A DNA stretch of 63,662 bases, filler included, from Reclinomonas americana ATCC 50394 (GCA_048213135.1; 7 parts of 6 records of this genome joined end to end with filler, not necessarily neighbours in it), one strand, 5' to 3'; shown: positions 1 to 63,662, numbered from the whole stretch's first letter. Translations and numbers: made by a program. Notes: a model not told the origin generated them from the letters alone.

Positions 1-1755
1 GACGACGCCTCCGACAATGACGACGACGATGATGATGATGATGATGATGACGACGACGAAAGCGAGAGTGATGGGGATTCCATGGGCGGCGACAGCGGCA
101 ACGACAAGGACGGCAACAGCGATGATGACGACGAGGACATCGACAATCGCAGCAGCAGCAGCAAGAGCAACGAACTGGTGGTGCCGTTGCCGGGCAAGGC
201 GCGTCGTCGGCGAGTGATGGAGGACGATGATGAGGAAGACGACAGGATGGTGGAGGAGGCAGAGGAGGACGACGGAGTGTCGGTGCGGCATTGAGTGTCC
301 TGCATTCTGCGTTTTGTCGGCATGACGCTCATTGATCACTGTTTTTGCTTGGGTCTGCGCGCAGATGGGCTCGTTCGTGGTACCGGACGATGCTGACGAC
401 GGTGGCAAGAAGGGGAAGAAGAACAAGAAGAAGGCCGACGACAAGCTGAAGGCGGCCGAGAAACGCAAGCAGCAGAAGCTGACGGCACTGCTGAAGCCGA
501 AGCGCTCCAAGAAGGAGGCAGCTGCACGTGCACTGCTGGCCACCAATGTCACCATTCCGGTGCACTGGAATCTTGCCTCGGCGCTGCCGAGTGACGTGCG
601 GGTTCGTTATATACATGTGTGTGTCGCTTGTCACCTGGTACACTCACGTCGCGCGACACAGAAACAATTCGAGGAGATTGTGGCGACGTATATTCTCGAA
701 GTGTCGCGAATCAACACGCGCTACCCAGAGTCCGAACATGCTGTGCGCATCCGCAACTACTTTGACAAGTGCGTTTGCATGCGCTGGAGAGGAACTGGTT
801 GTGGTTTGTGTGTGTGTGTATACTGACGTCGTGTCACGCAGTGTCATGGCGCCGCGACTGCTGGATCTCGTACCGCGCATTCAGATGCACGCGCAGAAGC
901 TACACATGGAAAACTACAAGCCTGGTGCGTTGCATCTATCCTGTGTGTGCATCTAGCTGACGTGCTCATATCCTGAATGACAATTGCAGAGGCCGACACG
1001 GTTCCGTACTCACAAGTGGCTCTCGAGTTTGTCAAGTGTGTCTGTCACGTGCTTTCGCTCGACAAGGATGTGGCTGGCTCTGTTCTGCGTGTGCGCAAGG
1101 TATGCCCGTGGCCGTCTGTGGTCAATCGATCAAAGTGATCTCTTCTCATCAGTCACGTGCAGAACATGTTGAAACTGCTGCGTGTGCGCGATTTCGACAG
1201 GTTTGCACTCATCAACCATGCGCACCGTCCTCCCTTCCCTAATGCCTTCTCTCTCCCCTGGCAGTGCTGCCGAGTTCCGTGAGCGTACGGGCTCGTTTGT
1301 GCTCCCGGATGTCATTTGTCGCTACTGCAACTACTTTGGCGACTTGGACATTCTGCGCGACGATACCATTGTCTCGGTGGAGCCGGGCGAGTCGTGGCGT
1401 TGCCCGCAATGCGATCAACAGTTGTGTTGCCATACAGCTTGCGTGTTCACTTGCTCGCATCGTGCTGATTCGTTGCTGTTGCAGGTACGATCGTTCACAA
1501 CTGGAGCACATGTTGGTTGGCATGGCGCGCGACCTGGTCAGCGCGTACCAGGTGCAGGACCTGAAATGCTTGCGGTGCCGCAAAGTCAAGGACACTGGCC
1601 AGGCGGCATACTGCACGTGTTCTGGCGGCTTCCGCTGTCTGTGCGAGCCTGACGCTTGCCGCATGTCGCTGCACACCATGCTGTCGATTGCACAGCGGCA
1701 TCGCTTCGACTGGTTGCAGGAGACGGTGGAGTTTGCAATTCAACAATTTGTGTAA
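1..1755 (+). CDS. POLE: DNA polymerase epsilon catalytic subunit, C-terminal part (5' truncated, 7 introns)
   Basis: The spliced product reads ALEFVKCVCHVLSLD...KNMLKLLRVRDF...FVLPDVICRYC...CPQC...YQVQDLKCLRC...CTCSGGF...FDWLQE, matching the CysA/CysB zinc motifs of Pol epsilon. Stop TAA at 1753-1755. Confidence 0.93.
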
Positions 1756-1851
1756 TCATAGAGAGAGAGAATAGGCGGGGGGGAGAAGCAATGCTTAACC
1801 ACAGTAACTAGTAAGATGTTTGTTGTTTAAATACACTCTATATGCAAATGT

Positions 1852-4800
1852 TTATGCAATTTTCTTGGGCGACTGCACATCATCAGCCGTCTCCTCGGCT
1901 GGAATGGCGAGCGGAACGAGCGAGGTGGAGCGGTAGTCGTTCTCATTCGATACCATTTCATATTCGACACGGTACAGATTCCATTGCGCACGTCTGCGAT
2001 CACGAGCGGGGATATGACAACGGCGCGCACACGCGCAGGACAGGCAAAGACACGCAGTACGTACCGACTGAGTTCAACAGCCGCCAACGCCGCCAAAAAG
2101 TAGTCTTCCGGCAGCAGCTCGATCTGCGAACAACGTATGAGCCACTCTCCATACATCGCAACTGCGACCACCAACAAACACACACACCTGCGTAATGGTA
2201 ATGGCCCAAGCGCAGCGGAAGAAAAAGTTGACCACCTGCACAACAAAAGTGAGTGCCGAGGTAAGCGCCTGCATATGTGTGCACACCATTTTTTGCTCAC
2301 CATTGCAACGTAGTACACAGCCGTCCACTTGTACAACAGATCATGGCGCAGCAACGGGGAGGCCGCCTTCTTCCGCCACAAACCCCAATCCTGCGCGCAG
2401 ACGCAACGTCAGTGACATGGACACGCACATACACAAAAACGTGCGCGACTTCACAGCACCATGGTGACATCCCACGAATAGGCGTACAGCGACGACATGA
2501 TAACCAGACAAATCCATATGATGCGGAAGGCGTCCCACGGTTCGTCGGGAGCTGGAACGTGGGTGAGCTAGATAGACGACAAGACACACAAGACACACAC
2601 GCACACACGCACATCCCAGCGTCGAGTGCAAGGTAGAAAACAGAATCACGGTGATGGCCGACATGTACTTGCCCGCGTTGACCAAGTGCAATTTGTTTCG
2701 CGTCTCAAAGTACTTGCGCAGGCATTGCATCAACCTGATCGCCAGTCCACAGTGAGCACCACTGTAACTGCACACACCAACAAGGGGAGAGATTCGCACC
2801 TCCACAAAAACGGCAGGAATGCCAACATGGGTCCGCCGTACTTGTTGATTCGTTTGCACTGACGATCGCCTGCAGAGATATCACTCTTCTTGAGCTGCAC
2901 GCTCTTCTCATCATTTCCCTCGCATCGTACCTTGATTCTTCCAGTTGCTGCTAATATAGAAGCAGAGTGTGTATTGCAAGTCCTGCAACGGGACGACCAT
3001 GCTGCGTGTGTGTTTGTGAGTGCCACATGCAACACTTGACAACGTTGTCATTCCATTCAGCAAACCTGGTCAACGAATCGGCGATGAATGTGGCGCGGAA
3101 GTTCTGTGACACACTAAGAATTCAGCGTCCGTTAAGCGGTGTTGTACGCACGGACAGCGAGGCACGAAACAACAATGCTAAAGGGCGTGATGAGCAGGCG
3201 TCCGAGTGACGTCAACAGGGACCAGCGAGTGGTCCACGGCAGGAACGGGAGCGGCAGGCACACAAAGAGCACGACCGTCAACACCAGGGCCAGCGGATAC
3301 ACACTCGTGTTACTGACGTCGAACGGGTCGTACAGATTGTGTGCGGCGCCAATGTACAAGCAGGCGTACAGTAGCCAAACAAAAGTGAGCACACCAGCGG
3401 CCTGCCCAGAGAAACACACAAGAAGAGTGAGAAATGCGCCGACACCTCTTTTTGACAACAACCCACACACACGGCGGCGTGCACCTTGAATGCCTCGAGC
3501 CAACTTAATGTGCGCCGCGGATCAAAATCAAGCAAGTAGACGTGATTGATGTTGTTGCGCGTCCAAATGAGCAAGTCGAAACCGTAGAACCACAAGTAGA
3601 GGATGAAGAGGCCCACAAAACGGAAAATCGGCGCCACCGCCTTCGGATCGTTCAGTTTGGAGTGGTGGTCCGGCGGGTGCGACACACCATACATGAACGC
3701 CAGCGCAATGGCCAACGTCAAGTTGATACCCAACGAGAAGGCCAGCACAAAAGTGTCCCAGTGCGTGAATAGCACACGCGGTGTGCGTAACACCGACAGC
3801 GCAGCCGCATGATTGCCACCCTTGAAAATGACCGAGTATTGCTCCTCAATCTCCCGCAGCAGCTCATTGACTTGCTCACCACGCAACGCCGGACTGCCGC
3901 GCAATCTGTGCAACGCTGCCTTGCTCTTGTGCACAATGTCGTGCGCGATCCTAATGTCACTCGACTCGTGCGCAGCGTGCAACTTGGCCAAGTCGCCTTT
4001 GCGAGTCCGTCTGGAGGCGAACAGGGTGTCGCAGTTGAATCACCGCTGCTACTGTCGCAGAAATAAAGGACATGGAAGCGACAACGCAACTGACTCCGAT
4101 GCGGTCGAATCGAGTACGAGCGATGACGCTCCCGATAGTTGGCGTCCGTTGTTTGCGCGAGCTGCTGGTACGAATCGTCAACACGAACGGCCGACAGACC
4201 GACAGCCGATGTGGACCGCCGCACGCCACCGCCACTGCCACCAACACTGCATGTACACGGAAGAATACTGAGCTGGCTGGATGGCATGCGGTAAACACAC
4301 ACATACACACGGCGCGTACCCCAATGATCGGCCGGCAGCGGCTGTTGTGTCACCATCACTTGCGCCCTGCGCAGTTGGGATGAGGACGTGAGTGCGACAG
4401 CGGGAGTGCATACATACTTTGCGCAAGCAACGAGCGTTTCGCAACTGCTGCTGCAGGCGTGACAGCGTGAGAGAGAAGTGGCGCCAAGTCGCTGGATGTG
4501 CCGGGACTGTGGCGACCAAACATGTCGGCAGATTCCGGTGCAGAGCCACTCGTCACCATTGGGACAGCGGCTGGGGAAAGTGATTTTCAGATGTGCCTCC
4601 AGGAATACAATGAGCACAGGCACAGGTACAGGACGCACAGAGTAGAGAGCTCGAGATGGCTATTGGTGGCGAGCGTTTCGGTTCGAATTGACGTGCAGGG
4701 GCTGGAGTGACCGGCGCCACACGGGGCGTCAGCACATCGAGGTCGTCGGTGGACGGCAAGACATCATCGTGCCCATCGTCGTCGGCAATCTCACTGTCCT

Positions 4801-6417
4801 CGTCGACATCGCCCAGCTCATCGTCGTCATCATCATCCTCCAGCAACAGTGTCTTGGCGAGTCGTTCACTCTCGCTGAGTGCCGCCGCCTGGATGCAGAG
4901 GTCAGGCGGCAGGTGGAAGAAAGAACAACAGCGATGCATGGAAAGAGTACCTGCGCTGCTGTGAGCTGCGGTGCCTGCTTGGCTGGCTTCGCCTTCTTCT
5001 TTTTCGGCTTGCGTGCCTTGCTCTTGTCTTTTCTTTCGCCCACCAGGGAACTCGTCTCGCTGCCCGAGTCGGTGGAGGTGGCCGACGAGTTGACGCTCGA
5101 CATTGGCCGTGTGTTAACTGCCAGGCGATGAGAGAAGGGGCGGGGGGAAGATATGCAAGTGAGCGACGCATCAATGTGTGTACGACGACAAGAAGCGACG
5201 ACTTACCCAAAGTCACGCGTGTACACAAGGCGGCGGCCGCGCGCGACACAGTTTTCACCATCTTCTTGGTGATCTTGACCACGGCGAGCTTGTTGATGGT
5301 GAGAAAACTCTGCAGCTGCTCGGCATCGCGGTACAGGCGAATGTAATCGGATTTGATCAGTGCACGCTGCGATGCCGACGATCGATCCAGCTGCGCGCCA
5401 CGACTCAGCAGGGAGAATATGATGAATCAGGTGAGAAGAGCACGTGACACACGCACCGATTCAGCTTCTGTCTTTAGCCGACGCGAACGCTCCAGAATGC
5501 CGGCACATCGCTCCTCACAAAAGTGCTGAATCTTGACAATCTCCGCGTCCAGCGCCGCAATGAACGCATCGTGCACACGCCGCAGCAACCAGAATCGCTC
5601 CTCCTCCTGGCACAACAGCAACAGCAAGAAGGTGAGAACCGTATGCAGGGGAACCGAGCAGACACGCGTGTAACGGAACTGTGCCACCGCCAACTCCGTC
5701 ACTCGACACCGGTACATCCTGCAATCAGTGGCTGCATGTGAATCGACTGGGATGGAAGCACATGCACACGCACACATCTACAGTTACCTCCTCCACTTCC
5801 ACCATTTCCACACGCACTCGCCGCTGTGGCACGTCACCAGCGCCTCCAGCAGCAGCAGCAGCAGAGCTCGATCCCGTCGACCCGTATCCCGTCGCCCGAG
5901 GCGACGACGGCTGCGATGAGCGATCACGCGATCGCGCAGCGCCTCCGCGCTGTGAGGAGACTTGTGGAACCTGAGCGCGCGGCGAGGTGGCATCCAAAAA
6001 GCGCAAGAGCTCCCGTTTCAGGCCTTTGTAGTTGACATAGTACGAGCGCCATTCCTTTGGTCACGGGGGAGGAGTGATCGAATAAGCGAATCTGTCAATG
6101 CGCGCCCACAGCGTGTGTGCATGTGTGTGTGTGTGTGTGTGCTTGTGTACTCGGAGAGTGGAGGGGTGCCAGCGAAAGGCAGTGGGCGATGTGTGTGAGA
6201 GAGAGAGGGTAAGTGTGTGTGTGCGCGCGCGCCATGCCGTGCCACTCACCCGATGAAGCAACGAATGATGCGCCAGGTACTGCACATGCACCACACACAA
6301 ACACACGCACACACACAAACGCAGACGCACAGAGAGAGAAAGCACAGTTCAGCAAACTGATATGCGATTCATGCTCAAACACACACGAGACATCGCCAAC
6401 ACCTTGCCAAAGCGCAT
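1852..6417 (-). CDS. XPR1: SPX-EXS domain phosphate exporter (XPR1/SYG1/PHO1 family), about 21 introns
   Basis: The spliced N-terminus is MRFGK|YLAHHSLLHR|EWRSYYVNYKGLK (SPX), with lysine cluster KITKKMVK. EXS motifs are INHVYLLDFDPR, FIADSLTS, RLMQCLRKY, HLVNAGKY, WDVTMDWGL and RRAQWNLYRVEYE. Confidence 0.9.
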
Positions 6418-6644
6418 TCTCCGTGTGCCTCCTTACACGCACTCTCTTGCACACACGAGTGAGTGAGAGAGCGCCACTCACAAAACACGGCAAACGCGAC
6501 ACACGAGTCACTTTGTCCCGGCATGACAACTTCCGCCTTCCCTTTACTTCGTCTTTGAAGAAAACGCTGTCACCGTGCTTGACTCTCTGAGCGAGTGAGG
6601 AACAAAAGTCGTGCGCACCCTTGATTCGATCAATCATCATCATT

Positions 6645-8396
6645 ATGGAGTTGCACTTGTGCAAGACTGTGCTGAACACACTGGGCAAGGACCCGGCCTA
6701 CATTCTGGCCGCGCGGTTGCTTCCACCAGCAGTTGCGCTGACACACGCACGCACGCACGCGCACCGGCTTTCCGCACACTTTCACACACTTTTCGCACAC
6801 TCTTCCCCCCGTCGACTTCACTGACTTTCGCGCACGCAGGGCTCACGCTCACACGCGCTGCTGGCCGTGGCCAACTCGGACTTTGCCATCAAGCTGTACT
6901 CGCTGCCGGGCCTCGCGTTTGTAGGTGCGTGTTGTTGTTGTTGTTGTTGCTGCTCGTGCAGATGCGCATGTGCATCACCAGACACAAACACACTCACAGG
7001 CACTCTGGCGGGTCACTCGGGTCGCATTCAGGACCTGGCCTGGGTGCCTTCCAGTGGCCACCTCGTCTCCTGCTCCGACGATGGCAGTGTTGCTGTGTGG
7101 GATGTGGAGGCACTCAAGTCCGCAGTGGTCTTCAATGACTGTTTCGTGCCTCACACTCTCTAGCGTGTGTGTGCCTCGCTGCACGCCTCTCACATACATG
7201 AGTGCAGTGCCTGGAGGTGAAAAGTACTCGGTGTCTGTCAACGCCGAGGGCACACTGATGGCGTGCGGCTGCGAGTCTGCAGTCTATGTCGTGTTGCGTC
7301 TTGTCTGTGGTGCTTCCTTGTCATTCGTGCGCGCGCATTCCGCTGAGTGGAGCGCAGTGATGCAGCGTCGGGTGAGGTGGTGCGGCGATACGAAGATGTG
7401 CATCAGCACGATGTCACGCAGGTGCGCTTCCACCCGGTGAATACGCACATGTTGTACGCGGGTGACTCGGACGGTCTCGTGTGTGTCTACGATGTGCGGG
7501 AGGAGGATGATGATGAGGCGTTGATGTCGAGTTGCGTGCACTCTTGGCGGCCGCAAGTTGAGCTTGCTGCTCACCTGGCACTGCGGGGGCAGCCATGAAT
7601 CCCGAGGACCCGGTGCAGAGCTTGTCGTTCTTTGGTACCGACGGCGTGCTCATGTGCTGCACGTCGGGCACGCAGACGTTTAGTGTGTGGACGTTGGACA
7701 CGGTACGTAAGGCAGCCGTCGGCGCTTGCCTGCCGAGTTGTGCTCATTGGTGGGGGGTATGCGTGAGCAGGAAGATCGTCTGTACGAGGCCTCTGCGCTG
7801 CGAGACGAGGTGTCGGAGAAGGCGGGTGGCGTGCCCGTCAGCTACATTGTGGACTGCTTCGGTACGCCGGGCTCGGACGAGTTGTTGGTGGTGTGCGGTG
7901 ACGACAGGTGCGGCGAGGTGCTGCACGAGGTCTTTTGTGTTCGCGTGTTTTTCCTGACTCATTGTGTCTGCAGCGGAAATGTCGTGCTTTCATCGCTGGC
8001 GCACGACGAGTTGAGCGTGCTCACTGTGATCAAGGGCCACGCGAGCGTCGTACGCAGTGCTGTGTGGGAGTCTCAAGTTGCGTGTGTCACCAAGAAAACG
8101 TCGACTTGCGCGATCCGTACGTCTCACCCCCAGCATCGCTGCACAGAGCGGGGTACTGATTACGGGTGGTGAGGACTCTCGATTGTGCATGTGGTCACGC
8201 GATCCGCCAGCTGCCGACGCCGACAGCGGCAGTCATCCAGTTTCGTAGTTGTCGCCTCTCTTATCGCGATCATGACATGCACTCACGCATATTGTGTTCT
8301 GGTTGTATTTGTGTGGCGACAAAAAAGATCAGAGGAGGCGACGTTCTCGCCCAGGTTAGCCAAGGCAGCAGCCCGTACGCGAGACCACCGAAATGA
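6645..8396 (+). CDS. WD40-repeat protein, WDR89-like (about 9 introns)
   Basis: Motifs GHSGRIQDLAW, SCSDDGSVAVWD, YEDVHQHDVTQVRFHP, GDSDGLVCVYD, GHASVVRS and LITGGEDSRLCMW. The last acceptor (AAG at 8327) is inferred. Confidence 0.75.
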
Positions 8397-8602
8397 AGAA
8401 AGTCCCCGTGTCCTCTACCATCGATCCGCCTCCATCGCAAACGCCTTTCCTCCCTCTTCCCACCCATCCACTTTCCACATCGCAGTCAACTTTCAAGAAA
8501 ACAGGTCTTGTCGTGTTTTCTTGGCTCGTGGTGTTGGTGATGTGAATGTGCACATAGGCGCCACACTCACACTTCCCCCCGCCTCCCCCGCACTCGCCTC
8601 AG

Positions 8603-9403
8603 ATGGCCTCGGCTTCCAAACCCACCGATGCACTCTCTGAGGAGCCCGCGGGCTTCGGCACTGTGGTGCGCAGTGTGGCTGTGAGTGAGTCCGCTGCAGC
8701 AGCAGCTGCTGCTGCTGCTGCTTCAGCAGAAGGTGCCTCTGCGTCCGCACCTGCCGCAGCTGCCTCGCCAGTCGCCGACGACGATATGGATGATGATGAC
8801 CTCATTCCTCTGGAGGATCGCAAGACTGCAGCATGGGTGGCCTCACTCGTGCAAGAGGAAATGGTTCAATCGCTGTCTCTCTGCCTGTGACGTTTCCGAT
8901 GCTGATCGTGCGATGCAGGAGCGACTGAATGCCATGGATCAGAGCATTGTACCGGTACGCGTACGCAACATGGGCATTGTGCGTGAGAATCGACCGAGTG
9001 GCGCCCCGCACCGCGTGAATCGAGTCGAGTTTGAGACGGCGTTCGACTTTGACCGCGGTGAGTGTCTTTCCCCCCATAAGCTCATGTCTCGATCCTGTGG
9101 GTGTGACATGGGGTTTTCTCGTCCGCGCAGTGTCGCAAGTGCTGGTGTCGGAGGCACGGCCGTGTCCGCACAAGAACAAGTATTTCTACGTCAATGTGGT
9201 GCTGCTGGGCGACAAGGTGCCGGTGCCGTTGCTGTTTGGCTACATTTTCAAGGCCGACAAGCACAACGATCTCAAGGAGTGGGTGTTTATCAACAACAAG
9301 GTGCGCGTGCATGTATGCAGTGCCTCTTGCTGGCGCGTTGTGTTGACCCATTCCATGCACACAGTTGGAACGCTCACGGCATCACATTGACGAATACAAG
9401 TGA
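8603..9403 (+). CDS. Hypothetical protein (4 exons; Ala-rich N-terminus, globular C-terminal domain)
   Basis: Three GT-AG introns restore one frame: VRVRNMGIV...VNRVEFETAFDFDR...FYVNVVLL...EWVFINNKLERSRHHIDEYK*. Confidence 0.7.
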
Positions 9404-9424
9404 TTCACTCGGTTTCTTTCTTGA

Positions 9425-12400
9425 TTATTCTCGCTCGTCGTCGCCCGCCTTTCTCCGCTTGCTGAGTTGCCACGTGGACACCATGTCGCTCCACTCGCGT
9501 TCACGCTTGCCGCAGAATTGTGCCGTACGCTGCACGTGCTCCGCTGCGTGATGCATGACCAGAAGCTCGAGATGCTCGTTCGGCGCCTCGTGGGCCACGT
9601 ACGTCACCACACTGGCGCTCTTCTCCGACGGAATCAGCTTTTCGTACTCCTGGAAGCGGGTGGTCTTGGCGAACACCTCGAAAGTGCGCAGCGAGTCCAC
9701 CACCTGCGCCCAGTGACGCTGCTCCAGCAGCAGGTGAAAAATCATCTGCAGGTGCGCAAACAGCGGCGCCTGCATGCAGCGGCAAGAGTGAGAACGATCA
9801 CTGTCACTACCCGCCGCCGGCATGCGCTACGTACTTGCTGCACCGGGTCGATGCGGAGGCCGGCGGTGTCGCGCAGGAAGCGTGACACGGACAGCGTGCA
9901 CCAATCCATCGAGTCCCACAGCTGCACGGTGCGCTCGAGGATCTTGACGAGGTCCACGCTACGCAGCGATGTGCACAGCCGGCTGCACACGTCCATGGCG
10001 TGACCGAATGACAGGCACATTTCGCGACCACGCTCCTGCGTATCCAAGGTAAGTGTGTGAGGCACACGAGCAGAGGACCAGGGTTGTTTCTCTCTCTCTC
10101 TCTCTCTCTCTCTTTGTGTGCTGCCTACCGGGTGCGACATTTCCTCCTCGCGGCGCACATCAATCCACGAGGTGGCGGCCGCACACAGCTCCGACACGAG
10201 AATCGGCATGAGGCCGGCTGTCGGTGTGACGCGCAACATGGCCGCCACACAGTCGAACAGGCCACATGCCACCGGCAGTGGCAAGCTGTGCACCTGGCGG
10301 AGCGGTTGCACCAGGCGCTGGAGAATGTGACTGCACTTGACCACAACCGCTTCCGGTAGTTTGCTTGGCAGGCACTCAACCACGAATCGCAGCGCGTGCA
10401 GATCAGCGTCACTGCCGCCGCACGAATCCAGCGCCGCCAGCACGTGCTCACGGCCAGCCGGCTGCAGCACGGGAAAGACAGCCTGCACGACCGTGGCGAT
10501 GCGATTGCGTATTTCCACGGCGCTCGGAACATCCACTCGCGTGCACAGACCCTGGCGCAAGGGAGCACGCATGTGAGCGTGAAGCTCGGCTGCACGTCTC
10601 GAGCGCTCATACCGTCTGCAACAGTCGCGATATCCACTCCGCCTGTGTGGCTTCGTCACACATGGCCAGAAACGCCGGCCACACGTAGCCGGCGAAAAAC
10701 GCATGACACCCAGCGTGCGGATGCGTCAACATACGCAGCAACAGCGACTCCACGGCCGCGTAAACGTCGGCTGTGCGCACAAATGTGTGAGGAAAGCGGG
10801 AGGCACTTGCACACACACCCAGAATAACCACTCACATGGTCTTTCCACAATCGACGACGGGAGGCCCCACACGGCATGCGGCGGCGATTCATCGGCGTAC
10901 ATGAGCGAGGCCACATCGCGTGTGCACAACGTGGCGAACATGCGCACCAGCGCCAGCCACATGGCCGCCGAGTCCAGCATCGCCACGGCTAAGGTTGTTG
11001 TCAACAGCAAAACGAGAGGGAGAAATATACACCAAGAACACCACGCCACACACACCACTCGATTCCGCGGCACTGCCACTACTGCCACTGCTGCGACGAG
11101 TGATTAGCTGCGACAGATTCTGGCTCAGGTACGAGTCGATGAGCAGCCGCTCAAAGATGCTGGAGGAGTCGTCGCTGCTCGGGAGCATGTGATTGAAGAG
11201 CAGCGAGAGACGCTCGTCGCGAGTGGGCTCGTTCAGCAGCACGGTGACCAGCAGTGCCAGTCGAGCGTGCGCCCAACTTGACAGCTGCAGTACTGTTGTC
11301 GAGAATGAGAAAAAAAACACCGCTCCTCTCTCTCCCTCTTCCGCGTACCTCGATCGGCGGGCACATTGACCGAATCGTCAAAGAGAATGGCGCGATGCAC
11401 CGAGAGGAGCATGGATGGATCGCCGGCACGCGCACTGTCGACCACCGCCGCCGCCAGGGCGTCGGCCGATTCGCAGAGTGGCTCGGAGAACTCGTTGCGG
11501 CGCGACGGAGTGAGACGCGAGGCCACCACGGCCCCGGCCAGCGACTTGAGCTGCACCACCAGCTCGATGATGCGCGGGTACGTGCTGGCCATGAGTCCAG
11601 CGACCGGACTCTGTGGCGAGCAGCGTTAGCGGGCTGTCGCCGTCACGTGCGCGTGGACACGGCGAAGGTACCTTGACGACTGCGGTGATGTTGCTGACAA
11701 AGAAGCGACACAGCTTGCAGAAACGCGACCACGTCTTGCTGTCGACCGCACCGTCCTTGCTGGCCTGTGTCGGAGAGCACACACAGTTGCGTCGTCAGCA
11801 GCAGCAAGTCTCGCGCTGCAACGGTGCTTCGCCATCTGTCTCCGCTGGCATCGCCCATCTCTCACTCCCCCGTACCCACTCTCTCGCTCACACGCCCGCC
11901 CACCCTCCCAACTCCCTCCCCTCCCACGCCTCCGTCTCACACATCCGGGAGTCTCACATGCCAGTGCGCACGGAGCGCTACCCAGCGGTGATCACAGGGG
12001 AGAGAAGAGACAGCAAGAAGGACGAGGGGAACGAGAACAAGAGAGAAGAAGACGAAGAGAAAGAGAAAGGCAGAATTCAGTTATTCTGGGGCCGCGCGTG
12101 CACCGCGATGACGATTGTCTCCTCACGTCACCCGGCCGCCTTTTACATCGACAACCCGTGGTGATAGAGAAAGAGGGAGGGTAATACAAAGAGATAGAGA
12201 GGAACGGGTGTTGATGGCGAAACATGACTGACCTGCACCGCCGCATCCAAGTTCTCGGCCGCCAGGTCGAGCAACACCTCCACCACCGCGCACACTGCGA
12301 CCATTGTTGGGCATAAGTAACGCTGTTGTCGACAAGTGAAGAATGCAGCCACGCAACAATCACGACAGCACGTCTCGTCGTGCGCAATGCCGTTGTCGCC

Positions 12401-13337
12401 GCTGACCGGCAACGCACACAGAACCTTGACAATGGCCTTCCACGCCGCGCTGGTCACTTTCAGGTCCTGGCTGGCACGACGAGCAAAGTTCGAAATGCGC
12501 AACGCCACTGCACAAAGAGCAAAGACGCGTGCGGGTTTGTGCGAATGCTACCAACCAACCAACAACATCTCGCGACGGAAAAAGCAACTGCTCAGCGCCC
12601 ACGGCGGCAGCACGGCGTGTCTGTGCAGAATGGTGCTACCGCCCATGGCCGGCACGCCTTGATACAAGGTGATGAACGACAAGGTGGCATTCTGCAGCTG
12701 CGCCAACACATCGCGACTCTGTGGCCATGGGCGCACGCACCATGAGTGGCAACACACCCAGCGGCACGCAGCAAGTCGCGCAACTCCTTCCACAGCTGAC
12801 ACAGTCTCCCACGCCACCAACGCCTGCGACAAGAAGCGCGACACGTGCGCCAGACAGTCGGCCGCCGAGGGAATAGCAGTGACAGGCGGAGCACAGGCGC
12901 CGGCCTCCATCAGCTTGTGACACCAGGCGACCAGGTCGGTGCAGAGTGAAACGATGCGCAGAGCCGTCTACACATTGCATCCATAAGGAGACAGCGACAC
13001 ACGGGCGCGCACAGAGAAACGCACGGGAAAGCCCACAGGTTGCATAATGTGCTGCAACAGATCGGCATTGGACGACAACTGCACGCACGGATTGATCAAT
13101 CAATGCACGCGCACAAGAGTGTAATAACGCACGCACCTCTGTAAGCGGCTTCTGTACACGTTCAAAGTAGGCGGCGCTTATCACCGCCTGATCCACCTCC
13201 GCATCAATGTCATCCAATCCATACACCGACGGCGACGAACCCGCCGCCGATTGCGATGAAAGTGCGGCGCGTGCACGCAGAAACGTCTCCACTCGCTCCA
13301 CACATGTCATGCACACAGTCAGCGACGACGAAGCCAT
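9425..13337 (-). CDS. FIRRM: FIRRM/C1orf112 (DUF4487, FIGNL1-interacting) homolog, about 13 introns
   Basis: Spliced motifs AAWKAIVKV, KLCRFFVSNI and IFHLLLEQRHWAQVVDSLRTFEVFAKTT resemble C1orf112. The start codon is inferred. Confidence 0.65.
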
Positions 13338-13431
13338 CGCGCACGAAGGGTTTGCGCTGACAAATGGCCACACACGCGACGAAAGTGACGTCAACCGCAC
13401 GTGATTGTCCTTGTTTTTTTCGCGCGCTCTC
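13338..13431. promoter_or_regulatory. Putative bidirectional promoter between FIRRM and PIBF1
   Basis: There are 94 bp between the divergent ATGs. The gap contains the palindromes TGACGTCA (13386-13393) and CACGTG (13398-13403). Confidence 0.45.
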
Positions 13432-16400
13432 ATGGAGGCGGGCGATGTGACCCTGGACAACTATGAGGAGATGGTGCGACGAGTGTTGCAGGGGAGACAC
13501 ATGGAGGTAAGCGCGCGCGAACTCGCAAGAAAAAGCGTCGTTGTCTCACACTTTAGGTGATCGTCAGGTGCCGCCTGGCTACTTTACCGACGAGGACTAT
13601 GCGGAGATGTTCTCTGTCTATCAGATGGCACTGGTGCGTACACGCGCGTGTGTGTGTGTGTGTGGTTCTCTGTGTGTTGTGTTGATTGAGTGATCACACA
13701 AAAGGATGAGAGTGGTGGCGGTCGACGAAACACCTCGGTGGAGGCCGACGCCGAGGAGCTGTCGGGTATCCTCTCTGAGCTGACATCGACGCCGTCGACT
13801 GAGGAGGACGAACGGCGACGAGGTACATTGCGCATCATCGATGTCGATTCTCGTTCGTCTGCTGACCGATCGATGTGGGAGGAACAGACTTGTCGCAAGT
13901 GGTGCCGCTGAGTGAGCACGAGGCGCGCGTGGCTGATGCGGTGCGAAACAATGTGGAAGCGCAGCTTCGGATGCGTGAGCTGGAGCATCTGTTGGACGAT
14001 GCGGAGCGGCGTGCGGGCGATGCGGAGCAGCTGCGGGAGCTGGAGGCGGCCGATGCGCAGAACCAGATTGAAACGTGCGGCCCACTCTATCTGCGAGCGT
14101 GCGTGGCGTGGGGAAGTGGTGATGTTGAGGGTGTGTGTGTCGCAGGTGGCGCACCAAGTTTCTCGAACTCGAAGCACACACGCGGCAGCGACTGGCCGAG
14201 GTCGAGCAGAAGCAGGCTGCAGTTGCGTGCCATCATCGCGTGATCAAAAACTCAGTGCGCGTGTGTGCGTGTGTGTCTTCTCACTGTCCACGGCACAGCT
14301 GGCGGAGCGTTCGCCGGTGAGCGAGTACGACGTGGCGACACTCAAGGCCGAATTCGACACCGAGTCGGTGCTCGTCATCACCGAGGCACAGTTGAGGGCG
14401 ACGGGTCAGCGTTTCTTAATTGCTGCGCACTGCTGACTCCCTCTCGTTGCTCCAGATACAACCGACTGACGGCACGACCGTCGTCGTCGCTCACGCTACG
14501 CGAACACATTCAACTGCGCGTGTATTCGGTGGTGCGTGAGCTGCAGCTGGAGGTGGAGCGACTGGAACGTGAACTGGAGGCGTTGCGGTGCGTTTTGGTG
14601 CTTGAGTGCAGTGGTCTGTCGCAGATGCTCATGGGTGTGAGCGACTGCAGAGTGAGCGATCAGCTGAACATGGCGCAGTTTGAGCGCGCTCGCCGTGAGT
14701 TCGAGCACAAGCTGCGTGTGGCCAGCTCGACCGAGTCCGATGTGCGATCGTTGCGTCGTTGTATTTTTTGCGTTGTGCGCAGTTGTCTCTGTCACGACGG
14801 CAGCCATCTCATCGGGAAGAGTGTCGTCTGCAGGGAGTTGGGACTAATGCAGAAGCGCAATGAGCGCCTGCAGCGTGAGCTGAGTGAGTGCATGTCGCGA
14901 GCGGAGAGTGCCAAGGCCCGTGGCGACATGTACGACGATGTTGCGTTGCTGCCGATTTTCTCTCTCCGGCGATCGTCTTCCCATCACCGCTCACCTCTCC
15001 TCTCCTCTTTTGCTGCTTTGTGTGATGACAGATGCGTGCCAAGTACGACAGTGTGGTGCTGGAGAGCGATCAAATACGCACGCAGCTCGCCGAGGTTGGC
15101 CTTTTTTTCATGTGTTTCCTGTTTTCACCGTTGCCTGCTCTCATTTCGTGCGGCATCCACACAGGCCACAGCCTCGCTCAGCGTCTCACGGCAGGATGCC
15201 GAGTCGTTGCGTGCCGAGCGCAGCGGAACGAACCAAGTGCTGGAGTTGCTGCGCCGAGACAAGGTTCTCCGCGAGCGGGTAGACATGGCCGACATGACCG
15301 ACAAAAAACGTGCTCACTGTTTTGTGCTGCGCAGGAGTATCTGTCGGCCAATGTCGAGCAGCTGCGCGCACAGAATGATCGACTGGAGGCGGACCGTGAG
15401 CGTCTGGTGGCGCAGGTGGATCAGTCCAAGGCAGCACATCAGCAGCTGTATGATCGGTTCCTCAACGACACCGAGTCGGCCCGCACGCAGGTACTGTGTC
15501 GCCTGTTGAGTACACCCACTTGCCTTGCGCGCTCACTCACCTTGTGTGCCTCGTTTTTCCTCCCCCACGGCGCAGTACGAGAGACGAATGACAGAGGAGC
15601 TGCATCGGTTGCAGACGCAGGCGCTGGCCGACATTGAGCAAGTGCGCAACACGGCGCGCGAGGCATTCGAACGTGAGAATCGCATCTTGAAGGAGAGTCA
15701 GGAGAACGCTGTGGCCGAAGTCGGCAAGCTGCGCTTGCTGCTGCGCGAGAGCAGTGACACGTACAACACGCTGCAACGAGAGTTGCGGGCGCAAATCACT
15801 GTGTGTATGATACCGTTGACTGCCAGCCACCAACATTTTGTATCCCCTGCGCAGGTTTCAGCGGGTGCAGTCGACTCTCGAGGGACAGGTTTGTGTGTGT
15901 GCGTGAGTGTGTGTACGTGTGTGCGCGCGCACATGCCCCGCGAGGTCATCTGTTTTTTCGTGTCACTGACGGTGACGCGCGCGCGCGCGCACAGCTGGCC
16001 GAGGTACGCACGGCACTAAACATGAAAACATACGAGTACGACCGGCTGGCTGTGGTGCTGGAGGATGCGCGCGTGTCGGGCCGGCAGCTCACACTGGAGA
16101 CAGAAATGTTGCGCAAGAAGGTGGATGTTCTGAAAGAAGAGATGTTTAATCATGAGCGAGACACGGCGAGACGCATTTCGGAGCTCGGGGCTTCGTGTGC
16201 CGCCAAGGACGAAAAGCTGCGCGTCTATGAGGTGAGTGGCGGTGCAGTGTGTGTGTGCCTGCTGCGTCTCTGGTTTTGTGTGTGTGTGTGACTGTCATTG
16301 CTGCGTTTGTCAGGCATTGGAGCTGCAGTTGGACGAGATGGTGTCGGAGGCCACTGTTGAGGATGCCGACGGTCTAACTCGTGTGTTGGGTGCGTGTTGT

Positions 16401-17363
16401 GGTGACCGCACCGTATCGGGATGTCTGACCCGAACATTGTCCAGGTGGACCAGTGCCCACGGCCGCGCACAGGCGCCTGCAGCACAGCGTGTCGCTGGCG
16501 AAACGTGTGGCCTCGTTGGAGCGCGAGGTCGCCGATTGGCGCACGCGCAGCGAGAGTGAGCGTCAGTTGTCGGCGCAGCTGCGTGATGAACTCGAGGTCA
16601 CACAGAAGCGTCTGGAGTTATCGCGCCAGCCGTACACGTTCTTGGTGGAGTCTCTGACGCAGAAGAACGCGGAATGCGAGCAGGCGGAGGAGCAGGTGTG
16701 CGCTGTCGTCGCAGTCGCTGTCGATTTTTCGCGGAGTTGTCCTGACCATGTTCTTGCCATTCATGTGCAGCTGCGGGAGATGCAGGCTCGTGCTGATCAT
16801 GACGAGGCGGTGATTGCCCGTCTGGAGGATGAGAAGGAGAGGCTGGAGGAGGATTTGCGTCGGCTGCTGTCGCAGCGCACCATTCTCGAGGATTTGCGTC
16901 GTGCATTGGCACTGGCCGGCGCCCAGAACGAGTTGCAAGATCCGAGAGTGCGTCTCCCGACTGATGCGCATGTGCCACGTCACACACTTTGCTGACGAGC
17001 TGTGTGGATCGCAGGCCTTCCGCCAAGTGGTGGGCGATTTGTTGCGTGGCGTGGCGCAGCAGGACACACAAAAGCCGGCAGCACGATCCGCGGCACCCGC
17101 CCCGCTCGTGTCATCACCACCGACAAGGCTGACTGCCGCAAGGAGACAGCAGCCGTCGTCGTCAGCAGTACGAGAGAGCTCCGACAGTGTGCGAGGTGCA
17201 CTGGAGGCAGAACTCAGGTGCGCACAGAGCATATTTGGTTGCATTTCGGATGCGATCGTTTTTTTCCTGACGCTCGCTGTCACTGTCGTGCAGAGCTGGG
17301 CGTGTGCCCAAGTGGTTGCAGAAGATGCAGCGCATGTCGATGGCTTCGGTGGATTCACGATGA
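13432..17363 (+). CDS. PIBF1: PIBF1/CEP90 centriolar coiled-coil protein (about 18 introns)
   Basis: Motifs LTLREHIQLRVY, LELLRRDKEYLS, LRKKVDVLKEE, VPTAAHRRLQHSVSLAKRVASLE and SRQPYTFLVE. Confidence 0.85.
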
Positions 17364-17493
17364 CCTTGTTTATATATCTAGTGTGAAACGGCAGTCCACA
17401 CACATCGGGGTGTGTGATTGTAAACTTTCTTGTTCTATGAAAACAGGAAGGGGCATTACATGTGCGTGTGCGCTTGCGCATTTTGAGTGTGCT

Positions 17494-19755
17494 CTAGTCA
17501 TCGTCGGAGTCGACGATGTCGCCGGTGGGTTCGACCGCCGGATGCGGTGGGCACACCTCGCCCCACCACTCGCCGTCTGTCGCCCCAGCATTGGGTGCCG
17601 CGGACATGGCGGGATACGACAGCCCCTCGTTCACCATTACAGTGTCGGCAGCGGACAGGGGCGTCGCTGCGACGGTGGGCAGAAAAAAAGGTGAGCACTT
17701 GTTTCGTGCTACTCTGCCTTGTGAGCGTTTGTGCTTGTGCCTGACGTACCTTCCTCTCCAGCTGTGGTCGCCAGTGACGACGATGACAGAGATGACGCGC
17801 CGCCGAGATGATGCAGGTGGGCAAGGTGGACGGGAAGTGCCGGTGCCGATCCGCCCGCCGGGAACTGAGACATGAGGAACGGCGGATGGAGTGCCTGCGG
17901 GAAGCTTGGAGGGTGGTCATGCCGGATGTAGAGAGCGGGGCGCACGCCAGGCGACAGTGCCGGAGGCAGTGACGACGACAACTCCGACGCAGTGGCGTGA
18001 AAGTACGTCACCGGCGAGGCTGACGGCGGCTGCGGTAGCGACATGATGGTGGGCGGGGCGCCGGTAAGTGTGGCCACCATGGAATGGCCTGTTGGCAGTC
18101 TTGACACCGGCGACGCCAAGGCCGACGCTGCTGTTGTGGTGGTGGTGGTGGTGGTGGTGGTGGTGGTGGTCGACGTTGTCGTCGTCGGCATCGTCGCTGT
18201 CGTCGTTATTGTCGGCGACGGCGTTGGCGGTGGCGACAGCAGCGACAGAGTGCGCATGTCGATCATGTGCGACGGACTGCCGAGGATGGGGGGTTGCAGT
18301 AGTGGAAGGCCTGCCATGGGCACCAGCAGCGGTGGTGGCGGTGGTAGTGGCGGTGGTGGTGGTAACCTCGGAGATGGTGTTGTCGCCACTGGAGATCTTA
18401 TCGTCGTTGCCGTGGTGGTGGTGGTGGTGCTGCTGCTGCTGCTGCTGCCGCCGCTGGGGGCCGTGGCGGTTGGTGAAGTGATGGTTGTCGCCGATGCAGT
18501 CACGTTGGTGACAGTCGCCGTCAGTGATGATTGTCGTTGCCGTCGCCTTCGCCGTCGTCGCCGCCCGCTCTGCACAGCGGCGGTGGCCATTGTTGTCACG
18601 CTGGCGCTGCCACCGCTGCCGTTGGGGTGGCTGCTTTCTGTGCCGCCGCCGCTGCTGCTGCCGCCGCTGCTGCCGCTGCTGCTGCCGGCAGGAGACGACG
18701 ATATCGAAGTCTCTGCACCGCTGGCGTGCAGCTGCTGCGAAGCAGCAGAAGAAGACGACACACGGCCAACCTCATACGTCTCGATGCGCACCCCGGGCCA
18801 CGGATCCGTTCTGAGCGATATCGCGGGATGGAGTGTGTAGCGATTGAGGAACAGGAGAGATACAGCATGCAACCGGCACCACACCAATCACTTCCACCGC
18901 CAACGCAACAAATCATACAAGCGCTTCTTGTCCGACACATCCACCGACGCTACCCACGCCTTCCACGCCGACTGATTCTGCGACAGCGGTCTGTACACAC
19001 CGAAAGAGACGCGAGTGAGAATAAAAGATGAAAACAATAAGGGAACGAAAAGCGAACACCAGAATAGGAAAGTGTTAAGCGTGGCTGCAGGCTCACCGAA
19101 AGCTGGGGCCCAGTCGCTGAGCCAGGTACTCGTTGACCATTTGCCTCAGTGGCCACATTTTCATGCGCTTCTTGGTGCACACAGCCGATCCTGGCATGCT
19201 CTGCGCGCGGGTGTGAGTGTACGGTTCAATCAAAAAAGCATCTCATCATCGCCAATGGTCGGTTTGTCCCGACCGCCGAGAAGACACAGCAAAACACATT
19301 CTCACCCGCTTGGCAAAGCTCGATGGCAGTCGCAACACAGTGAACTCCTCAACCGTCGCGGCTGCAGAGGCGGTGGCGGTTGACGGTGAAGCAGACGGCG
19401 ATAAATCATCGTCATCGTCGTCTTCTTCTTCGTTACTGGCTGTCATGGTTTCGTCGCACTCCGTGGGCCCATGTTGAGCGCGGGCGAGGAGTGCGCGACG
19501 CAGCCAGTCGGGCTTGTCGCTGACAAAGCGTGTCTCAAACGCCACCGCAGCCTCGCGCAGTGCGGCCTCGAGTCGCGCGGGGCACTGACGATCACGACGC
19601 AGCACTGCGTCAGAGCATCATGAGTAGTGCATGGCAGAGGAGGAGAGAGCAAGAGGCATGCAACACGCACGTGGTGGTGTGGGGAGGGAAGGTGGAGGAG
19701 GCAGAGGAGGAGGAGGAGGCGGAGGTGCGGTATCGCCTTGTTTGTCGACTTGCAT
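17494..19755 (-). CDS. Hypothetical protein with a long Ser/Thr/Pro low-complexity C-terminal half (6 exons)
   Basis: Five GT-AG introns give a continuous frame MQVDKQGDTAPPP...KRMKMWPLRQMVNEYLAQRLG...DLTDPWPGVRIETYE...DSDDD*. Confidence 0.55.
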
Positions 19756-21488
19756 TTTTTTCTTCTCACGCACACGCGCAAAACAGGAGGCCCACCAGCG
19801 AGGTCCGTGGCTGGCCCTTCCCACCGCCACTGGAATCAGTGCGCAGGGGTGGGAGCGGTGGTCGACTGCACCAAGTGTGCACACGCGCGCACCCGAGGCG
19901 GTGTGCGTGGGGTGAGTGCCCGCGCACAAGAGACACGCAAGAGGAAAGGGCAAAGAAATGTGCGGTCACCGGGGTGACGTCACGCGTGCGCGCGGGGATG
20001 CTGTGTATTGGGGGTGCACCGGTGTGGAAAGCAGCGTGGTGTGTTGGGTGCTATGTTAGGCAAGACAAGTGCTCTTTCGCTCGTCGTCGTGCAGGGACGT
20101 GCAGGGAGAGAGAGAGTGAGAGAGCGGGCGGAAATCGGGTCGTTTGTGAATTGCATGGTGGCCGGTATCGTTTCGGATTCGAACGCTGTGCTGGTACGAG
20201 CGAGTGAGACAGCGTGCTGAGGAATGGACACACACTCATGTCGAAAAGACAGGACATGTTGCGCGGAGTTGCCCGTGTCTCGGGCAGTGATTCCCTCTGG
20301 CGACATGGATCTGGCAAGTACGAGTGCATATGCACCATGCGTGTGCGAGAGTTTTGGCGTGTGTGTGTGTGTGCCTGGGTGGTCGGCACTGCGTACACCA
20401 CTGATTAGGTGCGGAGCAATCCTGCAAATACTGCAGCGCACGAAGCGGAGACCTCCACAGCGGGATGCTGCGCGCGCGCGCATGCATATGAGTCGCCTGT
20501 TTCACAAACAACGCTGAGCTGTTTGCAGTGCGTGCCGTCTCTGCAGTAGCACAGTCGTGAGCACGAAGATGGTGTATGCGTGAATGTGCATCGGCGCTTG
20601 CGTCAGCAACACTCCGCCAAGTGCGAGTGAGTGAGCAATCACAAATATTCTCTCTCCGATATTTCGCGACACGACAACACAGCTCGTCGTGTCCATGCGC
20701 ATGCGCAATGCACACAACAGTTGTTGTCACAACAGTGCGTGCCACACCGTCTTTTCACAGCGGCAGCACTCCACAGATGTGGAAGTGTGTCTCCCATTTT
20801 CGGCCAAAGTGGGAGATCGCGATTGCATGCAGCCAAAGCGCTGCGCTCATTCACCAATCGCCTGATCAGTCGTCGTCTCGCGCGCTGAGTGATGCCCATT
20901 TTTGGCCTCGCTGCATGATAGCAGCACCGCGCATGTAATGCAAGGTGCAGCGACGATTGCAGGTTGGATTAATATTCGGAGCAAGCGCACGCCGGCGCCC
21001 GCCAGCCGACGGCCGCGCACACGGGCAAGCGACGGGTGCAACACGAGGCCTAGGAGCACCATCACTGCAACGATAACCGGCTCAAGATCCACGCGCCGGC
21101 TGTGAACGGACCGCGTGTGCGACGGCGACTTCAATATCAATATCGAAGACATGCACAGCTCGTGCGAACACTCTGGAAACGCAGCGCTGTCGATTCGACA
21201 GCGCGCGTATATGCAACCTGCTGGGTGGAGTACACTGATCTCGTACACAGTGATACCGATATTGCAATTACACCCATGTACATGTAAGTGCTAGCGCTGC
21301 GGATGCGCAGTGCTGCACTCGACGTGCACGTGGACGTCGGCGCAGCGAGGTATAATTTGCAACTCTTCTTGATAGTCATCACAGCACACATACCTGTGCT
21401 CGGAGAGAGTGCAGACGTCGATGCCGTCGATCGCGATCCATGTCCTGCAGGAAGAGCAGCCAGCAGAGAGACGAAGAGGGAAGGAGCA

Positions 21489-23471
21489 ATGGTGGTTCTG
21501 GTGGTTGTCGACAACTCTCTGTCGATGCTGCGCGTGGTGGAGAGTGCAGGCGCCACGTCCACTCCACAGACACTGCTGGAACTCGCACGTGCATGTTGCG
21601 TCCTCACTCTCTGTCACGCACACACACACTCTGATGTTGCCACTGACATGCCTGCAACAGATGCACGCTCGTTGTGTAAACAAGTGCGCGCTGCGGCTCC
21701 AGAAGAACCCTGTTTGGTCTCTGCGTTGGTCGCTGAGCAGCCGGAGGCATTCACGACAGAAGTGCAAGACTTGCTGAACACAATGTGAGAGGAGCACGCA
21801 AGAGAGAGAGAGAGAAGGAAAAGAGAAGCGAGAAGGAGTGCAAGAGGGAGAGAGACAAGTTGCATGCATTGCTGATTGCTGAAAAGAGAGAGAGAGAGAG
21901 ATGAAGACAAGTTGCTTGCGAGTGACACGCAGGAGGAGAGACAGACAAGAGAGAGTTGACAGTCATGTGCTGTCTGCTTTGCTGACTGCTCGTCGATCAG
22001 TGAGACGCGCACCGAGTTCCTTCCGACGCCATCGCGTGGAGACGCGCTCAACGAGCTTGTGAGGAGACATCTCGCCTCGCATGTCGACAGCGGCGGTGGG
22101 AGTGCCGGTCAACCCAAGCTCTTCTTCATCACTGACGCGCATTTCTGTTGCGTTCATGCCTGCGAGACCGAGTGGTGCGATCGCTGCTGTTGTCGTAACT
22201 TGGCGATGTCGAGCAGGCAAGGCGGCTAACTTGGCAGCGGTGGCGTCGTTGGCTGAACGACGCTTGAGGATCATTCTTGTGTTGCTGGAGGATACGCGTG
22301 GTGTGGGTGACGGTGAGGGCGAGGAAGGGGGAAAGAAGAGAAATCTAGAAAGAGAGGACAACACGAGAGCTCTGCACTCGTGTTTCTCTCACTCTCTTTG
22401 ATGTTCGTCTCACGTTGCTACCATCAGCTCTGGACGTGCTGCGTTCGTCCAAGAATTGCTCTGTGGAGTCGTATAGAGAAGGCGCGCCGGAGGCTGTCAG
22501 CGCAGCGCTGGTGGAGACCTACTGTGGCCACTATCAAGGTCATCTGGCGGTCGGCAATCTGCGATCGCTGGTGCTCCTCAATCCCGATCCGCACACCTTG
22601 CCGCTCTTTGGTTGCGTCCCTCGGTGGCGCATCTGGACAATGTGTGTGTGTGTCTCTCCCTCATGTCTTCCAAACTGCAGACGAATCCGGCTTCCCGGCT
22701 GTGCTGGCGATCAATGGCTTCGTGTGGCTGCACCACATCATGTATCCACCCGTGACACAGCGGTTTATCATTACACGCAGTTGCGGTGTTTAATTCTTTG
22801 CTTCAGTCGGTGCTACTACACCCTCTCATGCACTCGCGCACAGACGCGCCTGAGCGTGCTGCCTTCTTCATCGCCCTCGGCCACTCGCTTCTGCGGCTAC
22901 GCATGGCCGGCGTGGTGTCACTGGGCGACATGTTTGTCGGCCTCGTGTGTGCGGTTGCCGACAAGGACAAGAACGGTATCTGCGCAGCACTGCACCTCCC
23001 CCCTGTTGGTGTGTCCCACTCACCTCGTGTGTGTGTGTTATTGTTGTAGTGATGGTGCTCGATGTTATTGATCGGTCCGAACCACTTCCGTGGCTGGCCG
23101 ACCCGGTGCCCTTCCAGCACTTGTCCACGTACGAGGGCGAGGAGGTGGACGGTCGCAAAGTGCCCGAGTCGATGCCGCTAGAGGTGCCCGTGCCCGCCGC
23201 GTCCACCGAGGTGAGATTGAGGAGAGGAGAAGAGAGTTGGTTACGTGTCTCGCTCACCCCACCCGGCTAGAGTCCGCTGTCGGCGTTGCTGCGTGATTCC
23301 GCTCTGGAGGCGGCATTGGACCGCATTGGGCGGATCAAGAAGCGTGACGCCCTCGAAAAGGATTGCAACTCTGTGTTGGCGCTGGCACGCGCCACGTCGT
23401 ACCCGGCTCTGGCCGCCACACTGGCCTCTCGCATCGCTGTGCGCATGAAGTTGTGCCACATTTCCCCCTAG
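21489..23471 (+). CDS. INTS14: Integrator complex subunit 14 (VWA9) homolog, 8 introns
   Basis: A vWA start MVVLVVVDNSLSM, then LFFITD, YQGHLAVGNL, INGFVWLHHIMYPPV, FFIALGHSLLRLRMAGVVSLG and EPLPWL, in the same order as INTS14. Confidence 0.78.
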
Positions 23472-23496
23472 TGCTTTGGCATCGACTTTCCCCTCA

Positions 23497-23596
23497 NNNN
23501 NNNNNNNNNNNNNNNNNNNNNNNNNNNNNNNNNNNNNNNNTTAATTAATTAANNNNNNNNNNNNNNNNNNNNNNNNNNNNNNNNNNNNNNNNNNNN
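23497..23596. other. Artificial contig linker N44-TTAATTAATTAA-N44
   Basis: The six-frame stop linker recurs identically at 27600-27699, 31181-31280, 41436-41535, 53693-53792 and 62268-62367. Genes are truncated at these joins. Confidence 0.97.
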
Positions 23597-23706
23597 GCGT
23601 GAGCGTGCATGTAAGAAGGTGTTTACATAGCGATCCCCTGGCGGCCTCCGGAGGCCAGACTTCGAAAGTCGTCGTCCGACGAGCTCTTGTATTCACACAT
23701 CATATC

Positions 23707-25029
23707 ATGGGGTGCACGTCATCCTCCACTGATGCGGCTGCCGGCAGTGCGGAGGCTCACTATCTCGTCGCTATGGACGATGTCGGCGGGTTACGCACGC
23801 TGGTGGCACGATGTGGCCCGCGCGTGTTGCGACACGTGGACACTGTGTTTGAGTGCACACTGTTCCAGAACGCCGCCAAGCACGGCAGTCTTGGTGCGCT
23901 TGACTACATGTGGGAGGAGAGTGGCATCGGTCCCGAGCTGGCCACCACACGTGATGCGCAAGGTCGCACAGCACTTATGTGGGCTGCGCATCGAGGCACT
24001 CCGTCGGCCGTGGCATGGCTGTTGGCCGACGAGCGACGGTGCTCGGCGGAGATGGTGCGAGCGACGGACTGCAAGGGATTCACGGCGCTGCATCACGCTG
24101 CCGTTGGTGCGGATGTGGAGGCGACGCAGATGTTGATGGCCGCACACCCCGATCTGCTGTACACACTCTCTGCCGAGTTCACTGCCGCGGATGGAAGACA
24201 AGTTCCGCCCCGTACTCCGCTGGAGGTGGCTAAGCGCGAGTCGTCAGTGTCTGCTGTGCCTGCGTTGTTGGCAAAACATCTCGGTCCGTATGAAATGACC
24301 GCCGTCGGTGATGTGGAGGCGCTGCGGAGAATGGTGACGCACCTGGGACCTGAGCGAGTGTTCGACGCTCACCCAGACTTGGTGCGTCTGGCTGCCTGGC
24401 AGGGCCGCCTTGATGTGTTGCAATATCTGTTGGACGAGCTCGGGGTGCAGAGGGCGCAGCAGCCTCCGAGTTTTGTGATGCGCCCACCGTACTGGAGACG
24501 TCAGTACATTGCCGAGTACGCGTTTAGGAGAAAGTACGGCGAGCGTTCAGAGCTGCGTGACTTGACGCCGTTGATGGTCGCTGCGGGAGAGGGTCATCTG
24601 CACGTGGTGGAGTGGCTGCTGGCCGATCCGCGCCGATGCCCTCCAGAGATGATATTTGCCGTCACGCGGACCAGCACTTTAAACTTTCTGAAAGGCAGCA
24701 GTGCGTTGCACATCGCCGCATCAGAGGGACACGAGGCCATCGCCCGACTGCTGGCCAACTCGCACCCCGATCTCGTGTTCGCTCTGAATGAGCGCGGACA
24801 GACGGCTGCCGACCTGGCGCCAGTCGGTGGCAGCTTTGGCGCATATCTGCAGTGCTTTGCCGGCATGTGGCATGAATTGCAGGCAGCGCGCCTAGTCGTG
24901 GCGGCACTCGACGTCGACGACGAATTGCAAGACGCAGAGTCGCTGCCGCACCTTGTGCTGCGGTGTTTTGTTGTGGAGGAGGCCGCGATGTTGCTGCATC
25001 GTTTTTTACGCCAAGGGAATGAGAGTTGA
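23707..25029 (+). CDS. Intronless ankyrin-repeat protein, copy A (MGCTSS N-terminus)
   Basis: Ankyrin motifs GRTALMWAA, GFTALHHAA, TPLMVAAGEGHL, SALHIAASEGH and GQTAADLA in a single 440-aa ORF. Confidence 0.9.
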   Translation: MGCTSSSTDAAAGSAEAHYLVAMDDVGGLRTLVARCGPRVLRHVDTVFECTLFQNAAKHGSLGALDYMWEESGIGPELATTRDAQGRTALMWAAHRGTPSAVAWLLADERRCSAEMVRATDCKGFTALHHAAVGADVEATQMLMAAHPDLLYTLSAEFTAADGRQVPPRTPLEVAKRESSVSAVPALLAKHLGPYEMTAVGDVEALRRMVTHLGPERVFDAHPDLVRLAAWQGRLDVLQYLLDELGVQRAQQPPSFVMRPPYWRRQYIAEYAFRRKYGERSELRDLTPLMVAAGEGHLHVVEWLLADPRRCPPEMIFAVTRTSTLNFLKGSSALHIAASEGHEAIARLLANSHPDLVFALNERGQTAADLAPVGGSFGAYLQCFAGMWHELQAARLVVAALDVDDELQDAESLPHLVLRCFVVEEAAMLLHRFLRQGNES

Positions 25030-25133
25030 ATAAACAGCGGTGACCTACTGCTCCGCCGTCTTGTCCCTGCCCTCACTTCACGTCCGTCGAGTGTCCGGAT
25101 CGCGACAGTTTCGTTACTTCGTCTGGGCACGCC

Positions 25134-26450
25134 ATGGGCTGCACGTCATCCTCCGCTGATGTGGCCGCGAGCAAGGAGGCTCGCTATCTCGTCGCCCTGG
25201 ACGATGTCGACGGGCTGCGCACGCTGGTGGCACGATGTGGCCCACGCGTGTTGCGACACGTGGACACTTTCTTTGGATGCACACTGTTCCAGAACGCCGC
25301 TGAGCACGGCAGTCTTGGTGCGCTTGACTACATGTGGGAGGAGAGTGGAATCGGTCCCGAGCTAGCCACCAGGCGGGATACGAAAGGTCGCACGGCACTG
25401 ATGTCGGCTGCGCATCGAGGCACTCCGTCGGCCGTGGCATGGCTGTTGGCCGACGAGCGACGATGCTCGGCGGAGATGGTGCGAGCGACGGATCACCGCG
25501 GATTCACGGCACTGCACCACGCTGCTATTGGTGCGGATGTTGAGGTGACGCAGATGTTGATTGCCGCGCATCCCGATTTGCTCTATCAGCTTTCTCGCAA
25601 GGAATACGTAACTGAATGTGGAGACCGACTTCCACCCGTGACGCCACTGGAGGTGGCTGATCACCCCTATTCCATGTCGGGAGTGGCAGAATTGCTGGCG
25701 AAACATCTGTGTCCATACACCATGACGATCGACGGTGATGTGGAGGCGCTGCGCAGAATGGTGACGCGTCTGGGACCTCGGCGAGTGCTCGATGCTCACC
25801 AAGACTTGGTGCGTCTGGCTGCCTGGCAGGGTCGCCTTGATGTGTTGCAATACCTGTTGGACGAGCTGGGTGTGCACAGCGCGCAGCAGCCTTCGAGTTT
25901 TCTGATGCGCCCGAGACGTCAGTACATTGCCGAGCACGCGTTAAGGAGAAAGTACGGCGAGCGCTCAGAGCTGCGTGACTTGACGCCGTTGATGGTCGCT
26001 GCGGGAGAGGGTCATCTGCACGTGGTGGAGTGGCTGCTGGCCGATTCGCGCCGATGCCCTCCAGAGGTGGTACTTGCCGTCACTCGGACCAGCACTTTGA
26101 AGTTCCTGAAAGGCAGCACTGCGTTGCACATCGCCGCATCTGAGGGACACGAGGCCATCGCCCGACTGCTGGCCAACTCGCACCCCGATCTCCTGTTCGC
26201 TGTGAATGAGCGCGGACAGACGGCTGCCGACCTGGCGCCACCCGGTGGCAGCATTGGCGCATATCTGCGGTGCTTTACCGGCAAGTGGCATGAACTGCGG
26301 GCGGTGCGCCTGGCCGTGGCGGCACTCGACATCGACGACGAGGCGCAAGACGCAGAGTCACTGCCGCACTTGGTGTTGCGGTGTTTTGTGGTGGAGGAGG
26401 CTGCGATGTTGCTGCATCGTTTTCTACGCGAAGAAGTGGATGAGAGTTGA
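25134..26450 (+). CDS. Intronless ankyrin-repeat protein, copy B (tandem paralog)
   Basis: A 438-aa ORF that is collinear with, and highly similar to, copy A. Confidence 0.9.
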   Translation: MGCTSSSADVAASKEARYLVALDDVDGLRTLVARCGPRVLRHVDTFFGCTLFQNAAEHGSLGALDYMWEESGIGPELATRRDTKGRTALMSAAHRGTPSAVAWLLADERRCSAEMVRATDHRGFTALHHAAIGADVEVTQMLIAAHPDLLYQLSRKEYVTECGDRLPPVTPLEVADHPYSMSGVAELLAKHLCPYTMTIDGDVEALRRMVTRLGPRRVLDAHQDLVRLAAWQGRLDVLQYLLDELGVHSAQQPSSFLMRPRRQYIAEHALRRKYGERSELRDLTPLMVAAGEGHLHVVEWLLADSRRCPPEVVLAVTRTSTLKFLKGSTALHIAASEGHEAIARLLANSHPDLLFAVNERGQTAADLAPPGGSIGAYLRCFTGKWHELRAVRLAVAALDIDDEAQDAESLPHLVLRCFVVEEAAMLLHRFLREEVDES

Positions 26451-26572
26451 ATAAAGAGTCAGCGGCATCCTTGGCCTTCGAGAGCTTGGGCACAGTCTGA
26501 CTTCGATCCCCCCTCGTGATCACTTACAGGACAGCTGCGTGGTTTCGTCGACCTTTCTCCTCTTTCAAAGAA

Positions 26573-27584
26573 ATGAGCGAGGATGTTGCGCCCAGTCGCG
26601 TGTTGCCAAGACGCGAGTCTCGTGGCAAACGGTGCGGCTGACACAGGAAAAAGAAGCCAGTTGTGCACGCGACTCACGCTGTTTTTCGCGCCCTCTTGTG
26701 TGTGTGTGTGTGTTTGGTGTGAGACAGCATGAGCGCGCTCATCGGTGAACAACTGGAGTCCGACCAGTCGTTCTGGGAGCAGGATGCGTTTCAGGAGAAC
26801 CTTGTCGATGAGGAGTTTACTTACAAAGAAGGAGGTTTGCCTCTGCGTCATTGCAGTGATTGAGGCGATGCACTCATTTCTGTTGTTCAGAGTCGGAAGA
26901 CGAAGTCGACTCTGATTTTGACCTGCCTGAGGAGGAGGAGGTGGATGAGGGAGACCCTGACAAGGCTGTGCGCGAGAAAACCGTGAGTGGCTGTGGTGTG
27001 TGATGGGAGACTGCGCTGCTGGCTCAAATATGTGTGTGTTTGCAGGAGAAACGCTCCGTGNNNNNNNNNNNNNNNNNNNNNNNNNNNNNNNNNNNNNNNN
27101 NNNNNNNNNNNNNNNNNNNNNNNNNNNNNNNNNNNNNNNNNNNNNNNNNNNNNNNNNNNNNNTATCGCGACCCGGCACTCAAGAAGCAGCAGCAGCAGAC
27201 GAAAAAGAAGAAGGGCGGCAAGCGTGGAGCTGCAGCGCGCAGTTTGGGCGATTGTTGCGTTGGCATTCTTGTCATCATTGCAAATCGCCTCTGATTGTGT
27301 GTGCGTTGCAGTGGAAAGCGGTGTTGCAGCTGCTGCAGAGGGTGGCGAGGCGGCAGGCGCGGCCAAGGCCGTGAAGAAGCCGCGACGGAAGCGTGAGAAG
27401 AAGCGCATGGATGCATCGTCTCGTTTCGGTGCGCTTGCGCGTATGCGCGTCTCTCCGCATGTATCGTCGGCACTCACCGTTCTCGTCTGCAGCACTGATC
27501 AACTCGCCGCGTGCGACTCGCGACTCGACGCGGCAAAAGTCGCACGATGCGCGTGAACGGGCGACCATTGTCAAGGTCGACAAG
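26573..27584 (+). CDS. VPS72: VPS72/YL1/Swc2 (SWR1 complex), N-terminal part, truncated at contig end
   Basis: Spliced LPRRESRGKRMSALIGEQLESDQSFWEQDAFQE...EDEVDSDFDLPE...VYRDP. The protein is absent from the ORF track as a whole. Confidence 0.8.
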
Positions 27585-27699
27585 GTCTGCTCGTCACGCN
27601 NNNNNNNNNNNNNNNNNNNNNNNNNNNNNNNNNNNNNNNNNNNTTAATTAATTAANNNNNNNNNNNNNNNNNNNNNNNNNNNNNNNNNNNNNNNNNNNN

Positions 27700-28294
27700 G
27701 GCGAGTGATGTCGCGATCGCGCGACGGGAATCGACAGCTGCCAGTGCAATGTCTCCCGCGTCGCCAACCTCTCCCCCACTCGCTATCGCACGACGGAATC
27801 CACCGCGCCATTGCAGCACACCGGGCACGCAAGGCTCTGCGCCCATGTCGCCGCAATCCCCCGAGCCTGTCACCGGTGTGTGTGTGCGTGTTTACTATGG
27901 ACGGGGGCTAAGACGTGCTGCTGATTCGTGTGCACCGTGTGTTTTACCAGGCGCGTCGGCGGCGTCGCCATCAGAGTCTGTCAGTCGCGCACGACGGACA
28001 ACTCGTCCGACTCGTTTCGCCGACGGAACGGTGTTGTCGCCAGTGGCGGCACTGAAGCGTGCACAGCGCGAACAGGACACAGATCTGGTCGAGGGTGCAG
28101 GGCAGGCCAACGGCGACGATCATCGGATGGACGGTGACCTCAGTGATGACGAATTCGTCGAGGATGAGCCACCAGCAGTGCGTTCTCTGTACCTGTTATT
28201 TCGCGGCGTGCAGAGAAAACTGACATTGTGTGGACGCGAACGGCAGAAGCGGCGCAAGTCCAAGGCAACCATGGACGATGACTGGGCCCCGTAG
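27700..28294 (+). CDS. C-terminal fragment of a hypothetical Ser/Pro-rich protein
   Basis: An open frame with two GT-AG introns, ending KRRKSKATMDDDWAP*. Confidence 0.5.
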
Positions 28295-28362
28295 TGCACC
28301 ACGGATACACAATACAGTCGTATGTGTGTGTGTGCGCGTGTTGGAACTTCTTTTTTGCTTCA

Positions 28363-29667
<1,305 letters not shown>

Positions 29668-29725
29668 TCTTGTGTGTGTGACTTTGTGACTGTGTTGTAA
29701 ATTTCCTCAATCACTCTTTTTTCAC

Positions 29726-31180
29726 ATGTGGTCGAGAAACCGACTTGTCTCCATCATCGCCCTCCTCCTCGCGATCCTCACAATCGCCATCATGCACGCC
29801 AGTGCACAGGAGGAAGACGACGACAGTGAGTGGTGGCTGCATCGCGCCCAGTCGTTGCGCGAGGACGCAGTGTTTGTGCCCGACGCCAACAAGCGCGACA
29901 ACATTGACTCGTTGACACCGTGGCAGCAGTCGATGTTGCGTCGACATGTGCGCTGCTCGTTTGTGTGTGGGAGAGGACTCATTGTGTGTGTGTGGCAGCT
30001 TCTCGCGGCCGCTGGTGTATGCCACAGCCAAGTCGTCCAATCTCGTGGTGGCCTTCGATGCGTTGACCGGTGCACGTGTGGCCGAGCATGCACAGTTGCG
30101 TCTCTCTGTCCTTGATTGCCTCTCCTCGCGCGCCCCACTTACACGTACGTGGCAGGATGTGTGTGCCGTTCAAGCGGCCGAATGGCATTCTGCAGCTGAC
30201 GATCGGCGGCCTTCCGCTGCTGCTTGTTGTCGAGCGTGATGCGCATCGCGTGCAGGTTTGAGTGACACGTGTCCACGCGCGCTTCTTTGCTGCCGTTGTG
30301 ACGTGGTGTGAGTAGATTGCCCGACTGCCGAGCATGGAGTGCGTGGCGGTGTTTGGGGAAGACATTCTGCTCCGGCCGTACGGCTTGTCGGCGGAGACCA
30401 CGTACTATGGAGCGCGGGTGTTTGTGACCGATCAGGCCGTGCCGCCTGGTTACCCGAAGGAGCTGATCGTGGCGCGTCGAGTGTGCGTGTTCGAGGTACG
30501 CGCGCCGCTGTACGGCGGTGGGCGCGTGGAGCCTGTCTTTGTGCAGACTTTTGGACCCAACGAAGGTCACTTACCACCGTCACTCACCTTCTTTTTTCCC
30601 TTCTCGTTCATCGCTCACACTGCGACAACACAGATCCGGGCATGCTGAAAAAGGTCGAAAGCATCCTCGTCGACCAGAAACTGGGACAGGTGTTGATCGC
30701 CGACGAGCACGACCACTGCTACAAGTACTTTACGCTGCGCGGCCAGTTCACCGGCCTGCAGACTCCGCGGCTGCCGAGTGAACCCGAGGGCGTAGTCATG
30801 CTGCCAGGCGCCTACTTGCTGACGCTGCAGAACGAGGACACGCGTAGCAATCTGTTTGTGGCTCTCCGGCGACGAGCGGGCGCCGGAGCACCCTCGCTGG
30901 CCGAGTGGAATCGGGATTTGCTGTTTGCGTTCTCGGGCCAGCAGACGCGCCGCACCGATGGCACCAGTTGCGCCCCTTTCCTCTTCGAAAGTACTATCTG
31001 CGCATGCCACGCATCTCACTCGTACGAGCGCACACAGCCACGGCGGAGTATTCTTTCGTCGACGTCGCCAATCATGAAAAATTTTGGTGGGACACAATCG
31101 CTCGCACTTGTCGCATTCACCGCCGGCCCACCACCTACTTCTTCGCCGCGCAAGACGACAAGGCCGTTTCGCGATTTGTA
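29726..31180 (+). CDS. Secreted beta-propeller phytase-like protein (bacterial type), 3' truncated
   Basis: Signal peptide IIALLLAILTIAIMHASA, followed by motifs DNIDSLTPW, FKRPNGI, VVERDAHRVQ, RPYGL, VESILVD...LIADE, EPEGV, FSGQQTRRTDG and FAAQDDKAV. Confidence 0.65.
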
Positions 31181-31280
31181 NNNNNNNNNNNNNNNNNNNN
31201 NNNNNNNNNNNNNNNNNNNNNNNNTTAATTAATTAANNNNNNNNNNNNNNNNNNNNNNNNNNNNNNNNNNNNNNNNNNNN

Positions 31281-34200
31281 TGGTGGCGGCGGAGAGGACA
31301 CTGGCGCGCTGGATGAGGGCGACGATGGTGCGCCGTTTTTGGTGGCATGTCGTGTGATCAGCGTCGAAGTGATGACTGATGTGTGCGTCGCGAACAGATG
31401 AGGAAGAGCAGGGCTCTGGGGAGCTGGCAGGCGCCGCATACATTGCCGTCAGCGGCGTGCTGGTGCGGCAGAGTGGAGCGGCGCAGTCGGCAGGAGCACT
31501 CGGTTCGTCGGCCGTGGTGGCGTCGGGCAGCGGAGCTGTCGGTGCCTCGCGGCTGCGCATGTCGGGAGCGGCGGGTTCGGGAGTCGGCGCCGCCGGCAAC
31601 AGTGTGGCGGGAGTGAATGCGTCGGCGGATATGGGAGCCATGTCGATGCACAGTGCGCCGGGAGGCACCAGTGGCGTCAGCAGCAGCGACGAGACCACCG
31701 AGGTCTACATTTTCCGTGTGACCAAGTCATCGGTGCGCCGTCGTCGCACCATTCCCAGCGGCGACACGTGCAACGCCAAGTTTGTGGCTTTCGGCACGCG
31801 CACACATCGGCATCTCATCACCATTGGGTCGGACGCCGGGCAGACCATGTCACACATCAACACGGAGACGGGCAAGGTCTGTTTTCTACCTCTCCTTGTG
31901 TGTGTGTGTCTACTTGGATACTTAACGATTTGCGGCAGGTTGAGGGCAGCATACAAGTGGGTGGCGAGGGCTTTGTCACCAAGGCCACCATGAATCCGCG
32001 ATCCTTTGATCAAGTAGTCACCACGGGACCCAAGGCTCTCCGACTGTGGAAGTACACGGAGAAGGTGCTGAAGCCGATTCAACCCGACTGGGAGCGCTAC
32101 TCTTCGCAGTTGATCACCGACCACGCGTGGGTGTCGACCGAGCGCTTCCTTGTGTCGACCAACGACGCAAGTGTGTTCATCTTTGACGGCGGCAAGGTCT
32201 GTGTTCGATGTGTGGCCGTCGTGGAATTAGAGAGAACCTCATTCGTGTTGTTCTGTTCTATTCGCAGCTCGTGAGCTTCATCCCGAACGTGTTTCCCGAC
32301 GCCACACCCATCACCAAGCTGTGTCTCTACTCCAAGGGCTTCTTGGCTGGTGGCGAGAATGGCTATGTGGGGGTGCGTCGCCCGCGTGCATTTTTTCTTT
32401 GTAGAAGCATCACCCGGTGGCTGACAATGGGTGCGTGCTGCTGGTGGACAGGTGTTTGAAAAGAGCCGTGATCGCACTCGGCCGTACATTAGCATGAGAT
32501 CGGTGTACTGCATGGAGCGCGAGTCGGTTACCGACATGGCGGTGTCGCCCTCGGAGGAGTCGCTGGCACTCTTCTTGGCCAACAAGACGATTGCCTCGTT
32601 CCCCCTCACGAGTTGCGTGACTTGCGCGAAGGGATAGTGAGGTCATCGTGCGGACTGACGGCACCCATGCTCTCTTTCTGCCTCACCGCAGATGTCAGCA
32701 TCATGCAAGACAATGAGCCAATTTCGTGCACGGCGCTGGCGCAGTCGCACAATTCCCGCATCTACGACGTGGCCACATGTGTACAGAGGCCACTGGTTGC
32801 CACGTGCTCAGAGGTGAAGCTGCTCGATGCTGTGCTCTGGCACTCTGTGTGGTGCACTCACGGCATTTCTCTGTTTGTGGCGTGCAGGATGAGTGCGTTC
32901 GCTTGTGGGACTTGTCGGAACGCCAGTGCTCAGTGAGCAAGCGCATGACGGAGGAGCCGCTGTCCATATCCCTCCATCCTAGTGGATTGTTCTTGGTGCT
33001 CGGCTCGAATCACTTTGTGGGCATGTATTTTGTGATGATGAACGACCTGCAGCTGGTGGGCTCGATGGACCTGCGTAATGTCCGCGTGGTGCGTCCGTCC
33101 TCTGTTGCTGCTGTGTGAAGGAGACTCTTTTGAGGTCTGACCTGTCGATGCTGCGTGTGTGTAGGTTCGCTTCAGCAACGGTGGACACTTGTTTGCCGTG
33201 TGCAGTGGGAGCACCATTCACATTGTGGACACGTACGCACTGGAGCAACGGGCGAGCTTCCGTGGCCATGTCGGACCTGTGCGCTCTGTGGCGTGGTCGG
33301 CCGACGACTTGCGCATTGTCTCGTGTGGCTATGACGGCGCAGTGTTTGAGTGGGAGATCATTTCTGGAACGCGCGTGGCCGACAGCGAGGCGGTCGACAA
33401 GGATTTCCAGTACTCGAGCGCGGTGTACGGCATGCGGGGACAGATTTACGTGTGTGGTTCCAGTCGTGGCCGCAGCGTGCTGCGCGAAATCGTCAGTGGT
33501 CAAGTCGTCAGCGAGCTCAGCGTGTACGGCTACTCGTTCACTCGGGTGCGTGCACTTGCTGCGTGTGGTCGACACTCTGTCTATCCTTTTTCCTCAATGC
33601 CCGCCACTGCAGGTCGTGTTGTCGCGATCACGCACGACTCTCTTTGTTGGCACCGACACGGGTCGCATCATGGCGTACCAACTAGATGCCACCACCGGCC
33701 GCCTGAACAGCTCGGATACAACACCGTTGGTCAGCCTGCCGGCCCATGTTGGTCAGTGCTGTTGATGATGTGCAGCGCCTCCACTCTTGAGTGCACTAAA
33801 CACATGCCCGTTCAGGCTCGGTGCGGTGCATGGCGGCTTCGGTCAGCGAGGGTCTCATCATCTCGGGCGGCGACGAAGGCATGGTGCAGATGTGGGCCTC
33901 GGAGCGCAGGTTGCCTGACACGACACAGGTTTGCGTCCTGCACGTTGTCTGTGGATTTTCTGGCGTGCACTCATTCCTTTTCCGCACTCAGATGTCGCGC
34001 ATCATGGGAGTTGGACTGATTTCTCGCGCCGAATTGGAGGAGCGCGAGGCCACTATCGAAGATCTGTCGGCCAAACTCGCCGAAGTCCGCGCTCAGTCAG
34101 GTACTTGCACGGTGTGCTCTGTGGTGGCGACTGTTGTTGTCATTTCGCTGATGTCGTCGGTGGTGAACAGACTTTGAGATTGCGGTCGAGCGGAAGCGGT

Positions 34201-37200
34201 TCGCAGAGCAGACGAAAGACAGCGTGGACCACGCACAAGAGGCCGAGCTGGAAGCCAAGAGAAGATATGCATTTTGTCGTGTACCAGCGCGTGTGCGTGT
34301 GTGATTGCTTACCTTTTCTTTCGCGTGCGCACGATTGAGAAACTGGAGGAGGAGAAATTGGAGTTGCAGCTGAAACTCGAGGAGCGCATTCGGCGGCTGA
34401 AGAGAGACCACACTGATGCGGCGCAGGTACGATCCCACCATCTCTTGTCGTTGCTGCTACACTGAGCCTCTTTGCTGAATCGCATGTCCGTCTTCAGAAC
34501 CTGCAACGACTGTACGATCAAAAGCTGCAGATCCAGCAACTGCATCTGAAGAAGCTGACGCAAGAAAAGGACTTTTTGGAGGTGGAGAAAGACACATTCA
34601 TCGAGGACATCCAGGGCCTGCACAAGAAGGAGATTGATCAAGTGCAGAACACGCACCTCGACGAGATGGATGTGCGTTGACACACTCTACATTCTGTGCC
34701 ACATTGTCGCTGACTCGGTGCTGTCACACACACAGGAACTCAACATGAACATTGAGCACCTGCGGAAAGAGCTGCAAACGGAGACGGCCACCTACGACGC
34801 CAGCATTGCCATGATTGAGGAGGAGCATCGGGAATTGCTGGAGAACATTCGCATGCAGCACCAGATGGAATTGGAGAAGCAGAAGATGGCCGATGTGCAG
34901 AAGCGTGGCGAACTGGTGTTCTTGCGCAACAAGGTTTCGTCGTGCAAGCAGGAAATTGTCAGCCTCAAGAAGATCATTGCGCAACGCGACGAGGAGAAGG
35001 CTGCGTTGTTGCGCCAGACGAACGAACGCGAGGGTCGCATGGTGCGTGTCTTTATTTCTGTTGTTGTCGTCTCTGCTCGGCAAAGTGAGGAGGTTTCACT
35101 CACGCCCTGTGAATTGTGCAGAGTGTCATTACGCGCGAGATGAAGCAAAAGGACGACAGCATTGTGGCGAAAGAGGCGCAAATCAACCAACTCAAGCGCC
35201 GCAACCAGGAGCTGGAGAAGTTCCGCGTGGTGTTCGGCTTCAAGTTGCAGAAACTCTCCAAAGATCTCGGTGTGTCGCTCTCGTCCCAGATCGCTCTCTG
35301 TGTCTCTCTCCTGCGTGTANNNNNNNNNNNNNNNNNNNNNNNNNNNNNNNNNNNNNNNNNNNNNNNNNNNNNNNNNNNNNNNNNNNNNNNNNNNNNNNNN
35401 NNNNNNNNNNNNNNNNNNNNNNNNNNNNNNNNNNNNNNNNNNNNNNNNNNNNNNNNNNNNNNNNNNNNNNNNNNNNNNNNNNNNNNNNNNNNNNNNNNNN
35501 NNNNNNNNNNNNNNNNNNNNNNNNNNNNNNNNNNNNNNNNNNNNNNNNNNNNNNNNNNNNNNNNNNNNNNNNNNNNNNNNNNNNNNNNNNNNNNNNNNNN
35601 NNNNNNNNNNNNNNNNNNNNNNNNNNNNNNNNNNNNNNNNNNNNNNNNNNNNNNNNNNNNNNNNNNNNNNNNNNNNNNNNNNNNNNNNNNNNNNNNNNNN
35701 NNNNNNNNNNNNNNNNNNNNNNNNNNNNNNNNNNNNNNNNNNNNNNNNNNNNNNNNNNNNNNNNNNNNNNNNNNNNNNNNNNNNNNNNNNNNNNNNNNNN
35801 NNNNNNNNNNNNNNNNNNNNNNNNNNNNNNNNNNNNNNNNNNNNNNNNNNNNNNNNNNNNNNNNNNNNNNNNNNNNNNNNNNNNNNNNNNNNNNNNNNNN
35901 NNNNNNNNNNNNNNNNNNNNNNNNNNNNNNNNNNNNNNNNNNNNNNNNNNNNNNNNNNNNNNNNNNNNNNNNNNNNNNNNNNNNNNNNNNNNNNNNNNNN
36001 NNNNNNNNNNNNNNNNNNNNNNNNNNNNNNNNNNNNNNNNNNNNNNNNNNNNNNNNNNNNNNNNNNNNNNNNNNNNNNNNNNNNNNNNNNNNNNNNNNNN
36101 NNNNNNNNNNNNNNNNNNNNNNNNNNNNNNNNNNNNNNNNNNNNNNNNNNNNNNNNNNNNNNNNNNNNNNNNNNNNNNNNNNNNNNNNNNNNNNNNNNNG
36201 ACTTGTGTCGGTTGTTGCCCGTCGGCATGGTCATGCGCGTCTAACAGCGTTGTCTTGGATGTCACTGCGTAGGTACAAGCGATACGTCCTCGGCGAGGAG
36301 TCGTACGTCAAGCGCCCGAATGATGACCTGAAAGTGCAAGGTGTGTGTGTGTGTGTGTGTGTGCGCGGAAGCAGAGGCATCGAAAGTACGAGTAAGCTGA
36401 CTTTGTTCCTCCCCGCAGAATTCCAACGGCAGAAGGAATACCTAGAACGCAACAACGAGTACCTGCGCAAGCGCAAGGAAGAGTTGGAGCGCAAGGGCAT
36501 TCTGGAGCAGCGGAGAAAACTGAGCGAGAACAAGGACACGATGAAGTTGCGTCGCCACGCATGTGGATTACTGCTGCATTGCTGTCTTCTCACACAAACA
36601 CATGCTGCAGCGAGCTCAATGGTCTCCGCCGAGAGAATCACGTCCTTCGCGGGCGCATCCAGAAGCTGGAGACGCGCATCATGGAGCTCTCGGGCCAGGC
36701 AGCCTCCGGCAGCGTCTCCATGTCGCAGTCGCCGTCTCACAAGTCGGAACGCGGAGAGACACCAGCACTGCAGCGTGCACAGAGGTGCGTCTCACCCGTC
36801 TGATTCGCTATCTGATATCTTTCTCGCTCAATGCCTGTCTCCTCTTTCAATCAGCGTGGAGCCGCGTATGCCAGAAGCACGAGTCATGAGGTGTGGACGC
36901 CCCACGAGCGAGACGTAATCTCTTTCATGGTGCTGACTTTTACTTGCTGCAGTGCGGATTCGTATGCCTCGACCTTTGCTTCTTCGCGGCCCTTCAGTCG
37001 CGTCACGCACATCATGTCAGTCGAACCGACAGCGTCGCAATCGGGTCGCTTGTCGAGTTGCGTTTTCTGCGTCGCATTGCCTGGCATTTCTGTATCGTTG
37101 GCCTGACGAGTTCCATCCAATCACAGCGCCTCTAGAGGCGCACCATCGAACGGCTGGCACATCAAAGTTTGCGCAACGATTGCACTCGGCGGCCTCGAGG

Positions 37201-37595
37201 TTTGTTTTGCTCTGCTCTGTTGTGGGACCACGAAGTGCGTGTGGACTGATGTATATTCGTGCCCTCACAGTCGGAGACCGACGCCCATGGTGTCACCAGA
37301 CCGCTTCCACGAACTGATGGTGCAAGTCGACGAGAACAATCGTATCATCGACTTGCAGAGGGCCGAGATTCAACGGCTACGCGATCAGCTCATGTCGTTG
37401 TTGGCCGTCGCCCAAGAGGATGAGCAGCTGGCGGAGCTCATGGAGCAGTCGGCGGGCGACCACGATGCAAGTGTGGCTGGCATCGCCGCCACTGCCGCTG
37501 CCGCCGGTGGCCCTAGTTCATCAGCCACCACCACCACCACGACAACAGCCGCGGCGTCGGGGCACAGTTCTGCCGCCGGCTCCCGTGCATGGTAA
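31281..37595 (+). CDS. CFAP57: CFAP57/WDR65-like WD40 plus coiled-coil ciliary protein (5' truncated, gap at 35320-36199)
   Basis: Motifs RPLVATCSE...VRLWD, PLSISLHPSG, VRFSNGGHLFA, GHVGPVRSVAWSADD and SCGYDGAVFEW. The coiled coil includes LKRRNQELEKFRVVFGFKLQKL and EFQRQKEYLER. Confidence 0.8.
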
Positions 37596-37719
37596 TGACA
37601 CAAAAATATGGTTTATGATGTTTGAACGCTATTTCGCCTCCTAATGAAATACACAGACGCTTACGCACACACAAACACACACTCAAAACACATTATAGGA
37701 TTACACGCGTCACAAATGA

Positions 37720-40700
37720 TTAACACTCTCCCTCCTCCTCCTCCTCCTCCTCCTCATCGTCATCGTCCACCACATCCTCCTCATCCTCGTCGTCCTCCAA
37801 GTCACCACCGGAGCGCCCTCGCGGCAAGGAGATAATAGGAGTGGCCGGCACCCTGCCGGTAAGCACCGGATCCAGCGGATCATCGCCGACCTCGGAGAGG
37901 AAGTTGACCGCCGCCAGCATATTGAGCTGCTCCATGTACTCGTCCATGTTCAACATGAAGTGCGGAATGATGACCGAGTCCATGCGAGCAAGATCACGAA
38001 CCAACGGCAAGTCCAGCATGTGGACCTACGCGCGCGCGCGGAGTCAATATCCTTGCGTGGGAGAGCGAGACAGGGGTGGTGCGACGTACCTTGCCCGAGT
38101 ACAACAAGTTGAAATCAATGTAGAAGCGGTGCCGAAGAATCTCAAAGGCACCGCACAAGTACACCTGGTCCTTGCAGAAGCTGCCGGGCACCGACGTGTC
38201 GGTGAGGCCGCGCTTAACTCGCAAGCACTCGTCCCAGCGCCGCCGGTGGTCAGACACGAAACGGGCCAGGTGGTTGTAGAGCTGCCGGAATGTCAGGGTG
38301 GTGGCCTGCATGCACATCGAGGGCGAAGGGTCATGAGGACGCGAGTGCACTCGTCACGAGTGGGGACATGTACCATCACACTGGAATAGTACTGCAACGC
38401 CGGCTTCCACAGGTATTTGCCACGACTGTGGATGTACGTGTTCAGCGTGGCGAGACCCTCCTCCGTCTCCAAAATGCGCGTGCGCAAGCCGAAAGTTTTC
38501 CTCCGCTTGTGCCACACTTGCTTCTCGTCATTTAGCCGGCGCACAAAATGTGTACCTACGCATACACATCAGCTGACACGATCGGTGAACAGAGCAGACA
38601 GCAGCACGAACCGAGTTCGTGGTGCGCGGTGCAAATAATGCCGATCTCGCGATACTGGGTGGGCACACTGTTGACGGGTGATGAGTGACACGCACACGGG
38701 AAGGTACGTAGTGAGGCGCACGAGGCACTCACCGAATCACCAGACAGCCGTCCTTGAAACTGGTTGGAGCTGCCGAGTCACGAACCAACTTGATCGGGCA
38801 GTCAATGTTCTGCTCCCGCAAGTACTGCTTGAAAATCTCCACGCTCTCCTCCGTGGTCAGCAGATTTCCGTGACTGCAAATGTGACGAGTAAGCTGTTAC
38901 GAGTACAGTAGAGCACAACTCTTCTCTCTCTCTCTCTCTCTCTCGTGTATGTACCTCTCCTCAAAATACACCAACTCCGACCCGTAGGCATGAATGACAC
39001 TGTCGAGGATCTTGCGCGCCTGTGCCAAGTACTTGACAGAGGGCACCGAGTAGGATGTCGATAACTTGGCCGCTCGATCGGGATCCGAGTAACGGAACTG
39101 CGGCTCGTACGTAAAGGTTGGGTCCTGGAAGAAGAGACGCCGCTCGGTCTCTTCGTTGACGGGAAACACGGAGGCCAGCGCCGCATGACCATTGTTCTTC
39201 TTCTTCTTCTTTTTCTTCTTTTTCTGTTTCTTCTTCTTCAGCCGCGCCACATCATCGTCGCCGCCACCGACACCTGCGACGCTTGCGTCAGTGCTCAATC
39301 TCTGCAACGCGCTGGAGTTTCCCGCACAAACCATCGCCAGAAGCCTCGCCGCGATGCACAATGGTGACGTGCGGTGCGCCGGCCGCTGCCGACAACTGAG
39401 GCTCACTGTAGTACGAGTGCAGGGGTGGGGGTAGCTGCTGCTGCTGCAGCTGTTGTTGTTGTTGTTGTTGTGGCTGCAGCGGTGGCAGCACCAGAGACGA
39501 CGTGGGAGTGGATGCGTCCTGCGGATCATTCCTCAACCGCGGCACCGAGCGCGAGCGATGAATGCTGCGTGGCGCAACACCAGATCCCACTGCCGAGGTG
39601 GTAGTCGCACTGGCGGCTCCCGTCAGATCCGTGCGGAAGCGATGGCCTGCCGACGGTGGTCGCAACAGTATGCGCTGCGTGCACGAAAAACAGTCGGGCG
39701 TGAGAGCACTTTTCGTGGCACAGCAACAACACCACACAGGCAGTGACACAACTCCACGACTTGACAACTGTTGTTGCTGCTGCTCCCACATGGCGGTGGC
39801 ATACGGCACCTCCGTGATCAGGACAGCGCTACCAGAGGCCGCCGACGCTGAGCGCGGCTGCACACCACCCACTGGCGGCCGTCTGAACAGCGATGACTGA
39901 GTGACCTGCGGTTGCTGTTGTGGTGGCGGGGGCGGAGGTGGGGGCGGAGGTTGCAGATACTGTTGTTGTAGTTGCTGCTGTTGTTGCTGCTGAGGGGGCG
40001 CCGGCTGCCAGCGAGACGACGGGAACGACATTTGTGCATCCTGCTGGTGCGCGTATCGCATGGCTTGCGGATGCTGGTGCACGACATACTGCGTCGGCTG
40101 CGGCTGGTAGTGGTGGTGATGCAGAGCGTAGTGATGCCGTGGTGGCTCCCACGGCAAGCCCTCGTCGCCCACCTCGGCCCCACCGTAATCGTACCCAAAC
40201 TCATCCCCAATGTCCATACTCGGCTCATCGACCGTGAAATACCCGTCGCCATCATCCTCCCCATCAACCTCCTCCTCGTCCTCCTCCTCGTCGTCGTTGC
40301 CTGCAGCACCGACGCCCTGCACTGGCGCCATTGCAGCCAGATCAGCAGCATCCTCCTCCACGTACTCCTCATACGTGTCCTCCATCAGCGACGACAGTTG
40401 CGGCTCAGAGGCCACACGCCGCGGCACACGCGACGAGCGACCCGTCGAGTTCGATCGCGACTGCCACCAACCCGTTCAGCAACGCACATGACACACACAC
40501 ATCTACAACTTACAATGCACTCACCGCGCCATTGGCTGCACTCGCGCCCGCTGTTGCTGCTGCTGCTGCTGCTGCTGTTCCTGCGCCTCCTCCCTGTCCA
40601 CTCGCATCAGCAGCACCACTCGACTTGCCAGTCTTCCGCTGCTTCTTCTTCTTCTTGCTGCTGTTGCTGTGCCCGTTGCCGGTCACCGCACCTCCACTGC

Positions 40701-41058
40701 TATTGCTCGCACTCGGCCCACTGCTCTTGCCGTTGCTGCCAGTGAATGCACTCGTGCTCTCCGACGACGACGACTTGCGACGCACAGCACGCTGTTGCTG
40801 TTGCTGCGATGGAGGCGGCTGTTGTTGTGATGGTACTGGTGGTGGTGGCTGCGGTGGTGGTGGTGGCGTGCGACTGGCCGCAGCCACTTGCTGCGCAGAG
40901 GCCGAGGCCGCACGTCGTGCACTGCTGGCCGCCCCACCAGTCGCCACTGGGGTGATTCGCACGGCGGTGACAGGTGTGGGAATGCTGGTCGCAGTGGAAG
41001 TGGTGGTGGTGGATCGTGCACGCGGTGCTGGTGCGCGTGGAAGCCGCGTGGCTTCCAT
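37720..41058 (-). CDS. MATCAP/KIAA0895-like microtubule tyrosine carboxypeptidase with a long disordered N-terminus
   Basis: Motifs YEPQFRY, HHELGTHFVRRLND (HExxxH), TEEGLATL, RWDECLRVKRGLTDTS, KDQVYL and LYSGKV. Confidence 0.85.
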
Positions 41059-41535
41059 TCGCGGCGATTGAGACACGAGCGCGCGCGTGTGGAGGAGTCG
41101 AAAAACTGATCGTGATTTGTGTCCCGTCGTTCGCCTCCTCGAACTCTGCGCGCGTTTCAACGGCCAGGCAACGGTGGCGGGATCCACAAGCGTGCAACCG
41201 ATCTGTAGAGCTGGCTGGTGCTGCAGCTTGCAGGAGTTGGGCACGTGTGTCTAGATCTGGCACTCGACGTTTGGCTGTATCTCCGGAAGTGTGATTGTTG
41301 CGGATGCAGATGCTTTGGTGGTGCGTCATAGACATCCCTCGCAACTCTCTGCAACGCGCTGCGGTTCTGCGTTGCATTTCTTCTTGCTGTCCTTTGTTCG
41401 TCGACGTTCGACATCACGACTCTCCACACGCGAGTNNNNNNNNNNNNNNNNNNNNNNNNNNNNNNNNNNNNNNNNNNNNTTAATTAATTAANNNNNNNNN
41501 NNNNNNNNNNNNNNNNNNNNNNNNNNNNNNNNNNN

Positions 41536-42792
41536 ACGATGGCCGCCGGCGCCGTCGGTCGAACTCGACTTGGAGGGTGCGGGCGGAAAGCGTGACGGTT
41601 TTGGCGATGCTGCCACGGGGGCCTTGCGCTTCGCGCGCAGTGACTCCGCCACCATGGCACTGATGCGGCTGGCGGCGGCCTTGGCGGCAGCGGAGCGCGG
41701 AGCCGGCGGCGGCACTGCAGCCACGTCAATGTAGGTCTCCGTGGCCCGCAAACCGAGTGCGTCCATGGCGTACGCCTGGTACGGGTGCGACACGTTGTGC
41801 GGGCAGTTCATCACTTGCGGCCGGTAGCCCCACAGCTTCTCAAACGTCTGCACGCCCGGCAAATGCCACTCGACCAGCTCCTCCACCGACTGCCACATTC
41901 AACGAGAGTACATCAGTACCTTCCCAAGCAGCAAGTAGCAGTCATTTGCTACACAGATACACACACACACGCTGGTCCACAAACCTCAAAATCCAGATTC
42001 TCGCTGCGCAACCCCGTGTACTCGCCCGAGCACACGATTCCGTATTTGAAACAGAGTCGAGCGGCCTTGTCGTTGTTCTTCAACAAGTTGACCCACTTGT
42101 GCGGCGCAATGTGCGAGCGGCCGTGATACTCGGGGTGCCAGACGCCACGCCGGAACAGCAAATGGTACAGCGGTCGCAGATCGCCGCGCATGTACGGCAG
42201 ACGCGAGTGGCCGCCAGCCGAGTCATCCCATCGCAACTCGCGGTATTCGCACTGCGGTGACTCCGGGCATCCCAGCTCCTTCATCGCCTCCTGCACAGCA
42301 CACGTCAGCCGGATCGCACGCCACAGAGAGAGCAACTTTATTCAAAAAAAAACGCAACGATATCAGGGCCGCCAACTACCCAAAACGGTGTAATCACCAC
42401 CTGATGTCGATGCGACAGTGGTCGCCGCGGTGCCGAGCGATTCAGCCGCTCCATCGACGCCAACAGCGATGTCAGATCCTCCACACCCTCCAGCGACGCG
42501 TAACCCCACGCTGCACGCAGGCAAAGATGAGGGGAAAAAACAAAAAATCGTGCAATTCTCAACTCCTCACACACACACACACACACGCGCACCCTTGTAG
42601 GTCTCCTCGCCCGGCAACCCCTGCTCCATCAACTCCTTGCGCATCTCCGGGCTGGAGAAGCGCGGCGCAGAGTCCGCCCAGTGACCCCAATCATCAGAGC
42701 TGATCACCACAAACCTGCACACGCAAGACGAGCACGCATGAGTGCTGCAGTGACACGCGTAGATCACAAGTGCGAGCTTTCAACATGAACAT
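41536..42792 (-). CDS. Bacterial-type polysaccharide deacetylase-like protein (start uncertain, 3' truncated)
   Basis: Motifs VVISSDDWG, LEGVEDL, VVGGPDI, WHPEYHGRSH and FEKLWGYRP...CPHN resemble a NodB-fold bacterial family (xSDDWG ... PQFHGREH). The gene has GT-AG introns. Confidence 0.5.
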
Positions 42793-42861
42793 GACGTGCT
42801 CGCCTAACACACACATGCACACACGCTCGCTCCTTGCTGCTGCTGCTGCTCACTGTCTCTG

Positions 42862-42912
<51 letters not shown>
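42862..42912. repeat. (TG)n microsatellite at a gap edge
   Basis: About 24 TG units directly before the N gap at 42919-43461. Confidence 0.9.
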
Positions 42913-42916
<4 letters not shown>

Positions 42917-43461
42917 AGNNNNNNNNNNNNNNNNNNNNNNNNNNNNNNNNNNNNNNNNNNNNNNNNNNNNNNNNNNNNNNNNNNNNNNNNNNNNNNNNNN
43001 NNNNNNNNNNNNNNNNNNNNNNNNNNNNNNNNNNNNNNNNNNNNNNNNNNNNNNNNNNNNNNNNNNNNNNNNNNNNNNNNNNNNNNNNNNNNNNNNNNNN
43101 NNNNNNNNNNNNNNNNNNNNNNNNNNNNNNNNNNNNNNNNNNNNNNNNNNNNNNNNNNNNNNNNNNNNNNNNNNNNNNNNNNNNNNNNNNNNNNNNNNNN
43201 NNNNNNNNNNNNNNNNNNNNNNNNNNNNNNNNNNNNNNNNNNNNNNNNNNNNNNNNNNNNNNNNNNNNNNNNNNNNNNNNNNNNNNNNNNNNNNNNNNNN
43301 NNNNNNNNNNNNNNNNNNNNNNNNNNNNNNNNNNNNNNNNNNNNNNNNNNNNNNNNNNNNNNNNNNNNNNNNNNNNNNNNNNNNNNNNNNNNNNNNNNNN
43401 NNNNNNNNNNNNNNNNNNNNNNNNNNNNNNNNNNNNNNNNNNNNNNNNNNNNNNNNNNNNN

Positions 43462-44157
43462 CACTTCCGTGTGCGCAACTACATGAACACGCCGCTGTCG
43501 TTCTCGCTGCCGAACCTCGCCGACTTCTACCGCAGCGAGAACACCGACGACGGCGACGACGAGACGTGGCGCGGAGACGAGCCGGCGTGGCAGTGGAAGG
43601 GCCAGACGCTGGAGGTGGTGGACCTGGACGGTCGGCCGTCGGAGCGCGGACCCGGTGTCACCGAATCGGTGGTGTTTACCGGGCGTGTGGGCGACAAGGT
43701 GTTGTTGTTGCCGGATCGCGAGTACATTATCCGACCGCGCGAGTGGTCGGCGCCACCCGTGCTCTCCGACTGTGCACTGGTGCGTCCCCTTCCCTTTGTT
43801 GTTTCTTTTCCTTTACTTTCCTCATCACTCACGGGTGTGCGCTTGCAGGAGGGCATGAAATCTCGGCCGTCGGCGCCTCCCGGCTCATCTTCCTCGTCGT
43901 CATCATCATCTTCGTCGTCGTCGTCGACTGAGTCATCCGCCAATGGTGGCTCTACAACCGGCACACCGTCATCGTCGTCGTCGTCGTCGCAAGTTTGGGG
44001 CCGCTGCATTGGTCCGCGTGTTCGTGAGCACATGCAGGAGGCGCGACGGGAGCACGACAGTGCCTTCCGAGAGGCGCTGGAGGGCGTGGAGCCCGAGGAC
44101 GACCAGGCGTATGCAGAGGCCGCACGGCTCGGCCGTCTGCGGCGGGATGGGCGGTAA
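43462..44157 (+). CDS. C-terminal fragment of a hypothetical protein
   Basis: An open frame from the gap edge with a probable intron at about 43780-43848, a poly-Ser tract and stop TAA. Confidence 0.55.
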   Translation, partial: HFRVRNYMNTPLSFSLPNLADFYRSENTDDGDDETWRGDEPAWQWKGQTLEVVDLDGRPSERGPGVTESVVFTGRVGDKVLLLPDREYIIRPREWSAPPVLSDCALVRPLPFVVSFPLLSSSLTGVRLQEGMKSRPSAPPGSSSSSSSSSSSSSSTESSANGGSTTGTPSSSSSSSQVWGRCIGPRVREHMQEARREHDSAFREALEGVEPEDDQAYAEAARLGRLRRDGR

Positions 44158-44472
44158 TGGGAGCGGGCAGTGTGGGGCGTGCGGGGACCAGCACCTTTCT
44201 AATATGCGTGCTTCCCGTTCGAGTTTTGCATGGTGCCAGTGTGTTATTTCGCAATTGGGGCCTCGATCCTTCTCTCTTCTTCATAATTTTGGCTCTCTAT
44301 CTCTTCTTCCTCTGTCTAGGTAACAATATCTGTTTTTGCTTGACGCGCCACGGTGGGTACTGGTGCGGCGCAGCGTGTGTTTTTTTGTTCATCGTCGTGT
44401 TTTAGTGTGTGATGGTGGTGGTGTTTATGTGTGCGGAGCACAATGAGAGTGAAAGTGCGTGTTGTTATTATT

Positions 44473-45383
44473 CTATCTTGGAGACACCACCTGACTGACA
44501 AAGCTCAACAACTGCGCACGTCCACTGGCACCGGCTGCGGTGGCTTTGGTCGGTGTGCGCTCCTCCTGCGCCGCTGCCTTTCGTGCCGACCGCGATCGCC
44601 TCTTCCCGTCCACAGCCGCGGCCATGTTAATGGGCGTGGCAGGCGACGCAAACAGCGCCACAACCGGCGACGGCGATGGCGGTGGCGGTGCTGGCAGCTG
44701 CTGCAACGCCGGCGTACTCGGTGTGTGCACCTTGAGCGGTGTCGACGGCACCTTTTGTGGTGTACTCGGCACTACTGCGGCTGCTGCTGCTGCTGCCACT
44801 CGCTTGGGTCGCTTCACCGACTTGCCCGGCAACTCGCTCACGTGATCGCACACTGCACAGCGCATCCTCTATACGCGTTCCAGTGAGCAACAGACAGCGA
44901 GGCAGCAGCAGCAGCAGCTGAGGGCACAAGTTGCGCACCACCACATTGCCGCGTTTCCTCCTCCTCTTGGCCTTCTTCGACATGCTGCGCTGCTTGGGCG
45001 ACTCGCCAGTGGCGGAGGCTTTTGTTGCCTTCTTGTGCTGTCGAATGCGCGTCTCACACGTGAGGCCGGCGATCAGAAGGCCTCCACAGTGCACACACAT
45101 GTGTTCGCGAATCACTCGTGGCACAACTGTGCAGGCGTGTGAGGGGAAGAGTGAGGCGCGTGTGTGAGAGCAGAACAACGCACCAATGTTGTTCTTGAGC
45201 AGCGTGTCGCGACAGAGACGACTGCAGGTGCGTGCACAGTGAGAGGCGGAAGAGTGATTGCGTGTGTGACAGAGAGAGAGAGAGAGAGACTTGCCTGAGA
45301 TGATGCGACACGTATGGACTTGTGCACACTGTGGCGTGTGCGGCCGCAAAGAGAAACTCACTCAGAAGCCTGTCGTGCTGCAT
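44473..45383 (-). CDS. RPP21: RNase P/MRP subunit, Rpr2/RPP21 family (4 exons)
   Basis: Spliced FLFAAAH...IREHMCVHCGGLLIAGLTC...RMRCAVCDH, with two CxxC pairs. The first intron is GC-AG. Confidence 0.75.
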
Positions 45384-45455
45384 GCGCGTCGAAAAGAGTG
45401 AAGGAGGACACAAGCAGGACTCTCTCTTTCTCCGGTCCGTGTGTGTGAGCGCGTG

Positions 45456-45792
45456 ATGAACGCGTCACCCAGACAAGTGGCCATTGTGCTCGGCATCATA
45501 TTAGGTGCTGGTGGCCTCACCAAGTGGGTCTTGGAGGTTAGTCAGTGCTTCTGTCTCTCTCTCTCTCTCCCTCTCGCACTCACACTGATTCCAGGTTGAC
45601 GGTCGACGGGAGACGGGCATTCGCTTGCACGATGCACAGGAGTCGGCACTGTTGAACGCACGTGCGCCTCCACTCACACGGGAGCAGTGGCAGTTTGTGC
45701 AGTCGCTGCATCCGAACTCATCATTCGACAAGGATCGCTCGGGACTCGGCCAGCGCATGATTGGCGACGAGAACAGCTGCAGCAAGTCATAG
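45456..45792 (+). CDS. Small single-pass membrane protein, 92 aa (missing from the ORF track)
   Basis: MNASPRQVAIVLGIILGAGGLTKWVLE, intron 45537-45594 (GT-AG with CTCAC/CTGAT branch-like motifs), then VDGRRETG...PPLTREQWQFVQSLHP...*. Confidence 0.6.
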
Positions 45793-45858
45793 CAGCGAGT
45801 GTGCATTGCGAACGCTCTCTTTCTCTCTCTCCCTCTGTCTGTTGTCATCTGTGTACAG

Positions 45859-48051
45859 TTACTGCACTTGTTCGTGTGAGCTGCCGCTGGCGTGGTGGTG
45901 CGATGACTTTTTGTGCGCCGTGTGTCCCTCCTCGCCCTCGTGTTCTTGCCACAGCAGCGGGGTGTAGGTGAACTCCACGCCGAGCTTGTCAAAGATGTCA
46001 CGCTCGCTCTCGATCGGCTCCGCGGGACCCTGTGTGTGTGTGCGCATGTGAGGCAATAGTGAGCTCTTGTGGACGACAGACAGCGACTCACCACTGAGCC
46101 GTCGGCGTTGCGCCTGAAGAGGCCGTAGTCGTCGAGCAGGTAGCCCTTGTTCTTGGCCACTCGGCGCAGCTGCATGTTGAAGTCCTGGCTTCCGGTGAGG
46201 CCGACCAGCGCCGCGTAATACTCTGTTTTGTGGTGTGTGAGAATGCAGAAGACTGCAGTGCATGGCGATGCTGTGGGGGGACCGCGCAACGATCGTACGG
46301 GATGATGCGGACTGCAGGAGATACACCGAGTCAGTGACAGGCTTCGTTCAGGCGACGAGTGCGGGAGGAAACACAACTCATGATCGGGTGGTACTTCATC
46401 ATGTCGGAACCGTTCGGCTGTGGGGGAGAGGGAGGAGGAGGAGGAGGCAGATGAGTGGGTACGACGGAGTATGCGTTACAACTGCTCCCACACGCAACGT
46501 CGTGGCACACGCCGATGTACTTGGATTGTGGATTGTCGGTAATGTCGGCCGTGATGATGCCACGCTGATGCAGCTCGCGCAAGTACCGGCGCAGCAACTC
46601 GGTGCCAGTTGCGTTGTGTGTGGCCGGTCGACCGCCTTCCGACACGAAATCCGGGTGTGCAATCAGCACGTCCACTCGCGTCAGCGGTTCCTCGTGGCGA
46701 CGGTACTCGCCCACCAGTTCGAAGCGCGCGCCAGGTCCGAGCGCCTCCATCGCCGTCTGCTCCAGTGCTGCCTCGATCTTGGCGATCTCGTGCCGGCCAA
46801 TCGGCCGCTCAAAGTCCTCCAGATGTTGCAGACCTGCAATAGGGAGTCGGCGATGAGCATGACACCTCTTTCCGTGCATATGGGCGATTGTAGTCACGCA
46901 CCAACGCGCTGTCGTCGATTGAGCAACTCGGGATGCTCGAGTAGCTCCGATACCGAGCGAATCCCACCCGCCACCAGCTGGTGTGCCTTGATCGGCCCGA
47001 TGCCGTGCACTCGCATCAGGTCGCGATACGCTTTGATGTTCTCCGACGAGCCCTCCTCTTCCAGTCTGCGCGAGGGTGGCGCACGCATCAGCTCATGCAG
47101 TCTGACACAGAAAAACGAGAGGAATACGGTACATACTTTTTCAGAGTGCCCGTATGCAGAATCTCGTCGATCTTGGCGCCGATGCTCGGTCCGATGGTGT
47201 CGAGCTGTGCATGCATGCACGCATTGAGTGTTATAGATACCACAAGTTGGTGTGGAGAGACACAGGCGATTACCTCTTGCGCCTCATCGCCCTGCGAAGA
47301 ATCCACAAAAATTCAGCCACCTGTCTCCTCAAGCACGATCGACGACAACTTCACCACTCACCGACTCGATGCGATACGGAAGCGACGCCAGCTTGCGTGA
47401 CGCCTGCAGGCATACCACAACGATGAGGGAAGCGTGAGCCAAATTTAGTCGCCCTGCAAGCTGGCCTTTTGCAAACGTTAACACAAACCCGATGATACGC
47501 CAGGGAACGCCAGTGCTCACCCTTGGCAGCCTCCACCTCCGACATCTCTACTCCCCCCATACCCTCCGTCAGTGAGCGATCCACGCACCAGCTGCAGTGG
47601 CGCGTGGCAAGTGAAAGCTCACCGTCGAGAATCCGACAAATGTCGACGTTCGGATTGTCGTCGCCGTCATGAGAACCACCACGTCTTCCGCGTGCCTTGC
47701 GCTCATAGTCATCATCGCCCTCGTCGTCGAAGCGTGTCGGCGACGATGCAGCCTTGGTGGTGTCGGCGTGCACACGACGGTGGCGATCCTCGTGCGACTG
47801 TGACGGTGCCTTGCCTCCTCCATGTGTCGGCGACTGTCAAGATTCGCACACACACACACCATGAGAAGGAATCAAGTTAACTGTGTGACTTGGTGGAGGC
47901 AGCGGTGACTAGCAGACGCTGTAGTGCGCCGTGCGATGGTGCGGGGAAGAGGAGAGGCAGCGGAGAGGAAAGGAGAAAGAGAGAGAAGGCAGAGACAAGT
48001 GACACGAGCAAGTCGGTCGCGATGCGCACTGACCGAATGCTTTCCTGACAT
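45859..48051 (-). CDS. Family X DNA polymerase (Pol beta/lambda-like) with a degenerate active site; start uncertain
   Basis: Motifs NPNVDICRIL, WRSLAYHRA, IGPSIGAKIDEILHTG, VHGIGPIKA, GLQHLEDF, KYIGVC, QYYAALVGLTGSQDFN and SERDIFDKLG. Confidence 0.85.
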
Positions 48052-48186
48052 GACGATCGGCGATTGTGTTGTGTGTGATTCCGTTGGGTTGTGGGCTTTG
48101 TGTGCGTGCGGGCCGAGATGCGAAGACGATGTGCTGGGCGACGGACCAATCCACCGAAAAAAGATGCGACAACTGATTGCCTTTCT

Positions 48187-51100
48187 TTACCCATTCCCAC
48201 TCATGCTCCCACTCATGCTGGATGATGGTGACTGATTATCAATCGATCGTCGGGTCTCACGCGCGTTTGCAGCAGCGACCAAGTTGCGCTCTCGTACGAG
48301 CGTGATGAGGCGATTGATGACCTGGCATGCAGTGAGATTCTGCCGAGAGCGGACATGCAAGCAAAGAATGACACACCTCGGCGCAGTCGTCCTCGTTGAA
48401 GACGATTCGTTGTGACGGTCTCGTGCGTCGCATCAGCGAGTCGGAGGCCATTCGGAGAACTTTGACGAGCGACTCCTCGGCCTCGGCCGACGTGGAGTAC
48501 ATGGAAGACGGCGCGCCACTACCGCCGGAAGAACCGGCTCCACCTTCGGAATCGCCACCAGTTGCCAGCATCCGCAGCGCCTCTTCTCGGCGGCGTTCAG
48601 CCATGGTGCGATCAACGGATTCACGAATCAACTCGTCACGCTCACGCTCCCACTCCAGCTGCTCCTGCACCACCGCATGCCGATGCTCGATGGACAAGGT
48701 GTGTACCGCCTCCTGCACGTCGACTCTGTCTCCTGGTGTGAGCAACGTATACGCACACACAGGTCATGGAACTCACTCACCGGGTGATCTGGTGCGTCGG
48801 CGGTGTCATGGTCAGCAGCTTGCTACGGAAGTGATCCACGGCGGCCTCGTCAATTTGCAGTCGACGGACCAGCAGCGCATACGGCACCTCCACGTCGTTG
48901 GGTGCCCACTCCAGCGTCTGCGATGCGCGCACCGAAAGCTTATGCAGCACACGCAGGTACATCAAGACCTTCTGCTCAGCACACAAGTCGCGTCAGTGGT
49001 GCTCTCTTGCGCCAGCACAGCATGAAAAGAACAGCCTCTCTCACCTCCACATTGAGTGCAATGTTGGCTCTCCTCTTGGCCACGTACTCGCGCACCACAC
49101 GTTGCACGAAACGCACTGACCGCGCAAAGGCCTCCACCGCCGTGACGAACTTGCGAGTGTGTGACAGGCCCGAGATGTAGAAGCGAATGAGCTCGACCGC
49201 ACGCCGCTTGCGCATGAGGCGTACTTTGAGCATGGCACGCCACATGTTGCGGCCGAGCACCTTCATCGCCCGCCGAATCACGAGCATACCGCGCGCCTTG
49301 ACCACCGGGAAGAAGCGCTCCTGGATGACACGAGCGGCCCACTCGCGCATGCGAGCCTCCTTCCACTCCTTGCGCAACTCGTTGAGACGGTCGCTCATGA
49401 ATTCGAGTCGCACGGCCAGATTCGCCAGTGCCAGCCACGTCTTGATCTGTGGTCGCAGTCGTCGAATGAATTGCGCCCGCTTCGACTCCTCCTCGAACTG
49501 CTGTTGCCGTTGCTCGACGCGCGCCACCGTCTGCTGATGATGCTGCAGGCGCGCAGCCACACGCTCCGCATGCATTCGCGCTGTTTCCTCCGCATGTTGT
49601 CGCGTGCGCTCCGCCTTGGCTTGCTCGATCTGCTGCCGACGCTCCGGGCTGCGGTCGACCACTGACTTGGTGTTCCGATAGATGGCATTGGCCGAGACCG
49701 GACGCAATAGGCGCTGCTTGCGACGCTGTGCAGGGGGGAGGGTATTGAGTACAACATACGCGGGGTAGAAAAAGGTATTCGGGTAGAGCACACGCAACAT
49801 CCTCCTCCATTTCCAGTGTGCGCTTGAGAAACACCTTGGCCGCCTCCTCATCGTGCAAGTACAGATCCAAGCGAGAGTTGACACGCTCCTTGAGATTGAC
49901 GTGTTGCGGGCCGCGTCGGTGACTGTCCTCGAAACTCATGTCGACCAGCATCTCCGTTCCACCACCGCCTTCGTCGTCCGAGCCCACCGCACGAGGTGAA
50001 ATAGTCCTGCGCCGTGAGCGTCGCGACATGATGGAAGCCGATCGAGCCCGAGGGCGCTTTCCGGGCGTCCCACCGGTCGCAGGTCCCGGTGTGTTACCCG
50101 CACCCTGCACCACCGAGCCACGATGTCCGTGGTGCGACGACATGCTGGCCAGCAGTGCTGGCTGGCGATGCACGTGGTCGGGAATGAGGCGATCAGGGAT
50201 GTTGCCGCTGTTGAGCGAGCGCTGCATCTCCTCCACCTCATCTGCGGCCCGAGTCAGTCACACGAGGCACCGAAAGTACCACGTGAAGCGCAGTACAAAC
50301 GCAACGAATCACTTGTGCAATGTCGTGAGTCACAGCGTGTGCACGCCGCGCCGGCGTCTTGCTCATGGTCGACAAGGACTGTACCGTGGTCATGGACTGC
50401 GACATGGACGACAGCGTCTCCTCTTCCGGACCGAGGTGGTCGAGATCGGTGAGGAAAGTGGAGCCTGCGTCGACAAAGTGCAACGTGTCAGCTCTTCTGT
50501 CCGCTTCTCTCTTTCTATTCGCACGCACCTCCACCGGGAGTCGATGGCAGCAGACCGTCGAGGTCAAACGTGGACAGCAGCGGGGTGGACGACATTTGCG
50601 GCGTCACCGGCGGTGGTTCCCGTTGGGCAGCCAGCCACCACTGGCTGGTGCGCGGCTGCTTGGTGGTGGAGACGGCGGCGGCCTCCATAATCACCGATGC
50701 CGACGACGCCGGCGACGATGCGGACGATGCCGACGAAGGGGAGCCACGAGACACGGCCGAGGTGGCGCGTCGGATCAACGACTTGGCATTGGTGCCGGTG
50801 CTCACCAGCTGTCGCCGGGCGGTGGCACTGAGCAGCGTGGTCGACGTCGGCGAAGCGACAGCAGTGGCCGAGGAGACAGCAAGCGGTGTCGATCGACTCT
50901 TGATGCGCCACCACGTTGGGCGCGTCGCCGACGCCGTCGACAGAGCCGACGCCGGCCGCGGAGCGTGCTCACGGAAGAAGAAGAACGGCTCACCATCGTC
51001 GTCACGCTCAATACCACTGCCACCACCAACTATCTTCCGACTGCTCGTTCCCACATCATCGTCGCCGTCGTCGCCATCGTCACGAATGATCCCAGCCGCA

Positions 51101-51802
51101 GCATCATCGTCGTCGTCATCGTCACTGTTGCACACTTCGTCGACCACATCGTCCAGCAACTTGGACTGCACCAGGACCGACGTCAAGCGCGGTGGCAGCT
51201 GTGCGGCGGCCGCCAGGGGTGACAGACGCGTTGCGGTGGCCACTGGCGATCCCATGTATCTACGCCCAGAAAGACAGAGAAAGATCAGCGGAGGGCGCGG
51301 GCGTACACGTGACAAAGAGGAGTGAGAGACGCACGTCTGTCTCTCGGCCAGCAGCAGGTCGCGTGCACTCGGCGTGCTCTGCAGCTTGCCCTCCTGACTG
51401 GCCACGGCCGCGGCGAACAGAAACGCTGCCACTGAGCGATTCCGCTTGCGTTCCTCTTGTGGTGCTGCTGGTGGCTGCTGCTGCTGTTGCTGTTGATCAT
51501 CATGCCGCTGCGACAGTGGTGGCTGAGCGACGACGAGTTAAGTCAGTCAAGTGTGAATGAGTGAGAAAGAGAGAGCAAGTGAACTGAACTGAGGCTCCGG
51601 GCGAGGAACTTGCAATGTAGGTCGCCGGCGTCTTGGGTGATGAGTAGACAGAGGGCGACGCGCGCATGATGCGCATGTGGCTCATCTGCGCGGAGAGAGG
51701 TGTGGCCTGTGGTCGCTGAGTGGATCCAGAGGGAGTCGACACGGCGTCGGAGAGAGGAGCCGGGGCGGCGGAACCCGCTCGCCGTCGACTGTAGAGTGAC
51801 AT
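48187..51802 (-). CDS. Large hypothetical protein with low-complexity regions, coiled coil and IQ-like motifs
   Basis: About 8 GT-AG introns give a continuous frame including WAARVIQERF and VRFVQRVVREY. The start at MSLYSRRR is inferred. Confidence 0.55.
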
Positions 51803-52492
51803 TCACTCACACTCCACAACCACACGCACAGCGTTGGGAGGCAGCGAGTGCGTGAAACAAGCGCGGGCGTTTGGATGTCCGAGATGTCATCCACGCGCAT
51901 CATCGATACTCATGTCGACTTGTCTGCGCTTGCATGCAAGCTCGTGGTCTCGCGCTTTATCTCGCCTAGTATGCGCTGGATAGAGGGATGCTAGGCGTGC
52001 ATGCTTCTGCGTGCATGCTTGACCGGAAGAACTCAATCAACTGATTGGGCCTGATTGATTGATTCCCAAACACTCTCACGCACGCGTATGCATTGGAGTA
52101 TGTCACTCGCCTCCATGCAACCGCCACCCCCTCGCTCCTTGCCTCGCCTGCCACGCAGGCGCCTTGTCCCCCATTGCAATACCGCACGGATGTCACCGTG
52201 GCCCATCGGGCAACGGTTGTGTGTGGTGTTTCCACACCCGGTTTTCATCGCGTTCCCGTTCGCGCAGTGACACGCTCCCGTCTGCGTCCTCTGAGTGTGT
52301 GTGTGTGCGTGTGCGCGCGCTCGTTGCTCTTGTTTTCCTTCTGAGCGCATATTGTGTGTAGAGAGGCGGACTGGTCGGCGGCGTGTTTCCGTACACACGC
52401 AACACAAAAAGAGCAACAATCGTCTTACAATCACCACCCGTCGCCGTTGATACGGACGACGACAACAACAGCAACAGCAACACCGACTCGAC

Positions 52493-53692
52493 ATGTCGAC
52501 GGCGAAGCGGCATGCGCACTTGTCGATGGACGACTGCATGGCGGCCATGTCGCCCAACTCATCGTTCAGCTCGCAAGGCGGCGATGAGTCTGCGCGATCG
52601 ACGTCGGTGGCCGAGTCGTCGTCGCTCTCCATGCCGTCGCCCATGTCGGCCACGCCTCTGGTCACGACGTTGATTGCGCCGGCGCGCGCCGCAGCGCAGG
52701 CACGACGGGAATCGACAGTACGGTTCAGGGTGAGCGACGACAATCGACGCCTGTCGACGGTGATCGCGCAACAGCGCCAGCGTCACGTGTCGCACGACTC
52801 GGCGTTGCTCATGCAGCAGCGGCATCGCTTCTCGGTGACTGGCAGTGATGCCGGCAGCGATGGTGGTGGGTTCGACGGCGACAGCTGCGATGTGTCGCGC
52901 ACTGCTGCCGCTGCTGCCGACTACCGCGATGACGCTCTGCGGCGCCCATCGCTGGCGCAGCTGCAGAAGCCCGGCTCTGCCGCCGTGCCTATCGCCATCT
53001 CGTTGTCGGTGAGCGGTGGTGATGGCGAGGGAGTGCGTCGGCCATCGTTGATGCCGGGTACACCGGGAGTGATGCGTCAGCGATCGCCATCGATCGCCAT
53101 TGCCGCGATGCGGCGCGGCAGCACCATGAGCACGGCCAGTGGCACCTCCACCAGCCGACGGCCACCGCTGGCGCCGTTCGCCACGGCGCCGGAGGCCGTG
53201 GTGTTGACGAATTTCCGCAACCGGATTCTGCTCGATGCCATTGGCGACGCGTCCATGCAACACCGAGGCAGCGTGGCCAGCACCGGCAGCTTTTACGATC
53301 GCACACGACTTGCGCGCGATTCACCACCCATCCCGACCCCGCCGCTGTTTCAGCAACGTGAGCACGCCGTGCAGGCGTTGGAGTCGCTGCGACAAGTGGT
53401 GCGCAAGTGTGAGCGCCCTGAACGACACAGCGTGTCGCCTCGGTCGCGCACAGTCTCCCTGTCGCCACAATCGCGTGTGCGCAACGGTACCGTGTCGGCA
53501 CTCTCGTACGCGACGACGCGCGGGTGCGACAGCTCCGTGCGCCGACTGGCAGAGATGATTGACGAGGACGACGACGACTGGTGGGAGACCACGGACCGAG
53601 CCAAGCGCGCTCGCCGCCGATGGCCCAGCGATTTGGGTCGGCGTTCGGCGGATCCATCGCCCCGCTCCCGTCACACCACCTCTGCTAGTGCG
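52493..53692 (+). CDS. N-terminal exon of a Ser/Arg-rich hypothetical protein, truncated at contig end
   Basis: A 400-codon open frame running into the linker, with several RRPS/RRGS motifs. Confidence 0.6.
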
Positions 53693-53792
53693 NNNNNNNN
53701 NNNNNNNNNNNNNNNNNNNNNNNNNNNNNNNNNNNNTTAATTAATTAANNNNNNNNNNNNNNNNNNNNNNNNNNNNNNNNNNNNNNNNNNNN

Positions 53793-56700
53793 GGTGGATG
53801 TACGACTTATGGCGAGGTACGTGAGGGAGTCACGCAGCAGATCGATCCTGCTGTACGGCCAAGGCGGATGTACGGTACAGCACGCCCACTCGCTCTCCCC
53901 CGCTCTCCCCACATGCTCTCCTCTTCTCGCTCTCCCTTCTTGCTCTCCCCACATGCTCTTCCTTCTTGCTCTCCCTTCTTGCTCTCCCCCTTCTCGCTCT
54001 CCCCCCTCGCTCTCCCCCTCTCGCTCTTCCTCCACTCGCTCTCCCCCACTCGTTCTCCCCCCTCTCTCTCCCCTCTCTCATTCTCCCCTCTCTCATTCTC
54101 CCTCTCACTCTCCCCTTTTTCGCTCTCCCCTTCTCTCCCCCTGTCGCTGCTCCCCTTGTCGCTGCTCTCCAGTCTCGTTGCTCCCCCTCTCGCTCTCCCC
54201 CTCTCGCTCACCCCCTCTCGCTCTCCTCCACTCGCTCTCCCCTTCTCACTCTACCCTTCTCACTCTCTCCTCTCTCATTCTACCCCACTCGCTCTCCCTC
54301 TCGCTGCTCCCCCTCTCTCTCCCCTTCTCGCTCTCCCCTCTCGCTCTCCCCCTCTCGCTCTCCCCTCTCGCTCACCCCCTCTCGCTCTCCTCCACTCGCT
54401 CTCCCCTTCTCGCTCTCCCCTTCTCGCTCTTCCCCTTCTCGCTCTTCCCCTTATCGCTCTTCCCCTTCTCGCTCTTCCCCTTCTCGCTCTCCCCTCTCGC
54501 TCTCCCCTCTCGCTCTCCCCCTTCTCGCTCTCCCCTTCTCGCTCTCCCCTTCTCGCTCTCCCCTTCTCGCTCTCCCCCTTCTCACTCTCCCCCTCTCTCC
54601 CCTATGCTCTCCCCCTCTTGCTTCTCCCCCACTTGCTTCTCCCCCTTCTTGCTCTCCCCCTTCCCCCTTCTCATCCCCAATCTCAGGGCCCTCTCAAGGG
54701 CGCCATTGAGATGCAACGCGACTCGGCCGTTCGTGTGGACGATGAAGAGACAGACGCGACGAAGCAACAATTCGCGTTCACTGTGCAAACCGCGCACCGT
54801 CTGTATCGTTTGCGTGTATCCTCGGCCGAGGAGCGCACCGAGTGGATCAATGCTCTCCGACATGCGCAGGTTTGGTGGTGATCTTTCCGTGTGCGTCTGT
54901 GTTTTGCATAACTTACTCACGCTGTCGACGACAGGAGCAACAAGTGGAGGACGACGTGCGTGAGCTGTACAACGGACTGTGTGCGGAGGAGGCACAGCGT
55001 GTGGGCCATGTGTTTGATTGCCCGTTCTGGATCCAAGTTCGTGTGCACTTGCTGTTTGCCTGGAGTGTCGAGCGACTTGCTCACGGAATGCTTTGGTAGA
55101 TCGACTGGTCCTCGGCGCCCTCGAGTCACGTGGTGACCACGCAAGCCAGCGAGCTGTTCTACGAGCACATTCAGAAGAACCTGCTGCCGGCCCTTCTGCA
55201 GCTTGCGGTTCGTGACACCTGTCCGCGCGCTCTCCCTTCCCCTTCTCACTTCCCTCCCTCCCCGCAGTCCCAGCAACGCGACAGCGTGCAACACGACTAC
55301 GATATGCGCACGATCCGCGAGGGCGTGCAAGGAGTGATTGTGCGCTGGCGCGAGGCCACCGAGACGCAGTCGACGTACGAGCCGGCCACCAAGACCCTCA
55401 CCGACATTTTCCCGTGGACCAAGACGACTCCGGAGTCGTTTGTCGCCGAGCTGCGCGCCAAGAGCGTGGTCATCGAGGCCGTGGCCAAGGAGACCGAGAA
55501 CCACGTGTCGAGTCGTTTGGCGTCGGAGTACGGATGCAACCTGGGCGCCATTGGTTCCATCACTGTGGCGGTGCGTCATTACAGAGTCGTCCATGGTGTG
55601 CTTGTGCCCACCTTTTCTTTGTTGCAGGTGGACCGCGAGTCTATTCGGCAGGCGCCGTATCCCACTCGCGCCGCCGGTCTGCTGCAACAGGCAGTGTCGC
55701 CCAATGTGACCAAGGCGCTGCAGCAGGCGGCCAACGAGGCCACCTCCATGATTCAGGCCGTACGCGAGCGCCTGCGTGGTGTTCGGTGAGACTTTTTGTG
55801 TGCTTCTGCTCTCCTCCTCGCAGTCTTTGACTCTCTGCCTCTGTCAGCATCTTCCACGTGGGCCCTCGCGCCTCTGCGCCGGCTCGTGTGTTTGTCGACA
55901 ACCGCACACAAGAGCTGCAAGTCCCCTTTAATGCCGTGCCGCCCATCACTTCGCCCTCCGGTGCCTTGTCGCCCTCAAGTGGCGGTGGCAGCAGCTCGTC
56001 TGCTGGACCGGACACGACATATGTGCCGACCTCGTTCGACATCAAGGAGGCGCTGCTGGCGGTGCGATTCACTCTTCTCCTTCTGCATTGTTTGGTTGAA
56101 AAGGCTGTCACTCAACTGTGTGCGTGACAGTGGTACCAGCTCGGCGTGGAGCTGAACACGCTGACATCGACTGTCATTCCACGCGTCTCTGCCGATCTTC
56201 GATCGATTCTCGGCGACGATGTTGCGTGTGCGCACTTCCATAGGCTGTCCTCTTCTCTCCGTCGCGTGCTGAGTTCGCGTGTGCAGTTTGTGCTGGAGGT
56301 CGACATTGACTCGTTCGTGTCGTCGGCGCGCCCTGTCGCCTGTGTCCGCTTCCTCAACGAGAGTCGCATCGAGCGGCTGCACCGCCTGCTGGTGGTGGAG
56401 GCCAACGACACCACCGGTGCAGAGGTGCTTCGGCAGCGTGTCAAGAAGCTTGTGTTCCGGTACTTGGACCATGGCTCCTGTGCGTCTGTTTTTCTGTGTC
56501 GTTGCCTCATGCGTGTTGTCACAGACACCGCCGACGTGACGATACCGACGAGTTCTTCAAGTTCAGCATGTCGGGCGTGCTGAGCGACATTATCGACGGC
56601 ACCAACCATCCGATTCAGTGTCAAAAGGTGACGTGAGCTTATGATTTATCGCTCTCTCTGTCTCTTCGATTGGGTGCAACTTTCTTGGCCTGCCATTGTA

Positions 56701-59700
56701 TCCCCTTCTTTTTACATTCCTCTTTCATGTCACTTGTGTCTGTTTTCCTCGCCCCCTTCTCTGCGCATGCACTGAGTGTCTCCCTTTACTTTTCTTCTCT
56801 TCGGCATTTACTCTTTTTCTTGCTCGGTGACTGCGCTCCACCTTTTCTGAGTGTCTCTCTTCTTTTGTCCCCTTCCCTGCGGCCTGTTCTTCTTCCGTAT
56901 TCGATGATTGCGCTTGCTTCTGTGTCTCTCTTCCGTTCCCCTTCTCCTCTCCGCGCCATTTGCCATCATTCTTGCTCGGTGACTGCGCTCCACCTTCAGA
57001 GTGTCTCTCTTCTCTTCACTCAGTCTCTGACATCTTATCTTTGCTCGGGGATCGCGCCTTTACAAGTGTCTCTCTTCCGTTCATCCATCCTCTCCACGCC
57101 ATTTACTCTCATTGTTGCTTGGCGACTGCGTTCCACCGTTACTGAGTGTCTCTCTTCACTGTACCCTCTTCTCTACGGCCTGTTCTTCTTTCGTACTCAA
57201 TGATTGCGGTTTCTCTCATGCCTCCCTTCCCTTCGTCCTCCTCTCCACGCCATTTGCTCTCATTCTTGCTCGGTGGCTGCGCATTCTCCCGCGTCTCTCT
57301 TCCGTTCACCCCCTCTTCTCTTTCTCGGTGCTCCACCTTTTCTGAGTATCTCCCTTCACTTCACCCTCTTCTCTACGGCCTGTTCTTGCTTTCTATCGTG
57401 CCTCCCATCCCTTCACCCTCATCACCCGCCTTTGCTTTGCCAGGACCACGAGATGCGCGGCATGCTGCGGCAGTGGCTCTCACTTGACACACGTCGCATC
57501 GAGGCCGAGTTGCGACAGATTCAATCTTCGTTCCAAGCAGCTGGCGCCTTGATCCACGGTCTCTACGACACGCAGCTGGAGTTTGTCGTTGCGTCTCGCG
57601 TTCTCCTCTCTCTCTCCCTCTCTCTCCCTCTCAGCACTCCATCTGCAGGTCGACGCCGACAGCTTCACACAACACCCCGACGGCATCGACGCACTGATCC
57701 TCATGCGCAACTCCGGTGTTGTCTCCGAGCTCACCCTCGCGATTCGTGCGGTGTTTGACGACGCCACCGACATCAAGTCGATTTCGAGCGCGGGTGGTGA
57801 CTATGCGACTCCGCACAAGACTGTGCGCCTGGTCGAGCGGCCGAGTCCGGCTGAAGAGCAGCAGATTCGCGACCACTCGCTGACCTTCCTCAAGGAGCAC
57901 CTGCGCATCGTGCGCATTGCGTTGCGTCTTATTTTCCCCCCTCATCACTTGTTCCTTTCCGTACTTTTGCTGACCCGGAATGTGTGTCGCACACGCAGTC
58001 TGGCACGCCCGCAGAGTGCCATGTCGCCGACCGGCAGCGGCCCTGGCGGACAGCAGGATACTGTTCGCTACCTGCGCGAGTGGCAGACTCTGCTCTTTAT
58101 GCTGCGCTTTGACGGTGAGAGCTGTTGTTTGAGCATCCTGCTGTCGATCGTGTGTGATCTGAATCGTTGGTCTCTTTCCGCAGAGGGTTCGGCGGAGCAG
58201 CAGCTGCTGAAGGAGGAGGGTCTCCTCGACGACATGATCACACCACGGACACTCTTGCCGCAGACGCCTCGCGTTCCAGGCGATTCGTCGTCGTCCATGA
58301 GTTGAGTGACCAAGGATCACTCGGCGATTTTGTGTCGCACGCTGACGCCCCTGTGTCGCACAGGCCCGCCCCCGCAGGTGGCTCGCAATCCCATGTTTGC
58401 CACCAAGAATCTGCTTTTCCCGCAGTCGGACGAGGTGCGCGCCGTCATTCTGCGCGACTGCCCCGTGCGCGAGAGCAAGTACATTTTCGCGCTGAGCGAG
58501 TTTATTCAACCACGGTGCGGTCGCGAGTATTCACACACACACCACGCCGTGTCTCCCATTCTCACTCGCCTCCTGTAATAGGTATGAGAAACAACTGAAC
58601 AACCTCCTCGGCATCCAGCTCTCCGATCCCGACGCCATCAGTCTGTCGGTTCGTCACCACCTCCTGTGTGTTGGGCTGGTGGGCGGCATCTGATTTTTTG
58701 TGTGTGCAGGTCCTGCTGGAAAGCATCTTGTACTCCTCGTCAGCCTCGGCGGCATCGACCAACGGCTCCGGCGGCAGCTCGTCGCGACAGCGTCGTCCTT
58801 CCGTACTTCGGCGCTCCCCGACAGCTCTGTCGCACGTGACGACACCGTCGTGGGCGGTGAGCGAGTACGAGCAGCCGCCGATTGCGCGCGAGGCCGCCAA
58901 ATCGCTTCAGCTGCTGACATCGTCGTGGGGCGAGAACGTCATTGGCGTGGCGCTCGCGTGCTTGCATCAGGTGCGCCGGCCTCTCTCTCCCCCTCCTCTC
59001 TCTCCTTCTCTCTTTCCCTCTCCTTCCCTCTCCCCCTCTCCTTCTCTCTCTCTCCCTCTCCTTCTCTCTCTTCCCCTCTCCTTCTCTCTCCCCCCCTCTC
59101 TCTCCTGTCCCTCACTGACCCCTCTCCCTCATGCGTGCAGGTCCGCGAGGATCAGCAATGCGGCAAGTATCTTACGGATCGATTACGGTCGCTGGATCTG
59201 GTCAATGTGCCGCAGGGTGCCAAGGGGCGCGTACGCTACTCGCTCATGACTCTGGACAAGGGCGTCGAGTCGCACATATTGTTGCGTGCTCTCAACGGCA
59301 CTTGCACTTTTTGTGCGCGTGCCGGCATGATCAGCTCACCATCCTTTTGGATGCAGAAATCTGATGCGAGGCGACGACCTAGCAGCCGACGATGGAGTGC
59401 GGAACAACAAGCGCATGTGTGTGGCGGTGTCGTTGGAGTCGGGACCGCGCGGCTGCTTCGACTCGGAGGACTTTATGGCGTTCTTGAGGGTGCGCCGCAG
59501 CACCACTTTTCATTATTTTTTCGTGTTCCTGTTCCCTCACCAACCGCCCTTGCCTGTTCTTCCACAGCAATTTGCCAACCAGAACCGGCGTATGCGGGAA
59601 ATTCTGCTGCAGGCACGCGAGCAAGAGGAGCAAAAGCTGTTGGCACGCGAACGCGAGGAGCTGCGACTGCGTGAGGAGGCGGAGAGACGACAGAAGCAAT

Positions 59701-61068
59701 TGTTGGATCTGGTGCGTCTCATTTGTGTTGCGTGTGTATGCTCCGCACACACCCACGTTTCGTTTTCGCCAGGAAACCAAGCTTCAGGAGAGGGAGCGAG
59801 CACTGGCACAGGAGGCGGAGCGACTGCAGCGTGAACGCGCCATGCCAGTGTCGTCCAGCAGTCCCGTGCCTGCTGTTGCGTTTCCCTCTATCTTCAGTCA
59901 CTCTTGTATCGATCTCACCTCCCCCCTCCAGGCCGCATCGCCAGTGGCATCGGAGGAGGCGGCAGCGTTGCGACGACAGTTGGCAGAGTTGCAGGAGAAG
60001 CACGACGTGCTGGCACGCAGGGTACCACATTTGGAGGCGACAGTGGCGCAACGCGATGCCGAGATTACAACCGTACGTGAGCAGTTGGCGGCGGCGACTT
60101 CCGCCTCCCACGCACGCGACGACGAAGTGGACAGTCTGCGCCGGGCATTGGCCGTGGCCGAGGCCTCCGCTGCCGCCGCGCAGACCAACGCTGCGGGAGC
60201 GTCGTCAGTGGTGGCTGCCAATGAGCAGATGAAGCAACTGATGCACGAGTTGGAGACTCGCTTGCGCGCCGCTCGTGGTGAGCTGGAGGCCGTGCGCACA
60301 GCCAAGGTGAGCGACAAGTGTCGTTCGTTTTTTTCGCAGTCCGCATTGACTCCTGCTCACGCGCCATTGTTGCAGGATGCACTCGAGTTGACTCGCGGCC
60401 GCGAGCGTGAAGTGAACGAGCATCGCATCAACGAACTCAGCACGCAGGTCGGCGCACTGACCGACCAGCTGGCCGAGTCGCGAGCCATTGGTGCCACACC
60501 CGAACGCCGCATGCGTCTGCTTGCCGATGGTGCGTGTGTATGTTGTCACTTGCTCTGTTTTGCGGAAAGGACTTCGACTCTGATTGTGCACACACGCAGG
60601 TCAAATATTTGTCAAGCACGGTCATCGTGGAGCTCCACATGCACGTTTCGTGCAGGTAAAGGGCATGAATTTGGTGTGGACCACACCCGATCGTCGCAAG
60701 GCCGAACGCAGCGTGTCGCTGGTCGGTGCCACCGTCAAGAGTGGCAACTCGGGCTCCGACATTCTGTCGCGTGCCGCAGTCTGTTTCGTCCTTCTCGTTT
60801 TCTATCCAGTCGCCTCGTACCGTGATCCTCACCATTGTGCACACACACACAGGCAACAAGATCACCCAGACATTTTACATCCAGACGGCGGACCGCACGG
60901 TCGATTTTGAGGCGGCCAATCACATTGTTCGCGAAGAGTGGGTGCAGGCGCTGCAGGCGGTGAGCGACAAACACACACGTACGCACAGAGCCAACAGCTT
61001 GCGCCTCACATTGCTGTTCTTTCGTGCAGCACATTACCGAGAACTCGCGGACCGTGCCACCGGCGTAA
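53793..61068 (+). CDS. Large protein with an N-terminal PH domain, a coiled coil and a C-terminal PH domain (5' truncated, about 22 introns)
   Basis: PH1 reads PLKGAIEM...FAFTVQTAHRLYRLRVSSAEERTEWINAL. PH2 reads GQIFVKHGHRGAPHARFV...RTVDFEAANHIVREEWVQAL. Stop TAA at 61066-61068. Confidence 0.75.
53890..54675 (+). repeat. Intronic pyrimidine minisatellite (about 14-15 nt unit, TCGCTCTCCCC(C/T)TC)
   Basis: Dozens of degenerate tandem units. The long ORFs called here are artefacts of the repeat. Confidence 0.85.
56700..57420 (+). repeat. Intronic degenerate tandem repeat (about 75 nt monomer, about 150 nt higher-order unit)
   Basis: CTTGCTCGGTGACTGCGCTCCACCTT occurs at about 56818 and 56970, with variants at about 57042, 57114 and 57263. 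CGGCCTGTTCTT occurs at about 56880, 57176 and 57376. Confidence 0.7.
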
Positions 61069-61207
61069 CAGCTTTACACTGACGTCTTTCTTCTCCCTGT
61101 CTTTCCTCCTTCCCCCCGCCTCCCCACTGTTTTTTTCTCGTTCAGTTAGTAAATGACAAAATGGAATGTTTTTTAAGTCTGTTTCTCTTTGCACACACAC
61201 ATGCACT

Positions 61208-62267
61208 TCACCAGAACGGACACCATCTGCGAGGATGCGACGAGGAAGCAAGTGAGCAAAGGGGGGCGGATGGGTGACACTCTCTCCACTGATTGACACT
61301 CACCCAATGTAACACTCGCACAAGTTTTCGTGGCTGCGTGCTTGCAAAATTAGTCGATCAACCTGCTCGGCGACGCCAAGTGGTTGCGCGTTAAAGTCGC
61401 GACCATTAAGTTTGTTGGTGATTCTCTGGATGACCGACATGGCCTTTTCGTTAATGTCCTCTTCGCGTGCACCCAGTCCCTCCTCGCCGTGCGCCTCGCG
61501 CAGCTCACGCTCGCGCACACTGCGTGGCATGTGTCCGAGGCTGCCCTCGTCTGTTTCCACAAAAAACACTCCGCTGTCAGCTTCCGGCACATGCAAAGGC
61601 GCTCACGTGTTCGCCAACGCAACGAGACGAGGCCATTTCCGCTTGCAACTCAGCCAGCGTGGGTCGCCCAGAGCTGGCACCACCGCTCGACACCATCATT
61701 CCGGCCAAACCGCCAGAGCCTGAGCCGCCGGCCACCGGCGTGCCCATGCTGCCTGAGGCTCCCGAGGCTCCGGAGCCGCCAGTTGAACTGTGTTGTGGTA
61801 CGTTCTTTTGCGTCAGCAGACGCCATGAGATCAGCGGGTCGTACACAAAGGCCTCCAGCATGGCCATGATGGAGTCCTGTTCACACACAAACAAACAGTC
61901 CCCTCTGTCAGCATCCACAATCCGCTTCACACACAACAACGACGGATAATGCATCACCTTGTTGTCGCGAATCACACGCATTACACTCTCGCACGTGCTG
62001 CGGAAGGTGCCCTCGATGCCGGACACCTGCAAGTGGCACACACACATTTGTGAGCATTGGAGCTTGAGACAGGAAGAGGGAAAAACCGGCACACGCACCT
62101 CCATGGCGTTGACCAGCATGCGCGTGAGGCGGAATGGGATCTTCTCTGGGTACTTTTCGCGCTTCATGGCCACCTCGAAGCAATCGCCAAAGTCAATGTG
62201 GATGACCTTGCCCGAGTGCCGATCGAGCAGCAGATTGGAGGGATGTCTGTCGCCGAGACCGAGAATA
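61208..62267 (-). CDS. TOR: Target of rapamycin kinase, kinase C-lobe plus FATC (5' truncated)
   Basis: [62 protein letters not shown] and [14 protein letters not shown]. Confidence 0.97.
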
Positions 62268-62396
62268 NNNNNNNNNNNNNNNNNNNNNNNNNNNNNNNNN
62301 NNNNNNNNNNNTTAATTAATTAANNNNNNNNNNNNNNNNNNNNNNNNNNNNNNNNNNNNNNNNNNNNTGTTGGCTCAAGGCGTGCTTGACGTGCAG

Positions 62397-63662
62397 TGAA
62401 ATCGCGTCCGAGTTCGACGTGGAGTTTGATGCGGCGGAGGCGCGGCGAGGCATGGAGATGCCCAACTTGATGGCCGACATTCCCTCCATCAATGGCGCAG
62501 AGTTTTTCCGACAGCCCGACCCGGTGGATGCGGCCGACGACGGTGACAGCTCACATGGCGGTGGTGGCGGTAGCGGGAGTGGCGGTGCAGGCAGTGGCAA
62601 TAGCGGTGGTGGTGGCGGCATGAGTGGTGCAGCGGGAAGTTGAGTGCAAGGAGAGGGCGTGATTGATTGCTTTCTTCAGCGATGCTCATCGGTGTCGCAC
62701 GGCCAGGTGGAGTCTTCCTGGCTCAGGCCCCGGCCGCCGTCAATGGAGCCAATGGCCTTCCACCGCCGCCGCCATATGTGCGTGCCGTGTACATGCGATC
62801 GGCAGATGCCGTTTTTCGTGTTGCTCACTCACTCTATTTCTCGACGCAATCCCACAGAGTGCCTCGGCCACCACCACAACGGCGACAACCATGCCTGCCT
62901 CGGCAGCTGCGGGGCATGTCATCTATCCGCCACCTCCGTACGCACCGGGGCAGCCACCACCACCACCAATGCCACCGTATGCGGCCGTCGGCCACGCCGG
63001 CATGATGGGCATGCCAATGATGATGCCGCCACCCGGGTTCGCCCCGCTTCCCGGCATGTACGTGGGCTACGGCATGCCGATGATGCCCGGCGGCGACATG
63101 GTCATGGTTGGTCACGGCGGCCCAGTGCCCTCGGAACCTCCGCCACCCTACATGGAGACGCCGGGAGGCAGTATTCCATCGCCGGGCCTGGGCACGTTTG
63201 GCGCCGACGATGGCGATGTCGCCGACGACGACGAAGACGACGACGATGATGACGGTGATGCCGATGATGGCGAGCGTGCTCGTCAGAGCGAGAAGCAGCT
63301 GTCGGCCGTGCAAGCCAGCCTGTCCGACATTCCATTCGCTCGTGGACCAGTTGCGCGCCACAACCTCGTTTTTCTGTGTGTGCTGTTGCACTGAGCTCAA
63401 TAATGTCGTCTCTGTGCACCACGTGTAGCCTCCGCCATACGCACCGCCGGGACCTGCAGTGCAGCCGGCTGCCACGGCCGGCTTTGTGCCGTCGGCGCCG
63501 TCGGCACCACCGGGTCACCAGCCGTATGCGTCGCCGGTGCCCGAACCCTTTGTGTCACAGCCGATCGCCGGTCGCGTCAACGCCTTTGCACCGCCACCAC
63601 CACGTCCAGTACAACCTCGACCGCCACCGGCTGCCGCCGCCGTTCCCGACAACGACTTTGAT
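62397..63662 (+). CDS. IST1: IST1 (ESCRT-III associated) homolog, internal fragment
   Basis: The fragment starts EIASEFDVEFD (end of the Ist1 domain), continues through a Pro-rich linker and ends VPDNDFD (start of the DFDDLxxRF MIM motif). Confidence 0.6.

Follow-up and report, generated by a model that had tools for sequence, protein, structure and literature searches.

Can a spliceosome routinely cut at a GT that lies one base further than usual from the consensus block of the donor? This question is raised by a stretch of Reclinomonas americana DNA of 63,662 nucleotides, referred to below as the window, which joins 7 parts of 6 records of the genome with filler. Most work on how the spliceosome chooses the exact bond has relied on a small number of reporter sites from human or yeast, and the choice is of interest since the first contact of U1 is later handed over to U6. 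A first-pass annotation of the window had claimed that about a quarter of its introns, a major donor class, carry the consensus block shifted by +1. We define this shifted class by a donor of the type GT-T-GCGT (GT, an extra T at +3, then the block), the ordinary donor being GT-GCGT. Judged on introns that are all predicted in silico, the existence of the class in the window is confirmed: it makes up 43 of 177 predicted introns (24%, gene models with a learnt donor 5-mer table), the block lies one base deeper in the intron, and both parts of the claim thus stand. If about a quarter of introns carried a shifted donor genome-wide, the organism would offer natural test cases numbering in the hundreds to thousands, which would reveal the exon and intron positions that compensate for the shift and whether snRNAs or positioning proteins have co-evolved with it.

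Exactly GTTGCGT is found in 29 of the 43 members; GCGT is the usual block, with GAGT, GTGT, TCGT and GCGC occurring less often. Over both strands GTTGCGT occurs 39 times, against 16.1 expected from a Markov-1 model, while GTAGCGT occurs 4 times (4.4 expected), GTCGCGT 19 times (21.3 expected) and GTGGCGT 23 times (16.8 expected), and predicted donors account for 29 of the 39 GTTGCGT occurrences as compared with 29 of the 115 for GTGCGT. The underlying gene models come from a home-made gene finder that admits GT..AG introns only, in a "flat" run whose donor model allows any GT and a "trained" run that uses the learnt 5-mer table. The learnt table is self-reinforcing, an effect that touches everything except the flat run and the homology checks. 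In the flat run GTTGCGT is the commonest donor heptamer, with 17 of 170 introns, its share of all GT sites being 39 of 8338 (binomial p about 1e-17), and the wider pattern GTT[GT]NG[TCG] covers 29 of the 170 flat-run donors as against 228 of all 8338 GT sites. In a parse-independent frame test, 14 of 19 shifted donors came out at offset 0, as did 15 of 18 ordinary ones, with random GTC controls giving 23/31/27. For 40 of the 43 shifted donors there is no frame-compatible GTNNGT within 30 nt, and the remaining 3 have a frame-compatible, ordinary-looking donor nearby.

The individual introns are given here with the last exon base in lower case before the bar, and "listed" refers to the donors of the first-pass annotation. 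Found in both runs and also listed are, on the plus strand, introns with a|GTTGCGT at 7531..7592 (62 nt), 8077..8146 (70 nt), 14222..14298 (77 nt), 30095..30155 (61 nt), 32612..32691 (80 nt) and 36546..36610 (65 nt), with t|GTTGCGT at 14940..15031 (92 nt) and 29935..29998 (64 nt), with c|GTTGCGT at 14750..14833 (84 nt) and 57921..57998 (78 nt), with a|GTTGCGC at 6732..6839 (108 nt) and 30967..31037 (71 nt), and with t|GTTTCGT at 7141..7207 (67 nt), a|GTTGAGG at 14391..14455 (65 nt), a|GTTGCGG at 22780..22843 (64 nt) and a|GTTGAGT at 58301..58363 (63 nt). Their minus-strand equivalents are a|GTTGCGT at 4011..4090 (80 nt), t|GTTGCGT at 49726..49798 (73 nt) and c|GTTGCGT at 50242..50305 (64 nt) and 46418..46498 (81 nt, phase 0, in a PolX gene). 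The trained run alone recovers further listed introns, namely t|GTTGCGT at 7293..7357 (65 nt), 21595..21660 (66 nt), 22147..22216 (70 nt) and 59281..59356 (76 nt), a|GTTGCGT at 37057..37126 (70 nt) and c|GTTGCGT at 57588..57648 (61 nt) on the plus strand, and t|GTTGCGT at 12295..12357 (63 nt) and c|GTTGCGT at 42291..42358 (68 nt) on the minus strand, where it also places t|GTTGCGT at 18713..18909, an intron with an uncertain acceptor (197 nt is atypical) and in which the branch motif was not found.

Several members had not been listed. Both runs predict g|GTTGCGT at 22611..22680 (plus, 70 nt), the sole GTTGCGT donor with G at -1, t|GTTGCGT at 27254..27329 (plus, 76 nt), a|GTTGTGT at 39675..39752 (minus, 78 nt) and t|GTTTCGT at 60783..60852 (plus, 70 nt), which lies inside a PH domain with Pfam matches on both flanking exons. 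They also predict two introns with in-frame alternatives, a|GTTGCGC at 12719..12784 (minus, 66 nt; GTGTGT 27 nt downstream) and t|GTTGCGT at 59727..59787 (plus, 61 nt; GTGCGT 15 nt upstream), and the doubtful member g|GTTTGGT at 54870..54934 (plus, 65 nt), which may be an ordinary weak donor because it combines G at -1 with a weak block. Seen in the trained run only are t|GTTGCGC at 26585..26660 (plus, 76 nt), in a weak gene model, and t|GTTGCGT at 59875..59931 (plus, 57 nt).

The listed donors themselves held up well, with 41 of the 42 starting with GTT; the exception, 1431, reads CATACAG, and the GTTGTGT that was intended is at 1421. GTTGCGT accounts for 26 of them, and the others read GTTGCGC, GTTGCGG, GTTGCGA, GTTGAGT, GTTGAGG, GTTGTGT, GTTTCGT, GTTCCGT and GTTCAGT. 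The trained run recovers 33 of the 42, plus 1421, and misses 15782, 56221, 62639, 63350, 3170, 4445, 5679 and 51589, 6 of which still have a plausible branch and a CAG or TAG acceptor, while 5679 (GTTCCGT) and 51589 (GTTCAGT) are doubtful as donors. Plausible introns on the plus strand are a|GTTGCGG at 15782..15854 (73 nt), which lies outside the models and has its best acceptor CAG at 15854; t|GTTGCGT at 56221..56286 (66 nt), in frame and stop-free, with a branch-like TGCTGAG and a GTGCAG acceptor, through which the models read; and, again outside the models, a|GTTGAGT at 62639..62706 (68 nt), with a branch-like GCTCAT and a CAG acceptor, and a|GTTGCGC at 63350..63428 (about 79 nt), with weak 3' signals and an uncertain acceptor. 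On the minus strand, a|GTTGCGA at 4367..4445 (79 nt) has a good branch and CAG (score 4.0), although the gene model placed a 13-nt microexon there instead. In the EXS gene, t|GTTTCGT at 3104..3170 (67 nt) competes with the GTTGTTT that the model used at 3173, 3 nt upstream; the two are in-frame alternatives and the PDB match is too weak to separate them, so homology does not settle the EXS junction. Gene finders trained on GTRNGT would miss or misplace about a quarter of this organism's introns, and annotation of the lineage needs a two-register donor model.

Protein homology gives a view of the junctions that is free of the learnt donor table, and the four junctions tested in conserved blocks (1421, 29250, 46377 and 46290) all agree with shifted donors. 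In the Pol epsilon gene, the exon before the a|GTTGTGT intron at 1421..1484 (plus, 64 nt, phase 2; trained run, listed as 1431) ends at position 51 of the 5vbn_B chain and the next begins at 53, leaving one split codon, and in a gene for a Siw14/PFA-DSP-like phosphatase the exons around the t|GTTGCGT intron at 29193..29250 (minus, 58 nt, phase 2; trained run, listed) end at residue 37 and begin at residue 39 of 1xri_A, again with one split codon. In both cases the next exon starts with G, so the protein cannot separate GT..AG from a one-base slide. Two phase 1 introns in the minus-strand PolX gene, both listed, agree with the homology alignment. Across the junction of the c|GTTGCGC intron at 46223..46290 (68 nt), where the frame of the flanking exons is fixed by PDB and Pfam, the spliced model shows no indel relative to 14 PolX homologues. 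The a|GTTGTGT intron at 46312..46377 (66 nt) interrupts a conserved palm strand, likewise with no indel, and its split codon reads Ile in a column that is Ile in 12 of 14 homologues if the intron is taken as GT-AG, whereas a one-base slide would give Ser. The donor at 46498 in the same gene lies in a variable loop and is thus supported by frame and spacing only (22 residues, compared with 20-24 in Pol lambda and beta), and around the c|GTTGCGT intron at 61551..61623 in the TOR kinase gene (minus, 73 nt; trained run, listed) the flanking exons match mTOR, with the junction in a variable region. Of the junctions that had been described as fixed by homology, Siw14 29250 and PolX 46290 are therefore upheld and EXS 3170 is not.

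These junctions bear directly on the possibility of an artefact, in which junctions would be mis-modelled or the extra T would be an assembly or sequencing indel in ordinary GTGCGT donors. Such a concern is natural, in that every intron is a prediction, an extra intronic base would leave frames and homology undisturbed, and the gene finder gave nonsense models when run without 3' signals. An indel, however, would strike GTGCGT anywhere, whereas GTGCGT stands to GTTGCGT as 29:29 among donors and as 86:10 at other places, and it would neither remove an exon-end G nor add an A at -1, two features described below. As mis-modelling is also opposed by the four junctions fixed by protein homology and by the choice of the motif under a donor model that allows any GT, we regard an artefact as very unlikely.

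Apart from their donors, the shifted introns resemble the ordinary ones. The branch 5-mers CTCAC, CTGAC and CTCAT are common to both classes, and the distance from branch A to exon has a median of 20 nt in both. A CT[ACGT]A[CT] branch motif is present in 35 of the 43 shifted introns and a CAG acceptor in all 43, and the median length is 68 nt for shifted and 66 nt for ordinary introns, a likeness that is partly by construction, as the models applied their acceptor, branch and length terms to every class. A model-free measure, the frequency of a branch-like CTNA[CT] starting 40-49 nt downstream, gives 0.33 per GTTGCGT site (n=39), compared with 0.17 for GTGCGT (n=115), 0.04 for GT[ACG]GCGT (n=46) and 0.07 for GC[AG][ACT]GT (n=482). 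From the shared branch motif, CAG acceptor and length, together with the frame and the four homology junctions, with which this assignment fits, the shifted introns are, as far as their predicted structures go, major (U2-type) GT-AG introns. The uniformity of the donor heptamer could also be taken as the mark of a separate intron type, either U12-like introns handled by the minor spliceosome or a mobile "introner" whose copies bring their own donor. U12-type introns have a long conserved donor and branch consensus, unlike the major type, and GTTGCGT does not resemble the U12-type donor consensus, while the branch motifs and CAG acceptor are identical to those of ordinary introns. When all 177 introns were compared with each other, BLASTN matches linked 24 pairs, none of them a pair within the shifted class; the longest match was 36 nt, the matches were microsatellite-like, and the low-complexity filter left 3 short ones, none involving the shifted class. 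The probability of a separate intron type is, in our view, close to negligible.

How, then, might these donors be recognised? The base at +3 can only be T: GT[ACG]GCGT supplies 0 donors from 46 occurrences, compared with 29 of 39 for GTTGCGT (Fisher 1e-14). On the exon side, G at -1 precedes 1 of 29 GTTGCGT donors but 16 of 29 GTGCGT donors (Fisher 2e-5), and over the whole classes 2 of 43 shifted but 36 of 69 ordinary donors, a difference to be read as absence of enrichment rather than as proven avoidance, since G before GTTG is rare throughout the window (13%). Instead, A stands at -1 in 17 of 43 shifted donors against a background of 19.5% (p=0.002). Of the members whose block is weaker, only 14 in number, 9 have A at -1 (p=3e-4) and 7 have C at -2, so that a CAG straddles the junction. 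The restriction to T at +3, the missing exon-end G and the A(-1)/C(-2) of the weaker members are new here, and they refine the description of the donor. It had been characterised as the consensus with an extra T at +3, which is right as to the displacement of the block; a better wording is G|GTGCGT in which the +1 G is changed to T and cleavage takes place one base upstream.

According to predictions that we made ourselves, rather than published criteria, a shifted U1 register should displace the exon-side consensus by one base and a bulged register should retain the exon-end G. The exon-side consensus is indeed displaced by one base, and the signature as a whole fits a U1 that pairs one base out of register better than it fits a plain bulge. 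In the latter, U1 would keep its normal register (G+1:C8, U+2:A7), one U of +2/+3 would be looped out and GCGU would pair as usual, a bulge +2/+3 register that is experimentally known in human cells (PMC4856993, in the part used here). By definition of the class, all 43 members carry the corresponding U's at +2 and +3 ahead of the block, and two identical adjacent U's would make the bulge positionally degenerate. Yet a bulge leaves C9 free for an exon-end G, the enrichment of which is expected and not seen, the looped-out base need not be T, and the weaker members are enriched in A rather than G at -1. Nearest-neighbour energies, for which we assumed the canonical 5' end of U1 given in PMC4856993, an end that may not be that of the host's own U1, depend on the base at -1: for A|GUUGCGU the shifted register comes to +0.1 kcal/mol and the bulge to +2.2, about 2 kcal/mol worse when G is lacking at -1, whereas a site with G at -1 favours the bulge (-1.1 versus +0.7 kcal/mol). 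Taking these points together, we consider a bulged U unlikely as the basis of the class.

The reading that we favour, and think probable, is that these are major-type introns in which one more base separates the block from the cleavage site and the U1 register is shifted by one. Here we infer the pairing of U1 and U6, while the class, its frames, homology, branch and acceptor signals and exon-side signature are seen in the DNA itself. If the donor is read as an ideal G|GTGCGT that carries T in place of its +1 G, U1 snRNA pairing would be displaced by one base, such that the first G of the intron would occupy the slot of the last exon G, T+3 that of T+2, and exon positions -1 and -2 those of -2 and -3. 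Cleavage would stay at the sole GT, which implies that, after the departure of U1, U6 would pair with one U bulged or with looser spacing. One could go further and speculate that this spliceosome routinely takes two cleavage-to-block spacings, the longer one in a quarter of introns, through an adaptation of its own that changes the 5' arm of U1, the ACAGA region of U6 or the proteins that position the 5' splice site, such as the 27K tri-snRNP protein or PRP8; this extension is possible, if rather doubtful. Were it true, the organism would show in nature, over its entire genome, a U1 register that is uncoupled from the choice of cleavage site.

Ordinary sites come to -1.6 to -4.9 kcal/mol with canonical U1, while both registers of GUUGCGU are very weak, from which it follows that the host's real U1 or its helper proteins may differ. 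This poor predicted pairing, along with the size (43 of 177) and uniformity of the class (29 of 43 exactly GTTGCGT) and a mild clustering of shifted donors by gene (permutation p=0.03), could suggest a dedicated snRNA, a second U1, or a U6 with changed ACAGA, that matches GUUGCGU, with two variants serving the two classes; a variant U1 or U6, or else a relaxed U6 ACAGA register, had been suggested in the first-pass annotation. A CAG shifted by one is, on the other hand, what a single ordinary U1 arm would be expected to produce, the two classes are alike in branch, acceptor and length, and a scan of the window for snRNA genes found none that reached the gathering score and none with E<=1. No relatives turned up in metagenome contigs. 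A dedicated snRNA therefore seems to us quite unlikely, and a shift in the register of one U1 remains the preferred reading.

In human, 68 "bulge +2/+3" and 51 "bulge +3" sites are found among 201,541 5' splice sites (Table 3 of PMC4856993), about 0.03% of donors each, in agreement with the first-pass remark that the mammalian counterpart is rare. Like the donors in the window, these sites have GU, an extra U and then the consensus block, formally the same pattern, but the exon-side statistics here argue against a plain bulge. A closer parallel is offered by human shifted-register sites, in which all U1 pairs are displaced by one and cleavage occurs at the GU (Roca and Krainer 2009, as related in the part of PMC4856993 used here); there too the block is one base deeper and an exon-end G is not relied upon. 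The human cases, according to the same account, are isolated and atypical and were shown by mutation and suppressor U1, whereas the class described here comprises about 24% of predicted introns, has the tight consensus GTTGCGT and is known from sequence only. A one-base-shifted start is a rare oddity in humans and, going by the predicted introns, looks routine here.

Two main kinds of 5' splice site, one relying on the exon side (U5 loop 1) and one on the intron side (U6 ACAGA), are described in the sections of PMC9803359, PMC11732430 and PMC11842720 drawn on here. The corresponding trade-off is visible in the window, where 44 of the 73 donors whose intron side is weak carry G at -1, and the shifted donors have all their information on the intron side; those published classes share one register, however, while the present one differs in spacing as well. 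Another relevant comparison is Ostreococcus lucimarinus, which has strict GTGCGTG donors (PMC2483917). Like the organism studied here, this protist is GC-rich and has short introns, along with a donor of the GTGCGT type and a branch site of the CTGAC type, and the part of PMC2483917 used here makes no mention of a one-base-shifted class. Its genome is described there as intron-poor, in contrast to the density of about one intron per 350 bases in the window.

The first-pass annotation had placed 42 donors of a shifted class, in which introns start with GT-T-GCGT or an analogue instead of the ordinary GTGCGT-type start, and the sequence at these positions largely bears it out: a GTT start is found at 41 of the 42 and exactly GTTGCGT at 26, with donor 1431 being a slip for the GTTGTGT that actually lies at 1421. 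GTTGCGT is commoner than chance predicts, with 39 occurrences on both strands of the window against 16 expected; the three heptamers carrying another base at +3 occur at expected rates. Even before genes are modelled, a CTNA[CT] resembling a branch site begins 40-49 nt downstream of GTTGCGT at a rate of 0.33 per site, compared with 0.17 for GTGCGT, 0.04 for GT[ACG]GCGT and about 0.07 for controls. When all 5-mers are ranked by their association with a downstream branch, TGCGT comes first, GTTGC fourth, TTGCG sixth and GTGCG seventh.

The size of the class was estimated with a small, purpose-written gene finder, which parses exons and introns by dynamic programming. A first run using codon usage alone and flat signals was discarded, since its introns were nonsense. 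The acceptor, branch and length terms were next learnt from 41 seed introns with ordinary donors only, with the donor model left flat, that is, with every GT treated as equal. In this flat run the commonest donor heptamer was GTTGCGT (17 of 170 introns), and GTT[GT]NG[TCG] made up 29 of the 170 donors as against 228 of the 8338 GT sites overall. A trained model, with a donor 5-mer table learnt from the data, predicted 177 introns in 33 gene models: 43 of the shifted class, 69 in the normal register whose +5 and +6 bases are G and T, and 65 with weaker donors. GTTGCGT is a predicted donor at 29 of its 39 occurrences, compared with 29 of 115 for GTGCGT. The earlier estimate that about a quarter of introns are of the shifted type thus holds among predicted introns (43/177, 24%), which supports the view that shifted donors are a major class.

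The trained model recovers 33 of the 42 annotated donors, as well as 1421; six of the eight unrecovered ones are still intron-like, and 56221 belongs to an in-frame intron that the finder read through. The program is crude, merging some genes and missing in-frame introns, and because it reads through the latter, its intron counts are lower bounds. An unpredicted in-frame intron of 78 nt lies in the C-terminal exon of a TOR kinase (about 61880-61957, minus strand; AAG|GTGATG donor, TGCTGAC branch, AACAG acceptor), where alignment with mTOR reveals a 26-residue insertion. Pfam searches with 58 exon translations confirmed the exon frames for Pol epsilon, PolX, EXS, the phosphatase, the WD40 gene, the PH domains and TOR, at a resolution too coarse to place single junctions. 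Shifted donors are unevenly spread among genes (permutation p=0.03), occurring in 5 of the 7 introns of the WD40 gene at 6645-8248 on the plus strand and in 7 of 12 in the PH-domain gene at 57453-61082, also on the plus strand, but in none of the introns of two others, with 6 and 5 introns. Three predicted donors, at 1201 (+), 3065 (-) and 26835 (+), have the sequence G|GTTTGC, in which -1 is G; they may be another recurrent weak donor type, or chance.

Whether these introns really begin at the G of GTT was addressed by a parse-independent frame test, which compares the best coding frame over 60 nt on each side of introns defined by their signals. Offset 0 fits 14 of 19 shifted and 15 of 18 ordinary donors, random GTC sites giving 23/31/27. 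The reading that GTTGCGT is cut at its second GT can be rejected, offset +2 fitting 1 of 19, and for 40 of the 43 shifted introns there is no frame-compatible GTNNGT within 30 nt. Four junctions are fixed by homology. At 1421, in Pol epsilon, the preceding exon aligns up to residue 51 of 5vbn_B and the next from residue 53, leaving exactly one split codon. The Siw14-like junction at 29250, which the annotation had already considered fixed, stands, its exons ending and starting at residues 37 and 39 of 1xri_A. So does its PolX junction at 46290, and 46377 in the same gene is fixed as well: two microexons here, 13 and 6 codons long, fit the conserved palm strand without an indel, and the spliced PolX model aligns as a single segment to homologues, of which 44 were fetched with one exon. 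The split codon at 46377 is Ile, matching 12 of 14 homologues, where a one-base slide would put Ser instead. At both 1421 and 29250, G is the first base of the following exon, so that the protein there is compatible with a one-base slide, which would imply a TT..GG intron. The EXS junction at 3170, also held to be fixed by homology, is not, the matches to XPR1 structures in the PDB being too weak (E about 0.7) to tell 3170 from 3173. In silico, the observation of shifted donors is confirmed.

The sequence on either side of the cleavage site bears on how U1 might recognize these donors. Only T is found at +3, GT[ACG]GCGT yielding 0 of 46 donors. G at -1 precedes 1 of 29 GTTGCGT donors and 2 of 43 in the shifted class as a whole, compared with 16 of 29 GTGCGT donors, 36 of 69 in the ordinary class and 44 of 73 weak donors; since G before GTTG is rare generally (13%), this shows that G is not enriched but falls short of proving that it is avoided. 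A stands at -1 in 17 of 43 shifted donors, against a background of 19.5%, and among the 14 members with a weaker block, A is at -1 in 9 and C at -2 in 7. Taken together, the shifted site resembles CA-G-T-TGCGT, in which the familiar CAG|GT consensus and its block are displaced by one base, with T in the slot where the +1 G normally pairs. This pattern is what a shifted U1 register, of a kind described in PMC4856993, predicts, while a plain bulge, in which U1 keeps its normal register and one U is looped out, would leave U1 able to pair with the exon-end G. With a canonical U1 arm assumed, nearest-neighbour energies come to +0.1 kcal/mol in the shifted register and +2.2 in the bulged one. Pairing is weak either way, so the organism's own U1 arm, or the proteins that assist it, may differ.

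The best-supported mechanism, as judged from sequence, would be U1 pairing one base out of register on ordinary major-type introns. The variant U1 or U6 snRNA that the annotation had proposed would be a less probable alternative. The handover of the donor from U1 to U6 is well established, and with cleavage remaining at the only GT, the later U6 pairing would have to tolerate one extra base. Shifted and ordinary introns share their branch 5-mers, have the same median branch-to-acceptor distance (20 nt) and are similar in median length (68 versus 66 nt), and CAG is the acceptor in 43 of 43 shifted introns. This likeness suggests that both are processed by the same machinery; it is partly imposed by the gene model, but the branch-like peak after GTTGCGT arises without one and so backs the reading independently. 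Compared with each other, the shifted introns show no similarity beyond splice signals and are therefore not copies of a mobile intron, so an introner family was rejected, as was a U12-type reading. An assembly indel is unlikely, GTGCGT and GTTGCGT standing at 29:29 at donors and 86:10 elsewhere, and also because the exon side differs between the classes.

Among 201,541 human donors, Table 3 of PMC4856993 gives 68 candidates for 'bulge +2/+3' and 51 for 'bulge +3', whereas the shifted class here takes up 24% of predicted introns. Literature searches on the motif, noncanonical U1 registers, GTGCGT introns and Plasmodiophora introns, in a coverage mostly outside subscription journals, returned no lineage with such a major donor class. 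A guess at Plasmodiophora as the source gained no support and was dropped: PMC2483917 gives a mean intron length of about 56 nt for P. brassicae, but no close protein relatives turned up.

The analysis is based on the 63.7 kb itself and on distant protein homologues. G+C is about 58%; the genes are densely packed, and the introns that interrupt them are short (about 65 nt). Microsatellites of (GT)n/(CA)n and (CT)n are very common throughout (for instance 36341-36365, 42574-42590 and 26698-26712), with 295 copies of GTGTGT where 71 are expected. Such repeats are frequently found immediately inside introns at the donor end, making donor placement ambiguous there. The contig joins (23497-23596, 27600-27699, 31181-31280, 41436-41535, 53693-53792 and 62268-62367) consist of 44 N, TTAATTAATTAA and 44 N, which inflates TAATTA counts, and longer N runs mark gaps at 27061-27162, 35320-36199 and 42919-43461. 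Rfam returned nothing on the window at gathering scores, and at E<=1 no snRNA, only microsatellite-like miRNA and other chance-level matches. Two scans of metagenome contigs and a homologous-protein search with the PolX exon found no relative; the search with a WD40 exon gave only generic WD40 proteins, mostly bacterial, and a protein atlas only generic WD40 clusters. Sampling of the organism appears to be very poor: the top match for a PolX exon of 111 residues, sought among 1.84 billion representative proteins, is 40% identical.

The PolX-family polymerase itself (45859-47862, minus strand) seemingly lacks two of three catalytic acidic residues: in alignment, the D-V-D of Pol lambda is R-V-D, and the conserved palm-strand Asp, present in 14 of 14 aligned homologues, is Met. 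The protein may be inactive or repurposed. Two adjacent, almost intronless genes on the plus strand (23659-25029 and 25134-26450) code for ankyrin-like proteins, each about 437-439 residues long and very similar to the other; with their translations compared by eye, the genes look like a tandem duplication.
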